From: a virus
Taxonomy: Duplodnaviria > Caudoviricetes
Direction: 5' to 3' (one strand)
Length of the DNA: 64,000 bases
IMG/VR virus record: IMGVR_UViG_3300031867_000001
Coordinates: 64,001-128,000 of that record
The notes beneath the pieces were generated by a model that was not told the DNA's origin, ran no database searches, and worked only from the letters and a program-made list of their open reading frames with translations. Below are positions 1 through 64,000 of the stretch, one piece after another. The position numbers and the translations under genes were made by a program. Numbering within the stretch: position 1 is the stretch's first letter; every line of letters starts with the position of its first letter.

Positions 1-2
1 AA

Positions 3-848
3 GAGTTCATCGATGATGCATGTATGCATCCGGATAAGTATCTGATCTCTTCAGAGGAATTAAGTGAAGAGATTGTGAAAAAGCTTGTCAGTGAGTACGG
101 CAGAATCACAGTAACCACTGAAGAAATCAACAACGATCGCACCAGACTTTGCGAGGATCCTGTATGGAATAGCTTCCTCGAAACCTCGTCCACGAAAATG
201 TGGAAAACCTACCCATTCAATTTAATCGCATTGATATTCGGTTTCACAAAGGAAGAGATGACAAACAGCGGATACATTAACGTTGACAGCACAGTTCAGA
301 AGGAACTCGCTATCATGTGGGTTAATGGAGTCATCAAAACATGTCAAATTGCTGAAAAGCGATTCGATATCGTAGAAATGCGTTATCAGCAGCACTTGTC
401 GTTGGTTGATATTGGTAATAAATACCATATTACCACGAATAGAGTCAGACAACTTCTGGCTAAATTCCTCCGGCAGATGAGACATCCCACAAGATCCAGA
501 AAGCTTCGCGTTATAACCGAGGCATTGTTTAATACCAATGGTGAGGTTAACTTTTCAGATATAATCACGAAGTATGAACGTAAAATGACGGAGAAGGAAA
601 TTGCACGCGATCTTGCTGCAAAGAACGGCAATGTGTCGCTTGATGACATCACGATCGAAGAACTGAATTTCTCGGTTCGGACATTTAATTGTTTGAAGCG
701 TGCTGGTATCAATAATGTGGAAGAACTTGTTGATGCCATAACGAAGAAAACTGAAACAGGGTTTTTGTGCGATATTAGGAATCTCGGCAAGAAGTCCTAT
801 GGCGATATTTGTGACAAACTCACATCGATGGGGTTCTTAAAGGAATAA
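3..848 (+). CDS. Sigma70 region-4 HTH + RNA polymerase alpha-CTD fusion protein (probably 5'-truncated by window)
   Basis: SLVDIGNKYHITTNRVRQLLAKFLRQMRHPTRSRKLR matches RpoD region 4.2 ([22 protein letters not shown]); C-terminal IEELNFSVRTFNCLKRAGINNVEEL...IRNLGKKSYGDI matches alpha-CTD. Frame is open from position 3, upstream of ATG 24. Confidence 0.8.
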   Translation, partial: EFIDDACMHPDKYLISSEELSEEIVKKLVSEYGRITVTTEEINNDRTRLCEDPVWNSFLETSSTKMWKTYPFNLIALIFGFTKEEMTNSGYINVDSTVQKELAIMWVNGVIKTCQIAEKRFDIVEMRYQQHLSLVDIGNKYHITTNRVRQLLAKFLRQMRHPTRSRKLRVITEALFNTNGEVNFSDIITKYERKMTEKEIARDLAAKNGNVSLDDITIEELNFSVRTFNCLKRAGINNVEELVDAITKKTETGFLCDIRNLGKKSYGDICDKLTSMGFLKE

Positions 849-856
849 ATTACAAG

Positions 857-890
857 TGCTTGGGTGGTGCCATGTGGCACCACTCGAGTA
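857..890 (+). terminator. GC-rich stem-loop between genes
   Basis: TGCTTGGGTGGTGCC-ATGT-GGCACCACTCGAGTA, G.U pairs on + strand. Confidence 0.55.
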
Positions 891-905
891 ATAGGAGGTA
901 TTTAA

Positions 906-2603
906 ATGAGAAAGAACACTTACAAATTTGATCGTGAGACTTATATGTCTTCGAAGAGTTACAAGATCTCTGATAAAATCTTGAAGATCCCTCAGTGGAT
1001 TCTCATGACAGTTGCAATTGCACTGTCAATTGTGTATGGACTGATGATCACTAAATGCTCGGAAGTAATCAAGTCCGTCACTGAGGGTAATACCGATCTC
1101 ATCAATGTGTTGGCAGTCTATGTCGTTGTTAACATCGGTATGGCGGTTCTTTCATTCTTCTCCAATAACGCGTTAAAAGCATGGAGATTGAATGAAATCA
1201 ACAAGCAATTCCTTCGTAAGTATGATAAGATTTTCGATTCAAGAACGCAGGACATCACCGCTGTTGGTCCTGCGAAGATTGAGTCGACAGTCAATCAGAT
1301 TGCCGGATACAAGAGTGACATCAAGTCGCAGGTATCCGGTATCATTGAGGTGATTGTTCCATTCGGAGTGACCATGTGGAAGGTCATGGAACAGAACCTC
1401 ATTGCAGGATTCGCAATGCTGTTATTGATGGGAGGAACACTGTTTCTGTCGATTAATGGCGACAACATTTTTCACTTCAATGAGAAATCATCTCAGATGA
1501 AGGGAGAGATGAAGTCAATATCCGTTAACAACTTCGTCGTTGTTCGTATGCTCAAGTACATGGGTGCAAAAGAGTATGCGAACTACAGACAGAAGCGTTG
1601 TCAGGATGATGCTACGCCAGCTTTCTTGAACGTGTCAAGAAGATTCTATGACACATGCATGGACGTCCTGTACAACTCGCCCATACTCATTGCATTGGGT
1701 GTTGCGGCATTCTCTAATAATCTCGGACTCGCTATCTTTGTCGCTATGAACGAGTGGACAATCCGGTCGATGATCGGATATGTTTCATCGATCACGGAAA
1801 CAAAATCCGAGATTGATGGACTTGAGAAAGTTCTTGAGACCCTCAAGGGAGATGACACTGACATTTCCGAGAAACCTGCAATGCCTAATAAAATGATCCT
1901 CAAGGATGTGGAATTTTACTATGCTTCCGACAAGGATCATCGGATGCCCTTTAGAATTCCATATTTTGAGATTGAGCAGGGCAAACGGTATAGATTCTCA
2001 GGGGCCTCTGGTCTCGGCAAGAGCTCGTACTTTAAGTTCTTCGCCGGTGAAATGGAAGCGAACAAGTCGTTTGATGTTCGCACATTTTACATTCACCAGA
2101 GAAGTGAACTGGTATATGGTACAGTGAGAGAGAATCTGACGCTTGGAAACAAGTGGGTTCCTGATCCTGTACTGGAAGAACTGATCGAAGAGGTCAGACT
2201 TGGTCAGTGGTTTAAGTCTTTGCCGAATGGTTTGGATACTGTTATCGGTAAGGATATTGAACCGTCTGGTGGTGAACAGTCTCGTATCTCGCTGTTAAGA
2301 CTGTTTGTACATCTGAGAAATTATGGACCTACGGGTTCTCACCCAATCACTGATGAAGTGATTATCCTGGATGAAGTAACATCTGCTCTGGACAAGCGTG
2401 ATGTATTCATCAAGGATGGTGAATTATCGACCGAAGAAGCAGTCATCAAGGTTATTGACAAGGAGACTAAGGGTTCGACGATGTTCGTGATTTCGCACGA
2501 AGATGTGTCTTCGAATGCGTTTGGATTCAAGGACATCGTTGATGAGCAGATGGTAATTGACATTGATGAAGACGGAGGCAGAACGTTTCGTAAGATGATG
2601 TAA
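906..2603 (+). CDS. ABC exporter, fused transmembrane + ATPase domains
   Basis: N-terminal hydrophobic helices; Walker A GASGLGKS, Q-loop IHQ, signature PSGGEQ, Walker B/D-loop IILDEVTSALD, H-loop ISHE; SD AGGAGG. Confidence 0.9.
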   Translation: MRKNTYKFDRETYMSSKSYKISDKILKIPQWILMTVAIALSIVYGLMITKCSEVIKSVTEGNTDLINVLAVYVVVNIGMAVLSFFSNNALKAWRLNEINKQFLRKYDKIFDSRTQDITAVGPAKIESTVNQIAGYKSDIKSQVSGIIEVIVPFGVTMWKVMEQNLIAGFAMLLLMGGTLFLSINGDNIFHFNEKSSQMKGEMKSISVNNFVVVRMLKYMGAKEYANYRQKRCQDDATPAFLNVSRRFYDTCMDVLYNSPILIALGVAAFSNNLGLAIFVAMNEWTIRSMIGYVSSITETKSEIDGLEKVLETLKGDDTDISEKPAMPNKMILKDVEFYYASDKDHRMPFRIPYFEIEQGKRYRFSGASGLGKSSYFKFFAGEMEANKSFDVRTFYIHQRSELVYGTVRENLTLGNKWVPDPVLEELIEEVRLGQWFKSLPNGLDTVIGKDIEPSGGEQSRISLLRLFVHLRNYGPTGSHPITDEVIILDEVTSALDKRDVFIKDGELSTEEAVIKVIDKETKGSTMFVISHEDVSSNAFGFKDIVDEQMVIDIDEDGGRTFRKMM

Positions 2604-2607
2604 ATGA

Positions 2608-2632
2608 ATGTGGGGGCATTCAGCCCCCACAT
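2608..2632 (+). terminator. Stem-loop after ABC gene
   Basis: ATGTGGGGGC-ATTCA-GCCCCCACAT followed by CTTATTTT. Confidence 0.7.
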
Positions 2633-2634
2633 CT

Positions 2635-2889
2635 TATTTTGTGTAATTCCATAATCACTGAAAAATCAATGAGGTGAAAATCCCCATAGAAAGGAGTGGT
2701 ATTTTGCCATGAATGAACTTGGTGAAATCTACGTTCCGGATACTTCCGGACAAGAAATTATTTGCGGTTAAACCGTAAATGAATGACATCGCCCGTGTAA
2801 TAACAGTACACGAAGCATACCAAACCTTAGGCAAGTTTGTGACCGAACATAAGCAAACGCATTTCAGTGATTATGAAATTACATAAATA
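2635..2889 (+). ncRNA. Structured micro-peptide RNA element, copy A (divergent)
   Basis: Closing stem TGTAATTCCATAATCACTGAAA (2642-2663) / TTTCAGTGATTATGAAATTACA (2862-2883); internal hairpin, SD, micro-ORF and stop-codon hairpin as in copies B-D. Confidence 0.7.
2709..2771 (+). CDS. 20-aa micro-peptide MNELGEIYVPDTSGQEIICG
   Basis: SD AAAGGAG upstream; paralogous to three other micro-ORFs. Confidence 0.75.
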   Translation: MNELGEIYVPDTSGQEIICG

Positions 2890-2971
2890 GTCAACAAATT
2901 TATGTATATTATAGACTGGGGCTTGTGTATATGAGCCCCATAAACCTATTTCCAATAAGGAGGAATTTATT

Positions 2972-3430
2972 ATGACACGTAAAGAAATGATTAAGATGAT
3001 CATGAGACATGGTTTCCCATACATCATCGCTGCAGCTTTTACAGAGATGCATATTCGTTATGGATATGCGCTTCCATATGTAGGAAGACCCGAATCAGAA
3101 GAACTTGACGAGGATATGTCCGTACTCGGTCACGTACCGATCGAGCATATTTCGTTCAATGGCAATCATCCAGATTTCGGGGATTGCACTTTCATTTTAC
3201 AGAAGTACAAAAGACGTGAGTATCGCAACAATAAAAGAACATACTACCGCATGTTCATACTCAAGGATGGAGAAGTGTGGGACGAACGTGGTCCTTTTGC
3301 AGAGCGCGAACTCTATTCGGACATTATTCTCGGAACTGATTTAATGGACAGATTCATGCAGTCGGATAATAGTTATAATACCGGACTGAAGATCTCTAAT
3401 CCTGTTGCTGAGATTAAGCATGTTTGTTAA
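2972..3430 (+). CDS. Hypothetical protein
   Basis: 152 aa ORF, SD AAGGAGG, preceded by AT-rich promoter-like motif and 5' hairpin. Confidence 0.75.
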   Translation: MTRKEMIKMIMRHGFPYIIAAAFTEMHIRYGYALPYVGRPESEELDEDMSVLGHVPIEHISFNGNHPDFGDCTFILQKYKRREYRNNKRTYYRMFILKDGEVWDERGPFAERELYSDIILGTDLMDRFMQSDNSYNTGLKISNPVAEIKHVC

Positions 3431-3442
3431 ACACATTATAAC

Positions 3443-3464
3443 GTCCCCCGCATAAGCGGGGGAC
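3443..3464 (+). terminator. GC stem-loop
   Basis: GTCCCCCGC-ATAA-GCGGGGGAC. Confidence 0.6.
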
Positions 3465-3477
3465 TCGTATATGTGGT

Positions 3478-3690
3478 TTTATGTATATTGACAAGTGCCA
3501 TGAAATTGACGGAGTGGAATTCTCCGTGTGAAAGGAGATGATAACATGGAGGAAGTTTATATCCCCGATACAGAAGGTTGTATCATCATTTGCGAATAAT
3601 CGTGAATGATTAAAAAAATAAACGGAAGCGGTTGCGGCTTCCGTGTCCGAAACACACAAACGTATCATGGCACTTGTCAATGTATATAAA
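3478..3690 (+). ncRNA. Structured micro-peptide RNA element, copy B
   Basis: 26-bp closing stem 3478-3503/3665-3690 with 2 G.U pairs; hairpin ACGGAG-TGGAATT-CTCCGT 3509-3527; 3' hairpin ACGGAAGC...GCTTCCGT. Confidence 0.8.
3546..3599 (+). CDS. 17-aa micro-peptide MEEVYIPDTEGCIIICE
   Basis: SD AAAGGAG; paralog family with synonymous codon variation. Confidence 0.8.
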   Translation: MEEVYIPDTEGCIIICE

Positions 3691-3748
3691 CGGAAGTGTG
3701 TTATATATCATTGTGTTCATAACACACAATCCGTTTATTTTTTCTCTA

Positions 3749-5080
3749 TTAACCAAGTTCCGCCAGAGCTTGGTTGATATCAAATGGTTTGATTGTACCC
3801 GCGACATCTAATGCTGGTGAGATGTACTTCTCAAGCTCTTCTTTCGCAACTGTTAAGAATGCTTTTGCAGTTTCAGGATTCTTTGCAAAGTCTTCGTATA
3901 TTTTCTTCCACGTAAACTTCTCGGAGATCTCTTCACCCTTTTCGTTAAGCACCTTGAAACCTGCCTTGTTACCCTTGAGACGACCCTTACTGTTCAACAA
4001 CAGTACGAGTGTTCGAATATTGTCAACACCATTCTTAGTCTTGTCAATAACGATTCTGAAACCAAGTCCGGTTTTATTATTACCAGACTGATTGGTGGAA
4101 AGTTTCGTGGGCTCATACAAAATTGTATTCCCATTGAAACCGTCTTGAGCTTCATAATAACGCGAGTCTTCTTTGATTTCACCTGTAAATGACATAACAG
4201 AAGAAGCATTATATTCAACTGATTTACCACCGCTGATCTTAATATCGTGGGATCCATATTGGAATTGCTTCTTCGGTCCAGAGAATGCATTCATTGCAAC
4301 ATTTGCATTCTCATGTGCGATTGTGATAAAGATGATATTAGCTTCTTTCAACATTGGAAGAATGTCGCATAATACACCTTTAAGTGTTTTAGCATTCTGC
4401 ATACCATCTGTATTGGAACGCATTTCCTTTTGTTTATCCCATTCTTTTGCATCACGAATCTCATATTCCTTTGAGATTACATCACTCAAGGAATCAAGGA
4501 ATAGAATCGTTGGTGGCATCAGCTTGATCGGTTCATTGTTACAATCAACAACACCTGTATCCTTTAACAGAATATCTTTATAACGCATCTTGTTCTCGTA
4601 GATTTCTGTTACGATTGTTTGTAATGTATCATAACCAATCGCACCACTCCTCAAAGCATAACGTGGAGAATCACCATTGAACCAATTGTCAGGTAATCCA
4701 GTCATATTCTTAAGACGCTGAATGACAAGTCTGTTTTCAGCATCAAGATGAATGACATTACCACCATTTGCAGATGCGATATTTGCAGCCATAATCATTG
4801 CAATTGTTGTTTTGAAAGACTGTGTTGGTCCAGTCACAACATTGAATGTACCGGCTTGAATACCAAGACACAACCGTTTGCCAATCAACTTACCATCTTT
4901 GTCTTTGATATTGACTTCATATCCAAGTGAATAGTCGATTACAGAAATACCTGTAGGATATGAATAATCAACAAGTGTATTTTTTGAAAATACAGAAGAC
5001 TGACCATTGTTCGACAGAATCGTCATTAAGTCAGCATCTTTCATTTCTTCATTCAAAACTGATTGTTTCTTATTAGCCAT
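3749..5080 (-). CDS. RecA/UvsX-like recombinase (jumbo-phage type)
   Basis: PTGISVIDYSLG, Walker A GPTQSFKTT, HLDAE, Walker B LFLDS, SGGKSVEYNAS. Confidence 0.85.
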   Translation of the reverse strand: MANKKQSVLNEEMKDADLMTILSNNGQSSVFSKNTLVDYSYPTGISVIDYSLGYEVNIKDKDGKLIGKRLCLGIQAGTFNVVTGPTQSFKTTIAMIMAANIASANGGNVIHLDAENRLVIQRLKNMTGLPDNWFNGDSPRYALRSGAIGYDTLQTIVTEIYENKMRYKDILLKDTGVVDCNNEPIKLMPPTILFLDSLSDVISKEYEIRDAKEWDKQKEMRSNTDGMQNAKTLKGVLCDILPMLKEANIIFITIAHENANVAMNAFSGPKKQFQYGSHDIKISGGKSVEYNASSVMSFTGEIKEDSRYYEAQDGFNGNTILYEPTKLSTNQSGNNKTGLGFRIVIDKTKNGVDNIRTLVLLLNSKGRLKGNKAGFKVLNEKGEEISEKFTWKKIYEDFAKNPETAKAFLTVAKEELEKYISPALDVAGTIKPFDINQALAELG

Positions 5081-5140
5081 TGTAATATACCTCTCCTTTA
5101 TGAAAATATTATTGGGTGTCCCATTTGAATCATATACATA

Positions 5141-5956
5141 TCAACTTTCATAAAGTTCTTTCAGCATTACTTCACGATTACGTTTAATTGCGTTACCAAG
5201 TCCGCAACTCATCTTACCCTCAGGACACTTGCCATTGATACAAGATGGTCCAGCATGTTTGAACAATGTTGGTGATACTTCCATACACTGTTTCCACATC
5301 TCCCATGCAACAGCACGAATCTCCCACTGTGCACGGTTGCACATACGATGTTTGAAGAAGTTATATAATGAACGAATATTCATTGTAACAAAGATCTTGG
5401 TTTCACATGCATTGGGCAATACATAACGTGCATCTTCATTTGCACTCTTCTTTGCTTTATTACGTAACTCCTTCTTGGTATTTTCAGAAATCATTGGTGT
5501 ACCATCTGGATTTGTTGTATATGTATCAATGTAATGATGATAATGCTTCATGGTTAAAGCATTCACCAACTTATCATATTCTTTTTGAACATTCGCCATG
5601 AATTCATCATACTCACTCTTCAATTCAGCATCTCCATAAATTGCGGGTGGAATGATGTAATTGAATTGTTCCATATTGACATATCTCTGGGACTGCTGTG
5701 AATATGATGCGATTCTGTGACGGACTAACTGGTGACTACAGCTACGTGAGATTCCTTCAATGGCGAATGTGAATGAAACATGTTCAACTGGGGACTCATG
5801 TCCAATCTCCATTAACATTTCCAAAAAAGAATGAATCTTTTCATCTGTTAAAGATTCTTGTAAGTCATCAATAGATGATGCGGAATAACATAACTTTGCC
5901 GCAGTTGCAATCACCTTTTCCGGTTCAGGTGTATGTGTAATTAGTTTAACCTTCAT
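5141..5956 (-). CDS. thyX: FAD-dependent thymidylate synthase
   Basis: GHESPVEH, ThyX motif [30 protein letters not shown]; start MKVKLI at 5956 with SD AAGGAGG. Confidence 0.95.
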
Positions 5957-6473
5957 TTGTGTGATCCTCCTTGTCGGTATCATCAGTTCTCATAATATCT
6001 TCCAATTCAGTTGTTAATGGTGTATGACCATCACTGATGGTGTATGGAGATGTTGAATCTGTATTAACCGTTATGAATGCATGTGGATATCCATTAATCT
6101 CATCCAGTATGTGTTTTGTTTCTTTCACAACACCAGTTGCTTGTTTACACTTTTCAGTCTCTGAATACAATGCAGTTGTGAATGATATGGGATTACACTT
6201 ATCAGCAGATATTACACAATCATCAAATGTGATTGTCAATGGACCAGTGATTGTAAGTTTGCCGTCTAAATAGTCTTGTACACGAACCGAGTGTTTAAAT
6301 CCATCATATCTTCGGAAAATAGCATTACCAGTTACTCGATCTATTTCAATAAACAATTCATATGACGGTTCATCGATATCTTCATATTGAAGCTTATACG
6401 GATAACCCGTCTTGAATAAAGACTCATCAAACACGTATGTTTGTTTTACAAAAAATTTATCCACGAGAAACAC
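5946..6473 (-). CDS. Hypothetical protein
   Basis: 175 aa ORF in operon with SD. Confidence 0.65.
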
Positions 6474-6558
6474 TCCTTTTATATGAAAAATGTATCAGAT
6501 TGTTTTGATGGTTTGATGATATATGCGGTCGGGGGATAATCCCCCGACCACGCTATTA

Positions 6559-6837
6559 TCATTTCTCTTTCTTTTGTACAATGTTCTTCAGCGTGACATA
6601 TTCGTCATACCGAAGATCATAGAAACTCATGGTTGTGTCATTGGTAAATTGCAAATCAATTGCATAATAGATTCTCGAGGTATTCACATCAAGAATCACA
6701 ATTGGTCTTTTTGCATTTTCAACATTTGTAGCAATGACAGATAGTACGATGGCGAACCCAATCAGAAGTGCAATACAAATGCCGTATATCTCTGATGGTG
6801 TTAATATACACCATTTTTGTTTTAATTTCATTACCAA
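6559..6837 (-). CDS. Small membrane protein
   Basis: One hydrophobic segment IYGICIALLIGFAIVLSVIA. Confidence 0.6.
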   Translation of the reverse strand: MVMKLKQKWCILTPSEIYGICIALLIGFAIVLSVIATNVENAKRPIVILDVNTSRIYYAIDLQFTNDTTMSFYDLRYDEYVTLKNIVQKKEK

Positions 6838-6846
6838 TATCCCCTC

Positions 6847-7182
6847 TTAATTATCTAAATGATACTGTACTATGTTTACTCCATACAGTTCAACAATATC
6901 TTGTATGATCAATGCAGCTGGTACTGCGAACATTCGATCTGTTGCAACATCATAAAACAGGAAGATCTCATTGTCGACGATTTTGGCTAATACATAAGTA
7001 CCGTCCATCTTATCAACGCCCCAATACCGTTTTCTATTTTGATATTGTATTGGGATTAAACTTTTGATATGAAACTTATCACCGACGTCAGAAATCTCCA
7101 ATTTAACATTGATCATACCGGATTTGAACATATCATCTGCATAATACGTTCTGCCCCACATTTCAAACGATTTGTTTACCAT
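6847..7182 (-). CDS. Hypothetical protein
   Basis: Likely start MVNKSF at 7182 after purine-rich SD. Confidence 0.6.
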   Translation of the reverse strand: MVNKSFEMWGRTYYADDMFKSGMINVKLEISDVGDKFHIKSLIPIQYQNRKRYWGVDKMDGTYVLAKIVDNEIFLFYDVATDRMFAVPAALIIQDIVELYGVNIVQYHLDN

Positions 7183-7204
7183 TCCTTTTCCTCTTCTCAA
7201 TAAC

Positions 7205-7357
7205 TTACTTGTCAGACGAAACATCATTTGACAACTCTTCGATTTGTTGACGAATGTGTTCACGCATCTTTTCGTCATAGACTACCTTGCCGGTTTCAAC
7301 GGCACGTTCAAACTCTTTGATGTAACCGTCTTTGTCATTTGGATGGGGATCATACAT
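7205..7357 (-). CDS. 50-aa hypothetical protein (MYDPHPNDKDGYIKEFERAVETGK...), not in ORF track
   Basis: Translated by hand; SD GAAGGTG; fills operon gap. Confidence 0.6.
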   Translation of the reverse strand: MYDPHPNDKDGYIKEFERAVETGKVVYDEKMREHIRQQIEELSNDVSSDK

Positions 7358-7376
7358 AATTAACACCTTCTTTTCA

Positions 7377-7658
7377 TTATACTTTGAATTTGATATTGTG
7401 TGTATTCACAAATTGAACATCCGTTTTGTGTTCAAAACGATAACATTCCGAACCAACCAAATCCGGTGTCAATTTGATTTTACAATACAATCCGTCTTCA
7501 TCGGATGGAACTGCAAATACCAAAGACTTATTGTATTTTTGATATAATACAGCATTGTCGATATTCTCATTGGTGGATGTGATTCGATACGTCCATCCAA
7601 TGTTGAAATAACTTCTGTCGAATATCAATCCGGAAAACTTTGTGTCACGATGCATCAT
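7377..7658 (-). CDS. Hypothetical protein
   Basis: 93 aa ORF, SD AGGAGG. Confidence 0.6.
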   Translation of the reverse strand: MMHRDTKFSGLIFDRSYFNIGWTYRITSTNENIDNAVLYQKYNKSLVFAVPSDEDGLYCKIKLTPDLVGSECYRFEHKTDVQFVNTHNIKFKV

Positions 7659-7660
7659 TA

Positions 7661-7816
7661 TTACATACCTCCTATAATATCAGCAATTACGATGATTACT
7701 CCAAGAACAATCAGTATCTTCGGAATCAAACCAACAATGGCATTTGCTCGTTCTTTTAATAATCGATCTTCTTCTCTGTCATACTTCTCATTGAATGATT
7801 CGTCATTTTTGTCCAT
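7661..7816 (-). CDS. 51-aa C-terminally anchored membrane protein (MDKNDESFNEKYDREE...ILIVLGVIIVIADIIGGM), not in ORF track
   Basis: Translated by hand; SD GAGGAGG. Confidence 0.65.
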   Translation of the reverse strand: MDKNDESFNEKYDREEDRLLKERANAIVGLIPKILIVLGVIIVIADIIGGM

Positions 7817-7832
7817 TTATAATTCCTCCTCA

Positions 7833-8909
7833 TTATTTTTCATCATGTTTGATTTTTGCTTCATATGAATGTATTTCTTCTGATAAATCAACTTTGTATT
7901 TTTGATTGATGAAATCGATCAAACCAACAATTGGTTCTGTCACAGTTGCTTGTTGATCTGTTGTTTCATCAACCGTTGGCAATGTTACATCGGTTATATT
8001 CTCCAATGGAGTAACTTTGAACTTTACATTCTCATTTTGTTTTGCAATATCCATAATTGCATGATACGTCATTAAATCCGGTATGTCTGTTGGATTAATA
8101 ACGAATCGATGTGGTGTTGTAATGTCATTGGATAAAGCATCACGTAATTCTTCTGGATCGTGAATCTCAATTGTCTTAAACTCTTTCGCAACTGGATTCT
8201 TTACTTTGATCAAGTTGAAATTATCATCACACATCACGATGTACTTTGTTTCATCTTCACCATATCGGAATCGTAACATTGATCCAGCGTAATACACACC
8301 ATTCCCAAAATCGGTGTATTCATGATAATGTCCAAATACACACAATTTGGAAATGCTGCTTAATGTTTCAACCGAATGCATGATTTCTGTTCCATGTGAT
8401 GTTACAACATTCTTTGTTTGAGACGACATTGGTCCATGTCCACATATCAAATCATATGTCTCATTGAATGCTTCTGTATAATCAACATCACCATATTCTT
8501 GTGGTAAATATAGTAGACGTTTACCAGATGGAAGTGTTATCTGAATCCAGTTCTTGAAATACAGAATACGTTCATCATATACATCGGATTTGTTTGTGAA
8601 ATTTGCAAAGATGTTGAATTGATTTCGATCATGTGAATATGTTCCTTCAATGATATGTACAGGAACATGTGTTCCATTCACACCACATCCATTGTAGTAT
8701 AACTTTAATATGAATGAAGATGCAAATGTCATTTCATACACATTCAATGCATGATCAAATAAATCACCACATACAACAATCAATTCACATGTTTCATTAT
8801 GAATGATTGCTTGCTTCTTAAATGTATCAAGTGATACAATCAAAGAGTTATAGAAATCTTCATTTGGTAGTTTCACTCCAAGATGTACATCCGCTAAGAA
8901 TAATATCAT
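7833..8909 (-). CDS. SbcD/Mre11-like nuclease
   Basis: Metallophosphoesterase motifs ADVHLG, GDLFD, GTYSHD, GHG, GHYHE, YAGS. Confidence 0.85.
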   Translation of the reverse strand: MILFLADVHLGVKLPNEDFYNSLIVSLDTFKKQAIIHNETCELIVVCGDLFDHALNVYEMTFASSFILKLYYNGCGVNGTHVPVHIIEGTYSHDRNQFNIFANFTNKSDVYDERILYFKNWIQITLPSGKRLLYLPQEYGDVDYTEAFNETYDLICGHGPMSSQTKNVVTSHGTEIMHSVETLSSISKLCVFGHYHEYTDFGNGVYYAGSMLRFRYGEDETKYIVMCDDNFNLIKVKNPVAKEFKTIEIHDPEELRDALSNDITTPHRFVINPTDIPDLMTYHAIMDIAKQNENVKFKVTPLENITDVTLPTVDETTDQQATVTEPIVGLIDFINQKYKVDLSEEIHSYEAKIKHDEK

Positions 8910-8986
8910 ATAAAATACCTCCCTTCATATAACATTGTCACTATAATAATTGTATTATAACGGGGCTATACGCCCCGTTATATACG

Positions 8987-9709
8987 TTATTCGTCATCGT
9001 GATACGGATCGTCAATATACATTGATGGTTCTTGATATTGTTGATGGAATATGTCATCGATTGATTGTTCACCAAAATGTTGTTGATCAATCTTGATGAT
9101 TTTTGCATAACGTGGCTGTGCCAACATACATGTTTTCAAATTAACCGGTGTTTTACGACCACCCAACCATCCAATATCAATTTGATTTGTATATGGAATA
9201 ATGTACGTGTGATATCCATGTAAGTGTGCATGAATATTCAAGTCATATTTATTCTCAACAGGAACGTGTGTAAATATAATATGATTCCAAACAAATGAAT
9301 CCACGATATATCGGAATCCACATTCTTTGTAGAATGAATCTGGGAATAAATCATTATTACCACGAACCATGATCATTTTCTTACCAAAGTTCTGAATCAC
9401 TGCTTTCAATTCATCTTTATTTTGGAATTCTCCATCGACTAAATCCCCCATAAAGATGAATAAGTCTTCTGGTCCAATTCCATTCTTAAAGCTGTTGATA
9501 ACTGTAGTGAAATCAGAACGCTTATGACATTCAGGTTTATTCTTTTCATTTCTTAACCATAAATGCCAGTCGCATCCAAGCAGGACTTTGTGTCCTGCTT
9601 GAAGCGTATTATTAATCAACCGACTGATGTCGGTCGAGTGCTCTTTATCTGGATCTTTTAACTTCTCCATCAAGTTGTCTTCTTTACGACGTTGCTGATT
9701 GATGTTCAT
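8987..9709 (-). CDS. Calcineurin-like metallophosphoesterase
   Basis: DWH, GDLVD, GNND, THVP, NIHAHLH. Confidence 0.8.
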   Translation of the reverse strand: MNINQQRRKEDNLMEKLKDPDKEHSTDISRLINNTLQAGHKVLLGCDWHLWLRNEKNKPECHKRSDFTTVINSFKNGIGPEDLFIFMGDLVDGEFQNKDELKAVIQNFGKKMIMVRGNNDLFPDSFYKECGFRYIVDSFVWNHIIFTHVPVENKYDLNIHAHLHGYHTYIIPYTNQIDIGWLGGRKTPVNLKTCMLAQPRYAKIIKIDQQHFGEQSIDDIFHQQYQEPSMYIDDPYHDDE

Positions 9710-10127
9710 GTAGATTCATCCTCTCTTTGATTTGTCGGTTTAATCCATTGTCAATGAATTCCCCATTTTCAACCAGAGAGAAATACTTAAACAGCTTAGA
9801 GTTGATGCGGACTTTGCAAACAACAAATCCATCATCATTCTTCATTAACTGAATATCGATCATGCTGATGATATCATGATAAGCCGCGATCACAGCCTTG
9901 TACAACACATTGAACAATGCATTGTGGAATTCGTCGATGCGGTCTTCATCGATTGGAAGTACATCGGGTGTGAAACCGCACTGATAGAAGTCACTGACAT
10001 GACACTGGATGATATGCTTTTGGTCGTCCTTCAATAACACATTCAGTGCCAAGCCATTATACTTCTTCTCAACATCATACGTTGCTCGTGCAACATTGTC
10101 AATATAAACTATTGCTAATTTATTCAT
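9684..10127 (-). CDS. Hypothetical protein
   Basis: 147 aa ORF in operon. Confidence 0.65.
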   Translation of the reverse strand: MNKLAIVYIDNVARATYDVEKKYNGLALNVLLKDDQKHIIQCHVSDFYQCGFTPDVLPIDEDRIDEFHNALFNVLYKAVIAAYHDIISMIDIQLMKNDDGFVVCKVRINSKLFKYFSLVENGEFIDNGLNRQIKERMNLHEHQSATS

Positions 10128-10169
10128 AATACTTCTCCATTCTTTTTATGATGTATAAACAGTGCCCCA

Positions 10170-12053
10170 TTACAGGGCACCGTTCATAACATCATCGATT
10201 GTGTATATCGGTTTTCCTAAGTTCTGTGCTTTTGCAACTTTGGAAGACTGATATGTGATCTGAGGAATTACCAGTGCTTTCACACCTTTATTCCATGCTT
10301 CTGTTACGTCATAACCCTTCTGCTGTAATAAATTGATTAAGTCTTTATCCCGTGTTCCAGAAATACAGATTGTCCCTTTATCATTCTGCATTGCAACTGG
10401 GATTTCGAATTTGACATAATTGATGATTGTGGATATATCGTCCCAATATCGTGTAATACCAATCCGGATTGCTTGTTCTGTCAGTGGTCCAATACCAACT
10501 GTATCCCACAGAATCTTATTCAAGAAATCATCCGGTGTATCCCGCATACACATTTCGGTTATATCCTTAATCATTTCTGGATTGTTCTTACCATAAACCG
10601 AATCAAGAATAATCTCCCATTTCTTATTGGATACATTTTCACATGGGAATGATCCAAGCCATCTGGATACGGGAACATTGAATGATGATTGTTTCAATGA
10701 ACGAATCATGTTCTGTAATGATCTGAATCCAAATCCATCCACTTCGGCAGCTTCCATCAAATCCATTACATATAGATCAGAGATTTGTCTGATATATCCA
10801 GACTCATACAGTCGCTTTATGAATCCTTCCGAAACACCAAACACTTTCATGTTCTTACAATACCGGATGATGTTACCACATTTCACACCATCACAATTTG
10901 GATTGACACACTTAACTTGCTTCAACGAAGACATGTTAAGCTTCTCTCCACAGATTGGGCATTTGTCTGGGATTGGAATTGGTAATGTTCCATCGCCATT
11001 GGAACCAATGAAGTATGGCACGATGTTGTACATAATACGAACCGTATCTCCAAACTTCAAGTTCATATTGGCAACTCTTTCGAATGTCGACAATCCGACA
11101 TTTTGAACGATGACATTTCCGAATACAACTGGTTCAACAATTGCAACTGGAGTGATATGACCGGAATTACCGAATTGCCAACTGATATCTTTCAGCTTCG
11201 TTTCTTGTACGAGATTCAGTATCTTGATAGCAACTTCATTGGATGGATCTGTTACGACATCTTCATCTTCCTCATCAATGTGTATGGTGGAAGATACAAC
11301 AACTCCATCACATTCAAATTCATATTTCCCAACATTAACGTGAGCTTGATTGGATAATAATCTATCAACGAATGCTTGAATACATTCATAGTCATTCTTC
11401 TGATAAACAACAGATACATCCATCAACATATCCGGAATATGTTGAAACTTCCAAGTGTACACACGTAATGGAACTAATGTAATCAAATTACCAACCTCGG
11501 CATTACGTGATGTAATTGTTGCAGCAACAACATCTCTCGGTCGTTTGTACTTGTGTGAGAATTGTGATTTGAATATGTTGATATCCAAGATTGCTTCAAA
11601 CTTCACGGCAGTTACATCATCATACCACTTTACTATCCAATCATGGATCGTATTGATATGAGACTTGAATACATCTGTTACATCAACAGATTCTCCATTG
11701 TCATAATCACCCCTTGTGAAGAATCTACCGGATGCAACATCATATGCAACAGACGTTCCATCGAACTTTGGTTGAACGCATACCAAATCACTGACTTGAT
11801 GTTTGTTAACCCATTCTTCATATACTGGCTGATTCTCGCGCATTGGTGTTCGTACGCCATAGACTTTTGGAAGTGTTCCGACAACGTCATTCACAGCATC
11901 GGATTGTTTTTGACGTGTAAATGGTCTGGCGGATTCGCCATGTTCTTTGATATACTCTTCCAACAACTTGTCATATTCAGAGTCTTCGATCAAGGGGGTG
12001 CCATGTGAATATGCCTCGATATATTTGTCAAGCTCTTCTTTTGTGATACTCAT
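10170..12053 (-). CDS. ligA: NAD+-dependent DNA ligase
   Basis: IEDSEYDKL, KFDG, TRGD, DGVVV, OB-fold G.ITPVA.VEPV, Zn finger CPICG..C.NPNC, C-terminal BRCT (ISGTR...SSKVAKA). Confidence 0.93.
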   Translation of the reverse strand: MSITKEELDKYIEAYSHGTPLIEDSEYDKLLEEYIKEHGESARPFTRQKQSDAVNDVVGTLPKVYGVRTPMRENQPVYEEWVNKHQVSDLVCVQPKFDGTSVAYDVASGRFFTRGDYDNGESVDVTDVFKSHINTIHDWIVKWYDDVTAVKFEAILDINIFKSQFSHKYKRPRDVVAATITSRNAEVGNLITLVPLRVYTWKFQHIPDMLMDVSVVYQKNDYECIQAFVDRLLSNQAHVNVGKYEFECDGVVVSSTIHIDEEDEDVVTDPSNEVAIKILNLVQETKLKDISWQFGNSGHITPVAIVEPVVFGNVIVQNVGLSTFERVANMNLKFGDTVRIMYNIVPYFIGSNGDGTLPIPIPDKCPICGEKLNMSSLKQVKCVNPNCDGVKCGNIIRYCKNMKVFGVSEGFIKRLYESGYIRQISDLYVMDLMEAAEVDGFGFRSLQNMIRSLKQSSFNVPVSRWLGSFPCENVSNKKWEIILDSVYGKNNPEMIKDITEMCMRDTPDDFLNKILWDTVGIGPLTEQAIRIGITRYWDDISTIINYVKFEIPVAMQNDKGTICISGTRDKDLINLLQQKGYDVTEAWNKGVKALVIPQITYQSSKVAKAQNLGKPIYTIDDVMNGAL

Positions 12054-12388
12054 GACTCATCACCTGTTTCCTCTTTCGCGACAAACGTATCGGTTTCACG
12101 GATCTGACGATAAAAGCATGCATAATGCTCTTCACGTTCTTTGGCATATTGATGAATCTTGAACGCTCCAGAGTTCATCGTGTTCTTGTTGTGATTGTGG
12201 TCCCAGAATACGCCCATTCTTGAAGATGTATACGAACGATGATCAACCCCTGTTTTCAGTGAGATGATCTTGAACAATGCATCTTTCAGAATTGTCGGAT
12301 CTGAGGCTTTGATGATTTTAATGTCCATATCCACGAGTTGGTTTCCTTTGAAGTGTGACAATGATACTGCATACTTCATAAGAATCAC
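12050..12388 (-). CDS. Hypothetical protein
   Basis: 112 aa ORF overlapping ligA start. Confidence 0.65.
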   Translation of the reverse strand: MILMKYAVSLSHFKGNQLVDMDIKIIKASDPTILKDALFKIISLKTGVDHRSYTSSRMGVFWDHNHNKNTMNSGAFKIHQYAKEREEHYACFYRQIRETDTFVAKEETGDES

Positions 12389-12421
12389 ATCCTTTCTTGT
12401 AGTATAATGAATCGTAAATGA

Positions 12422-12565
12422 TTACTCGTTGAATAATTCTTCTAACATCAAATTCGCATCTTCAACAACCGCCATTGACTCTGCGAATAAATAGAACTCT
12501 TCTAACGATTCACAACCCCATTCATCCATAAGTTGGGGAACACTTGTAATCATCATGTTTTCCAT
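12422..12565 (-). CDS. 47-aa acidic protein (MENMMITSVPQLMDEWGCESLEEFYLFAES...), not in ORF track
   Basis: Translated by hand; SD GAGGTG. Confidence 0.6.
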   Translation of the reverse strand: MENMMITSVPQLMDEWGCESLEEFYLFAESMAVVEDANLMLEELFNE

Positions 12566-12584
12566 ATTAACACCTCATTTCTGT

Positions 12585-12686
12585 TTAATGCCATGACGTT
12601 AACAAGTCAGCCAGAATCTCGGCTAAACTACTTCCACTGTCCTCGTTATCGTCATTGTCATTGTCGAATAATACAAACTCTTCCAT
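12585..12686 (-). CDS. 33-aa acidic peptide MEEFVLFDNDNDDNEDSGSSLAEILADLLTSWH, not in ORF track
   Basis: Translated by hand; SD AGGAGG. Confidence 0.55.
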   Translation of the reverse strand: MEEFVLFDNDNDDNEDSGSSLAEILADLLTSWH

Positions 12687-12715
12687 TTCTTTTCCTCCTG
12701 ATGAACTTTATAAAT

Positions 12716-12917
12716 AACCATTTTGAACATTGTGATGAGTTGGTTTGTTGTGGACGTGTGGAAGTTGCTACCTTCCACATTTATTATTTTTTAATTATCC
12801 ACGATTATTCGCAGATGATGCTACCAGTTGTGTCTGGAATATAAACTTCTTGCATTATGTAACACCTCCTTTGTACGGAGAATTCCACTCCGTATATTTC
12901 ACAATGTTCAATTGGTT
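12716..12917 (-). ncRNA. Structured micro-peptide RNA element, copy C
   Basis: Closing stem TTGAACATTGTGA/TCACAATGTTCAA (12899-12911/12723-12735) plus flanks; ACGGAG-TGGAATT-CTCCGT hairpin; GTGGAAG..CTTCCAC hairpin. Confidence 0.8.
12805..12855 (-). CDS. 16-aa micro-peptide MQEVYIPDTTGSIICE
   Basis: SD AAAGGAGG; paralog family. Confidence 0.8.
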   Translation of the reverse strand: MQEVYIPDTTGSIICE

Positions 12918-12960
12918 TTTGGGTAGTATAAGCGGGGGAATATTCCCCCACTTATACCAT

Positions 12961-12980
12961 ATTAATTATATATTTATTTG
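12961..12980 (-). promoter_or_regulatory. Putative phage early promoter AAATAAATATATAATTAAT
   Basis: Same or similar motif recurs at 32984, 45468, 46053 upstream of small non-structural genes, each followed by a hairpin. Confidence 0.55.
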
Positions 12981-13372
12981 CTGATAAAATTATTATCCTC
13001 GGTTAAACCATTTTTGATCAATTCATTGAGTGTGTCTCGCTGCTTTTGTGTCATTATGTATTCAGGTGGACACATATAACCACGTGTGTATACACATATG
13101 CATTTGGATCGAATGATTAACCATTCAACCCAACCATATACAGAGAACTGTTGTTCCGCTTCATCTTGGACATCCTTCATACACATGTCTGGATTTTGTT
13201 TCAATATCATTTCAACCAATTTCCGTTCATGTGATGGGATTGCATAATGAACAACACCATCTTCATCAATAACAGCTTCCATGTAATTGACAAACGTTTT
13301 CTTATGTCTGTCGATTGAAAATGGTAATGCAAATGTTTCTTCAGGTGTGTAAATAAGCTCAACCTTTTCCAT
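12974..13372 (-). CDS. Hypothetical protein
   Basis: Likely start MEKVEL at 13372 with SD AAGGAG. Confidence 0.65.
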   Translation of the reverse strand: MEKVELIYTPEETFALPFSIDRHKKTFVNYMEAVIDEDGVVHYAIPSHERKLVEMILKQNPDMCMKDVQDEAEQQFSVYGWVEWLIIRSKCICVYTRGYMCPPEYIMTQKQRDTLNELIKNGLTEDNNFISK

Positions 13373-13395
13373 TTCAAAAAACTCCTTTATTATGA

Positions 13396-13419
13396 TCATG
13401 GGGGCATATGCCCCCATGA
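13396..13419. terminator. Perfect palindrome/stem-loop after RNAP beta' gene
   Basis: TCATGGGGGCATATGCCCCCATGA. Confidence 0.6.
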
Positions 13420-13430
13420 CTTTGTATTGT

Positions 13431-14819
13431 TTATTCGGACATTCTACCAGCGCAAATTGCAAACCATTCACGGAGTGACAACTGGAATTCACCAGTAACA
13501 TAGTTGGTCATGCAAGAATACATGAATGGTTTGAAGCATTCATAACCAAACTGATCCAAGAATACATAATCCAACTGATCTCCATCAAAGTCCGCATTCA
13601 TTCCACCAAGCGGTTCAATTGTCAAGGAAACCGTATCATCTGCATCTTCGAACTTATAACGCTTTACTTTTACAAGTGCAATAGATGCAAGATTGTTTGT
13701 TGGTTCACGTAACATCAAGCACCATACACCAGCGTCAACAATCTCATCCAAGATCTTAACGATTCTTTGATCACGTTCATTCTCATCAATGAATCGACAA
13801 CTCTCTTCAAGTGTCCAACCATATCTGACAGACAATGTATGTGCAACTTTGTACTTATAAGCACCAAGCAACATATTATACGGAACTGCAATCTCATTGA
13901 TATTGAGTAATGGATCAAGTGTAATAACACCTCTTGCAGAGAAGTGATACGGACCGCCAACAATCTCGGAACGAATGAAACCGGTCTTCTTACCCATTTC
14001 ATTATCGATCAAATGATTACATGCTTCGAGCCAGTTGTTCTGGATACAATTCAGTGCGGAAATGACTTCTACATCAAGTTGCATGTATCGCAGCTGAAAT
14101 TGCAATGCAACAATCTTGGTTAACCAACGATTGATGGTTGGATAGAATTGAGATTCAGATGTTGTATTAACGGGTCTGAATGCAGTTGAATAAATCGGAA
14201 TATGTGATGTGAATACATCATTCTGGTGTTCCAACAGAATCTTCAAGTCTTCTTGCTTGGGTTTTGGACAACAATCCACCATGATGCTTTCGAAATCGGA
14301 CGCAAATGCATCAAATCCAATTCCCATATACTTGTGCTTGTTCTTGGGGATTTTCTTGATAATGGCATTGATGTCATTTGTCGCAACACGTCCACGTTTC
14401 TTTTGGTTCTGACGAGAATCAAATTCGGTATCTGCATCAGAGTATTTTACATCATGATCCGCCTTATAGTTACCGAGAATGAAATTCAGCATATTATTGC
14501 CGATACATCTTTTGATCAAGAAGTAATAAGATGGAGTGATGACTTTATGTTTGTTCAAATTAACCCAACCTGTATAATTGAAGTTCAAGGAATGCAGCAT
14601 AATTTCCGAACCACAGATTGGACACTTCTGACCAATAATGTCTTGACCAATAAACGCACCACAATCACAACGAAATTCACAATCGGTGAATTTGGACGAA
14701 TTCACCAGTGCTTGTGGATCCACTGGTGAATATGTGTCCTCATTCTCTATCTTAAAACCATTCCGAAGAATCATATCGGAATAGTACTCATGTTCCATGT
14801 TAATTCTCTCAATGATCAT
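13431..14819 (-). CDS. Phage multisubunit RNA polymerase beta' subunit (N-terminal/catalytic part)
   Basis: Zn-binding CDCG...CPICG, KTGFIRSEIVGG..FSARGVI, REP, catalytic NADFDGD; ends soon after, so beta' is split. Confidence 0.92.
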   Translation of the reverse strand: MIIERINMEHEYYSDMILRNGFKIENEDTYSPVDPQALVNSSKFTDCEFRCDCGAFIGQDIIGQKCPICGSEIMLHSLNFNYTGWVNLNKHKVITPSYYFLIKRCIGNNMLNFILGNYKADHDVKYSDADTEFDSRQNQKKRGRVATNDINAIIKKIPKNKHKYMGIGFDAFASDFESIMVDCCPKPKQEDLKILLEHQNDVFTSHIPIYSTAFRPVNTTSESQFYPTINRWLTKIVALQFQLRYMQLDVEVISALNCIQNNWLEACNHLIDNEMGKKTGFIRSEIVGGPYHFSARGVITLDPLLNINEIAVPYNMLLGAYKYKVAHTLSVRYGWTLEESCRFIDENERDQRIVKILDEIVDAGVWCLMLREPTNNLASIALVKVKRYKFEDADDTVSLTIEPLGGMNADFDGDQLDYVFLDQFGYECFKPFMYSCMTNYVTGEFQLSLREWFAICAGRMSE

Positions 14820-14848
14820 ATGATCATTCCCCTCCTTCTTTTATACCA

Positions 14849-16492
14849 TCAATCCTTCATGCGTTCAAACAACATTGTGATCATGTCCAGTAAATCAATC
14901 GTCATTTGATTTGCATCATATACCAATGGAACATTTAACAACGATGGATCATTATGATTCACAATCGTGTATGATGTCATAACACTTTGAATGATACGTT
15001 CGATGTATACATTCGCATTCTTCTCACTCAACAGATACTGTTTCAGATTATTCAATCGAACATACTTCTTGATGTTGTTCATATCTTTCAAGGTCAATGA
15101 ACGTGTAGATGTAGACACAGTCTTTGCTGTAAGAATATTGATCAATGGACTGTTTACGGTATCTGCTTCTGTTAATCCATAAATGTCCATCACCAAATGT
15201 CTGACATACAGCAACAAGAAGTACTTCTGTTTCATGCTCAGGATATCCGTGCTGATGGACGAATGGAATTTGTTATACAGCACAGTCGATATCAAACTCT
15301 TGCTCAAATCATTCATCTGAATCAGATTCTGTAAATAGAAATCAACCGAAGATACATCAGTGGTTACAATGATCTTACCAATGATATTGTTCAAGTCAAG
15401 ATAAATCGCCGTATACTCTCCAGGATTAAAGGATCTGATGACACTGATTGGTGCAGAGGATGAAACGTTATCAGCCAATAATTGTGAAATGTCATCATCC
15501 ACATTTACCAAGTGATATCTCAACTGCACTTTTCGTGTGAGCTGTGTTGCACGGGAGACAACCGATTTGATCAAACCAACGCATGAGAATGTTGGGCGTT
15601 TATTCAAGGAATCCCATTCTGATGCAAATGTCAGTTTAATCAATCCTTCACACAACAAGGTCTTGTGCATAATACCCTGAGTGGTTCCAGGTGCAGTTAC
15701 TCCTTCTACTGCGCGCATTTCAAATATATTGGAATTGGACGAGATGCACTGCAAAACATTTTTGTTCACGTAGTTGTACAGTCTGACATACATGTTCGGA
15801 TTGATTTTGTCCATGATATACTTGAATGCTTTTGCAAACAACTCCACCAGATCTTTTGGAGAATTACCAGTGGAAATGATGAAGTGTTCGACATAAATAT
15901 GCATAATCTTAATCATGAAAGATACTGCATACATGTCTCTCAACATTTCAGGAGGGAATAAACCAACGACATTATCACCGACATTGTTGTCATCAACCAT
16001 TTCGAAGATCTTCTTCATGGTTCGTTCCGGAAACAATTCATCATAGATGTCTTTGAAGAATTCATCAAATGTGACGATTGTGTACATCTGTGAATCCGTT
16101 TTATATTTTGCAATCAACATACTTGTCAACAAATCATTGTCATCATCATACAATGCCGTGAAGAAGTTGATCTGTTCACAAATCAAGTTCTGAATCTCAA
16201 GACGTTTACTTCTCAACTGGAAGATCTGAATGTCTGGATCTGGAAGTTGGTTTGGAAATATCAAGTCCCAATTGACAATGATATGAGCACCATTATGACG
16301 TACAATGACATCTTCAGGAATTGGGTTCCATCTGATGAATCTGGTCTTTTTGTACTTACGACCATCCGCACCAGTGGGAAATCCATTATATGGATATTCT
16401 GTTCCATGATGAATGTTATACGTATATGTCTCCTCCGGATCATATGTGTATACCAAAGTCTTGTTCACAACATCGGGCTTTTTCTTCCCCAT
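14849..16492 (-). CDS. Hypothetical protein, possibly RNAP promoter-specificity (sigma-like) subunit
   Basis: 547 aa helical protein directly upstream of beta'; function inferred only from size and position relative to phiKZ gp68/AR9 gp226. Confidence 0.35.
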   Translation of the reverse strand: MGKKKPDVVNKTLVYTYDPEETYTYNIHHGTEYPYNGFPTGADGRKYKKTRFIRWNPIPEDVIVRHNGAHIIVNWDLIFPNQLPDPDIQIFQLRSKRLEIQNLICEQINFFTALYDDDNDLLTSMLIAKYKTDSQMYTIVTFDEFFKDIYDELFPERTMKKIFEMVDDNNVGDNVVGLFPPEMLRDMYAVSFMIKIMHIYVEHFIISTGNSPKDLVELFAKAFKYIMDKINPNMYVRLYNYVNKNVLQCISSNSNIFEMRAVEGVTAPGTTQGIMHKTLLCEGLIKLTFASEWDSLNKRPTFSCVGLIKSVVSRATQLTRKVQLRYHLVNVDDDISQLLADNVSSSAPISVIRSFNPGEYTAIYLDLNNIIGKIIVTTDVSSVDFYLQNLIQMNDLSKSLISTVLYNKFHSSISTDILSMKQKYFLLLYVRHLVMDIYGLTEADTVNSPLINILTAKTVSTSTRSLTLKDMNNIKKYVRLNNLKQYLLSEKNANVYIERIIQSVMTSYTIVNHNDPSLLNVPLVYDANQMTIDLLDMITMLFERMKD

Positions 16493-16524
16493 TTCTATTC
16501 ACTCCTTCTTTGTAAATATTTATG

Positions 16525-17157
16525 TCAAACATTTGTGATTCCACCGGATAAGATTCCTGTGTAAAATACAAACTTACCACTCTTACGCAATCGCTCATCG
16601 ATCTTACGTTCAATGATGGATTTCACGTAAATGAAGTCATCAACAATTGTCAATACAAATGGTGTTTTAATCTCCAAACATTTCTCAATGTTTGTTGGTG
16701 ATGAAGTAATATAAGTTATGTTAGGTTTATCGGATAAGATGGGGATCAAGTCCCCGTGTATATACTTCAATGATGGTGTTTCAAATGATTTTAACATTTT
16801 CTCAATGCCTGGTAAGTATGTGTCTGAATAAAGATATAATTCTGAAATGTTTTGTTTTCTCGCTTCTTGAATAATTTTATATGGGTAAATGAAATTTGGT
16901 ACAACCATTTGAACACTGTCTCTGGCGTCCATATAATTGAAATCAATCGAAAATTCCTTCTTAATCCATGAATTGATATCATATGTTTCGCGGTTGAGAT
17001 AGCTTAGGAGGATGTCCTCAAGGGACATCCTCTTCATCGCTTCTGTACATTTGTTTTTATTTATCATATAACTGATAATGTTGAAACCAATGGCGCTAAC
17101 CACATCTTCATATTGAATGATCAATCCATCTTTTCCAATGAATGATAAATCAATCAT
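16525..17157 (-). CDS. Hypothetical protein (possible degenerate HAD-like fold)
   Basis: 210 aa ORF in transcription operon; weak pattern only. Confidence 0.5.
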   Translation of the reverse strand: MIDLSFIGKDGLIIQYEDVVSAIGFNIISYMINKNKCTEAMKRMSLEDILLSYLNRETYDINSWIKKEFSIDFNYMDARDSVQMVVPNFIYPYKIIQEARKQNISELYLYSDTYLPGIEKMLKSFETPSLKYIHGDLIPILSDKPNITYITSSPTNIEKCLEIKTPFVLTIVDDFIYVKSIIERKIDERLRKSGKFVFYTGILSGGITNV

Positions 17158-17176
17158 ACGATGTCACCCCATGTGA

Positions 17177-17773
17177 TTACATGTTGTCATCACTGTTAAC
17201 AGGGAACTCTTCTGGATCAAGCTTTCTGCGCTTGCCCTTCTCGTAAGCGATCTCGCAGTAATCCTTAATCAGCTCCCAATCACCAAAGTGGTATTTGTCA
17301 CCAACCTTGGTTCCCTTGAATGTGATCGAACGTTCACCAATCTTGTTGTCGTTCAGAGTGAACTTAACGGAAGATCCCTGTCCAACAATCGTAAGAACGC
17401 TCTTGTTATTGAATTCAAAACGAATGCTTGCGGCACCGGGATCGTTGATTTCGTCAAGAACATTTCTGATGACTGCAACATCACCCGGATACAAGAACAG
17501 TCTCGGAAGCTCCTTCGGGGGTTTCTGTTCGTAAACGTCCTTACCATTTGCAGGATCCTTACCAACAGACTGCTTGATTCCGATGAGGGTGAACATAGCA
17601 GAACCGGCATTCCAGATCGAGATGTCCATAATTCCATCAGATCCGTACAGTTTACCGACCGGGAAGTTCTTCTTCTGCTGCTGTGGCTGCTGCTGGTTGT
17701 TACCACCACCATTGTTGTTGTTGTACTGGTTGTTGCTGTTGGAATTAAATCCATTTCCATTGTTAAAACCCAT
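17177..17773 (-). CDS. Putative nucleic-acid-binding protein with N/Q-rich N-terminus
   Basis: MGFNNGNGFNSNSNNQYNNNNGGGNNQQQPQQQ followed by beta-rich domain; C-ending, high-expression-like codon usage. Confidence 0.5.
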   Translation of the reverse strand: MGFNNGNGFNSNSNNQYNNNNGGGNNQQQPQQQKKNFPVGKLYGSDGIMDISIWNAGSAMFTLIGIKQSVGKDPANGKDVYEQKPPKELPRLFLYPGDVAVIRNVLDEINDPGAASIRFEFNNKSVLTIVGQGSSVKFTLNDNKIGERSITFKGTKVGDKYHFGDWELIKDYCEIAYEKGKRRKLDPEEFPVNSDDNM

Positions 17774-17832
17774 AAGTATTCCTCCTTAAAAGAATATAAT
17801 ATAGTATATTAAAGTACACACTGGATTCAATA

Positions 17833-18366
17833 TTATTCATCTTCATCATATAGATGCATAATATCATTTACCGTAAATTGGATACTGGTTAAATCATTTT
17901 TCCGAAGTCCAAACTGTGTCGACAAGAAGTTGTCAGTGTCTTCTTCAAACTCATCAAACCAATCCTTTTTCGATAACTGTTCCAGTGTATATGTACTTAC
18001 GGCTTTGATCAATTCATACAGATTCAACGCATGATCCATTAACGTATCAACATCGTTGATGTTAGTTGGTTCAATACCAAGTTTCTGCTTAATAGAATTG
18101 ATAATATCAATCAATGAAGTTAATGTTTCTCCAATGATGAAATTTCGTAATTGCAAATATGACGGAAAATTATCCGTCACATCTGCTTTGTGTTTATCCA
18201 ACACATCTAACATGTCATTCAATTGATCGATCAAACAATTCAAGTTGATCTTCCATTCATCGGGATCAACAAAGATTGCATCACCGTCAATCTGATATAT
18301 CTGATCAGTCAAGTCATAACGACAACCAGAATACTGTTCAATCCAGTTGTAAAATTCATCCCACAT
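17833..18366 (-). CDS. Acidic hypothetical protein
   Basis: 177 aa ORF with SD. Confidence 0.65.
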   Translation of the reverse strand: MWDEFYNWIEQYSGCRYDLTDQIYQIDGDAIFVDPDEWKINLNCLIDQLNDMLDVLDKHKADVTDNFPSYLQLRNFIIGETLTSLIDIINSIKQKLGIEPTNINDVDTLMDHALNLYELIKAVSTYTLEQLSKKDWFDEFEEDTDNFLSTQFGLRKNDLTSIQFTVNDIMHLYDEDE

Positions 18367-18391
18367 ACATTACATCTCCTTTTGTTGTATA

Positions 18392-20317
18392 TTAAATGTA
18401 TATCATCCGTGCTGCTGTGCATCCACCCTTTGTATCAACAATTACAACATCAAACAATCCAAGCAACTGTTTAAATGGTGTTAATAATTTATCGACAACA
18501 AAGTCTGGATCAATTGCACCAGATAACCAATCTGGGATTTCTTCATATGTTTCTGGCAGACTTATATATGGATCTTTCTTATGTGATGGATCTTCTGCTG
18601 ACAATAACTCATACAGACGTCTCATTGTCGGATTCATATTCCGTTCCATAAATGCATATGATAATGGAATGACAAATACTCGATCCATTGGCAAGATCTT
18701 TTCATCAGGAAACATATTATTCCAGATAATTGCACCACGCATTTGTGATGGTAATGTTTTTGTTGGATCATATGATTCTACTTTCTTTGTACTTTGTGTT
18801 TTATGATATGAAGTAACACGTGTGACAAGTGGCAATAACTTTTCTTTCAATGCTTCATATTCATCCAACAATGCAGCGACATTGATCTTTTCGGTTGTTA
18901 ATACATATTTATCATGCAATTCCAACATGATTGGTTCCAAGAATTCTGCTGAATCACGTTTCTTGAATGATAATCCAGTTACGGAAATATTATGGATATT
19001 TCTTAAATGTCCTTCTTGAACCATACACGATGCAGAATACATCTTCTTGGCAAACAGTGACATGGATAAGAATGCAAACTCATTCTTGAATACAAACTTA
19101 TCTCTGTAATATTTGTCTTTGATTCCCATGTTGTTTGTAATGTTTTCAACCATTTTCGGAATGACTGCTTCAACAATTAATCTCATACCAAATGCGGATG
19201 CGATTAAGCAAGAGTCACGGAAGTTATCCACGTGTGCTTGGAACTCATCCAGGAAATGTGCGAAATGTACCATGAGTGAATCTGTATCTGTTACACATAC
19301 AATCAATCGAGTCATGGATGCCGCACGTGCTTCACCATCATTGACAATGTATGGATACACACAATTATCCAATATCATCTTCATGATATATCTCATATCA
19401 GATTCAATCTCAGGTGGCATCTTAACACCATAACCTGCTTTGAATACAGATTCATCTGTTAAGTCTTTCGAGAAATCCATTTTGTTTAATTTCAAATAAT
19501 GCATAACGGATTCCACATGATGATGCAGATACATTGTCAAAACCAATCTCATATTATATGCCAACATCAATTGATTCTTTTGTGACTGTGGTAATGTGTC
19601 GATATACTTTGTTAATTGCTTCCGATCACTCATGGACGGATGATAAACCATTGCCAACAATCTATTGGTGACTTGTTCGGTTGTGAACGAACCACCAAAC
19701 AAATCACGGTTTGTTGTATCAGTTGTTAATACAATTCGAATGAAATCATACAGTTCGTTGATACCATTCAACAACGCCCATTTGTTTCTGTTGGCAGATA
19801 ATAATTCCAGACAACAAATTAAGGTTGTTGTCATATTTTTGGCAGTACCTGCTGTAGCTGGTGGAATGTATACTGAATAGAATGGTGATAAGGTGGTTCC
19901 GGATCCACCATAATCCGCATTCATAATGACTTTGACATTACCTTGACCAACATCCAAGTTTTTGTATTCAATGGATGATGGTTCAAACTGATACATCTGT
20001 TTCTTTAAAATCCCTCGATTGTTACCTTCGGTCTCCAAGAATAATACAGTCGGAGATAAGTATTCTTCATGTTGTTTGAAGAATGTTGCATTACCAGAAA
20101 TGATCGGTTCTGTTTCATCAATCCAATCAAATACTTTGGTCATGGTTGTGTCAAAACATTCGTGAGTCATATTATTATCCATTTTACACGGAATGTCAAT
20201 GAATCTGTCTTCGACATGTCTTCTGACAATTTCGTATACACGAGAACGATCTATGTTCGGATGCATTCTCATATACATCTCACATACTTCGTTCTCATAT
20301 GTTTCCACTATATTCAT
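18392..20317 (-). CDS. Family-B DNA polymerase, polymerase subunit of split enzyme
   Basis: KVIMNADYG (motif B), VTDTDS (motif C), KKMY, TGLSFKK; no exonuclease domain; likely start MNIVET 20317. Confidence 0.85.
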   Translation of the reverse strand: MNIVETYENEVCEMYMRMHPNIDRSRVYEIVRRHVEDRFIDIPCKMDNNMTHECFDTTMTKVFDWIDETEPIISGNATFFKQHEEYLSPTVLFLETEGNNRGILKKQMYQFEPSSIEYKNLDVGQGNVKVIMNADYGGSGTTLSPFYSVYIPPATAGTAKNMTTTLICCLELLSANRNKWALLNGINELYDFIRIVLTTDTTNRDLFGGSFTTEQVTNRLLAMVYHPSMSDRKQLTKYIDTLPQSQKNQLMLAYNMRLVLTMYLHHHVESVMHYLKLNKMDFSKDLTDESVFKAGYGVKMPPEIESDMRYIMKMILDNCVYPYIVNDGEARAASMTRLIVCVTDTDSLMVHFAHFLDEFQAHVDNFRDSCLIASAFGMRLIVEAVIPKMVENITNNMGIKDKYYRDKFVFKNEFAFLSMSLFAKKMYSASCMVQEGHLRNIHNISVTGLSFKKRDSAEFLEPIMLELHDKYVLTTEKINVAALLDEYEALKEKLLPLVTRVTSYHKTQSTKKVESYDPTKTLPSQMRGAIIWNNMFPDEKILPMDRVFVIPLSYAFMERNMNPTMRRLYELLSAEDPSHKKDPYISLPETYEEIPDWLSGAIDPDFVVDKLLTPFKQLLGLFDVVIVDTKGGCTAARMIYI

Positions 20318-20353
20318 TTTACCACTCTCTTTCATTTTTATTGGGGTGATCAT

Positions 20354-20500
20354 ATGGATTATAATGATCTTCAGAATAAACCAACCATCAACGATGTTGA
20401 AGTCGTTGGTGATATGACGTTGGAAGATATTGGTATTGTCGAACTAACACCAGAAATGGTTGCTGACATATATCTTGAAACGTTTGGATTTATTCTGTAA
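20354..20500 (+). CDS. 48-aa protein made of a tail-fibre-type repeat motif
   Basis: MDYNDLQNKPTINDVEVVGDMTLEDIGI resembles the DYxxLxNKPxINGVxLxG motif of Firmicute phage fibre proteins; SD GGGGTG. Confidence 0.65.
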   Translation: MDYNDLQNKPTINDVEVVGDMTLEDIGIVELTPEMVADIYLETFGFIL

Positions 20501-20585
20501 TCAATATAAAATAAACGGCAGTATTCTGTCGTTCATTATAAGAATATACTTATTCTAAAAAATAATTTTTCAGGAGGTTTTACTT

Positions 20586-23500
20586 ATGCTTGAATACATT
20601 AAGCGTCAGATTGCTGAAAAACAAAAAGCCAATCAGAATGTAAGTCAAGTTGTTGATCCCACTGATCAGCTTGATAGTGCTATCTTGGAATATGCACATC
20701 TTGCGGATGAATTATCTGACTTGACCATGGAAGGACATAATGCATTACGTGAACGACCAATTCTTGATATTCCGATTGAAGATGATGTTGAATTGGATTC
20801 TATTGAGATGTCAATCACCAGTGGTAGAATCATGGATGTTCCTGCTGATATTACTGCTATGGAACATGCATATGAAGATCAGAAGACATTCAATGACTTC
20901 TTCCAGGAGGCATACAAAAATACCGGTCGGTTGACACGTGAGAGTGATGCTCATTATTCTGAAAGAGTTATGAATATTGCCGATAAGGAATATCATGCTT
21001 ATATGGAATACGTCATCCAAGAAGGATTGTTTGGTAATGACATGCTTTCGATTAACGATGATCGTGTTCCTGCTTCGATTATGGTCGACTTTGGTAAGTA
21101 CTCTGGTGGAAATTATATCACCAAGATTCCGGTTGGCTTTGAATGTGATCATAATAACAAGGTCAATATCAATCAGATTCATGCAGTTACCATTTCTCAG
21201 AACATGCGTGTATTTGCACATGTTGCTGAATTCTTGGCAAACCAGATCCATACGAACCAGCACATCAATATTCGTGGATCTGTATGGGACGTTGCTACTC
21301 CAGTCATGATGATTGTTCCAAAGTTTACCGGCAGATACACCACCATTGTGAAGTTTGAGATTGAGGGTGGAACGGACGAGTTCGTTTCTTGGAGCATTGA
21401 AGAAAGCAAGATTCGTAAGTCCAAGAATGAAGCACTTGATCTGAACAAGATTGAAGGTGTTGAATCTCCAGTTGAGAAGTATGATACTAAGAAGGTATCC
21501 TCTATGCATCTCACCTTCAAGGATAAGAACAAACCCATCAACGAATATGTTGCTCCAAAGAAGATTCCTTCTCGTTGGGATCTGTATAATGATAATACCG
21601 ATTATGACTATATCGAAGAGAGTACATCCAGTGATATCACATGGACACTCATTGGTTGTATGGCAGCCGGTGCTGCAGTTGGTGGTGTTGTAGGTGCTGG
21701 TATTGGTGCGGCTGTTAGTACTTTAGACGTTCTCCTTGCAAGTATGGCATATGGTGGAGCAATTGGTGGAATGCTCGGTACAACTGCAGGTTCATGGGCG
21801 GCTGTTTATAAGATTCGCGATAATGTACCAACGCTGTTTGCAAAGAACATTACCAAAGCAATTTCGAAGTGTGTAAAGATTGCAAACGAAAGTCCATCTT
21901 CTGAAGAAGTATACATTTCTGAATTGAAGAAGTTCAAGAAAGCAAATAAGAAACTCAGCAATGAGTTAAGAATATGGGATCCCGAGAATGCTAAGAGATG
22001 GGATACTCATACCATGTACAATGATTACACCAGCAATCGGGTTCCAGAGAACGTAAGAACAGCTTTGAAGAAGGCAACCGAAAAGGTTGGTGAAATGATA
22101 CTTTCTCTTGAAGCTGGTAAACAGAAATTTGAGAAGAAGTTCCTGAATGAATACCTTGAATCACTGAATGATTTGCTTGATGCAATTTGGTGCAAGAATG
22201 ATGAAGCGAAAATCAAGTCTGAAGGTTATTATGCGTTGACGCTTGATGAAGTCATTCAAGAGATGGCTGAAACCGATTTCATTCAAGAGGCAATTGACTT
22301 CGGCGGTGGTGATAATGCCGACACACCCCCAAGCGGTGACAACAGTGGAGTGAATGATGCAGGTGCTGCAACAAATGCTGGATCGAATGATACTGGGGAT
22401 TCTGGTAATATCGATCTTGGTGCAACGGATAATGCAAATAATGATGCTGCACCAACAGTTGATGCAGATGCACAAAAGGCAAATGTCAATGACGTAAGTG
22501 ATGCAATTGCTGCTAAGGTTTCTAATGAGACCAATAAGGACTCTGCAGATCTCGGTATGGATGCAGCTCCAACATTTGATTCCAATCCTGATGTGAAGCT
22601 GGATCTGGATTCCGCTGATGCTGGTTCTACTGATACAAGTAGTGAAGATGTGAATAATCTTGAACCCGATCTGTCCCAGGATTCTTCCAATGATATGGGA
22701 TCTACTGACAACTTCAACACTCAGGATGTTACTGGAAATGATTCGACCGAACCTTCTTCTGATGAAATGAAGGACGAGTTGAATGGTGATTTCGGTGACA
22801 ATACTGATGTAAATTCTTCTGATCTTGGTGGTGGATCTATGGACAATATCGATGATATGTCTATTGATGATTTACTTGCTAAGGGTGAAGATAAACTCAA
22901 GGGCATGTCCATTGCACAGTTGAAGGATTTCTTGAATGATGGTTTGGGTGAAGAAGAGTCTGCTACGGTTGAATATGCAACCGGTTTACAGAACTCTATC
23001 AAGAATCATGTGAGGAATTGCCTTGGTATTCTCAACACAACCAAGCTGAGTGTAAAAGATCTTGTTACGGCATTCAAGACCGAAGGTCATGAATTAAATA
23101 AGAAGCTGACTCTTGCAGGAAACTCTGATGAGATTAATGCTAATCAGAAGCTTATCTATGAGCAATGCAATAAAGCTTTGGCCAACTTACAAGCTAAATT
23201 GAAGGCAAATCCGTCTGAAAGTGATAAGGGTCCATTACAGAAAGCCATTGTTGATTTCTGCAGATCCAGTTCCAAGATTACTACAGAAGCTGCTGAAATC
23301 GAAGGCATTGATGAGAATGGTGTTGTAATTACTGAGTGGACACTGACGAAAGACTATATCAAGGGCATGACACCAAAACGTGAAACATTTGAGCGCCTTA
23401 TCAGAATGGCAGAAACTTACAAAAAGCAACTTGGTAATGGAAAGACAATTGAAGGAAAAGATTTTGCAGCTCTGAAAAGCAATACCGACAAATATCTGAA

Positions 23501-23987
23501 ATTTCTTGGAGCTGAATCCAAAATGTTATCACATGTTAGTCATGGATCAGATAATAGACGTTTAAACGCTGCCAAGCAAATTAAAAACGCTTATCATTCG
23601 GCATCAAATGGTTTTTCAAATGAGGAAGATGATGCATTGTTTAATGCAAAATTGAATAAGCAATTTGGAACTTCGACTCCTGAAGATGATGAAACTATCA
23701 ACAGACTTGGTGAAAAGAAACAAAAGCATTATGAAAGAATGTCGAAAATTGATAATGCCGATTACATGTTAAACGTTGAGGATTTCTCTTATTCAAGCAG
23801 AGCTGCATCAGAATTGAAGAATTTGAACAGTGTTGTTCGGCGTTTAATGTACTCTCTGCAAACCAGTATGTCTTATAATGGTAAGCCATATAAAGCACTC
23901 GACAGTGTATTCATTTCGTCAATTCGTAAATCAATTGACGAGTACATTTCCAAACACGAAGAATTCTTAAGACTGCTTAAGAAATAA
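20586..23987 (+). CDS. Large acidic virion (inner head) protein
   Basis: 1133 aa; D/S/N-rich linker, glycine-rich hydrophobic segment, recurrent hydrophobic-x-QE motifs. Confidence 0.55.
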   Translation: MLEYIKRQIAEKQKANQNVSQVVDPTDQLDSAILEYAHLADELSDLTMEGHNALRERPILDIPIEDDVELDSIEMSITSGRIMDVPADITAMEHAYEDQKTFNDFFQEAYKNTGRLTRESDAHYSERVMNIADKEYHAYMEYVIQEGLFGNDMLSINDDRVPASIMVDFGKYSGGNYITKIPVGFECDHNNKVNINQIHAVTISQNMRVFAHVAEFLANQIHTNQHINIRGSVWDVATPVMMIVPKFTGRYTTIVKFEIEGGTDEFVSWSIEESKIRKSKNEALDLNKIEGVESPVEKYDTKKVSSMHLTFKDKNKPINEYVAPKKIPSRWDLYNDNTDYDYIEESTSSDITWTLIGCMAAGAAVGGVVGAGIGAAVSTLDVLLASMAYGGAIGGMLGTTAGSWAAVYKIRDNVPTLFAKNITKAISKCVKIANESPSSEEVYISELKKFKKANKKLSNELRIWDPENAKRWDTHTMYNDYTSNRVPENVRTALKKATEKVGEMILSLEAGKQKFEKKFLNEYLESLNDLLDAIWCKNDEAKIKSEGYYALTLDEVIQEMAETDFIQEAIDFGGGDNADTPPSGDNSGVNDAGAATNAGSNDTGDSGNIDLGATDNANNDAAPTVDADAQKANVNDVSDAIAAKVSNETNKDSADLGMDAAPTFDSNPDVKLDLDSADAGSTDTSSEDVNNLEPDLSQDSSNDMGSTDNFNTQDVTGNDSTEPSSDEMKDELNGDFGDNTDVNSSDLGGGSMDNIDDMSIDDLLAKGEDKLKGMSIAQLKDFLNDGLGEEESATVEYATGLQNSIKNHVRNCLGILNTTKLSVKDLVTAFKTEGHELNKKLTLAGNSDEINANQKLIYEQCNKALANLQAKLKANPSESDKGPLQKAIVDFCRSSSKITTEAAEIEGIDENGVVITEWTLTKDYIKGMTPKRETFERLIRMAETYKKQLGNGKTIEGKDFAALKSNTDKYLKFLGAESKMLSHVSHGSDNRRLNAAKQIKNAYHSASNGFSNEEDDALFNAKLNKQFGTSTPEDDETINRLGEKKQKHYERMSKIDNADYMLNVEDFSYSSRAASELKNLNSVVRRLMYSLQTSMSYNGKPYKALDSVFISSIRKSIDEYISKHEEFLRLLKK

Positions 23988-24007
23988 TTTAAGGAGGTTG
24001 AAATATA

Positions 24008-24811
24008 ATGGCTGAAGATATTAAAAATCTTTTGAATGATATTATCCATGATACGGATAACAACTCTTATCCGGACAAATATAATATCAATTCCGATAAT
24101 AAAGATAATGTCTTTGATAAGGCAGACTTCCGTGAGAAGCTCAGCATGAATGTTCTGAAAGACATTATCTCGGCAATGATGCATGATGAAACCAAGGATC
24201 TTGATGGAATGATTGATGATTCTATTAAGAGGCATATCGATACGAACTACAATGGTTCTTGCTACAATTACTTGACCAAGAGCTGTTGTGCACTTCATTC
24301 TCCGATGTTGGGCTCCATCATTCAGGAAATCAACAACAAGACAGAAGAGGTTGCAGAACAAGTTGAAGCAACTAAGAATTGTCCCAACTGTGTAACGGAA
24401 GCAGAACTGAAAACAAAGGAGCTGCTTGACAGTTGTGATGATGGTGAGACATATAAGGAATTCCGCAGACGTCTCCGTGATAAGGTATCCAGAGATATTG
24501 TCGAGGAAGTTTCCGGTTGCATCACGGATGGTAATGATACGCCAGAATTCGAGGATGTTGATAAGAAGATTGTTCAATCAGAACAGAAGAACGATACCGG
24601 TGACACACCTCCTGCACCAGAAGAGCCACAGACAGAATCTAAGATCATTCGGATGTGTGGTTCTATTGTACAGGAATCTGTAATGAACAATCATCCAATG
24701 TCAACTGAAGATGGTTTGAATAAAGCCATTATTGAATACTGCATTGTTCAAATGGATCGTTTGTTCAAACAGAACACAAACATTGATGGTTACAGCTTGT
24801 ATTTGAAATAA
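24008..24811 (+). CDS. Putative virion protein
   Basis: 267 aa, co-transcribed, IIQE/VQES motifs. Confidence 0.5.
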   Translation: MAEDIKNLLNDIIHDTDNNSYPDKYNINSDNKDNVFDKADFREKLSMNVLKDIISAMMHDETKDLDGMIDDSIKRHIDTNYNGSCYNYLTKSCCALHSPMLGSIIQEINNKTEEVAEQVEATKNCPNCVTEAELKTKELLDSCDDGETYKEFRRRLRDKVSRDIVEEVSGCITDGNDTPEFEDVDKKIVQSEQKNDTGDTPPAPEEPQTESKIIRMCGSIVQESVMNNHPMSTEDGLNKAIIEYCIVQMDRLFKQNTNIDGYSLYLK

Positions 24812-24823
24812 TGACATGATATG

Positions 24824-24848
24824 TATCGGGGGCTTTAAGCCCCCGATA
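24824..24848 (+). terminator. GC stem-loop
   Basis: TATCGGGGGCTTTAAGCCCCCGATA; core is the exact reverse complement of the hairpin at 33016-33038. Confidence 0.65.
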
Positions 24849-24860
24849 TAATCATTTGAA

Positions 24861-25155
24861 TTGTTTTGTAAATATTGGGTGGAGCATTGGCAATTTACTC
24901 CACCCAAAAAAGAAGGAGGAACGGTTGACACGCAGATTCACGTGTCATCATCATGCAGAAGCAATTGCAAACGATGATTAATCAATTGTAACATAACGAA
25001 GTTCCCGATACCGCGCCACCCCTATTGGGGTGACGTGTATAAATCGGGAATTTACAAAATAGGAGGTTGTCGCACCAAGACTACATGAACAACTCGCATC
25101 ATGCAATTATGGTACAAATATAAGCACTATGACACTTAAGCTTATATTACACCAT
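24861..25155. ncRNA. Highly structured intergenic RNA candidate
   Basis: Closing stem 24861-24872/25051-25062 enclosing four hairpins, plus further stems to 25155. Confidence 0.5.
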
Positions 25156-25162
25156 TGTTTTA

Positions 25163-26407
25163 TCATCCAACAATCATCATTTGATCCATGATACTCTTTT
25201 CAAGTTCCACTTCACGTTTCGTCACACTCTCCATATCAGATGGAAGTGCACTATAAACGAATTGATCAGGCTGTTGTTCTTGATGCGGTTTGCCGATACT
25301 GCTGATGAATTCATTCAGATCTGCACGGAAAGATGGATATAGTTTATTACCATTATTTTCAGCAACCAGATCGATGACGTCATCAAATGTTTCTTTCTTA
25401 CCATACAACAGATTGAAGTATTCTTTACCAGCACCTTCATGAGACCAATCGAAATTCATCAACTTCTCCTTGGTTTCTGGAGAAATACATTCGTCGTTTT
25501 TGGTTGATGAGAAGAAGTAGTTTGATTCCGGAATTGCAAATCTGCTGAATGTACCTCTCATTGCTTTGATCACCGGACTGATTGGTGTATCATAACCGTT
25601 CATGTGATAATGCTGCATATTCGTGAACGCTGTATCAGACATCACATTATAATCATAATCAACACCTTCACGCTCTGTACGATGACGTCTCTCTTTTGCT
25701 TTCGAGATTTTCTCAGCAGATGTCTCTACCGTGATATTACCACTCAGAATACCCTTCAACGTTTCTGGATCCGTAATCATTGTTGTCCAAGATGTCCACA
25801 ACTGTGGAATCGGACAATATGTGAATTTGATGTCACCTTTGTTCCATGCTTCAACGGCTTGTTCTTGACTGAGCCATGGATAATCATGTTTGACCGAATA
25901 ATCGATTGCATCCAATATTACCTTCATTGCTTCTCGCCAATCGTTTACATTGTAATATTGCTTTTGTAACGATGACAATCTGTGATAGATTTCTTTACGT
26001 TCTGCAGAATCGAACAGCTCTTCATCACTCTTGTGATACTTTAACCGATGATTTGCACGAACGATACATGTACTCATTTCTTCATGGATCTTTTGCTTCT
26101 GTTCATCCGATAACTTGATCACCATAACATCCTTGGTGGTTGCTTTACGTTTGTTTTGTTCAATCTTGCGTTGGATTGCTTTTGCACGAGTGGACTCTGT
26201 GAACATCCCAGACATATCATCATCGTCATCATCTTCCAAGATCATTCTTTGTAATTCAGCAGTACGATGTTTCACGTCCGCCATCATTTGTTCATCAACA
26301 ACAGTTGGGACAATACCTTTGTTGAGTTTATCAACAAATTCATCAATTTCTTCGATGTCATATGTATACACATAATCATCATCGAGATTCATTTTGGTTT
26401 CATCCAT
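25163..26407 (-). CDS. Hypothetical protein
   Basis: ~414 aa ORF; likely start MDETK. Confidence 0.7.
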   Translation of the reverse strand: MDETKMNLDDDYVYTYDIEEIDEFVDKLNKGIVPTVVDEQMMADVKHRTAELQRMILEDDDDDDMSGMFTESTRAKAIQRKIEQNKRKATTKDVMVIKLSDEQKQKIHEEMSTCIVRANHRLKYHKSDEELFDSAERKEIYHRLSSLQKQYYNVNDWREAMKVILDAIDYSVKHDYPWLSQEQAVEAWNKGDIKFTYCPIPQLWTSWTTMITDPETLKGILSGNITVETSAEKISKAKERRHRTEREGVDYDYNVMSDTAFTNMQHYHMNGYDTPISPVIKAMRGTFSRFAIPESNYFFSSTKNDECISPETKEKLMNFDWSHEGAGKEYFNLLYGKKETFDDVIDLVAENNGNKLYPSFRADLNEFISSIGKPHQEQQPDQFVYSALPSDMESVTKREVELEKSIMDQMMIVG

Positions 26408-26592
26408 AATAAAACACACTCCATTCTTTTATAATGTATATGAAATGTGGGATACCGTATCCCACATATCTCATATAAATATTACATATATCGAAATAAA
26501 GTATTCTCCGCACGAATCAATAACTCGTAAATGTATTGCTATAATGAGTTATGCATTTAACGAAATTTATTATGACGGGAAGTGAATATAGA

Positions 26593-27882
26593 ATGGGACA
26601 ATTGGTTTATGATGAACAATCACTGGTGGATTCTCAGATGTATAAATACGATATGTATTTACATTCCAGAATCAATAAATATACTGGTGATGGTAGAACA
26701 CTTGTTACATATTACAATATCAATGATGCTGATACAACCATGTCACTTGGTATGGACGCAATGTATCAAGTATTGGGTAATGATTCACCATTACGATTTG
26801 ATCGTATTGAAAATATGATCATATTGGGATTTTCTCAATTAAGTCCAGAAGATATACAAGCATCTACAACGAATGTTCGTAATTATAACTTACAAGGTGA
26901 AGCATATATTATACCTGGAACAATCATGCCAAAAGAGAATGATTTCTTTATTGTAAATCATATCAGAATGAATCATGTATTCCAAGTAACACAAGTATCG
27001 CAAGACGGATTAAACACAGATGGTTCTTATAAAATCCAATACCAATTATTTTCAACAAATCCGGATGAAATCGCTTTCTTGGATAAACAAACGGTTGGTA
27101 GATATGTCACCGATTTACAAACCATTGGTGGTGAAGATTTAACACCAATCATTGGCGTGGAAGATTATCAATTACGATCACGATTGATTCGAATGATCGA
27201 TGACATGATCGAGAATTATAAAGCTCGGTTTTATGATAAAACACATAATTGTTTCTTGTTACATTTAAATGGTCAAACATTGTTTGATTTATGTGGTAAT
27301 TACTTTATGCAAAGAAATTCCATCATGATCAAAGATAATGCAACGAACAATATTGTTTTAAATCGTGATAAATGTCATGAACGTGAATTGGAATCATATT
27401 ATCAAGCTTCACCATATAAATGGATTGAACGTGATGCACCATTGCGTTACCTGGAGCAATTCAAATATCACACTGTAAAAGCAAATGAAACATATCCTGA
27501 TTCTACATTTAAAATGTATGGGACGGATGTGGATGTCATGTTGTGGAATCCTGCATGGTGTCCAAAAGCAGAAGCACAAAAGTACTTCTCCGATCGTGTA
27601 TATGATATCTTATATAATGAACAAGATATCCGTACTTGTACGATGGACAAATGTAGATGTTGTGAAAGATGTGACACTTGTTATGCCAGACATTATTATT
27701 TGAAACGATATGATTTTATTTCATTAATTCATGATTTCATACATGGTAAATTAACGAAGTTGAATCAATTATCATTGTATACCGGTGATCAATTATTTGA
27801 TAATGCTGATGCTAAGGAGATATACTTATGGACTCCCATCATCATATACATTATTAAATATATTTTAAAATTAAAATCATAA
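26593..27882 (+). CDS. Putative virion structural protein
   Basis: Start MGQLVY; beta-rich PGTIMPKENDFF..VFQVTQV pattern reminiscent of head-closure/neck proteins; heads structural operon. Confidence 0.5.
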   Translation: MGQLVYDEQSLVDSQMYKYDMYLHSRINKYTGDGRTLVTYYNINDADTTMSLGMDAMYQVLGNDSPLRFDRIENMIILGFSQLSPEDIQASTTNVRNYNLQGEAYIIPGTIMPKENDFFIVNHIRMNHVFQVTQVSQDGLNTDGSYKIQYQLFSTNPDEIAFLDKQTVGRYVTDLQTIGGEDLTPIIGVEDYQLRSRLIRMIDDMIENYKARFYDKTHNCFLLHLNGQTLFDLCGNYFMQRNSIMIKDNATNNIVLNRDKCHERELESYYQASPYKWIERDAPLRYLEQFKYHTVKANETYPDSTFKMYGTDVDVMLWNPAWCPKAEAQKYFSDRVYDILYNEQDIRTCTMDKCRCCERCDTCYARHYYLKRYDFISLIHDFIHGKLTKLNQLSLYTGDQLFDNADAKEIYLWTPIIIYIIKYILKLKS

Positions 27883-27899
27883 TATAAGGAGGATTAAAT

Positions 27900-29348
27900 A
27901 TGTTTTATTATGATAAGACAAATCCGATGAGATGTCCGTGTCAACCGGCACCTCCTCCACCACCACATCCAGTTCCATGTTTTCATGATTCATATGGACA
28001 TGATTGTTATCATGAACATAATGGATTTCCACATCCACATTTACCGGTGAATGGACCGTTTATTGGATCAATGTTTGTACTGGATAATTACTCCCCATAT
28101 TTGTTTGATTCTTATTTCATCAAGTATGGTTCCATTATTAATGTATCCGAAAACGTTCAAACCCACATCACTCAAAGACCCGATGCATCGTGTATTAACT
28201 TAGCTGCTAAGTTTAACTTCGTTGATGCAATCAACAAGAATGTTGTATTGGAAGAGTATTTGGAAAAGTGTATTGGTCAGAATGCAGAGAAATACCAGAA
28301 TGCACTTCCACTTATGAAGTCTAAGTTTACATTCCGCATGTATTATTCTATCTTCGATGATATGGGTGGAGTTGTTGATGAAAGAATCGTTGAAGTATCC
28401 ACATATGATACATTGTTACATTATACGGATATTCGCGATTTCTTCTTACAATCCACCAAGGGTATTTTCGTTGATAATATTCCTGGATATGATTATGCTG
28501 GTCTGTACAGACTCGTCGTCAATAAGATTGAACTGTGGGTTGGTACAATTGATACTCCTGCAAAGTGTGAAGATGGTTACAACCCATATTATCAGTGGAC
28601 GGATAACAATCAGCGCATTGTATTACAGCATGACACAATTGAAGCGTGTCCAGCTGATGATACATTATTGCTTGCAACATGTGATGTGAATTTGTCATTC
28701 CCATTCCAAGCAAATATCACCACCAGATTGCGTCTGTCATTTACTGCATTTACTTCTTCCATGATTATTGTAAATCAAACGTATGGTATTTGGAATGCAA
28801 TCTATGAACCCTCGGAATCTCGTATCAAGACGCTTGAGGATGAGATTGTAACTCTGAAGGAAACCGATCGTTTGTTACAGAATCAGATCGATGCAATGAA
28901 TACAAGAATGGATGAAATGAATAATACCATTCTTGATCATGAGAGACGTATCGCTGCAAATGAATTGGCGATTACGACATTGAATAATGTATTCGCTGAT
29001 AATCTCCGTGTAATCAATGAGCGTTTGACTTCTCTTGAAACAAGAGTTACTGCATTGGAGAATATTCCTCTGGCAACTCACAAGTATCGTGAAGGTGACA
29101 CTTACATTCGTTCCCAGCTTACTTGGGAAACAATCGGTCAATTGTATCAAGTTGCACGTGAATTTGTTGCAAGCGGTAATTTCAATGATGAAATTGCTGC
29201 AGGTAACATTGTACCGCTTGCAGTGGACGGTTCTGTTACATTAACTGCATTAGCATCTCGAATGGATGCAATTGATGATCGCATTACGTCTTATCATCCA
29301 ACAACTGTTGTTGATGATGATGACAATGGCGTGGATGATGATCTTTAA
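27900..29348 (+). CDS. Putative fibre/structural protein with coiled coil
   Basis: Pro/His/Cys-rich N-terminus; heptad coiled coil RIKTLEDEIVTLKETDRLLQNQIDAMNTRM. Confidence 0.5.
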   Translation: MFYYDKTNPMRCPCQPAPPPPPHPVPCFHDSYGHDCYHEHNGFPHPHLPVNGPFIGSMFVLDNYSPYLFDSYFIKYGSIINVSENVQTHITQRPDASCINLAAKFNFVDAINKNVVLEEYLEKCIGQNAEKYQNALPLMKSKFTFRMYYSIFDDMGGVVDERIVEVSTYDTLLHYTDIRDFFLQSTKGIFVDNIPGYDYAGLYRLVVNKIELWVGTIDTPAKCEDGYNPYYQWTDNNQRIVLQHDTIEACPADDTLLLATCDVNLSFPFQANITTRLRLSFTAFTSSMIIVNQTYGIWNAIYEPSESRIKTLEDEIVTLKETDRLLQNQIDAMNTRMDEMNNTILDHERRIAANELAITTLNNVFADNLRVINERLTSLETRVTALENIPLATHKYREGDTYIRSQLTWETIGQLYQVAREFVASGNFNDEIAAGNIVPLAVDGSVTLTALASRMDAIDDRITSYHPTTVVDDDDNGVDDDL

Positions 29349-29454
29349 TCATTGATCATTTCATCGGGTATTCTAAAAAGTGAAAATTAATCCATTATGT
29401 AGTATCGGTTATACGAATTATTAATTACTTTTTAGAAAGGAGATGGAAGGATGA

Positions 29455-30210
29455 GTGGCTAATGCAAAGGAAATTAATGTTGATATTTATTCAAGACACT
29501 GGTACAACAACGTCAGATGGATTCCTTATCCAGTATCAAAAGAATCCCCACAACTTGGGTATTCAATTGGACTGACGGATCTGCTGAGTTTGTTGCATCA
29601 TTCTGAAGTATGGTTGTATGATTCGAACACAAAACGTGTCATCAATCTGAATAATCTCAATGATTATTTTCCAGATTATGTTCCACCTTGGGGCAGAGGC
29701 GGTGGAGGTTCAGACCCCCAGAAAACTTATGTTGTTTCAGACACAACAGAAGGATGGTCATCCCAACCAACTCTTGTATCGGAAAAAGATGTATTATACA
29801 TCTATACCGATTACATTATTACCGATGTCGGTGATGAAATCCCTGGCATCAAAGTTGGTGATGGTGTAACACCTGTTACACAATTACCATTCACTGCATC
29901 CTCTGGTGGATCCAGTGGTGAAAAGGAAGTGTATTCCAAAACTACAGCGGAATGGGATGCACAACCAACATTAATACCCAAAAAAGATACGCTGTATGTT
30001 TACACCGACTATATGACTATAGAAGGTGTGACAATACCAGGTATGAAGATTGGTGACGGATCTACATACCTTATCAACCTTCCATTCATCAACACATCTG
30101 GTCTGACAGATATAGAACGTACAACACTAATCGACAAGGTTGGTGTGAAACCTTCTGAAGGTGATGATGATGAAACGTTGATATTCTTCGACGGTCTAAT
30201 TGGTGATTAA
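29455..30210 (+). CDS. Tail fibre-associated protein with two Mtd_N-like repeats
   Basis: Two copies of TTxxWxxQPTLxxxKDxLYxYTDY...IPGxKxGDGxTxxxxLPF. Confidence 0.65.
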   Translation: MANAKEINVDIYSRHWYNNVRWIPYPVSKESPQLGYSIGLTDLLSLLHHSEVWLYDSNTKRVINLNNLNDYFPDYVPPWGRGGGGSDPQKTYVVSDTTEGWSSQPTLVSEKDVLYIYTDYIITDVGDEIPGIKVGDGVTPVTQLPFTASSGGSSGEKEVYSKTTAEWDAQPTLIPKKDTLYVYTDYMTIEGVTIPGMKIGDGSTYLINLPFINTSGLTDIERTTLIDKVGVKPSEGDDDETLIFFDGLIGD

Positions 30211-30236
30211 AAATTATTAAAAAGGAGAGATTTATT

Positions 30237-31388
30237 ATGGCAACTTCTTACGATTGGGAAGACAGAGGTCAGGGCGGTTCTCATGCTGATGACCTGTACG
30301 TCTCGAAACTTACGATTCCGGTAGCCGGTGGTGGTACTGCTGACTACTTTATTCGTGACGAGCAGTCCCGTGCAAAGATTCAGGATATCCTGAATTCTAT
30401 CAGCTCCGGTGTCGTATTCATCGGTAAGACCAATACTCCTCTGACTGATGGTTCTACTACTGCAACCATCATGCTTAAGGAGAATGGTGATTATACCAAG
30501 CAGGTTACCCTCACTGCTGAGGACGTTGGTTCTCTTGTTACGGTTGATAAGACCGCTTACACTCCTGCACTTCCTCAGGATGCTGAGTATGTATGGGATG
30601 GCGCACAGTGGATTGAGTTCGGTTCCTCTGGTGAGCTCGGTGCGTTTGCATTCGTAGACACTGGTGATGTTACTGTATCCGACCTGGTTGATACAACTGG
30701 TACTCACACTGCTGCAATCACAACCACTCCTACTGCTGCAACTTATGATGATACCAAGGCTCCGACCGTTACTCTGGCGGATGGTACTGTAAGTGGTTCT
30801 GTTGGTACTGCTCTGACTGGTACTGCAACTTACAACGAGGCTACTGGTGTATCTGTCACAGCTCCGAGTGGTTCTGAGACTGCTAACTACACCCCGGCTG
30901 GTGATGTTACTGTAACCGCAGCAGCATCTGGTACTACTGGTGAGATTGTAACCGGTGTTACTACCACTGGTTCTGCTACTGCATCAAACCTGACTGGTGC
31001 TGGTACTTCTGTTGTACCGAGCTACTCTTTCGCAGTTGGTGCATCTGATGAGACTCTGACGATCACTCCTGCAACTGCAATCACAGCAGTTCGGGATACT
31101 GATTTTACTCCAGTAACTGGTATCGCAACTGGTGTTGAGGTTACTACTGGTAATCTCGGATTTGATGGTACTGGTGTTGTACTCGATGTTGCAACAACTC
31201 CTGGTAACGTTGATACGAGTGCTCTTGCACTTGCAGATGGTACTGTCACTGGTACAGTTGATGATACTGATGTTACCTTCACTCCTCAGGCAGGCTGGAT
31301 CAAGTATGACAAGGCAGATGCATCTGCAGATGTTACTGTTGCTACTACTTCCAAGCCCTTCAGTGTTACTCCGCACACTGGTGCGTAA
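30237..31388 (+). CDS. Thr/Ala/Gly-rich abundant structural (fibre/decoration) protein
   Basis: EYVWDGAQWIEFG motif, T/A/G-rich beta repeats, strongly biased codons. Confidence 0.55.
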   Translation: MATSYDWEDRGQGGSHADDLYVSKLTIPVAGGGTADYFIRDEQSRAKIQDILNSISSGVVFIGKTNTPLTDGSTTATIMLKENGDYTKQVTLTAEDVGSLVTVDKTAYTPALPQDAEYVWDGAQWIEFGSSGELGAFAFVDTGDVTVSDLVDTTGTHTAAITTTPTAATYDDTKAPTVTLADGTVSGSVGTALTGTATYNEATGVSVTAPSGSETANYTPAGDVTVTAAASGTTGEIVTGVTTTGSATASNLTGAGTSVVPSYSFAVGASDETLTITPATAITAVRDTDFTPVTGIATGVEVTTGNLGFDGTGVVLDVATTPGNVDTSALALADGTVTGTVDDTDVTFTPQAGWIKYDKADASADVTVATTSKPFSVTPHTGA

Positions 31389-31413
31389 TCACTACAATTA
31401 CAAAAAACATTGT

Positions 31414-31435
31414 TGGGGGCGCATATGCGCCCCCA
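31414..31435. terminator. Palindrome between convergent genes
   Basis: TGGGGGCGCATATGCGCCCCCA. Confidence 0.65.
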
Positions 31436-31440
31436 CGTGT

Positions 31441-32076
31441 TTATATTGTGATGTTTAATGCTTTCATAATTTCAGCGCTATTGTATCTGCCTTCACCATC
31501 TATCTGTAAGCGGAAGAAGTTGTCCGTATCATCAACCGTAATGTTGTGTTTATTAACAACAACAACAAACTTGGGTATTGTGGCATTTTCGAAATAATAA
31601 GTATAATCGATGTTATGTTGTTTGAGTTTGTCAACGAACGATGATAAGATTCTGTATCTGATGAATGGATGTTGATAATTGTCATTTGTTGTTACAAACA
31701 ATGAACCATAACCGCTGTGGATGATTTTGGGAATGCATTTGTATTTCAAGTCAAGATATTCAATAGTCCGACACCATACATTTCCAGCAACATGAGTGGT
31801 TATGAATAATGCTGCATTTAAGATTGGAAATGTATAGTTTTCAGTAATGGTATAAGATACGAAATCTTTGTACGGATATGTTGTGTTATTCTTAAAGATA
31901 CCTTTATCCGACATGATTGGATCAATAAATACATCCCCATTGTTCATATTCAATACAATGGTCTTGTATGTTAACACAGCCCAAGTCTTGTTCTTGAAGT
32001 TATTGATTCGATAATAACTCTCGACAAGAATCTTTGCGAATGGATCCATTCGTTCAAACTCTTTTGAAATATACAT
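31441..32076 (-). CDS. Hypothetical protein
   Basis: 211 aa ORF, SD GGAGG. Confidence 0.65.
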   Translation of the reverse strand: MYISKEFERMDPFAKILVESYYRINNFKNKTWAVLTYKTIVLNMNNGDVFIDPIMSDKGIFKNNTTYPYKDFVSYTITENYTFPILNAALFITTHVAGNVWCRTIEYLDLKYKCIPKIIHSGYGSLFVTTNDNYQHPFIRYRILSSFVDKLKQHNIDYTYYFENATIPKFVVVVNKHNITVDDTDNFFRLQIDGEGRYNSAEIMKALNITI

Positions 32077-32098
32077 TTACATAGTTCCTCCCTTTATG

Positions 32099-32680
32099 TT
32101 ATACTTCTCTGAATTCACATGTGATGATATGACCAACCATATTCACCAGGCGTGTGATTGTTGTAATAGACACAACCAATGAATCATGATCTGCAGTCTG
32201 TTGGTACTTCAAAGTGAATTGTGCAACATTATTCGAGATGGTTTGTTTCAATACTTTCGACATATCTTTACGAATCATCTCTGGGGTGATCTTGAAATAC
32301 TCAATGACATATTCGTACAACCGATTGAATGTGGGGTTGGCTGTTTTGTACACCCATTCTTCAATCACATCAGACATATCCGGTGTGAATAATGTGATAA
32401 CACATGCGATGTTCGGTTGTTTGGCTTGTACTGTCTTAAGCAGTTCCCCAAGTTTTGATTGTGACATTGTATTGGTTGATGAATTCAACATTGTCACGAA
32501 TTGATCATTGAGAGATGTTTTGTGAATCACATCTGTCTCAACTGCTTTACAGAATGCAGACATGATGATATCACACGCACATTTCTTGGACGTGTCTATG
32601 ATGATATTTTCACTCACCATATCCTTTAAGTGTTGGATGGCGGATGGAGCCATCAATGCTCTTGCTTCTTCAAGTGTCAT
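32099..32680 (-). CDS. Hypothetical protein
   Basis: Likely start MTLEE, SD AAGGGAG. Confidence 0.65.
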   Translation of the reverse strand: MTLEEARALMAPSAIQHLKDMVSENIIIDTSKKCACDIIMSAFCKAVETDVIHKTSLNDQFVTMLNSSTNTMSQSKLGELLKTVQAKQPNIACVITLFTPDMSDVIEEWVYKTANPTFNRLYEYVIEYFKITPEMIRKDMSKVLKQTISNNVAQFTLKYQQTADHDSLVVSITTITRLVNMVGHIITCEFREV

Positions 32681-32748
32681 ATAAAATACTCCCTTCAAAA
32701 TATATTCATATGTTTAAACCCATGAATGGGATTACACTGGTAATTAAT

Positions 32749-32947
32749 CCAATTTGAACATTGTGATGAGTTTGCGGTTGTTTGGTCGGAAGTAGCAGCT
32801 TCCGTATTTATTTGATTTTAATTATTTGCGATTATTCGCAAATAATGATACTGCCAGTAGTATCCGGAATATAAATTTCTTCCATGAAATATCACTTCCT
32901 TTCACACGGAGAATTCCACTCCGTCAATTTCACAATGTTCAAATTGG
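32749..32947 (-). ncRNA. Structured micro-peptide RNA element, copy D
   Basis: Perfect 18-bp closing stem CCAATTTGAACATTGTGA (32749-32766/32930-32947); ACGGAG-TGGAATT-CTCCGT; CGGAAG..CTTCCG. Confidence 0.8.
32832..32885 (-). CDS. 17-aa micro-peptide MEEIYIPDTTGSIIICE
   Basis: SD AAAGGAAGTG; paralog family. Confidence 0.8.
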   Translation of the reverse strand: MEEIYIPDTTGSIIICE

Positions 32948-32983
32948 TTGATATAAATGTGAAGATACACCCACTTATACCAA

Positions 32984-33003
32984 ATTAATTATATATTTAT
33001 TTA
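32984..33003 (-). promoter_or_regulatory. Putative phage early promoter AAATAAATATATAATTAAT
   Basis: Identical to the motif upstream of copy C. Confidence 0.55.
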
Positions 33004-33015
33004 AATAGAAATTTA

Positions 33016-33038
33016 ATCGGGGGCTTAAAGCCCCCGAT
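33016..33038 (-). terminator. GC stem-loop after large structural gene
   Basis: ATCGGGGGCTTAAAGCCCCCGAT. Confidence 0.65.
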
Positions 33039-33043
33039 ATAAA

Positions 33044-36000
33044 TCATAATAATTGAATTGGTTCGTAATTATTGAATGTTACATGAACATACAATTTCCG
33101 ACATGTTTCTGGTATATGGATTCTTACTCCTGTACGAATACATGGAATGATGAATTTTGTCCTACTGATATTGGATATATCTCCTGCAATAGAATCAGAC
33201 AGATACAACATGACGTATTTCTTATAAGACCCAGTTAAGAATACATCAAATTCACCATTTGTATTCTTCGTATAATGGATTCTGATATATTCATTAATCG
33301 GAATGAATGTATCGTCTTTATGTGTCATTGGGAATGTTGGATCTGTTAATATCTCATATCTGTATGCATGGTCATAAATATGAATCATATCTTCAATTGG
33401 CATTTCAGATAAACCAATATCATCGGAAGTTGGATGATACAACTTCATGTCATTGATGGTTGGTACATGATTGAAATCGTTGTAATTTGTTGATGTTACT
33501 TCATTTGAGAGAATTGTATCTAAGATATCATCTTCCAAATCTTGATTGTTTGGATCTGGGACAAACATCTTAGAGTAATTCTGTAATGTGGTATGTTGGT
33601 ATGGATACATATTGAATGTATATTGAATGTTTTGAGAAATGATCATGTGTTGTAATGCTTCTTCATAATTTGCATATACCGATCCATCGTTTGCAACATA
33701 TACTGTATTTGTATTCATCAACAATGTATCACCAAAATCATCAACAAGTTCAATCAGTTCAAAGTTCTTCAATGATGTTAAACCGATCAATTGGAATGAA
33801 CTTGGAGAAAGAATAATGAGATGTTCTGTGTCTTTGATTTGTCTACCATTTACCCAGAATTCATATCTTGTACGAGACAATGGTGTTGGAATATATCCCG
33901 TTACATCAATGAATCCATCTGCTGGAATACGTGATGCAAAGTAACGACATACATGCAAATGATTGGACTTAATCAGTTTGATATTTGGATTGATGGATTG
34001 ATCGATTGTCAAACGTGTTTGAACTGTATTGTTATCCCGCATTGTTGAAATTGGATAACGATATTTAGATGAAGTATTGTAATAATACTCATACGGATTA
34101 TTTACGTTTGAATTGTCAGATTTCATTGTGTCAACGATTGCTCGATTGTATGTTGTATCGAAATCAACCGTTATGATTCCGGATTGTGCAAACTGTATCG
34201 TTGGTTGTAAGATGAATTCATCCGATGGTAAAACATGATGTGGATCCGTGATTTGAATCCATTGTTTGGTAGAACTCATGATATCAACCGAAGATGTTGT
34301 GATATTGATTGTAACCAAACCACCATTACATGAATAACGATGATTGTGGACAACCGTCGTGATATAAGAACCACTGACACTACTTGCCAAAGAAGACTTT
34401 GTAATTGTGATGGTACCGTCACTATTTGTTTTACCAACGAATGTGACATTGGATATATTACCATTGAATCTTCTGGAATCGGGTATTGTGTTTTGTAAAC
34501 AAATCAACGTAATGGTTTCATTTGGTTTGAAATCATTGATTGGTTGATTGATTGTGGTTTCGAATGTTTGTTGTGGTAAACCAACATTGGACATTGAACC
34601 AACAAATGGATTCTTGACGAATAATTTGAATTTGGTATAATCATACGTGGAATTGTTTTGTTTCACAACAATGTCTTTATATCGGACGACCGGTGTGTAT
34701 GGTAACCGTCCACTGTGATGATTGTTTCTGTTAATATAAATGCAATCATCTGTGAATGTCTTATATGGTTTAATGTCATTCTGCAACATGGAGTATGATT
34801 CACCGGAGTCAATATGTTTGCGAATGTAAACGTACTTGTACAAATCATCTTCATGTTGTTTGGATTGGTCAATTGTCAATAATGGTTTGAAACGTACTTT
34901 ACACAATGGCGAATGATCGGGTATGACATTGAAGTATGTTTTATTGTAATAACCCATATAAATCAATATCATGTTAGAATCTGGGAATCCAGATTTTTTC
35001 ATAATTACCAAGAATCTTAATGTGTCTGGAGCTGTGAAGTCATAATCATTGTCATACTTGTAATGTGGATCAATTGATACATATGTTGCATATAACGATG
35101 GGTCAATCCATTCTTTGTGTTCCCAGTCATATAAGAAAATCTGGGTATATGGAACGTCCTTGATTGATGGTTGATATGTGGATGTGACTTGTTGTGCACG
35201 TCCATTCTCGATATAACCCATTGCTGCATCATACGAATCAACATTGTACCACGTTGTCGGATGTTCCTGTTCATCGATATATGATTGCAAACGATAAATG
35301 GTTTCTCGTGTTTCTTTTTGCTTCAACAGATAATTCTCCATTTGTCTGGAATAAATGTCTTTGTCATAATTCGTCGCTTCTGGATCGTTACGTTTGATCA
35401 ATGCTTGTTTATACAATACTTGATATTGATTTAACAATGGAACATATTTTGTATCGATTAAGTCTTGGAAGATACGACGTTCTTCTTTCCAAACATAATG
35501 ATCATTTGGTTCATCACGCAGTATCGGATATTGTTCCGACAATGTTAATGTTGTCCAATTGTGATTGATACAAGTCACATCAATCTGATCATGGAATGAT
35601 GTGTGGTTTACAATCTTATCGTATCCAAGATATTTAAAGTTCCACTTCTTATGTTCATCGTCGATAAATCGATTCTTAACATCTTCGGGGAATAATGCAT
35701 GAAGTCTGGTATAAATGTATTCCGCATTATTCTGAACGAATATTGGATCACCTGGGACGGATAAGTATCCATCTAAATCTTCATCCGAAAATTCAATATT
35801 GTAATTGAAGTTTGGATTGTAGAACGTTCGGTAATCACCATTGTATTCATCCAACAAATTACTCAAATTATCATCCAATACAGTACATTCAATCTCGGAT
35901 GTTAAGAACGTTTCTGCTTCATCAAAGTCGTCAATTGGTAACCACTTTGCATCACGTTCATTGACAACCGCTTCCATCATACCATGCGCTTGTGAATGAT

Positions 36001-39000
36001 CAATGGACGTAACAGTTGCTGGGAATACATATTCTGGATGTGATGTTGGTGATAGATATACGGTTTGACCAACAGTCATTCTACCTTTAATGGAAATAGC
36101 ATCTTTATCCACAGCACCAATATCAACATGCATAACTTGCGATGGTTTAAACAACAATTGTGGTTTATGTGTTTTTGAATAATCTTTCAAAATCAACATA
36201 TTCAACTTCTCGTTGTTTATGGTAATTGCATCATTGGAATTCTGCAACATGGTTTTTGGATTCAATGTCAATTCATTATGCTTATCCAATACCATGAAAT
36301 GATTTGCAACCAACAATTCGTAATTGGTTTCGGTATGTTTTTCATTTGCGGGGACTTTACCCGGAGTTGGAAGTGTGTCTTCATGAGTATTTGAAAAACG
36401 AACAGTTGTGTTTGTTGCAGACGGTAACAATCTGACATCATCCAATGCACATGCAGTTGATGATACACGTTCAAAATTAACTGTGATATCAGATAACAAA
36501 CGAACATATTGTCCCGTCGTATCATATACACGGAATTGACAACCTGTGATTGGAGTTCCATCAAAGAACAAATATTCACATGGTTTTCTGACATCTTTCA
36601 AATACCACAGATGTGCACCGGTTTGACCAACAACTGGTACAAATGTGATATCAATTGTATCACCAAAAGTATCTGATGAATTTGGATTGATGAAGTGTGC
36701 ATCTTTCGTTGCAGTCCAAACAACATATCCCAATTCATGTGCGGTTGATGCACCAAAGTCAATACCAGTGATTTCCGATATTGCATACAAATCATGAACA
36801 TGATTTCGAATTGCATCTACACAATACTCTTCCAATTGCAATAAGTAATTGTTTTCGGTATTGCGTAATGTTCTGACTGCCAACTCATATTCGGGGATTT
36901 TATCCTCTAATATTTCTTTTGTTGCAAGTAAGAAATTACGTGCACGTGCAAATGTATGATTGTACTCGGGCAATATTTGCATATTGTAATCTGTTGATGC
37001 ATGATACAATTCCAGCTGTAAGAATTTGGAATCATACATGGATTGATCCAACCATTTCTTGTATTTGTAATCATTCTTCTTATGATTGATTTCTTTGAAA
37101 TGATTGTATAATCCTTTCACACGATACTGTGTGTTTTCATAATAACCACTGGATCGATATGTGGTTCGGATGGTTGTGGAGAACCAGTTTGCTTGTTGAC
37201 GAACATACTTCTGTTTGGAATTCTTTCCACCATAGAATGAATTACTCTTTACACACTCTTGGGTTGTTGTGTACAAGTTATCCATAATATCATCATATGG
37301 GAAATTGTTTACAATGTAATTATATTCTTCACGCAAATTGGATTGCATGTATAATTCCAAACCATCATAATATGTTTTCAATTCTTGTAATGCATCATTG
37401 ATATCCTTTTTCGCTTGTAAGTATTCGATGGATTGATCGAATGCATGTTTGTAATTCGTCAAGATATAACTCATATGATCACGAACACATGATATGAACT
37501 TTGTAATCATTCGAGCAAAGTTTGGAATATAATACCACCCCGTATTTGCATACGAAGATGTTTGCTTTACCCAGTATCGCATATCCAGTGAAGTCTTTCT
37601 GGTATCGATCAAATAATGATTCTGATCTTCGTCTTTCGAATAAATACATTGTGCAATCCAATAATACACATCCGATTTCGCAATGGTTTTATTATAGAAT
37701 ATGAATGGTAATCCATCATAGAACTTGTACATTTGATCCGTTCTGTAATTGGATTCTGTTTCACTGAATACGGTGGAAGCACGTGTTGCTCCCGTGAAGT
37801 TTGCATAATCGAAATGTTTTGTTTCCAAATATTTTGATAAGTTGTAATCAATATAACGCGGGCTGTAAGTGCGGTTGGTTAATGTTCGATAGAAGTATGA
37901 TTGTAACAGATCCTTACCATTGTTCAACAATCTAAGTGTATAGAATATGAAGTTCAATAAGAACGGAGCTGCTTCCGAATGTTCGTTATATGTATCAATA
38001 TTATATTGCGTCATGTTTGGTGTTGCATATGCGATTTCCGATTCATATTGATCAATCAATTCATATGCATCCAACTTTCGTTTCAATATCTTGGATAACA
38101 AATTAACGACTGTTTCATTATCATATTTACCAAACATCAATTTGGATAACTTCATCAGCTTGTTTTCGACATGCCAATATCGAATGAATCCAGCATGTTT
38201 TTCAACTTCTGTCATGAATCTGTCATAATCCAAAACAACATCTTCTTCAAATTCATCATCCACATTCTTTTCATATGGATTTTCCGTATCAGAATACAAT
38301 ACAAAGAATTTGAATATTTCATCACCATTCAAATTGTCTTCGATATAGAATGTATTACCAATACCATGGAAGTGTTTGATGGTTGGATATGCAAACAACC
38401 ATGATCTGTGTTCACGTGAATATTTCAATGTGATGAAACATTGTTCGGATACATTTCGATTGTACCGGTGTGATGTTGGTGTATCTTCATAGAATTGCTT
38501 GTTAATATCATGCAAATCTCGGAAGTTCATAAATGTTTCATTATCATAGAATGGTGCAGAAACCGTAATTGCAAACTTCTCATAATACAGCATGTAGAAT
38601 TCATCTACAACATATTTGCGGTAATTTTCAAATTGGTCTTCACGCAAATGACCGAATCTGAATAATGCATTCATGAAATTTGTAAACTTCTGTAATGCAT
38701 CTTCATTAAACATTCCCGTCAACATACTTCCAATCGAATATGATATGAAGTATGGTCGTAATGCGGAATGCATTTCTTGCAAGTCTGGCTGTAAATTTGT
38801 TCTATAGGAATCATATGAAGACAAATATGTTGTTGCTTTATTCAATGCAAAATTCAACTTCCGAATGGCTGTATCTTTATACTGCATCAGAATATTTCTG
38901 CAATAACAACAATTGATGATATCTTCAAATCTGGTATCATATTCTCGATCGATACAGATTGGTGGTGTACACTTCTCCATGTATCCTTCTTGAATAAATC

Positions 39001-40087
39001 CAGTGGTAACAATCTTTCGATTGAATCTACCTTCGATCTGATTTCCTTTATCAGTATAAACATCTGAAGAACGAACCAAATCCATGTAGTTGGCAGCTGG
39101 ATAAATGCTATTGATTTCTTGCAAGAACTTGGGAACGTATATGATGATTTCACACTTATCCGTTCCTGCTTGTTTGACTTGATCAAATGTCTTTGTTTGT
39201 GGATGTGCAATTGTGATTCTACCATCTCTGGTAATTGAACCAAAGTTTGGTATGGTTGGAACGCTCGGATATCCAAGTGGATGGATATCTATCACACAAT
39301 GTTTCCATGCAGCACGTTTGATTTCTTGTTTACGTTCACCCAATACGATGTTTGGAATTGAAATATAACCGTCATCTTCATCTGTATACATTGTGATTTG
39401 ACCAAGTGTCAATACGCCTTTTGCGACAAGACAGTCGTCCAGTTTGTATATAATCAATTCCGGATCATATGAACCGGTATATCCAATCTTGAAGATCAAA
39501 CCATGATCGTCAAATCCGATTTTAACATCATGCCAAATCATACCATTCAAAGATACGATAAATGCACATTTCAAAATCTTGGTATATTCCGATAATGTAA
39601 ATTCATCCAATGACAAACAATTATCGTCATCCGTATGATGTACATCATGGAACTTTTGACGAATGAATTCGTCTCGTTCTCCACCAAATCTCAATTGATC
39701 AAAGGGAATATCGACCACGTAATATTTTCCCTTTGAATACAACTTTGTCATGGTGGTTGTATGATACACAATTGCTCGTGTATTCACAAGCATTCTACTC
39801 ATGGATTGACGAATAGAATGCTCGTATGTATCAATCAATGATTCATTGATATCTTCAAATGTATATCCAGATGCATTCATCAATGATAACATCTGTTCAA
39901 AGCCATAAGTATTTCCGACAACCTGGTATGGTTGTTGTACCAGAATATCTGAATCGATATTGATTAAACGCTGTAAACGTTCTTGAACATTTCTCCAGTT
40001 GGTATCATTATAAGAATCCAATCCATCACGGTTTCCCATTAAGTATTGATGAAACTTATAAAACCATTCATTGTAATTAATTTTCAA
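33044..40087 (-). CDS. Very large virion structural protein (tail/baseplate-associated)
   Basis: 2347 aa Tyr/Asn-rich ORF; YEFWVNGR-type beta motif near C-terminus. Confidence 0.55.
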   Translation of the reverse strand: MKINYNEWFYKFHQYLMGNRDGLDSYNDTNWRNVQERLQRLINIDSDILVQQPYQVVGNTYGFEQMLSLMNASGYTFEDINESLIDTYEHSIRQSMSRMLVNTRAIVYHTTTMTKLYSKGKYYVVDIPFDQLRFGGERDEFIRQKFHDVHHTDDDNCLSLDEFTLSEYTKILKCAFIVSLNGMIWHDVKIGFDDHGLIFKIGYTGSYDPELIIYKLDDCLVAKGVLTLGQITMYTDEDDGYISIPNIVLGERKQEIKRAAWKHCVIDIHPLGYPSVPTIPNFGSITRDGRITIAHPQTKTFDQVKQAGTDKCEIIIYVPKFLQEINSIYPAANYMDLVRSSDVYTDKGNQIEGRFNRKIVTTGFIQEGYMEKCTPPICIDREYDTRFEDIINCCYCRNILMQYKDTAIRKLNFALNKATTYLSSYDSYRTNLQPDLQEMHSALRPYFISYSIGSMLTGMFNEDALQKFTNFMNALFRFGHLREDQFENYRKYVVDEFYMLYYEKFAITVSAPFYDNETFMNFRDLHDINKQFYEDTPTSHRYNRNVSEQCFITLKYSREHRSWLFAYPTIKHFHGIGNTFYIEDNLNGDEIFKFFVLYSDTENPYEKNVDDEFEEDVVLDYDRFMTEVEKHAGFIRYWHVENKLMKLSKLMFGKYDNETVVNLLSKILKRKLDAYELIDQYESEIAYATPNMTQYNIDTYNEHSEAAPFLLNFIFYTLRLLNNGKDLLQSYFYRTLTNRTYSPRYIDYNLSKYLETKHFDYANFTGATRASTVFSETESNYRTDQMYKFYDGLPFIFYNKTIAKSDVYYWIAQCIYSKDEDQNHYLIDTRKTSLDMRYWVKQTSSYANTGWYYIPNFARMITKFISCVRDHMSYILTNYKHAFDQSIEYLQAKKDINDALQELKTYYDGLELYMQSNLREEYNYIVNNFPYDDIMDNLYTTTQECVKSNSFYGGKNSKQKYVRQQANWFSTTIRTTYRSSGYYENTQYRVKGLYNHFKEINHKKNDYKYKKWLDQSMYDSKFLQLELYHASTDYNMQILPEYNHTFARARNFLLATKEILEDKIPEYELAVRTLRNTENNYLLQLEEYCVDAIRNHVHDLYAISEITGIDFGASTAHELGYVVWTATKDAHFINPNSSDTFGDTIDITFVPVVGQTGAHLWYLKDVRKPCEYLFFDGTPITGCQFRVYDTTGQYVRLLSDITVNFERVSSTACALDDVRLLPSATNTTVRFSNTHEDTLPTPGKVPANEKHTETNYELLVANHFMVLDKHNELTLNPKTMLQNSNDAITINNEKLNMLILKDYSKTHKPQLLFKPSQVMHVDIGAVDKDAISIKGRMTVGQTVYLSPTSHPEYVFPATVTSIDHSQAHGMMEAVVNERDAKWLPIDDFDEAETFLTSEIECTVLDDNLSNLLDEYNGDYRTFYNPNFNYNIEFSDEDLDGYLSVPGDPIFVQNNAEYIYTRLHALFPEDVKNRFIDDEHKKWNFKYLGYDKIVNHTSFHDQIDVTCINHNWTTLTLSEQYPILRDEPNDHYVWKEERRIFQDLIDTKYVPLLNQYQVLYKQALIKRNDPEATNYDKDIYSRQMENYLLKQKETRETIYRLQSYIDEQEHPTTWYNVDSYDAAMGYIENGRAQQVTSTYQPSIKDVPYTQIFLYDWEHKEWIDPSLYATYVSIDPHYKYDNDYDFTAPDTLRFLVIMKKSGFPDSNMILIYMGYYNKTYFNVIPDHSPLCKVRFKPLLTIDQSKQHEDDLYKYVYIRKHIDSGESYSMLQNDIKPYKTFTDDCIYINRNNHHSGRLPYTPVVRYKDIVVKQNNSTYDYTKFKLFVKNPFVGSMSNVGLPQQTFETTINQPINDFKPNETITLICLQNTIPDSRRFNGNISNVTFVGKTNSDGTITITKSSLASSVSGSYITTVVHNHRYSCNGGLVTINITTSSVDIMSSTKQWIQITDPHHVLPSDEFILQPTIQFAQSGIITVDFDTTYNRAIVDTMKSDNSNVNNPYEYYYNTSSKYRYPISTMRDNNTVQTRLTIDQSINPNIKLIKSNHLHVCRYFASRIPADGFIDVTGYIPTPLSRTRYEFWVNGRQIKDTEHLIILSPSSFQLIGLTSLKNFELIELVDDFGDTLLMNTNTVYVANDGSVYANYEEALQHMIISQNIQYTFNMYPYQHTTLQNYSKMFVPDPNNQDLEDDILDTILSNEVTSTNYNDFNHVPTINDMKLYHPTSDDIGLSEMPIEDMIHIYDHAYRYEILTDPTFPMTHKDDTFIPINEYIRIHYTKNTNGEFDVFLTGSYKKYVMLYLSDSIAGDISNISRTKFIIPCIRTGVRIHIPETCRKLYVHVTFNNYEPIQLL

Positions 40088-40152
40088 AAGAATTCATCTC
40101 CTTGTAAATGAAATGCTTACCCAACCGTTTTCTATTATTTTCAAAATGAATA

Positions 40153-40173
40153 TGCCCCGCACGAAGCGGGGCA
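40153..40173 (-). terminator. GC stem-loop after RNAP beta gene
   Basis: TGCCCCGC-ACGAA-GCGGGGCA. Confidence 0.6.
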
Positions 40174-40179
40174 CATCTA

Positions 40180-43100
40180 TTAACTATTTTCCCAAAGATC
40201 TTTTACCTGCCTTTTCAAATTCACAAGTACCTTGTTACCGGCTGCTGTGACAACAACAGACGGCACCATACGTTTCAGAATAGAAGATGGTGCTTGGAAT
40301 ACAGATATCTCTTCATCAGGTGTTGATTCTGCATATGGTTCCAAACCCTCTGGAATAACTTCTGAACAAATCTGTTTCATACAAGAGTAGTTCGTCAGTT
40401 TATCTCCAACGGACATATCATCTTCATGTTCGATATACACTTCAATCAATACATCTGTATTGATACCCTTCAAAGATGGAGTCTTCAATGGTTCTGTTGG
40501 TAATGAGAATAATGTATCCAACTTATATACTGCATTGGATTTATCATATTTATCTAATATCTTACGCTTCTTCTTATTTGCTGTGAAGTAACCGTTTAAG
40601 ATATTATATAAGGATGGAGATAATTTGTCCATAGCTTTGTTGGTATACATTCTGACATCAACAATGGTTCCTGCATGTTTTGCATCAATTGTTCGTTTGA
40701 ATGATTCTTCATCTCCACCAAATGCACGTAAGAAGTTATCGACAGATTTATCACCAGTATTACCAAGTCCAAATACCAATAATGGATCTCCGATTTCAAC
40801 CTCATCACCTACATGAACAATCTTCTCAATATCTTCGGTACAATCCAACTTGATGATTTCGCACATTGTGACTTTGGTTGCAAGACGTTTACTCATCTTA
40901 GTCGTCATAACTCCAGAGTCTTCATATGTGGAATAACAACCCATGAATGCAACCTTTGCAAGTGGTCCAACATTCATTCGGACTTGACCAGTAGAGTCTT
41001 TGGAGAAGAACTTCTCATGATATGCCAATATCTCACCACGTTTAAACTTATCACCAGCTTGATAGTTTGGTGTTAATTTATTATCAACATAGAATCCACC
41101 ACCATCATTGAATGCATACTTATGGTCGATGTTAATGGCTTTCTTCTTACCGGATTTATATTGCACGATCATGTATCCTTCATTCAACTCAATGACTGTT
41201 CCATCTTCTTCAGCCATAACCGAGAATTGTTCAGTTAAGTAAGCCGGGACGATTTCGTCCATACCATTTGAAATCAATACAGGTTGTGCATCAGCGGTTG
41301 ATACCGTATGTGAAGTTTGTGATGTACCAATTGCCGTACGGATTGCATCGTCACGAGATACAGATCCAGGTGTTAACAATTCAGAGAATGATGCCAATTG
41401 TAAGTCATCATAATTTGCATCAATTCCATCCGTTGATGTATATCCACGTACAGATTCAATCTTTGGATCAGCAACCAGCTGTCGTGCAATACCGACATTA
41501 CCACTGTTTGGAGAAGATATTGCCAATTTACCAACCATAGAATCTTCAAAGGAACGGCGTGCTTCCGTATATGCTCGATCATTATTTACACCACGGAATC
41601 CTTTTTTGGATATGGTTTCTCGTGCATGTAATTCAACCATTGGATTCAATGCCGTTAAACATTTGATTGTTTGTGTATCAGTTAATTCTTTCATGATACA
41701 ATTTGGATTGAATTGTAATTTATTTGCACGAGCACGTGAACCAGTTCTGTTGTTGAAATTAGACATTGCAACAGCCAAGTGATAATGGATCATTGCGGGA
41801 ATAATTTCAGAAGAACGAACACGATACAACGCGGCATTATTCTCAGACATTGCCGAATTATCAACCAACAGATTGGATGAATAAATCAACAAACCAATCA
41901 ATGTGTTTGGTAAGTTATAATGATTACATACATCATGTGTGATTGCATCCATAAAGAAGTTGTAATAGGTGATGAATGTTGTCAATTGAGAATATTGTGT
42001 AAAGAACAACTGGTTGAAGATATCAACATATATGGAATTCGATTCCATAATTGGTGTTTCAAATTCTTCGATATTGTATGCTTTTGTATTGATTCGATAT
42101 AATCCATTGAACAATAACTGATTGCCGATTGTGTTTTCAATGGCAATGGCTTTGTCCTTGAAGTTGAATACAATGTAATGTGGATCACGGAATCTTTGAT
42201 CAACGATCTTGTATTTACAATTGGAATTCTTTAATAAAGAATTTAAACCTTCCCATGCACAGATTGCAACACCAAGTGGAACTGTATTACCAATCTTGAT
42301 GGTAGAATACATTGATGTTTTACCCGGTTTGGTTTTGATGTATGCTTGTTGAACATCTGGAGGTAACATCTGTAAGATGGTTTCTGTTATGGTAATACCT
42401 TGACGGGTTAATCCCGTTTCTGTATTAACAATGACTGGTACTTTGTTAATCATACCACAACAGAATTCATTTGCATTTACAGCAACGAATTGCCACATCT
42501 TCAAACATTCATTTCGATTGAATACAATTTCACAATCTTGTTCACGGTTGGTGAATGAATACCAAACCTTTGCATATTCATCATACTCGATTGTGGAGAT
42601 GTAATGTGCATTGGAATTAACCGAAGAACCGGGTTTGATGTATCGATTCTTACCATTTGCATCTTCCAATTTATTCACAGTCTTTAACATTGCCGATACA
42701 TCAACAAGTGACTTTGTATCATATCGAGCAACTGTGATCTTGTTGTAATTGGAAGTAATCATAACGGTTTTTGGATCAATCTTTAAAACAGGAATTGGGA
42801 ATTCTTGCTTATCAATGGAATACCATGTTCCGTTGTAATAGTATCGACCATTCAACATCTTCGGTACGACAATATTCACAGTAGATGTCAATCCAGATTG
42901 TTTGTTCTTTAACGACACTTTCCAGTTGTTTAACATAGAAACACATGTGGAAATATCGGTTACTTCAACATTCGTGACGTAGAATCCATCTGATGGTTTT
43001 GATAATGTCATTAATGTTGCGACAATATCTCGATCCATCAATTTGTCTTCATATTCTTTTGCAATGTTTGTAAATCCAGTTGCACGTAATGCAGGACGGG

Positions 43101-44511
43101 ATGTTGTTGTCAAGTGTAATGGTTTCAGTGCCGATGGTTTTGGTACATCATTCACAGATGTCAATTTATCAAACGTCACGTTGTTCAATTTCAATTGACC
43201 AATTTGATTACGCAACTTTTCTTCACGTGGGTTGGTAATTGTTCGGTTTACGTCCTTGACATCTGGTGCGGACACCGAATTCTCAATCTTCTTGGATGCT
43301 TGTTGAATCAATTGTTTTTCAACCGAATTTGCATCTACTGGTGTGATATCATCTGCCAAATGTTTATAAGAATTCACTGCAGATGTATCTGGATTAATCT
43401 TCTGCATTAATGACGCATTGATGTCAAATGCTTTGGCGGCATACAATTGTTGCTTGTTGGAGACTTTGTTTGTTAAATCTGTATCATCAACTTCATTCAA
43501 TTCCGAATCCGTATTCTTATGATTCATGGAAATCTTTTCAATGGAAGCTTGTAATGATTTCATAACCGACTGATGGGAATTCTGTAAAGATTGGATATCC
43601 ATGTCCTTTTCAGAAATCTTAGTACCATCATTCGATGTCTTCTCAACCGTTTCTTTTTGTTTAACGATTTCATTTGCTGCAACAATGTTTGCATCTTCTT
43701 CTGGGGTTTCTGCCAATTCATTCTTCTCTTCATCCGTTGATACATCTTCTTCTGATTCTTCTTCATTGGATGTATTCACAGCCGCTTCCACACCAAACTT
43801 ATTCAGCATAGAACGAAGACGTTGGGCATCGTTCTTATTGAATTGACGTAAATCAAACTTGTAATCAGCATCACCCGTTTTGAAAATGATTGTATATTCC
43901 AAATGTGGAAGTTTGGATTCGCTCAACAATAAGTATGCACAAACCAATCCATTGATTAAGTCATATTGTAACATATCCAATGTTGGATTTTTATAAATCT
44001 TAACACGCTTTGTGTCTACAACAATGACTTTTCGTTTTAATCCAAATGCAAATGGACGAATGATGTCACCAAATACTTGGAAGAAGTTATCTTTCAAATA
44101 TCCAATACTAAACTGATGTAGTAACTGATTACCTCGTTTCATCAGTTCACTCATACTAACATACAAGTTTTCTGATACTGTAGATGGATATGGATAACGA
44201 AGCATTGTCAATCGTGGTTGCAATGTTTTATTCTGTTGATTTAAATATGCAACCTTTTTCGTATATTCAGATTGTTGAATTAAGTATCTGAATGGACGAC
44301 CACCAATCTTTGTGATCAATCGATACGGTATTGCAAACACTTTGTAATCTGTTTTTGGTTGTGGTATATTGCGAATTAATTCAATATCATATTCAAATGA
44401 ATCGGTCGCTAACATAACCACAACACCTTTCTTCTCCTGTGGAAGACGGAGTCGTTGTGGGATCGGAACATAAGATCCAGCTGAATCCATATTAATAGCC
44501 AATATTATCAC
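40180..44511 (-). CDS. Phage multisubunit RNA polymerase beta subunit (large, likely virion RNAP)
   Basis: SSPNSGNVGIARQL, DDAIRTAIGTSQTSH, TYEDS, VGDKLTNYSCMKQI (two catalytic Lys), PSSILKRM; long N-terminal extension. Confidence 0.88.
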   Translation of the reverse strand: MIILAINMDSAGSYVPIPQRLRLPQEKKGVVVMLATDSFEYDIELIRNIPQPKTDYKVFAIPYRLITKIGGRPFRYLIQQSEYTKKVAYLNQQNKTLQPRLTMLRYPYPSTVSENLYVSMSELMKRGNQLLHQFSIGYLKDNFFQVFGDIIRPFAFGLKRKVIVVDTKRVKIYKNPTLDMLQYDLINGLVCAYLLLSESKLPHLEYTIIFKTGDADYKFDLRQFNKNDAQRLRSMLNKFGVEAAVNTSNEEESEEDVSTDEEKNELAETPEEDANIVAANEIVKQKETVEKTSNDGTKISEKDMDIQSLQNSHQSVMKSLQASIEKISMNHKNTDSELNEVDDTDLTNKVSNKQQLYAAKAFDINASLMQKINPDTSAVNSYKHLADDITPVDANSVEKQLIQQASKKIENSVSAPDVKDVNRTITNPREEKLRNQIGQLKLNNVTFDKLTSVNDVPKPSALKPLHLTTTSRPALRATGFTNIAKEYEDKLMDRDIVATLMTLSKPSDGFYVTNVEVTDISTCVSMLNNWKVSLKNKQSGLTSTVNIVVPKMLNGRYYYNGTWYSIDKQEFPIPVLKIDPKTVMITSNYNKITVARYDTKSLVDVSAMLKTVNKLEDANGKNRYIKPGSSVNSNAHYISTIEYDEYAKVWYSFTNREQDCEIVFNRNECLKMWQFVAVNANEFCCGMINKVPVIVNTETGLTRQGITITETILQMLPPDVQQAYIKTKPGKTSMYSTIKIGNTVPLGVAICAWEGLNSLLKNSNCKYKIVDQRFRDPHYIVFNFKDKAIAIENTIGNQLLFNGLYRINTKAYNIEEFETPIMESNSIYVDIFNQLFFTQYSQLTTFITYYNFFMDAITHDVCNHYNLPNTLIGLLIYSSNLLVDNSAMSENNAALYRVRSSEIIPAMIHYHLAVAMSNFNNRTGSRARANKLQFNPNCIMKELTDTQTIKCLTALNPMVELHARETISKKGFRGVNNDRAYTEARRSFEDSMVGKLAISSPNSGNVGIARQLVADPKIESVRGYTSTDGIDANYDDLQLASFSELLTPGSVSRDDAIRTAIGTSQTSHTVSTADAQPVLISNGMDEIVPAYLTEQFSVMAEEDGTVIELNEGYMIVQYKSGKKKAINIDHKYAFNDGGGFYVDNKLTPNYQAGDKFKRGEILAYHEKFFSKDSTGQVRMNVGPLAKVAFMGCYSTYEDSGVMTTKMSKRLATKVTMCEIIKLDCTEDIEKIVHVGDEVEIGDPLLVFGLGNTGDKSVDNFLRAFGGDEESFKRTIDAKHAGTIVDVRMYTNKAMDKLSPSLYNILNGYFTANKKKRKILDKYDKSNAVYKLDTLFSLPTEPLKTPSLKGINTDVLIEVYIEHEDDMSVGDKLTNYSCMKQICSEVIPEGLEPYAESTPDEEISVFQAPSSILKRMVPSVVVTAAGNKVLVNLKRQVKDLWENS

Positions 44512-44539
44512 TCCTTAAAAATGAAAGTGGGGGATTTTT

Positions 44540-44728
44540 ATGTGTGATTATGAAATATGTCCAACATGTGGTGCAACTTTGGATTGTTTTGAAAAGTGTT
44601 CAATATGCAATCCACGTGTTGCTCCAATACCAATTCTTGTACACCCATCCTCAAAAGATGGGGTTATACACAAGTCAGAATCCATTATTCAGAAAGAAGG
44701 TTATGAAAATGATGATGAAAGCAAGTGA
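44540..44728 (+). CDS. Small Zn-ribbon protein
   Basis: CPTCG...CSIC. Confidence 0.5.
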   Translation: MCDYEICPTCGATLDCFEKCSICNPRVAPIPILVHPSSKDGVIHKSESIIQKEGYENDDESK

Positions 44729-44960
44729 CAAACGATTTATATGTATTGATGATATTACCGGAGCACCATCGTCCATGAACACGGTAATCTACAATCCACT
44801 ATTATCAAAAGAACGTAATGAAGAAATATTACACAAAGCAATTCTGTCACAACTATGGGTTGATTTAACGGATGATCAATTGGATGAATTAACATCATAT
44901 GACAAATATCATCTTGATGATTTCATTGAACATTTAAGAAGTATTATCTATAAAAAATAA
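44703..44960 (+). CDS. Hypothetical protein
   Basis: Likely start 44703 after AGAAGG. Confidence 0.5.
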   Translation: MKMMMKASDKRFICIDDITGAPSSMNTVIYNPLLSKERNEEILHKAILSQLWVDLTDDQLDELTSYDKYHLDDFIEHLRSIIYKK

Positions 44961-44967
44961 AAAATAA

Positions 44968-44993
44968 TGTGCGGGGGTTTATACCCCCGCACA
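44968..44993. terminator. Stem-loop between convergent genes
   Basis: TGTGCGGGGGT-TTAT-ACCCCCGCACA. Confidence 0.65.
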
Positions 44994-45026
44994 CTATCAC
45001 TTCCTTCTGTTCTTGTTGTCTGTTGC

Positions 45027-45395
45027 TTAGCCCAGGCTCTTGACCCAGTCGTAGGTCTCCTTTAAGAAGCCCTCGAAGATCTCCACCTCGCAGTCAGTCA
45101 TGGAGATGCCATAACGATAGTGATCCGGCTGCCAGCGCATGAGCGCAATGAGCGACTGCTCACGAAGCCAGCCGATTGCATCGGTTTCAGGCATCCACTT
45201 CAGGACTTCATTGAACCTCCTGACATCAGATGAGCCCAGGTCACCGTCTCCCTCGGTGGTAGCACATACCTGGAAGCGGTATGCACGGAAAGGTACGAGA
45301 TAACCCTTCTCGCTGTGGTCGATCGTCTCAACCTTGAGACACGGGATTGTGCAGTTCAGCTCGTGCAGTACAGAAATAGCATTAGTCATTGTCAA
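45027..45395 (-). CDS. Hypothetical early protein
   Basis: SD AAGGAGG, own promoter motif at 45468-45486, higher GC than neighbours. Confidence 0.7.
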   Translation of the reverse strand: MTMTNAISVLHELNCTIPCLKVETIDHSEKGYLVPFRAYRFQVCATTEGDGDLGSSDVRRFNEVLKWMPETDAIGWLREQSLIALMRWQPDHYRYGISMTDCEVEIFEGFLKETYDWVKSLG

Positions 45396-45549
45396 TTCCT
45401 CCTTAGAATTGTTTATAAAGGTTTATATTTTCTTTGATAAGAGTCAGCTTGCTTATTCCCTTATCATATTAATTATATATATTTGAAAAATCAAAATAAT
45501 AGAAAAAATACATATGCGGGGGATGGACCCCCGCATATCATCACATATA

Positions 45550-45993
45550 TTACTTCTTCTTGAAGTCATCTGTATGCTGCTTGAGATAGTACTCATCATG
45601 TGCAGCAGTCGTGGAAGTGTACTCCTCACCCTTGCGATCACCCATCTGGATAATACCGGTCTTGGTCTTCTCTTCCTTATGAACCATCTTCAATGTTGCA
45701 GGTGCTGTATTACCATCCGGAGCCGGAAGATTGATTGCACGGCTCTCATCCTGCATGTACTTTGTGATTACATTCGGAAGCTGCTCTGCAAGAGGAGTTA
45801 CATCAAAATCATTGATCTCATCAATGATTCCGAGTTCAGCTTCACAAGACGGAAATCCGGCACGCTTGATGCCCTTCTTCAGCGTCTCGCGAAACGCCGT
45901 CTGAATCTCAGCGGTGTCACCACTCTTGTTGTTGACAGCCTTGTTACTCCACTCACAAATCGCTGCGATGGAATGTCCCTTTGTTGTAATCAT
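45550..45993 (-). CDS. Putative HU/IHF-like DNA-binding protein
   Basis: C-terminal arm-like segment LKMVHKEEKTKTGIIQMGDRKGEEYTSTTAAH; own promoter and terminator; fold assignment weak. Confidence 0.4.
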   Translation of the reverse strand: MITTKGHSIAAICEWSNKAVNNKSGDTAEIQTAFRETLKKGIKRAGFPSCEAELGIIDEINDFDVTPLAEQLPNVITKYMQDESRAINLPAPDGNTAPATLKMVHKEEKTKTGIIQMGDRKGEEYTSTTAAHDEYYLKQHTDDFKKK

Positions 45994-46111
45994 ATCGATT
46001 ACCTCCTTAATGTAAAATTATATGCAAACATCATGTATGATGTTTCATACTCATCAATTATATGTATTTCTAAAATGTAAATTAAATGATAACATTTTTA
46101 ATTTATATGCA

Positions 46112-46309
46112 TTACATTTCAATCAAACCATCAGACACACCAACTGTATCCATTAATGTTTCTTTTGTAATTTCAGTACCATCCATTTGGTTTATCACAA
46201 TCATACCTTTGTTCAGTAGATTGATGATATCTGATTGAGTTGCGGTCATTAAATCACCAACATGTTTGTGATTTGCATCCATAATCGTAATATTATATGT
46301 CATTATCAT
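46112..46309 (-). CDS. Hypothetical protein
   Basis: 65 aa ORF with SD. Confidence 0.55.
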   Translation of the reverse strand: MIMTYNITIMDANHKHVGDLMTATQSDIINLLNKGMIVINQMDGTEITKETLMDTVGVSDGLIEM

Positions 46310-46331
46310 TCACCTGATTTCTTTTGTTTAT

Positions 46332-46745
46332 TTAATATATGTGATTAAAATAAGATGTTATCATCCCATGTGTAATGGTTAAACCATCAAATGGTAACAT
46401 ATTAATTGATAATATGATGTATGCGTTTGGAACACGATAGTTCATTGATTGAATGAACTTTACTAATAGTTCTATATATTCGGTTCCAAATTTAATAGAT
46501 TCCAAATCAGGAATCCCATCTGATGATGATACTTCATATGGAAATTCAAATAACGAGATGGATTCAATATGTTCTCCCATATAAGCGAATCTCGTTTTGA
46601 TTTCATCAATGATCATATTAGATAATTCATATACAGCTTTTGTTTCTCTTGGGGTATCCGCTAATGTAATACCACGATATGTTTTGTAATAATGCAATAA
46701 TCCGACTGATAATATTTCAATGAATTCTCTGAATGGAATGTTCAT
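46332..46745 (-). CDS. Hypothetical protein
   Basis: 137 aa ORF, SD AGGAGG. Confidence 0.65.
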   Translation of the reverse strand: MNIPFREFIEILSVGLLHYYKTYRGITLADTPRETKAVYELSNMIIDEIKTRFAYMGEHIESISLFEFPYEVSSSDGIPDLESIKFGTEYIELLVKFIQSMNYRVPNAYIILSINMLPFDGLTITHGMITSYFNHIY

Positions 46746-46803
46746 ATATCCACCTCCTCTTCCACATAAAATATATAGATTTGTTTATTACAAATAATCA
46801 TTA

Positions 46804-46834
46804 TGTTATACGGGGGATCATCCCCCGTATAACA
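46804..46834 (-). terminator. GC palindrome
   Basis: TGTTATACGGGGGAT-C-ATCCCCCGTATAACA. Confidence 0.6.
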
Positions 46835-46846
46835 AATGTAACGTAA

Positions 46847-47875
46847 TTACCAATCTAACTCGTCATCACCACCACCAGACGATGAAGTATCATTCGTGGT
46901 TGTGGTTGGCTTTGTAACTTTTTTGACATTCTCTTTTGCTTCTGCAGCAGCACGTGAATCATAGTGTGCGATTTGAGCACGCAGATTCTCCATCTTGATA
47001 TTGTACTTCTTCATGTTCTGAACATACTTAGATTCAACCTTCTTCTGACGATTGCTTTCAGGAATCTTCATATATTCATCATATGCTTTCTTAGTCTCTT
47101 CAAATAATGTCTGTGTTGCATAAAAAGCATTTACTTTCTTATCATAATGACTGGTCAGTACATTATTGATGAAAGACACGGGATTGAATTGATCGAACTT
47201 ACCAAAGATCCAATCCAACAATTCATTTGTATCATGAAGCCACTCCTTGGCAGACTTCTTGGTTAACCAAGATGCAACCTTACCGACGGCTGTTCCAATG
47301 AATGTAAGTGATGCATCTTCTTGCATATACATATCTTCCATATAAGACTCTTGCTTGAGCTGAAGCGCTGATTTATTACTCTTGGAATGTTTCCGAATAT
47401 AATCGTCCACTTCCTTCTCAATGTTCTTATTATATGCTTTGATGAATTTAATCGCGGATTCTTTCTGGGAGATACGATTTGGTTTATAAACCAATCCCTT
47501 CTCCGTTGCAGTTGTGGAAGCATAGATTCTTGACAACTCAGCAACCAATACTCGATATCCACATGTGAAGAGAATTGTAAACATGATGTTTCTTTCATTC
47601 TTCTCATGTAAATATTCATTCACCATCTGCTTATAAATGGGACGATGGATTGCATTGAACATGTTATTCAACAAACTACGTTCGTTACTTGGATATCCTT
47701 TCAAGACACTCAAGTTTGCGAGCATCTCCTCAATGCCATGATACATCTTGGACTTGGTGATGTCACCACGCATCTTGTATTCATCACTACTCTTATTGGA
47801 ATAAATGTGATCAAGTTCCACAGAGAATGCAACGATCTTCTCTTCGTAACTTGCATTTTTATCAAATAAAGGCAT
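46847..47875 (-). CDS. Putative virion (head) protein
   Basis: 342 aa; KQES/MQED motifs mid-protein. Confidence 0.5.
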   Translation of the reverse strand: MPLFDKNASYEEKIVAFSVELDHIYSNKSSDEYKMRGDITKSKMYHGIEEMLANLSVLKGYPSNERSLLNNMFNAIHRPIYKQMVNEYLHEKNERNIMFTILFTCGYRVLVAELSRIYASTTATEKGLVYKPNRISQKESAIKFIKAYNKNIEKEVDDYIRKHSKSNKSALQLKQESYMEDMYMQEDASLTFIGTAVGKVASWLTKKSAKEWLHDTNELLDWIFGKFDQFNPVSFINNVLTSHYDKKVNAFYATQTLFEETKKAYDEYMKIPESNRQKKVESKYVQNMKKYNIKMENLRAQIAHYDSRAAAEAKENVKKVTKPTTTTNDTSSSGGGDDELDW

Positions 47876-47896
47876 TACATTTCACCTCCAACATCA

Positions 47897-49816
47897 TTAA
47901 CCGAGTAACTTAAACAGATCTCTCGTCTTTGTACCAGCTGTACTCAATTCAGCAAGCTGCTTCTGTACGGCTGCTAATGAATATACAACATACTCATTAT
48001 GTGTATCAGGAATCATCATCTTCAGAGACTCGCGGTCCTGATCAACAACGATTAATGCCATCATAAACAATTCCTTGCAGAATTTAGCAGCTGTTGAACC
48101 CTTCAGCAGATCGATCTCTGTTTCACTCTTTACCATCTCAACATCATTCTCGGAGATGATTAATGTTGCATTTGGAATTAATCCAGTTCTCGAATTTCCA
48201 GAAATCTGTTTTGCAACAAAGGAATCACCCTTCATATGAGCGAGCTGATACAATCTGCGATACCACTTTCTTTCAGGATTCTTGGAATCAATAGCAGTCT
48301 GCTTCTTCTCTTTAATATTAAAGACAAGATCCTTGAAGAACTTCAACTCACCAGCCTTATACTTAATCTTTCTGGTAAGTTCGTTCATTTCCTTGATGGG
48401 GAATTTAGCAACATCCGGAAGAGTAGAAGACTTGATGAGTCTGCAATTAACCTTAACACCACACAGGAACTCAATCGGATATTCCGTAACATCACCGTCA
48501 GGATTCTGTACACGAAGCTGAACCTTCATGAGATAAGGCTTCATGGTATTAAGCTTACGGATTTTCGTTTCATCCATAATCTCAGGAGCATGTGCCATTC
48601 TCTCACGAGCATCCTTATTCTTTTCCATCTGATAACGATGAAGCTGCCAATTCTTCTCGGTGTCTTTCATAGCCGCTTCCGCAGACAACTTTCTGCGGCG
48701 ATTGTATACTTCATTATCATATGTTGAGTCTTCGATGTCAGCAACGTCCTTTAGTGCCTTTGTTGCATCTGCCTGATTCTTTACTCTCTTATTACCAACA
48801 TCACCGACATAAGATGGAGCACCATTAATATCAGCAAGATCACGATTAAGCTTATCGAGCTCTCGCATTACTTTATTACCTTCAATAGCACCCTTACGGA
48901 TCTTAACACCTAAATCAGCAAGCTGTCTGCGATGCATTAAAATGTCGCGTTGCTCTTTTGCTTCAGCACGACGTTCCTGTGCTTGGTCGCGCTCTTCTTG
49001 TCTTTGAGCACGTCCTTCTTGTGCTTGAGCACGGGCATCTTGGTGTTGAGCACGCTGTTCAGCCGCGTCTTCATATTGACGACGACGATCTTCATTTTGC
49101 TGATTACGTTCAACCTTCTCATTCAGAACTGCATCTGCAACTTGACGATATCTTGCATACCTTTGACGTTCATCTGCTTCTCTTGATGGAGTTCTGTTTG
49201 GGTTATAAATTCTCGACCATTGATCCCATGTAATAATTTCAGGAAGATCTGGTGTATCTGCTTCTGCAAAGAAATGATCAAACTCTCCCAACTCACCATA
49301 CGAAACATGCTCGTTGATGATTTCTGCTTCATCATCTTCGATAGATATTACATCAAATTCAAACACGGTACTTCCATCAATCGATGTGATTTCGTTATGA
49401 CAAGCATCATGAGCAAATGAAATATCAGTATACTCCAAATACTTGGAAGTATTTGTCATATATTTACTCAAGAATCTACCATCTTCTGCATCTTTATGAC
49501 TGATGATTGGATTCATTGAGATTGCAACCTCCAACTGTGATGCATACAGCTGTTCCAGCAGACTACAAGTTGCTTCTGCAAAATCCAATTGAACAGAGTC
49601 TGAAACAAATACCGGAAATTCATAAACGTTCTTGGAAGCCATTCCGATAATGGATTTATTACCCTTATGACCCTTTAAGAACTTCTTAGCTGATTTGCCA
49701 TATAGATCTTTACCATTTTTAACTGTCGTCGCAATGACTTCCGCATCTGGTGGATTGATACCAACAAGCTGCATATATTTATTGTCATCATACTTACCGG
49801 CCATTGTGATATTCAC
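47897..49816 (-). CDS. Putative virion (head) protein with charged central insertion
   Basis: 639 aa; R/Q/E/A-rich helical region after FFAE. Confidence 0.5.
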   Translation of the reverse strand: MNITMAGKYDDNKYMQLVGINPPDAEVIATTVKNGKDLYGKSAKKFLKGHKGNKSIIGMASKNVYEFPVFVSDSVQLDFAEATCSLLEQLYASQLEVAISMNPIISHKDAEDGRFLSKYMTNTSKYLEYTDISFAHDACHNEITSIDGSTVFEFDVISIEDDEAEIINEHVSYGELGEFDHFFAEADTPDLPEIITWDQWSRIYNPNRTPSREADERQRYARYRQVADAVLNEKVERNQQNEDRRRQYEDAAEQRAQHQDARAQAQEGRAQRQEERDQAQERRAEAKEQRDILMHRRQLADLGVKIRKGAIEGNKVMRELDKLNRDLADINGAPSYVGDVGNKRVKNQADATKALKDVADIEDSTYDNEVYNRRRKLSAEAAMKDTEKNWQLHRYQMEKNKDARERMAHAPEIMDETKIRKLNTMKPYLMKVQLRVQNPDGDVTEYPIEFLCGVKVNCRLIKSSTLPDVAKFPIKEMNELTRKIKYKAGELKFFKDLVFNIKEKKQTAIDSKNPERKWYRRLYQLAHMKGDSFVAKQISGNSRTGLIPNATLIISENDVEMVKSETEIDLLKGSTAAKFCKELFMMALIVVDQDRESLKMMIPDTHNEYVVYSLAAVQKQLAELSTAGTKTRDLFKLLG

Positions 49817-49907
49817 TCCTTAATTTGATATATTCGAAATTGTATTATAACCTCGGAGACCAATCGGTTATATTGAATAATTCCGTTATGATTGAGTCCC
49901 ACGTGTA

Positions 49908-50531
49908 TTATACGCCCTTATATAGTTTCATAGACTTTTCCAATTCCTTGGGGATTTTATCCATGAATGTAATAGTGACTTCCGTTCTTGGAGTTTTGGA
50001 ATAATACTTATGTGATTCCAAGTCACATACGATACAGTCATCAATCATGACACCTTTATGACCACGCTTCTTATTACCGACAATACTATCCATAATACTC
50101 TTTTCGAAATTATCCAAATCTCCACATCTTGTCCACGGACGTATGATTTTCATTTCAGCCAACATCTTTTGTGTTTTCGTAAATGAAGTTGGTGTATGTA
50201 CAAATAAATCAATCTTCATTTTACATGGTTTATCGATCCATAAACCACCAAGCTTCGGTGCAACTTCTCGAGAAAAGAATGCTGTATTTTTAGCAGCTCC
50301 AGGAACGTAGATTCTGTAACCAGATAACCGAGGACGTTGAGATGGTTTTGGTTCACGATTGATTGTAAACTTAACAGTTCTCCAACTGATCTTAGAAACA
50401 TAACCAACTGCACGCGCAACATTACACAGAACGGAGTCGGAAAGTTCCGACTCCATTTGTTTTACATTTTCATGATTGATGTCCATTATCATCTCTCCAA
50501 TTTGATTAGTTTGCATAAATTCTGTAATCAA
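49908..50531 (-). CDS. rusA: RusA-family Holliday junction resolvase
   Basis: PKPSQRPR, GDLDNFEKSIMD, IDDCIVCDLESHKYYSKTPRTEVTI. Confidence 0.88.
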   Translation of the reverse strand: MITEFMQTNQIGEMIMDINHENVKQMESELSDSVLCNVARAVGYVSKISWRTVKFTINREPKPSQRPRLSGYRIYVPGAAKNTAFFSREVAPKLGGLWIDKPCKMKIDLFVHTPTSFTKTQKMLAEMKIIRPWTRCGDLDNFEKSIMDSIVGNKKRGHKGVMIDDCIVCDLESHKYYSKTPRTEVTITFMDKIPKELEKSMKLYKGV

Positions 50532-51777
50532 TCAGAATTTCGAAATTGTCTTCAAGTGGAATGGAATTGAATGTATAATATGTGATGAGCTTGATTCGTT
50601 GTGCTTCGGAATTTGTTAATGCAGCGATTGATGGATCGGAAGTATCATTTAAATATGTCATGAACTTATTGGTTTCATATTGATACTCGCCACTCTGATT
50701 ATAGAATGCATTTACTTCAATATTGGTTTCCTTTGAGAATTCAGTCTTCAATGCATCATAGTCAAGTGTTGACGGACTGATGATGTATGTTGAGCAAGCA
50801 TTGTAGAATGCATTCAGATTCGGTTGAGATACAGTAAATGTCTCATGGAATGCTTCATCAAATGTTGCAAGAATTGTGGATGCATAAGATTTGATTCTTG
50901 TTGCTGCATCACTGGGTCTGTTATCATCATAAATGAGTGTGATCATTTCCACGACAATTTTCTGATAAAGTGTTTCCAACACATCACGAGTTCCAAGTGT
51001 TGTATCAAATGCAACCAATCCAAGTTCATTCAGCATTGCTGTTTCTGTATTACCAGCTGCTTCAAAATATGCTTTACAATCAGATTCATCGATTGATAAT
51101 TTGCACTCTGCATATGTCTCAATACGATTTGTCTTGGGTTGACCGTTCGTTGCATTTGGACCCAAATCGGCAGTCTGTACTGGATCGATATAATTCCACT
51201 TCTGTCCATCTACCCACCAAGAATGATAGATGTGTGGAAGTGCATCAAATTTCTTAATATAGTAAGACTTGATAGATGATGAAGTAGAACGATATATACC
51301 ACAATACTTATCCGCAATAGTTGGATCAATTGAAGAAGCGACTTGCTGGAACGGAATTGGTGAACGAAGATTGATGAATGAATAATTCGTATTCTTAGTT
51401 GTGATGGAATCTTCTGCACCACCACCATTACCAACCATAAAACCGCGAATGAAGAAGTTCTCAGCAATGTCAGATTCCATTGCAGTATACTGTGTTGGTG
51501 ATACACCAATACCCATCAATTCATTTAAATCGGGCATTGCCAAATTTGTATCACGACCACGATTGTCCGTATGAGCAGTTGTATGATAGGAATCCAGATA
51601 TAGATTAAAGATCTTCATCAAGATTGTTTGCATTCCAGAAATCGAAATGACATTATCACCTTCATCCCAAAATGAAACTTCGTTTGTGTTTTTATTTCTG
51701 CGATAAATTGTGATATGACCATGTAAACCACATGCTTTATCATTCAATGTAATCGCATCTTTGATATGCATATCCAT
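50506..51777 (-). CDS. Baseplate/tail-fibre attachment protein
   Basis: GHITIY..NVISISG, VGNGG, NELGL, C-terminal IDYRIY pattern. Confidence 0.55.
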   Translation of the reverse strand: MDMHIKDAITLNDKACGLHGHITIYRRNKNTNEVSFWDEGDNVISISGMQTILMKIFNLYLDSYHTTAHTDNRGRDTNLAMPDLNELMGIGVSPTQYTAMESDIAENFFIRGFMVGNGGGAEDSITTKNTNYSFINLRSPIPFQQVASSIDPTIADKYCGIYRSTSSSIKSYYIKKFDALPHIYHSWWVDGQKWNYIDPVQTADLGPNATNGQPKTNRIETYAECKLSIDESDCKAYFEAAGNTETAMLNELGLVAFDTTLGTRDVLETLYQKIVVEMITLIYDDNRPSDAATRIKSYASTILATFDEAFHETFTVSQPNLNAFYNACSTYIISPSTLDYDALKTEFSKETNIEVNAFYNQSGEYQYETNKFMTYLNDTSDPSIAALTNSEAQRIKLITYYTFNSIPLEDNFEILIDYRIYAN

Positions 51778-51793
51778 GATTTATAATCCTCCA

Positions 51794-52837
51794 TTATAAT
51801 AAAATTTTACCTGCTTTACCAATTGCACCATCTGTCCATATACATCTTAATTGAATATCTTCCACTGGGAATCTACCAATATGATTGTCTGTATAATGAA
51901 TATCCTCTACCAAGAATATTGCATTCACTGTCATATTATCGGATGGAGCACGATCCATTGTTTCAGCAGACTCACCATAATGTTTTGTCATTTCATCAAC
52001 AAATGGTGGTTTTGTGATATCCCATGCAGGTGGTTGATGATTTGCGTATGTAGCAAACATGATTAATTCATTCGGTCGAATATGATGTCTTGGTGGGTTC
52101 TCCATTCCACAATAATAAAACCAATTGATTTCTGATAACACATCTGCTTTATTCTTTGGAACAGACGTGTGTTCAGATACACCTTTTTTCGAACGGGCAA
52201 TGATTCTATGGGTTGCCAATGTGTAAATATGTTGAACAACATCAAAGTTTGTTCGAATGGTTGTTTGTGAATCATGTGGCACAATCGTCCAATTATCAAT
52301 TCCTTTTAATGAAACCAAATCAGTTGGATCTGATGGTGTGTCATGTTGTGGCATTTTGATCCACCATCCATTGTTGACTTGATGTGCATACTTTACACCA
52401 TCAACAGTTGTTTCTTCGACGATGGTATACCACTTGTTCAAATCTTTCTTCTTGATTTGTTTGCTATCAGGCCACTTTGTTACAACATTATTATTGATCG
52501 AATAAAAAATGGCATTCTGGTTACATATTTGAACCATATACTTTGACGCAGGTACTTTTGGGTTTGGTCCACCAATTGCGGAAATACCATATTCTGGGTA
52601 TTTTCCGCTTTCTTCTTCGTTGGATGTTTCGGATGGGGTGTTATCCCCATCCGATGGTTGTTCATCTGATGATTGTGATGAATTAATCGTCTTCAAATCA
52701 CCAATCCACAATCCTGTTTCTGTCAATTTTAAATGAGCTGATTCAACTGCATCTAATGTTAATTGTAAATTCTTATCAACAGAATATCCCAATCCATCTG
52801 ATACATTAAATGCAATGTATGTTAATTCCTCTGACAT
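51794..52837 (-). CDS. Tail-associated protein
   Basis: Position in tail operon; VSDGLGYSVDKNLQL fibre-like motif. Confidence 0.45.
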   Translation of the reverse strand: MSEELTYIAFNVSDGLGYSVDKNLQLTLDAVESAHLKLTETGLWIGDLKTINSSQSSDEQPSDGDNTPSETSNEEESGKYPEYGISAIGGPNPKVPASKYMVQICNQNAIFYSINNNVVTKWPDSKQIKKKDLNKWYTIVEETTVDGVKYAHQVNNGWWIKMPQHDTPSDPTDLVSLKGIDNWTIVPHDSQTTIRTNFDVVQHIYTLATHRIIARSKKGVSEHTSVPKNKADVLSEINWFYYCGMENPPRHHIRPNELIMFATYANHQPPAWDITKPPFVDEMTKHYGESAETMDRAPSDNMTVNAIFLVEDIHYTDNHIGRFPVEDIQLRCIWTDGAIGKAGKILL

Positions 52838-52839
52838 TA

Positions 52840-53241
52840 TTAACCACCAACCTTATCGAGAATTGCATGGATAAGATTTAATGTATTAACTCCTTCATTC
52901 GTTGGTTCTGGATCACCTGATTGAATTCTGGATACTGCTGAATTACATCTGACCCATTCGATTGGTCCATATGTTGAAGCTGGGTTTGCTTTAATTGTAT
53001 TACCTGCATAATACACGCCCCAACCCGCATCTTCCGAAACTTTCGGAATGGCAATCAGTTGTCCAGCATCATTAAATTGTAAACCATTATTATCTTTACC
53101 GGATAATTTTAATGCAAATCCATGTTTTATTGTCGGTTCTTCACCTTCAACTTCTGATGGGATTGACATCTCTTTGCATTCGATTGTTTGTGGATTATAT
53201 CGGAGATTGATATCGTACCGAACATTCCCACGAATTTCCAT
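52840..53241 (-). CDS. Tail-associated protein
   Basis: LKLSGKDNNGLQFNDAGQL motif shared with neighbours. Confidence 0.45.
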   Translation of the reverse strand: MEIRGNVRYDINLRYNPQTIECKEMSIPSEVEGEEPTIKHGFALKLSGKDNNGLQFNDAGQLIAIPKVSEDAGWGVYYAGNTIKANPASTYGPIEWVRCNSAVSRIQSGDPEPTNEGVNTLNLIHAILDKVGG

Positions 53242-53771
53242 TAAAAATCATCTCCTCCACCTAAAAGCAATGCAACTTCTTCGATTCTATCATTTGCATC
53301 TACTTTCGTAATGATGTAATAATTGAACTTGTTATCAGCCACAGGAACTCGCAGAAAATCTCCAGGTAGTATCTTATCCAAGTTTTTTTCATCTGCTGGA
53401 GCACCATCGTTACCTCTGAATGTATCGGATGGATTTTTACCACGTAAATGGGTTCCATACATATCATCCGCAGTCCATGTTCTGTGAGTAATTCCGTTGC
53501 AAGAAACACGTGTTCTGTTCTTTCCCTCTTGATCTAAATCCCATTGAGAACGATATCCAACTCTGACACCACCATGAATCTGGGGAGTGTCAAGTTGTTT
53601 ACCAACTGACGCTGGATCTCCTTCTGAATATAAACCATCTTCTTCAACGGTGATTGTATTATGTTCATCAGTAGAAATCTTCACATTCAATCGATGTTTT
53701 GTCTTCCCATCTTCTTCAAATGTTTCTATTTCTAATAAATTTGGATCAATGTTCAATAACACTTTTGCCAT
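53241..53771 (-). CDS. Tail-associated protein
   Basis: VKISTDEHNTITVEEDGLY motif. Confidence 0.45.
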   Translation of the reverse strand: MAKVLLNIDPNLLEIETFEEDGKTKHRLNVKISTDEHNTITVEEDGLYSEGDPASVGKQLDTPQIHGGVRVGYRSQWDLDQEGKNRTRVSCNGITHRTWTADDMYGTHLRGKNPSDTFRGNDGAPADEKNLDKILPGDFLRVPVADNKFNYYIITKVDANDRIEEVALLLGGGDDF

Positions 53772-53788
53772 GACTTAATACCTCATGC

Positions 53789-55879
53789 TTATGAACCACT
53801 GCTGGTGTCCGTATCATCCAACTCGGTTGTTGTGATATATAATCCAGGACCTAAGTGAACATATGTAACACTCTTTGGTTCTTCCTGTGAACTGGATGCA
53901 GATGGATTATAAAAGATAGATCCACCTTCTGAATCATCTATCTTTAATGCATTTAATCCACCACCACCAGCACCGCCAGTGGTTTCGAGCTTACCTTCAT
54001 CACTGATATAGACACTTTCACCACAATTGATTGTGATACGATTATGTCCATCATTCTTTAATCCATCACCAAGCCGGACATTGACTTTACCTTGGTTTGC
54101 CATTTGTGTTCCATCTTGTGGAACATTCGTTGAACGAATCTCCAAGAATCTACCAACATTCACCATCAAACCACCAGACCAATTAAACGCTTCTGGGTCG
54201 GTTGGATCAAAGATTAAATCATCAACTTCTGGATCCATTCCAAACTGTTGCATGAATCTTTCACGCGATGGTGTAACTGTACCAGAATCACTGTGGTTAA
54301 ATAAGGTCAATCCAGACAATGGTACGTAATTCTTCTTACCACCAATTGCATTGGTAATGCCTTTGAATAAGTTAATACCAAGATAAGTTGGTGTATTCAA
54401 GAAACCACGATGTCCACGTGCTGATGGAGCAGTCACTTTGTCTGGAGTGACGATAGACCAGTTGTTGATCAATTCAGATGATTTCATATCAGCACTACCA
54501 TATTTGGAATATGGCATTACGCATAATGAATAATCCGTCTGTAAGAATACGCCACCCTTACGTGATTCTGTTTCTGTGAACAACTTCTCATGTCCACTGG
54601 GTGTGACAATATACGACATTCCGTCGGTTGGTTGTCCATATTGTGGATCCAAGTCAAATTGATATTGATCCACATTTGACATGACATTGATTGGTGATGC
54701 CGAATCTCCATTTTGTGTATTTGCAAAATCAAGACTCAATTCTGTATCATCATATTTTCCATTTGTCAAGTTCAAATGTGTTTCTTTGTTTGTAATACCC
54801 CAAGTCGTATATTGCATGATGGATTTGAATTTGATTACACAAATATCTCCATCATATGATACTTGTCCAATTGCGGGTTGACGGAACATGAATTCGTGTT
54901 TGAATCTAATGTCATCTTCCAATTGATGATCCGATGAACGGATGTATGGATTGAAATAACATACAATCGTATCACTATTTCGGAACTTTGGTATTGAAAT
55001 AATATCGGCGATGTAATGTAAACCATAATCCCGTTCATTAATGTATATATGTGCTTGGGTAGATGTTGTTGTTCCACCTCCAGCTAAGAATCCAGAATAC
55101 CAACCAGATCCAGAGTCATCAGGGAAACCATTTGTTCCATGTGGCATGATATAATCATTAATGGATCCAGTGTAGTAAATTCCGAAGAAAACATATGTTT
55201 TACCGCCCAAACGAGACTGATCAATTCTCAATCCGGATACCGTATCACTGATACCATTATCCAAATACAACACTGTCTCATCTGGATGTATATGCACTTT
55301 TAAAGTACCACCATCAACTTCATTCTGTGAATATGTTAATGAACGATCGGTCTTACCAACAACATTGATGATTTTATACTTCATTTCCATCTTTGATTCA
55401 TCGGCGTTGTATCGGAAGTATCCAATATATGATCTATAATCATATTGATCAAGTGCTTCACTATCAATACCATGTCTTGCAAAGAATGGTGTGTTTTCAT
55501 ATGCACGATCATTTGGATCAATAACAAGTCTTACTGCGTCTTCTAATGTATCAAATATTCTTAATAAATGACCATAGAATTCTGCTTCTGTTCTGTCAAT
55601 AACCCAATTCTGGATTTCTTCATATGAAACATTATCCACATTTGACAAACCAACATCACTTGCATCAAGTGTCAATATACCCGTTCTTCCATTCACAGAA
55701 TTGACATATCTTGCAAGTTGATTATTGATGGATTCCCACAAATGTTCTAATACAACATCCAATGATTGACCGGATGCATCATCGGTAATAGATACAGTAT
55801 CCGTCTTTGGATAAATATCCGTGAGCGTTAATTCAGAATTGACGAGTTCTTCCTCTTTCAATTGAACTTTATTCTGCAT
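53789..55879 (-). CDS. Tail fibre protein
   Basis: VNSVNGRTGILTLDASDVGLSNVDN fibre repeat; V.LGDGL/HLGPGL motifs. Confidence 0.6.
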   Translation of the reverse strand: MQNKVQLKEEELVNSELTLTDIYPKTDTVSITDDASGQSLDVVLEHLWESINNQLARYVNSVNGRTGILTLDASDVGLSNVDNVSYEEIQNWVIDRTEAEFYGHLLRIFDTLEDAVRLVIDPNDRAYENTPFFARHGIDSEALDQYDYRSYIGYFRYNADESKMEMKYKIINVVGKTDRSLTYSQNEVDGGTLKVHIHPDETVLYLDNGISDTVSGLRIDQSRLGGKTYVFFGIYYTGSINDYIMPHGTNGFPDDSGSGWYSGFLAGGGTTTSTQAHIYINERDYGLHYIADIISIPKFRNSDTIVCYFNPYIRSSDHQLEDDIRFKHEFMFRQPAIGQVSYDGDICVIKFKSIMQYTTWGITNKETHLNLTNGKYDDTELSLDFANTQNGDSASPINVMSNVDQYQFDLDPQYGQPTDGMSYIVTPSGHEKLFTETESRKGGVFLQTDYSLCVMPYSKYGSADMKSSELINNWSIVTPDKVTAPSARGHRGFLNTPTYLGINLFKGITNAIGGKKNYVPLSGLTLFNHSDSGTVTPSRERFMQQFGMDPEVDDLIFDPTDPEAFNWSGGLMVNVGRFLEIRSTNVPQDGTQMANQGKVNVRLGDGLKNDGHNRITINCGESVYISDEGKLETTGGAGGGGLNALKIDDSEGGSIFYNPSASSSQEEPKSVTYVHLGPGLYITTTELDDTDTSSGS

Positions 55880-56041
55880 ACGACATTCACTTCCTTATAT
55901 GAATTTATTATTAAAAACGAAAACATAATGTTCCCGTTCCATGTTCAACTACTAATACAGTAGTTGGAGAGTGGCTTATAACTCGGTATTTTCACCATTA
56001 TGACGGGAATAAATTACGTTAAACAAAGGAGCGTGTCATTA

Positions 56042-59000
56042 ATGGCTGATGTTATTTTAAATAATTACTCAGATGATTCTAAGATCAAACGATACATTCA
56101 ACAAGAATTGATGCCTCGAGTATTCCATGACATACCATTGAATGCTTTGAACACCGGTGCATTCTCAATTATTAATGAATACATTTCCCAAGCAACTGAG
56201 CAGATGGCGTTTACATCATCATTCTATTTCAATGAAAACTTCATCACAAAAGCCGTATTACCAGAATCCATTTATGCAGAAGCAGCAATCTTCAATATCG
56301 GATATGCATTTGCAACACCATCATCTACTAATATCTTATTGGAATTAAAGCTGTCGGATCTGTTTGCTATTACACAGAATTCCGAAAATAAGAATGAGAA
56401 GACGGGATTGTATGAATTCATATTGGATAAGAATACATTAATCAATATGAAAGATGGTCAGACGTATTCGTTAGACTACGATATCTCTTTCCAATATATG
56501 AGTCCAGAAACTGCTTCTGATACAAGAAACGGTTCATGGATTGTGCAGTATCTGAATGATGAACCGAATTCTATTTCAATCAATAAGAACAAATTCATTT
56601 CATATCGTGTAACGGATAACTGGTTGTGTTTATTTGTAAAAGCATCTGAATATACACGTACAACCAAAACCGTTATCAACAATATGACGAATGGTGTACC
56701 AAATGCTGATACTGTGATCAATTGCAATGATCACATTTGTGGATTTGATGTTGTATATGTTGAACCATCAACCAAGTATGGTGAATCGGATAAACGAATT
56801 CCAATTCGTACAGATCATATCTTACCAATTCATGCAACTGTCAATGACAAACTTCCATATGTTCATTACATCATGGACAATACACAAACAATCCGATTGA
56901 TGTGGCAACTTCAGGGCAATCGAGCATTTATTCCAAAATCAAACTCTCGATATGAAATCACAGTTTATACATGTCATGGTAAGAGTGCAAACTTTACCGA
57001 AGCACCAGATGAACAACCGAATGTTGTTACTGCATCGAATCGATACAAGAATAATGCAAATGTTATGAAAGCCGCTTTCATTATTTCTGGATCAATGGGT
57101 GGAACCGATATTGGTACTGCTGAACATGTCCGTAGAAAAACCATTGAAGCGTATAACACAGCAAATGTGATTTCAACCGATCATGACATTGAAGAATGGT
57201 TTAAGACTTTTTATTTCGATCATATCTTATTCCCGTTCTTCTTTAAACGTAGAGATGATCCATGGGGTAGAATCTGGAGTGGATTCTTAGCATTGACGGA
57301 TTCCAACAATGAAGTGTATCGAACAAATACATTACATGGTCATGTCACATATGAAGCATTGTATTCCAACAATAACAACAATGTTTCCAGCAATGAAATC
57401 ATCATTCCCCCAGGTTGGGTTTGGACATATGGTAAAGATTCCACGAACTTGTATAAAGTTTATCCGTATACAAAGAATGGATTACGTGTTGTTGAAACGG
57501 CAAAAACGTTAACTTCCGTTGATGCAAAGTTCGTATTTGCAAATCCATTTGGCGTTCGGATTCAGAAGCAACCATTTGCGATTGGTTATTTCAATCCATG
57601 GATCAATGAGTCATTGACCACTTCCCGTGTTCCAAGCAATAATACATATATTGAAGACGTATCACAAATTTACCATGCAACACCACTCACAGTCAATATC
57701 AAACGTACATATCGTGACGATAAATATCACATCTCATTCTGGTTGGATATTTCACAATTGTCAATGAATGATGGTTCAAAGTGGATTCAAAATATGCGTA
57801 GCATTGCCGTATCACCAATCATCAATGAAGCATTGTTGAGTTACTTCAAAATGCCATCTGATTTGTATGCAAACCAAATTCCCATGTTGGCTTTACAAGC
57901 AGACGAACAATGGGTTCCTTTCAATCCACGTGAAACATATGTTTGTGTTCGTGAACGAAATCTGCGAGATGATGGAACATGGAATTTGAGTGATATATGG
58001 ATTCAAGACAATAGTATCAGTGGCGAACCAAAACGAATCTCCATTGACATTATGAACAATAATGGAATTTATGGTAAAGAGAATATCTGGAATAACATGG
58101 ATATTCTTGAACCAGTCTATGCAACTGGAGATGTTACAATCTCTTGTGATGGTTTACCGAGTGATGATGTTGTATCATTCGTGCGAGAAGGTATGAATGA
58201 TTATTACATCATGCAAATTAAAAAGGATTTAAAGATCGCTGATACAAATGGTACATTGAGACCTGCGAGAATTAATCGTATCAAATACACCGTATCTTCT
58301 CAGAATAAAACTGAACGAACCAAATATGGTGAAGAATCATTATATCAGATTGGTGGAACGTCTGAGAATGTTGCATTGAATGTTCGATATGAATATATCT
58401 TCATTGATGTTGCGAATTCAGAGGTTGGTGTTATCCAAAGAAACTATGTCGTTGTTAATGCGGCAAACGTGTACATTCCGTATCCGGACGATGGTGCTCC
58501 GGAAGAAGTAGATGGTATGTGGGTATTCACCATTCCCGTACATGAAACAACTGCCGGTGTTCCTGAAGAAACAATCATTGTATATGCGGATATGAAACCA
58601 TCACCACAATCTTCAAGCATTGATTATTACAGAATTCCATTCAGTGCAATCAATGGTCAGACACCTTTCTTCTATGTCAGAAACAAAACGCTCGATTTGT
58701 CTAAGAATAATTTAAGAGTTGTATTGCATGCATATATGAATGGTGGAGAAACTGGATATGTTGAAATGTATCCGGTTAAACGTGACGAAGATGGAACATA
58801 CTTGTTTGAAACGGATCTGTGTCCAACAAACGAATTGGTTGATGTTGATAATAGAATCCACATTGCATCGGTTGACTACAATGGTGGTAGCTGGAAACCA
58901 ACAACCGAAGGAAGTGTTGTGAATATTGATGCAAGTGATCCGAAGTTACGTATCTCGGTTTTGTTTAAATCCAAAACAAATCCAGATGCTCCTTCTGTCA

Positions 59001-60370
59001 TCAATGATGATCCGGCTTACACTGGATACTATATGAATGATGAATTTGAATTTGATAAGTTCTCTTTGATTCAAGAGTTAAAGGAGATGCGTAGTGTTGT
59101 AAACTTTGCAGAAGATTCAACACCATCATTCGATCAATATAAAGCCCGTGAAGCATTGATCAGTTGGAATGGTCCAAATACAAATCATGTTACATGGTAT
59201 GATATCAATAAGATTGCAGAAAAGCAAGCGATATCCAAGGTTCATTTAACCGAAGATGAAAGATATCAATTAAGAGCCATGAGTAATGCATTTGTTGAAA
59301 ATGGATATATCACCGCTTTGGAAACCATGCGTGATTTGTTATCATTGTCCGATAACATTGATCCATACAAGACATATCGTAAAATGTATATTGGAACATT
59401 AAACAAGTTCGTATTGAATGAAGACTTTATCGAGTTATTTACGTATACGGACAGTAATGTTCAACAGGTATGGGAACACAATGGTGTATATTATACCAAC
59501 AGCTCATTCCGTGATAAATTGATTCCTGTAGAAAATAAATATTACATGGTCAAAGATGATGTAGATGGATACAGAAATCTGAAGTTTGTAATATGGAGTG
59601 AGACATATAAAGACTATGTGGATGTCAGTGACAAAGTTGTGATGTGGACACAAGTATGTGAAATGTTATCAAACTACACAAAGGACTTAGATGCATTATA
59701 TGAATATGCTGGTGTATCATTAGTTGGAGAAGTTGAAATTCAATTAATGCCATTTGTCGAATATTCATTAATGAATTCGGATAAGTTTGAAGACTTTGTT
59801 GCAACATTCACACAAGTTCACAAAGCCATTGAACCAGTCATCTTTAAACGATTGGAAGGTAACAACTATCTTGATTGTAAGTTGTTGGCAACATATGGCA
59901 AACCACATACGTACTGTTCTGACTTGCAGTATCAGTTGTCAAGCAATGCTTTCTGGCCCGATCTGAATATTCAAATCTCGTTTAATGTGAAGCTGTATAA
60001 TAAGGCTTTGACATCGAATACGATCAGTGAGTTAAAGATCATGATCAAAGCATATTTCAATAGATTGACAACTGTTCATACTCCATTGGATTTATTGAGT
60101 ATGAATAACAACATTTATGTTTCTCATTTGATTCAACAGATGGAAGCACATTCCAATGTTGCATATTTGAAGTTCAATGGATGGTATACCAATCAGAAGA
60201 ATGATCCATATGGAAATTATATGGATTCCAATACACAAGCAATCATCCAGAAATGGAAACGTTTGGAAGATATGCCAACTGATGAGTTGACACGTTTTGT
60301 TCCAGAAATGTTTGTATTGGAAGATCGCAATATTGATATTAACGTTTTGGACGATAATACTTTAGCATGA
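56042..60370 (+). CDS. Baseplate wedge protein (T4 gp6-like, jumbo type)
   Basis: ENFITKAVLPESIYAEAA, YTCHGKSANF, SMGGTD..EHVRRK; start MADVIL with SD AAGGAG. Confidence 0.7.
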   Translation: MADVILNNYSDDSKIKRYIQQELMPRVFHDIPLNALNTGAFSIINEYISQATEQMAFTSSFYFNENFITKAVLPESIYAEAAIFNIGYAFATPSSTNILLELKLSDLFAITQNSENKNEKTGLYEFILDKNTLINMKDGQTYSLDYDISFQYMSPETASDTRNGSWIVQYLNDEPNSISINKNKFISYRVTDNWLCLFVKASEYTRTTKTVINNMTNGVPNADTVINCNDHICGFDVVYVEPSTKYGESDKRIPIRTDHILPIHATVNDKLPYVHYIMDNTQTIRLMWQLQGNRAFIPKSNSRYEITVYTCHGKSANFTEAPDEQPNVVTASNRYKNNANVMKAAFIISGSMGGTDIGTAEHVRRKTIEAYNTANVISTDHDIEEWFKTFYFDHILFPFFFKRRDDPWGRIWSGFLALTDSNNEVYRTNTLHGHVTYEALYSNNNNNVSSNEIIIPPGWVWTYGKDSTNLYKVYPYTKNGLRVVETAKTLTSVDAKFVFANPFGVRIQKQPFAIGYFNPWINESLTTSRVPSNNTYIEDVSQIYHATPLTVNIKRTYRDDKYHISFWLDISQLSMNDGSKWIQNMRSIAVSPIINEALLSYFKMPSDLYANQIPMLALQADEQWVPFNPRETYVCVRERNLRDDGTWNLSDIWIQDNSISGEPKRISIDIMNNNGIYGKENIWNNMDILEPVYATGDVTISCDGLPSDDVVSFVREGMNDYYIMQIKKDLKIADTNGTLRPARINRIKYTVSSQNKTERTKYGEESLYQIGGTSENVALNVRYEYIFIDVANSEVGVIQRNYVVVNAANVYIPYPDDGAPEEVDGMWVFTIPVHETTAGVPEETIIVYADMKPSPQSSSIDYYRIPFSAINGQTPFFYVRNKTLDLSKNNLRVVLHAYMNGGETGYVEMYPVKRDEDGTYLFETDLCPTNELVDVDNRIHIASVDYNGGSWKPTTEGSVVNIDASDPKLRISVLFKSKTNPDAPSVINDDPAYTGYYMNDEFEFDKFSLIQELKEMRSVVNFAEDSTPSFDQYKAREALISWNGPNTNHVTWYDINKIAEKQAISKVHLTEDERYQLRAMSNAFVENGYITALETMRDLLSLSDNIDPYKTYRKMYIGTLNKFVLNEDFIELFTYTDSNVQQVWEHNGVYYTNSSFRDKLIPVENKYYMVKDDVDGYRNLKFVIWSETYKDYVDVSDKVVMWTQVCEMLSNYTKDLDALYEYAGVSLVGEVEIQLMPFVEYSLMNSDKFEDFVATFTQVHKAIEPVIFKRLEGNNYLDCKLLATYGKPHTYCSDLQYQLSSNAFWPDLNIQISFNVKLYNKALTSNTISELKIMIKAYFNRLTTVHTPLDLLSMNNNIYVSHLIQQMEAHSNVAYLKFNGWYTNQKNDPYGNYMDSNTQAIIQKWKRLEDMPTDELTRFVPEMFVLEDRNIDINVLDDNTLA

Positions 60371-60377
60371 TGATATG

Positions 60378-60401
60378 ATCCCCGCCCATATGGGCGGGGA
60401 T
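60378..60401. terminator. Palindrome between convergent genes
   Basis: ATCCCCGCCCATATGGGCGGGGAT. Confidence 0.65.
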
Positions 60402-60412
60402 TCATTATCACA

Positions 60413-63400
60413 TTATCCTCGTGCTAAACGAGTAACTTGTTCTGGTATTGCATTAACCGATTCATCAACTGGCTTTTGTGGTGTTACGATTGTTCCTTCT
60501 GGATTGGATTTCATTGAATCGAGCTTCTTGGAAATGTCTTCAAGCAATTGCTCAACCTTTTCTGCTCGAACATTGAATGTGATCTTCTCCAGATCTTCAA
60601 TCGTATACGCCTTATCATTGTTCTGACCAGCGACAATGTATTGGTTCACAATTTGAGATTGTGGTTCACTGTCATAGTTATCGTAGAACTGTTGAATTGC
60701 TCCTTCATTGATTGGTGGAATATCACCACTACCAAGCACTCTCGCAGCCCATTCCGTTACTGAGCTTGCTTGTCCATCACTCCAACCATAGTTCGATTGT
60801 GCATACGATGTTGAAGTATTCGATTGTTTATTGCTCTTGGGTTTTGAACTCGGTTGTGTGTTTGTTTGTTTTACGCCACCAAATTTAGAAGCATACCACA
60901 TTGAGAATTCTTGACTGTTGTAACCGCCATTGTACTCGGTTCTGTAATAATCTGCCATACGTTGATTTGTAAGATAAGCGTCCCACCAACCAGTCGGATT
61001 CTTACCATAACGAGTTTTAGCGGACCATTCAGAAGCATGTGAATCAAAGAACTTTCTCCACTGTGCTTTCTGTCTGGAATCAACTGCAGAATCATATGCG
61101 GTGTAATAATTCTCATCGGTTGTACCAGGAACAATTGTCGACGATTCTTCTTCCTCACTCGTATCATCAAATGAAGACGAACCACTGTAGGATGATGTTG
61201 ATGTTTGTGCATATGCACCAGCACTATTTGCCATTTGTCTTGCAAACAGACCCATCAATGTTTCTGCATCACCAGTAACAAATGATTGTTTACCATAGTT
61301 ACCCTTGAGATAGTTCTTGAGTTTATGACCAGATGTTGTATCACCAACTTCAATTGCACCCATCAACGAATTACCGATGCTTCCAATACCAGCAGCAATT
61401 TCGTCCATGACTTCTTCTGCAGTACCCTTGATGATTTGAACACTCTTCTTCTTACCGTTATACAGAACTTGGAATTCTTGTCCAGCTGTATCGAATACAG
61501 AACCCAAGAATCCAGTTCCACCTTCAAACAGTGAAGAACCCATGTCTTGAAGTGTCTGTGCAACTCCATCTTCACCAATTTCAGATGCTTCTTTAATTGC
61601 ACCACCAACACCTTCAGAAATAGAATTCAAACCTTCCTTAGCACCATCCAACCAGGTAGAGATAACATCACCAATTGTGGTTGCATTATTCTTTAACAAA
61701 TCATACAATCCAGCTCCAATTGTTCCGTTAACACCAACCGTTGTATCGATTGCTGTGGTTACAGCATTCTTTGTTGCATCACTAAGAATGATTTTCGTTC
61801 CTGTCTTAAGCAGATTGGATATCATTCCACTCAATGGGTTGTGACCAGTTAATGTTCCTACAACTGTATCAATTGCCTTACCGCCCAATTTAGAATCGAC
61901 AAAGTCTGTAACTCCATGTCTTGCTGTATCTGCAACTGCTTCAACTGTATCTGCGATTGCAGAACCCTTATTCATCAAACCAACTGCAATTGTTCCAACA
62001 CCTGGAGCAAGCTGATTTAATGCGGCTTCGAATGCTGCTTCCAATACAGGAGATGCAGTAAGATCCAATTTAGCAGAATCCAACAACGAACGAACACGTG
62101 GACCAATTTGTCCAGCAGTAGATCCACCACCATATGATGAACCACCACCAACAGCAAGTCCATTCTGCACCATCCAGTTGTATACATCTGCTGCAGTACC
62201 GACGTATTTGCCAAGACCCTTAGGCGTTTGCCATCCTTCAGGTACAAGTGCACCACCAACATAGTGAACACTACCTTCAATGAGATCCCGATCAATGATT
62301 GGTCCAATTGGATCACCAACATTACCAGTGGCTTCATGTCCAGCCAATGTCTTAAGCGCATTTGCATAACCAGACAGGTTATTACTGATACGACCTCTAC
62401 TACGAGAAGGTTCTTGACTGAAGTATGCTTGTGAGATATAGTTAAGCTGTTCCGACAATGTAGAACCGTATTCAGTGGATTCAGTTCCACCAGACTTCGG
62501 AATCCAGTTCATAATACCAACGGCACGTTGACCATTATGATCAGTGGTTACCTTAGTAAGACTCTTTTGACCAGTCAGCTTCTTAGCATTATCCTCCCAG
62601 ATACCAGTTGCCATAATCAATGCTTGTTGAGCAGGACTCATGCCAGCTTGCTGTGCTGCAGTAAAGTATTCACGAATTCCTTCCTTGTCCTTATACTTAT
62701 CCCACGTTCCGTTGTAGTATGGTGAAAGTGTTGACATGTCAATTGCACCTTGTGCTGCACCAGAAGAAACAGCTCCACCAGTAGTCGTACCAGTAGTCGT
62801 ACCAGTAGTCGTACCAGTAGACGATGCATTTGTAATGTCATATGATGAAGTACCAGCTCCACCAGCACCAACATAACGGATTGCACGAGTGTAATAGCCA
62901 TGACCGTTAATCTCACCCTTGTTGTTCTTGGTGGCTGTAAATGCATCTGTGCCATTATTGAGCATTTCATTAACAGCAGCAAGTGCACGAGCCATACCAC
63001 CTTCCCAACCATAGGAGAAGCCATAGACCTTATTGTTTTCAACACCAGATACAATCTCACCATGGTGGTTTCCACCTTTATAGATGATTGCAATATCACC
63101 ACCTTGGAGTGATGAAAGTTCTGGATTATCAATAAATTGCCAATCCGGTGAGATATTACCAGATGCGTCTTTAATTCCCTTAGCGGAATTAAACGAAGCA
63201 GAGTTCATACCTTCAGAGTTGTAACCCATTGCATCAATGACAGAATCACACAGTCCCGTACAGTCAGGACGTTCACTGAATGTCTGACCATTGATTGTGA
63301 GCTGATGTGTTTTACCGCTTTGATTGTAATCTCCATCCTTACCAACAACTCCGACCGCTTCATATGCTTTAACAACTGTCGGGACGGTTCCAAGTACGGT

Positions 63401-63994
63401 TCCACCATTTCCACGGTAAGAACCACCGCCTCCCCATCCACCAGCAGATTCAGCAGTATCCATTTGAAGTGCATGTAACAGATTGGATGCAAGATTAATA
63501 GCACCGCCAATGAATGTACCAGTTGTTGGATCATATGTACCATACAACTGAGCAGCATTCTCAGCAATTCTATCACCAGTCTCAGCAGCAGATTCCATAT
63601 CAAGATCAAGAACTTTATACTTACCAACATCAACGATGTATTCGAGTTTGTGTTTGTTCCATCTTTCCAGATATTCAGATGGAGATTGGTTACCTTGAGG
63701 ATTCTTGGCACTCCACTGTTTGAATGCTTCACGTTCAACTTCACGAAGTTCAGTGGTGGTAAGACGTTTCTTGATTTCCTTATACGTAGATTCAAGTTCT
63801 GCCTTCTTCGAAATGGATTCCGCATCATCATCATCGAAATTGAATATGTCAAGGAGTCCACCAGCGGTTTCTCTCAACTCATCGAACAGATCTGACAATC
63901 TATCATCGAATGGTGAATCACCGGATCCATACAGACCCATCAATGCACCAGATGCAATATCATTTGCAGAACGTCTTTCGATTCTTCCAGTCAA
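60413..63994 (-). CDS. C-terminal part of a tail (tape-measure-like) protein with peptidoglycan hydrolase domains; 5' end outside window
   Basis: NlpC/P60-like RPDCTGLC...GDIAII..HHGEIV; lysozyme-like GIWEDN..AVGIMNW..QLNYI; G/A-rich helical region. Confidence 0.7.
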   Translation of the reverse strand: MTGRIERRSANDIASGALMGLYGSGDSPFDDRLSDLFDELRETAGGLLDIFNFDDDDAESISKKAELESTYKEIKKRLTTTELREVEREAFKQWSAKNPQGNQSPSEYLERWNKHKLEYIVDVGKYKVLDLDMESAAETGDRIAENAAQLYGTYDPTTGTFIGGAINLASNLLHALQMDTAESAGGWGGGGSYRGNGGTVLGTVPTVVKAYEAVGVVGKDGDYNQSGKTHQLTINGQTFSERPDCTGLCDSVIDAMGYNSEGMNSASFNSAKGIKDASGNISPDWQFIDNPELSSLQGGDIAIIYKGGNHHGEIVSGVENNKVYGFSYGWEGGMARALAAVNEMLNNGTDAFTATKNNKGEINGHGYYTRAIRYVGAGGAGTSSYDITNASSTGTTTGTTTGTTTGGAVSSGAAQGAIDMSTLSPYYNGTWDKYKDKEGIREYFTAAQQAGMSPAQQALIMATGIWEDNAKKLTGQKSLTKVTTDHNGQRAVGIMNWIPKSGGTESTEYGSTLSEQLNYISQAYFSQEPSRSRGRISNNLSGYANALKTLAGHEATGNVGDPIGPIIDRDLIEGSVHYVGGALVPEGWQTPKGLGKYVGTAADVYNWMVQNGLAVGGGSSYGGGSTAGQIGPRVRSLLDSAKLDLTASPVLEAAFEAALNQLAPGVGTIAVGLMNKGSAIADTVEAVADTARHGVTDFVDSKLGGKAIDTVVGTLTGHNPLSGMISNLLKTGTKIILSDATKNAVTTAIDTTVGVNGTIGAGLYDLLKNNATTIGDVISTWLDGAKEGLNSISEGVGGAIKEASEIGEDGVAQTLQDMGSSLFEGGTGFLGSVFDTAGQEFQVLYNGKKKSVQIIKGTAEEVMDEIAAGIGSIGNSLMGAIEVGDTTSGHKLKNYLKGNYGKQSFVTGDAETLMGLFARQMANSAGAYAQTSTSSYSGSSSFDDTSEEEESSTIVPGTTDENYYTAYDSAVDSRQKAQWRKFFDSHASEWSAKTRYGKNPTGWWDAYLTNQRMADYYRTEYNGGYNSQEFSMWYASKFGGVKQTNTQPSSKPKSNKQSNTSTSYAQSNYGWSDGQASSVTEWAARVLGSGDIPPINEGAIQQFYDNYDSEPQSQIVNQYIVAGQNNDKAYTIEDLEKITFNVRAEKVEQLLEDISKKLDSMKSNPEGTIVTPQKPVDESVNAIPEQVTRLARG
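62779..62820. repeat. 12-nt coding tandem repeat (GTTT linker)
   Basis: (CAGTAGTCGTAC)x3 encoding GTTTGTTTGTTT. Confidence 0.8.
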
Positions 63995-64000
63995 TGGATT

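Follow-up and report, generated by a model that had tools for sequence, protein, structure and literature searches.

A multi-copy family of structured RNAs with a conserved micro-ORF in a jumbo phage of the cattle rumen

The complete jumbo-phage genome IMGVR_UViG_3300031867_000001 (G000; 250,503 bp), belonging to an uncultured phage of the cattle rumen, encodes a split multisubunit RNA polymerase and contains seven copies of a family of ~200-base RNAs. Four of them (A, B, C and D) lie in the window analysed here, a stretch of 64,000 nt at positions 64,001 to 128,000, and three (E, F and G) lie outside it (Table 1). The first-pass annotation had reported elements A–D as a phage-encoded, multi-copy system, and all four were found where it had placed them. 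The covariance-model (CM) search of the window revealed no copy beyond these, and the back-translated motif E[VI]Y[VI]PDT has exactly four matches in the window, which are A, B, C and D, against 0.01 expected by chance. Search of the rest of the genome and of related phages added the three further copies and ~15 more elsewhere, found in contigs of rumen metagenomes and in a single related phage of IMG/VR. The number of copies differs between related phages, with seven in G000 and five in G001, and syntenic sites are filled in one genome and empty in the other.

Table 1. Elements of the RNA family and their parts (window positions, unless given as positions of the genome; SD, Shine-Dalgarno sequence)
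Feature	Position	Strand	Remarks
Element A, whole	2638-2887	+	CM 139.6 bits; most divergent copy
A, P1 5' arm	2638-2663	+	26 nt
A, P2 hairpin	2669-2687	+	variant sequence, loop TGAAAAT
A, micro-ORF	2709-2771	+	MNELGEIYVPDTSGQEIICG, including stop; SD at 2690-2696
A, P3 hairpin	2758-2783	+	over final codons, stop codon in loop
A, P1 3' arm	2862-2887	+	
Element B, whole	3478-3690	+	CM 209.5 bits
B, P1 5' arm	3478-3503	+	pairs with 3665-3690
B, P2 hairpin	3509-3527	+	ACGGAG/TGGAATT/CTCCGT
B, micro-ORF	3546-3599	+	MEEVYIPDTEGCIIICE, including stop; SD at 3531-3537
B, P3 hairpin	3585-3610	+	
B, P4 hairpin	3622-3644	+	with preceding A-run, scores as minus-strand intrinsic terminator
B, P1 3' arm	3665-3690	+	
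Promoter box ahead of C	12957-12972	-	conserved early-type, TATATAATTAATATGG; then 5' hairpin at 12926-12957
Element C, whole	12716-12917	-	CM 174.4 bits
C, P1 arms	12899-12915, 12718-12735	-	
C, P2	12875-12893	-	
C, micro-ORF	12805-12855	-	MQEVYIPDTTGSIICE, including stop; SD at 12865-12872
C, P3	12797-12816	-	
C, P4	12758-12778	-	
Promoter box ahead of D	32980-32995	-	early-type, one mismatch
Element D, whole	32749-32947	-	CM 185.7 bits
D, P1 arms	32930-32947, 32749-32766	-	18 bp, perfect
D, P2	32906-32924	-	
D, micro-ORF	32832-32885	-	MEEIYIPDTTGSIIICE, including stop; SD at 32895-32902
D, P3	32821-32846	-	
D, P4	32787-32804	-	
Element E	~179,870-180,080 of genome	-	outside window
Element F	~182,627-182,838 of genome	-	outside window
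Element G	32,663-32,827 of genome	+	outside window; differing peptide MGEIITGEEIFLG

The gene upstream of element A has a terminator (hairpin 2608-2632), and A is located directly 3' of it. Element B is preceded by the terminator of the ORF 2972-3430 and followed by a two-way terminator, and then by a convergent UvsX-like gene. These two copies, standing behind terminators, have longer P1 stems than the others (26-29 bp in the terminator setting). Directly upstream of the remaining five of the seven copies (C, D, E, F and G), a conserved early-type promoter was found, and P1 of F and G starts at approximately its +1. Boxes of this promoter number ~19 per genome; most have a plain 5' hairpin at +1, while five have an element instead, and one syntenic leader contains an element in G001 and only the 5' hairpin in G000. 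No conserved neighbour gene was found, the adjoining genes being different at every copy.

The architecture described earlier for A–D, namely, the end-pairing stem P1, the hairpin P2, the SD, the A-rich spacer, the hairpin P4 and the C/A-rich stretch, was located in full. P1 is 13-29 bp long across the family, with arms that measure 17-26 nt in A–D and reach 29 nt in relatives; in all copies, it flanks the cistron as a stem of 18-29 paired positions, or roughly two turns of the helix. An additional helix, P3, absent from the earlier description, is formed by the I-I-C-E codons and the sequence just past the stop, so that the stop codon sits in the P3 loop. The motif TGRAAWT is situated ~10 nt (10-14 nt) upstream of the SD, which is strong, extended and AAAGGAGGTGAT-like. 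RNAalifold, applied to 16 copies, recovered P1, P2 and P3; of 35 pairs, 22 show compensatory changes, and the consensus fold has no alternative helix.

The arms of P1 are unrelated in sequence between the groups A, B, C/D/E, F and G and are complementary within each copy. In the control test, 93% of P1 cells are paired, against 73% after shuffling and 28-38% with a shifted partner; 16 of 19 pairs covary, a value matched by none of 500 shuffles. In 20 copies, 414 Watson–Crick pairs, 32 G.U pairs and 23 non-canonical pairs (14 A.C and 9 other) were counted, and the excess of G.U over A.C favours an RNA of the strand given in Table 1. The earlier claim of P1 arms that differ between copies and still pair, with sense-strand wobbles, was borne out. 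In P1 of the G001 ortholog of B, a G-C pair is replaced by A-T, both bases having changed in compensation.

The micro-ORFs comprise 13-20 codons, start with ATG or GTG and lie 7-12 nt from the SD; the four predicted peptide sequences of A–D are those given before. The main form, [G/E]E[IV][YF][IV]P[DN]TxGx[I/E][IV][IF]C[E/G/N], is encoded by six gene copies, and G encodes a diverged peptide. The ortholog of the A peptide in L021 is MNEIGEVFVPNTNGQDVFCG. The peptides are acidic (net charge ~-4 to -5, 4-5 acidic and 0 basic residues) and have a strand-turn-strand pattern; features of a hydrophobic membrane-active toxin were not detected, the peptides having no membrane-spanning stretch, and no signal sequence was found in the ORFs. 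Selection on the peptide, previously proposed from the varied codons of invariant residues, is seen in 12 distinct ORFs as purifying selection (pS 0.68, pN 0.11, pN/pS ~0.16), with all 15 third codon positions variable; the nine codons not included in P3 give a pN/pS of 0.15. The G-type peptide shows five synonymous changes between two phages, with identical amino acids. The peptide of the family is also encoded in a second scaffold, from which P2 is absent and in which P1 and P3 are retained. In two metagenome contigs, a nonsense copy has TAA at codon 3 in an intact scaffold, and therefore the scaffold can persist without the full ORF.

Expression was analysed using contigs of four bovine-gut metatranscriptomes from four studies; such contigs give no RNA ends, strand, level or half-life. 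Element RNA is present in the libraries, and the deepest contigs on window positions 1-20000 are those over A and C. Contig depth over A is 34, 7.4, 8.6 and 10 in the four runs, and A has no 31-mer in common with its paralogs, which therefore do not inflate this depth. The contig over C (12730-12936) has a depth of 16.3 in X11, C being outside the query used to find the runs. Other contigs on positions 1-20000, leaving out the element contigs over C and an E-like copy, have a depth of 2-5.6. Element D is present in three of the runs (0.70-0.80 of sampled words), and B is scarcely covered. The contigs over A extend from 2641/2644 to 2867 in three runs and from 2621 to 2867 in the fourth; those over A and C end 6 nt inside the P1 3' arm, whereas the E-like contig passes through P1 as far as the SD of the next gene. 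Owing to these conflicting ends, processing at P1 stays putative. A nuclease-resistant mini-mRNA is only hinted at by the position of the deepest contigs over the elements.

Searches of Rfam, protein databases and the literature matched the family to nothing described. Search against Rfam (release 15) gave 0 matches in the window at the gathering score, and in E-value mode only sub-threshold noise (best 30.9 bits against a cut-off of 56). Among 5.8 billion predicted proteins, a single match to the family was found, a spurious extended ORF. All testable parts of the inference in the first-pass annotation held. A number of known types were also considered. No RVT_1 match, expected with a retron non-coding RNA, was found in the complete genome, and an arbitrium-like secreted signal does not agree with ORFs of 13-20 codons without a signal sequence and with neighbours varying at each copy. 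The absence of radical-SAM genes from the complete genome, searched for RiPP maturases of this class, makes radical-SAM modification of the peptide unlikely. A hok-like type I toxin is inconsistent with acidic peptides without basic residues or a membrane-spanning stretch, and a leader-peptide attenuator with terminator-like sites found within elements only on the opposite strand and with the lack of an alternative helix. Against a CsrA/Rsm-type sponge, GGA is exposed only at the P2 loop and the SD, and A and the P2-less scaffold have no loop GGA or hairpin. A MITE or Correia-like repeat does not agree with P1 arms unconserved between copies and with ends that show no target-site duplication.

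Architecture, covariation, coding signature, copy number and presence in RNA libraries are observed; end protection or processing, translation, early timing, action in trans and a target are inferred. The reading that each element is a self-contained, end-protected mini-mRNA, from which a small acidic peptide is made in large amounts during early infection, is given an even chance. The micro-gene would be an RNA of ~160-250 nt whose 5' and 3' ends are joined by the long helix P1. Copies C, D, E, F and G would be transcribed first from the conserved early-type promoter, and A and B would be made by read-through directly past a terminator, where P1 reaches 26-29 bp; early timing is suggested by analogy of the promoter boxes. 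P1 may shield both RNA ends against host end-dependent nucleases and perhaps also serve as a double-strand cut site releasing the module from the adjoining mRNA; either way, the mini-mRNA would build up well beyond the flanking messages. Translation of the 13-20 codon ORF would be powered by the extended SD, and the peptide, supplied from six gene copies, would have as its trans target an abundant host (or phage) component while the phage takes over the cell. Conservation of the junction nucleotides and of TGRAAWT beyond the needs of simple end protection counts against this scheme, as do the nonsense copy, the scant coverage of B in the RNA runs and the passage of the E-like contig through P1.

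A broader proposal, tentative and in our opinion somewhat improbable, is that the family represents a new class of phage gene module. This would be a portable micro-gene cassette, made a self-stabilising mini-mRNA by its end-to-end helix and copied by phages between early leaders. Already in the first minutes after infection, the host cell would receive very large amounts of a hairpin-like peptide of 16 residues, which would disable an abundant host machine or defence; the diverged G-type paralog would be a second cargo on the same chassis. ORFs of 13-20 codons escape gene callers, yet this phage family bears textbook marks of selection on both peptide and RNA fold, occurs in as many as seven copies in one genome and stands out in metatranscriptomes of the rumen. 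It provides a concrete, testable example of a phage-encoded micropeptide that has an RNA chassis of its own and indicates that early leaders of jumbo phages can bear exchangeable cargo. Its study could uncover a new mode of stabilisation of very short messages, usable as a Gram-positive expression module, or a new small inhibitor that acts on a bacterial process.

Long double-stranded stems and the early phase relate the proposed mini-mRNA to the RNase III-processed early mRNAs and 5' stabilisers represented by the T7 R0.3-R1.3 sites and the early RNA of Bacillus phage SP82, in which such stems, set between early cistrons, delimit the stable messages left by processing and shield the ends of the RNA. 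In the rumen phage, by contrast, a single helix joins the two termini of an entire mini-cistron, a multi-copy ORF of 13-20 codons forms the cargo, cleavage is putative and the genome encodes no RNase III of its own. Long-lived hok-type mRNAs likewise have a small ORF in a compact RNA with 5'-3' fold-back pairing. The phage family differs from them in its acidic, not membrane-like peptide, in an SD not sequestered by P1, in having no evident antisense RNA gene, and in its several copies, five of seven of them directly behind a phage early-type promoter.

An unlikely alternative to the mini-mRNA reading is a cis-acting 5' leader that tunes downstream early genes. In this case, the micro-ORF would be a uORF whose nascent peptide or translation controls mRNA stability, access of Rho to the C/A-rich stretch or downstream initiation, and P1 would be a 5' stabiliser of the operon mRNA. 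Five of seven copies have an early-type promoter on one side and the first gene on the other, a place taken by a plain 5' hairpin in other early leaders. This agrees with the leader reading, as do the unpaired C/A-rich, G-poor stretch, which may resemble a Rho-loading site, the retention of the scaffold in the nonsense copy, and the E-like RNA contig, whose extension through P1 to the next SD implies co-transcription. Against it, A and B are solitary, with a terminator and a convergent gene 3' of B; the genes downstream of the copies are mutually unrelated, neither a sense-strand terminator nor an alternative pairing is conserved, and element contigs are several-fold deeper than those of downstream genes. 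In TnaC and other arrest peptides, a short ORF with a conserved amino acid sequence also stands ahead of genes and is followed by an unstructured C-rich stretch; the phage elements depart from these in lacking a sense terminator and an alternative fold, in two copies without a downstream gene, and in variable motif-to-stop spacing, which is one residue shorter in C and fits a strict tunnel-arrest peptide poorly.

Less probable still is an abundant structured RNA that is itself active, for instance by capturing a host RNA-binding protein, the ribosome or an RNase as a decoy or sponge would, with the ORF secondary. P2 is almost invariant (identical in the counterparts of six of the seven G000 copies, types B-F), the junction nucleotides are conserved, and the TGRAAWT-to-SD spacing is kept even without the P2 stem; the P2-loop GGA, 17 nt upstream of the SD GGA, may resemble a paired CsrA site. 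The abundance of the RNA suggested by contigs of the RNA runs and the nonsense copy with its scaffold kept point the same way. Strong purifying selection on the peptide, also outside any helix, speaks against this, as do the P2-less scaffold encoding the same peptide and the absence of the P2-loop GGA from copy A, which has the greatest depth of all copies in the RNA runs. RNAIII/delta-haemolysin, SR1/SR1P and SgrS/SgrT are abundant, structured RNAs of ~200 nt with a very short translated ORF, as the phage RNAs may be; the present family, in distinction, is phage-borne, multi-copy and closed by an end-to-end helix, and has no sequence or Rfam relation to them.

A mobile or recombining DNA repeat, with MITE-like units whose inverted ends act as DNA, is very improbable: the dispersed copies with inverted repeats at both ends and the variation of copy number and sites among related phages suit it, but arms wholly different between copies yet complementary are the opposite of transposase-recognised ends, A.C pairs are fewer than G.U pairs, the ends show no target-site duplication, and between them lies a coding sequence under selection, preceded by an SD. 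Correia elements of Neisseria, ERIC and BOX are dispersed intergenic repeats with inverted ends, co-transcribed with their neighbours and cleavable by RNase III; to our knowledge, their ends are conserved and they contain no selected ORF, whereas the ends of the phage elements covary freely and the interior encodes a peptide.

The elements described in the first-pass annotation as four structured RNAs, each with a conserved micropeptide, belong to a family that is real, selected and expressed, expression being read from metatranscriptome contigs. The positions given there for the four copies were exact, and re-reading of the sequence returned the same peptides; the back-translated core motif occurs 4 times in the window, against 0.01 occurrences expected by chance. 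The multi-copy character of the family was confirmed by covariance model and profile search of the rest of the genome, which revealed three extra copies; the total of seven copies, A–D in the window and E, F and G outside it, is the same with a six-frame motif scan, the nhmmer profile and the covariance model. An nhmmer match of 12.5 bits at genome positions 185,925–186,005, inside an RNA-polymerase-like gene, was dropped as an extra copy, since it needs frame-breaking gaps and was judged to be due to chance.

The window covers bases 64,001–128,000 of a single virus record of 250,503 bp that carries direct terminal repeats and has a completeness rating of 100%, and both the DNA and the RNA runs containing the phage come from bovine-gut metagenomes. 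The genome codes for a split multisubunit RNA polymerase, a UvsX-like recombinase and an NAD-dependent ligase. The polymerase subunit is only ~26% identical to its counterparts in phiR1-37 and Bacillus phage BpSp, which indicates a distant, uncultured jumbo phage. A search of the complete genome found no genes for RtcB, radical SAM proteins or reverse transcriptase, and none for RNase III, so that any cut in P1, the helix pairing the 5' and 3' ends of the element, would come from a host enzyme. Retron, radical-SAM RiPP and RNA-circle ideas are unlikely, the phage enzymes needed for them being missing.

Coordinates of the elements and associated features (window positions unless a contig or the genome is named)
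Feature	Position	Strand	Remark
Element A	2638–2887	+	
Element B	3478–3690	+	
Element C	12716–12917	-	
Element D	32749–32947	-	
Box sites in the window	12957–12972, 32980–32995, about 45465–45480	-	conserved box ATATATAATTAATATG
G-type element	L003:264–428 = genome 32,663–32,827; L004:2355–2512		peptide MGEIITGEEIFLG in the same scaffold
Nonsense copy	L014:3980–4175, L017:2196–2391	-	identical in both metagenome contigs; L018 ortholog intact
P4 with preceding A-run (B, C, D)	3622–3644, 12756–12780, 32787–32804		scores as intrinsic terminator opposite to the micro-ORF strand
ORF between A and B	2972–3430		152 aa, no PHROG match
Second kind of end-paired RNA	genome 241,101–241,245	-	outside the window
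Small paralogous genes	genome 33,400–35,200		downstream of element G

Selection on the peptide, previously proposed from the codons of four copies, is borne out by the coding statistics of 12 distinct ORFs. Variable positions number 15/15 for the third codon base, 7 for the first and 4 for the second, with pS at 0.68 and pN at 0.11; the same ratio, 0.15, is obtained in the nine codons outside any helix. The micro-ORFs start with ATG or GTG, the length of the N-terminal extension varies between copies, and the conserved core is [G/E]E[IV][YF][IV]P[DN]TxG..[IV][IF]C[E/G/N], with invariant Pro, Thr, Gly and Cys. Antisense ORFs over the elements (e.g., ...LFANN.T..SIRNINFFH...) mirror the sense codons and were judged non-coding, because the variable third positions of the sense strand are first positions of the antisense strand.

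The consensus fold, obtained with RNAalifold from 16 copies, is represented by three helices: the end-to-end P1; the internal hairpin P2; and P3, in which the I-I-C-E codons are paired with the sequence after the stop, leaving the stop codon in the loop. Compensatory changes were found at 22 of the 35 pairs. Pairing in P1 reaches 93%, versus 73% in column shuffles and 28–38% with the partner shifted; covariation at 16 of its 19 pairs was reached by 0 of 500 shuffles, and is more modest in P2 (3/6 pairs) and P3 (3/10 pairs). Over 20 copies, P1 contains 414 Watson–Crick, 32 G.U and 14 A.C pairs, and the excess of G.U over A.C speaks for a helix formed by RNA of the ORF strand. Selection on RNA structure, earlier suggested by P1 arms differing between copies and by wobbles in the sense orientation, thus holds as well. 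Between B and its ortholog in the related phage contig G001, one G-C to A-T double change is present in P1. Hairpin P4 is optional, being absent from G, from one metagenome copy and from the second scaffold type; for its opposite-strand terminator signal in C and D, no convergent gene was found to account. The idea of a promoter of sigma-70 type within P1 or P2 gained no support, the hexamers not being conserved.

The searches located members outside this genome only in the IMG/VR contig G001 (257,908 bp, five copies) and a few metagenome contigs; scanning IMG/VR with exact and with degenerate patterns yielded one related contig only. No known family was matched by the elements in the databases and literature searched. 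Comparison of the A–B region with 50,697 phage records (blastn) and of the elements with Rfam gave no match; a protein search with the 51-aa in-frame extension of the micro-ORF returned only itself, its words being absent from any longer protein; an ESM Atlas feature search with the 20-aa peptide gave scores of <=0.82, that is, noise level; a literature search on the motif gave nothing relevant, and a broader one nothing on such elements. The genome contig scan gave chance matches only, in a Methanogenium prolyl-tRNA synthetase and an unclassified bacterial MAG. The former (L022:371–406, a Methanogenium MAG) is the C-terminal zinc-binding part of the archaeal enzyme, reading KYIPDTEGTCIICG, close to peptide B VYIPDTEGCIIICE, a resemblance forced by the search pattern and probably due to chance. 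A metagenome scan match in a putative aminotransferase-like ORF was also judged to be chance. The elements are rated as a kind of structured small mRNA encoding a micropeptide, outside known families.

A strongly conserved box of ~40 nt, including TTGAAA, is present at ~19 sites in the genome, TTGAAA often preceding the TAATAT hexamer of the box by 17 nt. At ~+1 after the box, most sites carry a plain stable 5' hairpin and five carry an element; in F and G, P1 begins at ~+1. These features suggest an early promoter class of the phage in which protection of the 5' end is built in, 'early' being a name by analogy only. An intrinsic terminator directly precedes elements A and B and their relatives, whose P1 stems are the longest (26–29 bp). 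Another early-type box, outside the window, directly precedes an end-paired RNA of a second kind, in which an exact inverted repeat of 12 nt surrounds ~120 nt of hairpins. It has neither Shine–Dalgarno sequence (SD) nor ORF and is the sole other long-range inverted repeat in the non-coding DNA of the genome.

Assemblies of four bovine-gut metatranscriptomes, each from a different study, were compared with window positions 1–20000; the RNA runs were picked by the stretch containing A and B, and their contigs lack strand, RNA ends and true level. Contigs over A span 2641/2644–2867 or 2621–2867 at depths of 34, 7.4, 8.6 and 10, compared with 2–5.6 for non-element contigs. Run X11 contains a contig over C (depth 16) and an E-like contig (depth 13), run X21 an E- or C-like contig (depth 8); for D, 0.70–0.80 of the sampled words are present in three RNA runs, and B is barely covered. 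The contigs end 6 nt into the 3' arm of P1 at homologous places, at 2867 in A (three runs) and at 12730 in C (one run), which is not proof of cleavage, since the E-like contig reads through P1 up to the next SD and the same pattern could come from random priming where the 3' arm is paired.

The best-supported reading, to which about an even chance is given, is an end-protected, possibly processed mini-mRNA whose peptide would act in trans. Pairing would protect the ends of the RNA, and the very strong SD would yield large amounts of a small acidic peptide, strand-turn-strand in pattern, at an early stage of infection. In its working, the element is most like three known systems, without belonging to any of them: the RNase III-bounded early messages and the 5' stabilisers known from T7 and SP82; hok mRNAs with their 5'–3' closure; and small RNAs that encode micropeptides. 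Its peptide is not a membrane toxin, and neither Rfam nor the protein families gave a match.

That the element is an upstream ORF or a leader acting in cis is rather unlikely: the genes downstream of the elements are mutually unrelated, and a sense-strand attenuator is absent. An RNA effector or decoy, in which the scaffold rather than the peptide would act, is considered quite improbable. The nonsense copy, MG*IYIPDTDGVIVICD*, keeps P1, P2 and P3 intact while codon 3 is an in-frame TAA. This copy is a pseudogene of recent origin or, alternatively, a sign that the scaffold by itself is useful. In G001, a second scaffold carries the usual peptide without P2 and with a different 3' domain, P1 and P3 being kept. 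A mobile repeat at the DNA level is highly improbable: MITEs have conserved ends and those of the element are not conserved. The sites of the elements vary among relatives: G001 contains a leader with an element where the present genome (G000) has the 5' hairpin alone, and the arrangement of the A–B region differs between the two. The ORF between A and B is missing at the equivalent place in G001, which has two elements arranged head to tail.

Besides the usual peptide, the scaffold carries a diverged cargo in element G, in which P1, P2 and the SD are kept and P3/P4 are missing. Aligned to the usual peptide, the G-type product lacks four residues (YIPD) and the Cys and is otherwise diverged; the G000 and G001 ORFs differ by five synonymous changes and in their stop codon, yet specify the identical product. 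The row of small paralogous genes downstream of element G, outside the window, encodes products with very basic N-termini (MNxRxKKKR...).

Follow-up and report, generated by a model that had tools for sequence, protein, structure and literature searches.

In trpL-type attenuators the stop codon of the leader lies at the loop of the 1:2 hairpin, which is formed by the last codons and the sequence that follows them. The mRNAs of the type I toxins hok and aapA1 encode small peptides and are closed by a long-distance helix between their 5' and 3' ends. The mccA transcript, which carries a tiny ORF, is short, abundant and exceptionally stable (PMC4231749). PepNL, a peptide of 14 aa, arrests the ribosome at its stop codon, and stem-loops are predicted around that stop (PMC11890864). 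In tmRNA, the loop of helix 5 contains one to three stop codons, of which the first is usually UAA; activity requires this helix, which the ribosome unwinds with its helicase (PMC1168896).

We analysed a window of 64,000 nucleotides (bases 64001-128000) from the 250.5-kb genome of a rumen jumbo phage with 37.6% G+C. A first-pass annotation of the window had reported that the stop codons of four micro-ORFs lie in hairpin loops, and its comparison with tmRNA helix 5 is factually right (PMC1168896). It had gone on to propose that termination is structurally controlled and that translation itself, rather than the peptide, may be the function. Our analysis of this hairpin, which we name P3, describes it as a stem-loop across the coding region and 3' flank of a small structured mRNA, within an undescribed expression module.

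Results

Copies of the micro-ORF

Six copies of the micro-ORF were detected in the phage genome, four in the window (A-D) and two outside it (E and F). In the window, copies A (2709..2771, MNELGEIYVPDTSGQEIICG) and B (3546..3599, MEEVYIPDTEGCIIICE) lie on the plus strand, A being downstream of an ABC exporter-like gene, and copies C (12805..12855, MQEVYIPDTTGSIICE) and D (32832..32885, MEEIYIPDTTGSIIICE) on the minus strand; each coordinate range includes the stop codon. A related 258-kb phage (G001; IMG/VR UViG_2061766007_000342), with ~73% nucleotide identity to the phage genome over the alignable part, carries four copies. The comparisons below use 18 distinct copies, namely the four in the window, the two others of the same genome and 12 further ones from the related phage and metagenome contigs, with ORFs of 16-20 codons.

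No match to module B was found by blastn among 50,697 phage records, and a peptide-pattern scan of one genome per prokaryote species gave no relative. Scans of viral contigs with the P2 motif returned, outside G001, just two chance matches within coding regions. There was no window match to Rfam at the gathering score and, over 2600-3750 at E <= 1, there were chance-level matches only; ARAGORN called neither a tRNA nor a tmRNA in the window. Neither the module nor its peptide matches a described family in Rfam, Pfam, PHROGs, phage records or prokaryote genomes. The UvsX-like recombinase of the phage is only 23-27% identical to the counterparts in AR9/PBS1-type jumbo phages. An unusual fusion of sigma-70 region 4 with the RNA polymerase alpha C-terminal domain is encoded in one 274-aa ORF at 24-848 (plus strand).

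A compensated hairpin around the stop codon

P3 is formed by the last three to four codons paired with the first ~11 nt after the stop (7-11 bp) and is found in 18/18 copies; when the last four codons were folded with 16 nt of 3' flank, UAA lay in the loop in all 18. The four sequences quoted in the first-pass annotation are present in the window and each folds in this way. P3 of copy A (2758..2782, plus strand) has a predicted energy of -11.0 kcal/mol (z -5.85), and its loop is the stop codon itself (2769-2771). The hairpin of copy B had been placed at 3588-3609, which captures the inner 9 bp and is one base off; the full stem spans 3585..3610 on the plus strand (-10.7 kcal/mol, z -3.85), with the 5' arm at 3585-3595 (Ile-Ile-Cys-Gl), the loop AUAA at 3596-3599, the stop at 3597-3599 and the 3' arm at 3600-3610. 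On the minus strand, P3 of copy C (12797..12816) has 8 bp and -7.6 kcal/mol, and P3 of copy D (32821..32846) is a perfect 11-bp stem with the loop AUAA (-11.3 kcal/mol, z -4.47).

Over the 18 copies the mean energy of P3 is -9.0 kcal/mol, compared to -1.6 kcal/mol with the 16 nt after the stop shuffled, and the hairpin is individually significant (p <= 0.008) in 16 of them, the two weak cases being L023 and L033. In the 18-row alignment (A3), 93.9% of 198 cells are paired; sliding the 3' arm by 1-3 columns lowers this to 29-44%. Double, compensatory changes occur at 4 of the 11 pairs, with a covariation score that none of 500 shuffles reached. The same helix was recovered independently by RNAalifold on 14 whole modules.

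The 3' arm had been said to follow synonymous changes in the Ile-Ile-Cys codons, and the third-base pairs bear this out. For the Ile codon that stands four codons ahead of the stop, the wobble pair is C-G in 8 copies, U-A in 5 and U-G in 2; for the next Ile codon it is C-G once and U-A in 14, and for Cys C-G in 13, U-G in 4 and U-A in 1. A synonymous AUU to AUC change in copy C is offset by A to G in the 3' arm, and the Glu-to-Gly change of copy A (GGU) is compensated by ACC. Loss of the hairpin from homologs that keep the peptide, which the annotation had named as evidence that would refute it, was not seen, all 18 distinct homologs keeping it. P3 also accompanies the peptide in each of three scaffold types, one that has both P2 and P4, one that lacks P4 and one that lacks P2.

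G·U pairs fill 27 of the 198 cells (~14%), and on the opposite strand they would read A·C, which indicates that P3 is an RNA helix on the sense (coding) strand. The sense strand also folds better than the antisense strand at P3 in most copies. An operator-type DNA palindrome is ruled out by the same G·U cells. The stems are AU-rich, with 3-4 G-C pairs and energies from -4 to -13 kcal/mol; internal loops are tolerated in two copies of the family (G1_47721 and G1_153411). The hairpin loop varies from 3 to 8 nt and its first base is free (A7/G6/C3/U2). The stop codon is UAA in 18/18 copies, in the context UAAU in 15/18. Predicted unpaired probabilities are 0.12 for the 5' arm, 0.16 for the 3' arm, 0.93 for the loop and 0.83 for the A-rich linker that follows.

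As a background for this arrangement, 14 of 364 crude ORFs of at least 80 aa in the same genome have a stop-in-loop hairpin, and the strongest of these 14 are GC-rich and terminator-like. The 627-aa ORF at 10170-12053, for instance, has its stop codon inside the loop of its own GC-rich, terminator-like hairpin (~10150-10190, minus strand, -28 kcal/mol), and several further ordinary genes of the phage likewise put the stop into such a loop. A stop codon in a hairpin loop is therefore not by itself unique to the micro-ORFs.

A coupled ORF starting from the AUG within the P3 3' arm (AAUGAU) was considered and rejected as incidental, neither its length nor its presence being conserved. In copy A, a 35-codon ORF (2779-2886, plus strand) starts at this AUG and crosses the 3' arm of that module's P1; it has no counterpart in the other copies examined and is probably not a gene.

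Codon choice and an in-ORF hairpin

The ORF itself encloses a second hairpin, P3a, of the general form GAYACN (Asp-Thr) paired with NGURUC (Ser/Cys-Ile). In the MFE fold of copy B (3567..3584, plus strand), GAUACA (Asp-Thr) pairs with UGUAUC (Cys-Ile) and the helix abuts P3; the same codons form P3a in copy D (32847-32864, minus strand) and in the majority of the others. A good P3a is lacking from copies A, C and E, and in copies with Val replacing Ser the register is shifted by one codon. Overall 86% of the cells are paired and double changes occur at 3 pairs, in one of which the Ser-to-Cys replacement of copy B is matched by a synonymous ACU to ACA change.

The codons of P3a are within the top 5% of synonymous recodings in 14/18 copies (median p 0.013). 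Ser is encoded by AGY in 13/13 copies, compared to 21% AGY among the Ser codons of the genome, and Thr in the micro-ORFs is mostly ACU, a minority codon in the genome. On this codon evidence P3a is evidently tuned by codon choice. A further candidate, a helix of codons 3-7 with the A-rich linker that would enclose P3a and P3, was found in copy F only (mean z -0.47) and was rejected.

Two conserved micropeptides

The peptide of the micro-ORF, pep1, is acidic, 16-20 aa long and predicted to be strand-turn-strand, with the end Ile-Ile-Cys-Glu. Its consensus over the 18 distinct copies is x-E-[IV]-Y-[IV]-P-[DN]-T-x-G-x-[IV]-[IV]-I-C-[EDGN]. The residues E, Y, P, T, G, I and C are invariant, several of them outside both helices. 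The invariant set includes the antepenultimate Ile and the penultimate Cys, and the last residue is E, D, G or N. The codons of invariant residues vary freely (Tyr UAU 11 and UAC 7, Pro all four, Cys UGC 13 and UGU 5), and invariance despite such abundant synonymous change argues that the amino-acid sequence is selected. Judged from these substitutions, pep1 is under purifying selection along its whole length, and the suggestion that translation rather than the peptide is the function finds no support in them. Pep1 could possibly act as a free product or as a nascent chain.

The same clamped scaffold also carries pep2, a different conserved peptide of 13 aa (MGEIITGEEIFLG). The paralog with pep2 lies outside the window, at 32647-32870 of the phage genome (G000, locus L037), and at L001:2330-2520. 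Pep2 differs between the two phages by 5 synonymous and 0 non-synonymous changes, and its stop changes from UAA to UGA. Its distal ORF also folds as a hairpin, with the stop just outside the stem and a U-rich stretch behind it.

The ABC exporter gene of the window (906-2603, plus strand) encodes a divergent fused permease/ATPase with weak CydDC-like and bacteriocin-exporter-like matches. An ABC exporter-like gene is directly upstream of micro-ORF copies both in the phage and in the related phage, and it is conceivable from this adjacency that it exports the peptide. In G001 the exporter-like gene (~45278-46398, locus L009) is split by ~1.1 kb missing from the phage genome, the interruption falling between residues 373 of two tblastn pieces; the insertion may be an intron, an intein or a homing-endonuclease insertion.

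Scaffold and genomic setting of the module

The module is ~190 nt long and consists, in order, of the P1 5' arm, P2, the SD and micro-ORF, P3, an A-rich linker, the optional P4 and the P1 3' arm. P1 is a helix of 16-27 bp that joins the two ends of the module; of 16 aligned pairs, 12 show double changes and 94% of the cells are paired. In module B (plus strand) the 5' arm of this long-range clamp is at 3477..3503 and the 3' arm at 3665..3690, as placed by covariation and the consensus fold. The P2 hairpin (3509..3527; ACGGAG with CUCCGU) is nearly invariant, and the SD AAAGGAG (3531-3537) stands behind it. The single-stranded A-rich linker follows P3 at 3611..3621 (mean unpaired probability 0.83), and P4 is at 3622..3644. 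P4 is missing from 4 of the 14 modules (L023, L027b, L029 and L033). On the minus strand, P4 of B is a terminator-like hairpin with a T-run behind the UvsX-like gene, and on the sense strand P4 has no such tract.

A GGAG-type SD is placed 7-10 nt ahead of AUG or GUG in all copies examined. RNAalifold on the 14 modules found P1, P2 and P3, and only a 3-bp conserved helix in the SD-start region. Single-sequence folds give this region an unpaired probability of 0.44-0.47, and by this measure it is less cleanly open than in the consensus fold. Behind P3 a UUAAAAA tract, predicted to be unpaired, is conserved in 15/18 copies; copy E has hardly any linker after P3.

We detected a promoter-like motif of ~27 nt (AAATTTGAAATA TATATAATTAATATG) with ~20 occurrences genome-wide, including ~12958-12972 and ~32981-32995 (minus strand) in the window. 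Copies C, D, E and F and one paralog are directly behind it, which makes five of the ~20 units. In the related phage, the locus syntenic to D carries the promoter and lacks the module. Module B has no same-strand gene downstream, yet it is conserved in the related phage. An 88-aa antisense ORF over module B was dismissed as a candidate, being absent at module D. In copies C, D and E an extra GC-rich hairpin lies between the promoter motif and P1 (12915-12950 and 32946-32975, minus strand, for C and D), and it may be a stabiliser of the transcript 5' end.

Discussion

Our preferred reading, held tentatively and at somewhat below even odds, is that P3 is a structural, protective element of a stem-clamped micro-mRNA, tied to pep1, and that the stop in the loop is a consequence of geometry. 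Sequence comparison shows P3 itself, its covariation, its strand specificity, P3a and selection on the peptide; nuclease protection and the melting of P3 at termination go beyond this and are put forward as suggestions. In the ribosome-free RNA, P3 and P3a would fold away the distal two thirds of the message, taking up its last ~10 codons, the stop codon and ~11 nt directly behind it, while the SD, the start codon, about seven codons and the A-rich linker would stay outside the conserved helices. The helicase of an elongating ribosome would melt P3 and P3a, the stop would be read in a linear form in the strong UAAU context, and both hairpins would re-form after release. A very short message, poorly covered by ribosomes, would thus be shielded from endonucleases and 3'-exonucleases, and the preserved compact fold of the module would allow a high peptide output per copy. 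The stop would come to lie in the loop because no sequence other than the untranslated stretch directly behind the last codons is free to evolve complementarity to them.

The footprint of the ribosome and the geometry of its helicase are established. A stop codon in the A site would place the 5' arm of P3 in the P and E sites, and the mRNA channel would hold most of the 3' arm. With both arms inside the ribosome the hairpin would be gone when the release factor acts, so the stop could not be displayed to it. The earlier proposal of structurally controlled termination is not supported, given this geometry, the strong UAAU context, the variable loop, the purifying selection on the peptide, the presence of P3a and the position of the pep2 stop outside its stem. 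The refolding switch proposed with it would require an alternative partner, and neither arm of P3 has a conserved one: the best duplexes that the 3' arm can form elsewhere do not outscore shuffled controls (mean z +0.17) and lie at scattered positions, which leaves the switch unsupported. Scrambling the 3' arm also has no significant effect on mean predicted SD accessibility, which is 0.49 for the wild type and 0.45 for the shuffled arm (p = 0.12); the idea that P3 keeps the Ile codons off the SD spacer as an anti-anti-SD is therefore not supported. The structural reading gains from P3a, from the pep2 stop outside the distal hairpin and from the absence of alternative partners, and the stable, abundant mccA transcript is a precedent for it. 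It is weakened by the modest stems of P3, which would make a poor exonuclease block, by the copies without a good P3a (A, C and E), and by the invariant UAA, Ile and Cys, which would equally fit a termination-linked role.

In such a role the conserved C-terminal residues would arrest the ribosome at UAA, as those of TnaC and PepNL do, with the parked ribosome or the refolding of P3 as the function, whether by stabilising the 5' ends of early transcripts or by sequestering ribosomes or release factor. The fixed UAA and the invariant Ile and Cys before it point this way, as does the PepNL precedent, and the module heads five of the ~20 early-promoter units, which suits a role in cis. We nevertheless consider hold-up at the stop unlikely, because the hairpin should be melted at that moment, its arms have no alternative partner, the stop context is strong and the last residue varies, because module B is kept in the related phage with no same-strand gene to act on, and because the same scaffold bears a different conserved peptide with a different stop arrangement. 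A stronger form, in which the engaged ribosome is the main product of the pep1 module, the nascent chain slowing release at UAA and the re-zipping of P3a and P3 setting the length of the stay, seems to us more doubtful still. It would imply ribosomes parked at the 5' ends of early transcripts, or ribosomes or release factor titrated during host takeover, and canonical initiation on an RNA built like tmRNA.

In its untranslated state P3, by itself or in a stack with P3a, might instead be the binding site of a protein from phage or host, for example a repressor of translation, a nuclease that processes the RNA or a chaperone, which would recognise the loop and the top base pairs of a dual-function RNA. 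This has perhaps one chance in several of being right. The top of the stem is nearly invariant (G-C in 16/18 and A-U in 17/18 copies) above an invariant UAA, P3 travels with the pep1 cargo across scaffolds, and the abutting P3 and P3a could stack into a rod of ~17 bp. The invariant positions, however, carry no independent signal, since the stop and the codons for Cys and Glu/Asp dictate them as well, the non-coding arm is conserved for complementarity only, and a binder would have to accept the differing loop lengths and the internal loops. In a narrower form of the protective reading, which we regard as improbable, an endonuclease would cut in the A-rich linker and 3' exonucleases would trim back to P3, so that the mature micro-mRNA would end in the stop-containing hairpin. 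The unpaired UUAAAAA tract behind P3 and the dispensable P4 would agree with that, but the strongly covarying P1 clamp encloses both linker and P4, indicating that the whole module is kept as one RNA, and copy E is almost free of a linker. A signal to the polymerase, with P3 as a pause or terminator hairpin like the trp leader 1:2 hairpin or the mccA terminator, is very improbable: the ordinary phage genes with stops in terminator-like loops offer a parallel, but their hairpins are GC-rich, while P3 has AU-rich stems with UU and an A-run, rather than a U-tract, behind them, 2:3 alternative pairing is absent and the sense-strand P4 has no U-tract.

The gene, with only 17 codons, is a clean natural example of overlapping codes, with amino acids, a codon-tuned in-ORF hairpin and a compensated stop hairpin selected together. 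Its setting is a multi-copy, stem-clamped expression module, and both of the micropeptides it carries, pep1 and pep2, were missed by gene callers. At ~190 nt the module is a compact, synthesisable test system for the relation between RNA structure at a stop codon and the stability and output of a micro-mRNA. Control of termination by the hairpin, if true, would be a new kind of ribosome-directed phage device, which the evidence makes unlikely.

Comparison with known systems

The micro-ORF resembles a trpL-type leader in the stop codon at a hairpin loop and in its run of Ile codons. As an attenuator, however, it lacks 2:3 pairing and a U-tract terminator, and P4 is absent from 4/14 modules. P3 is also unlike an intrinsic terminator overlapping the stop, since its stem is not GC-rich and the terminator scan did not call it. 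The long-distance 5'-3' helix P1 is shared with hok and aapA1, but the SD lies outside all consensus helices and is not sequestered by the clamp, the acidic peptide is too short and polar for a membrane toxin, and there is no sign of an antisense RNA. PeSL cassettes of T4-type phages are likewise early-promoter-linked stem-loop units around small ORFs, and dual-function sRNAs are likewise structured and coding at once; to our knowledge neither is known for a stop-codon-containing hairpin.

With mccA the module has in common a tiny ORF, a strong SD and a hairpin right behind the ORF (PMC4231749). The mcc hairpin acts as an intrinsic terminator once a ribosome binds, whereas P3 has no U-tract and includes the stop codon, and no modification enzyme is evident beside the micro-ORF copies. 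TnaC and PepNL are similar to pep1 in the very short ORF, the conserved C-terminal residues and the stem-loops predicted around the stop (PMC11890864). Pep1 has the conserved C-terminal residues and fixed stop of an arrest peptide, with a variable last residue. It differs in that P3 is not linked to a regulated structure further downstream, that behind one of the copies there is no gene, and that the gene is multi-copy, with one peptide standing before unrelated genes.

The module is not a tmRNA, as shown by the SD and the AUG or GUG start in all copies examined, in place of resume-codon entry, and by the lack of a tRNA-like domain or of any ARAGORN or Rfam match (window; Rfam also over 2600-3750 at E <= 1). 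Typical pseudoknots and a CCA end were not seen, and the peptide is not of the usual degradation tag type. The architecture is nevertheless close to that of tmRNA: both are small RNAs paired at their ends around a short internal ORF. In both, the ORF is open in its proximal portion and forms a helix with downstream sequence in its distal portion, and the UAA stop is in the loop of that helix.
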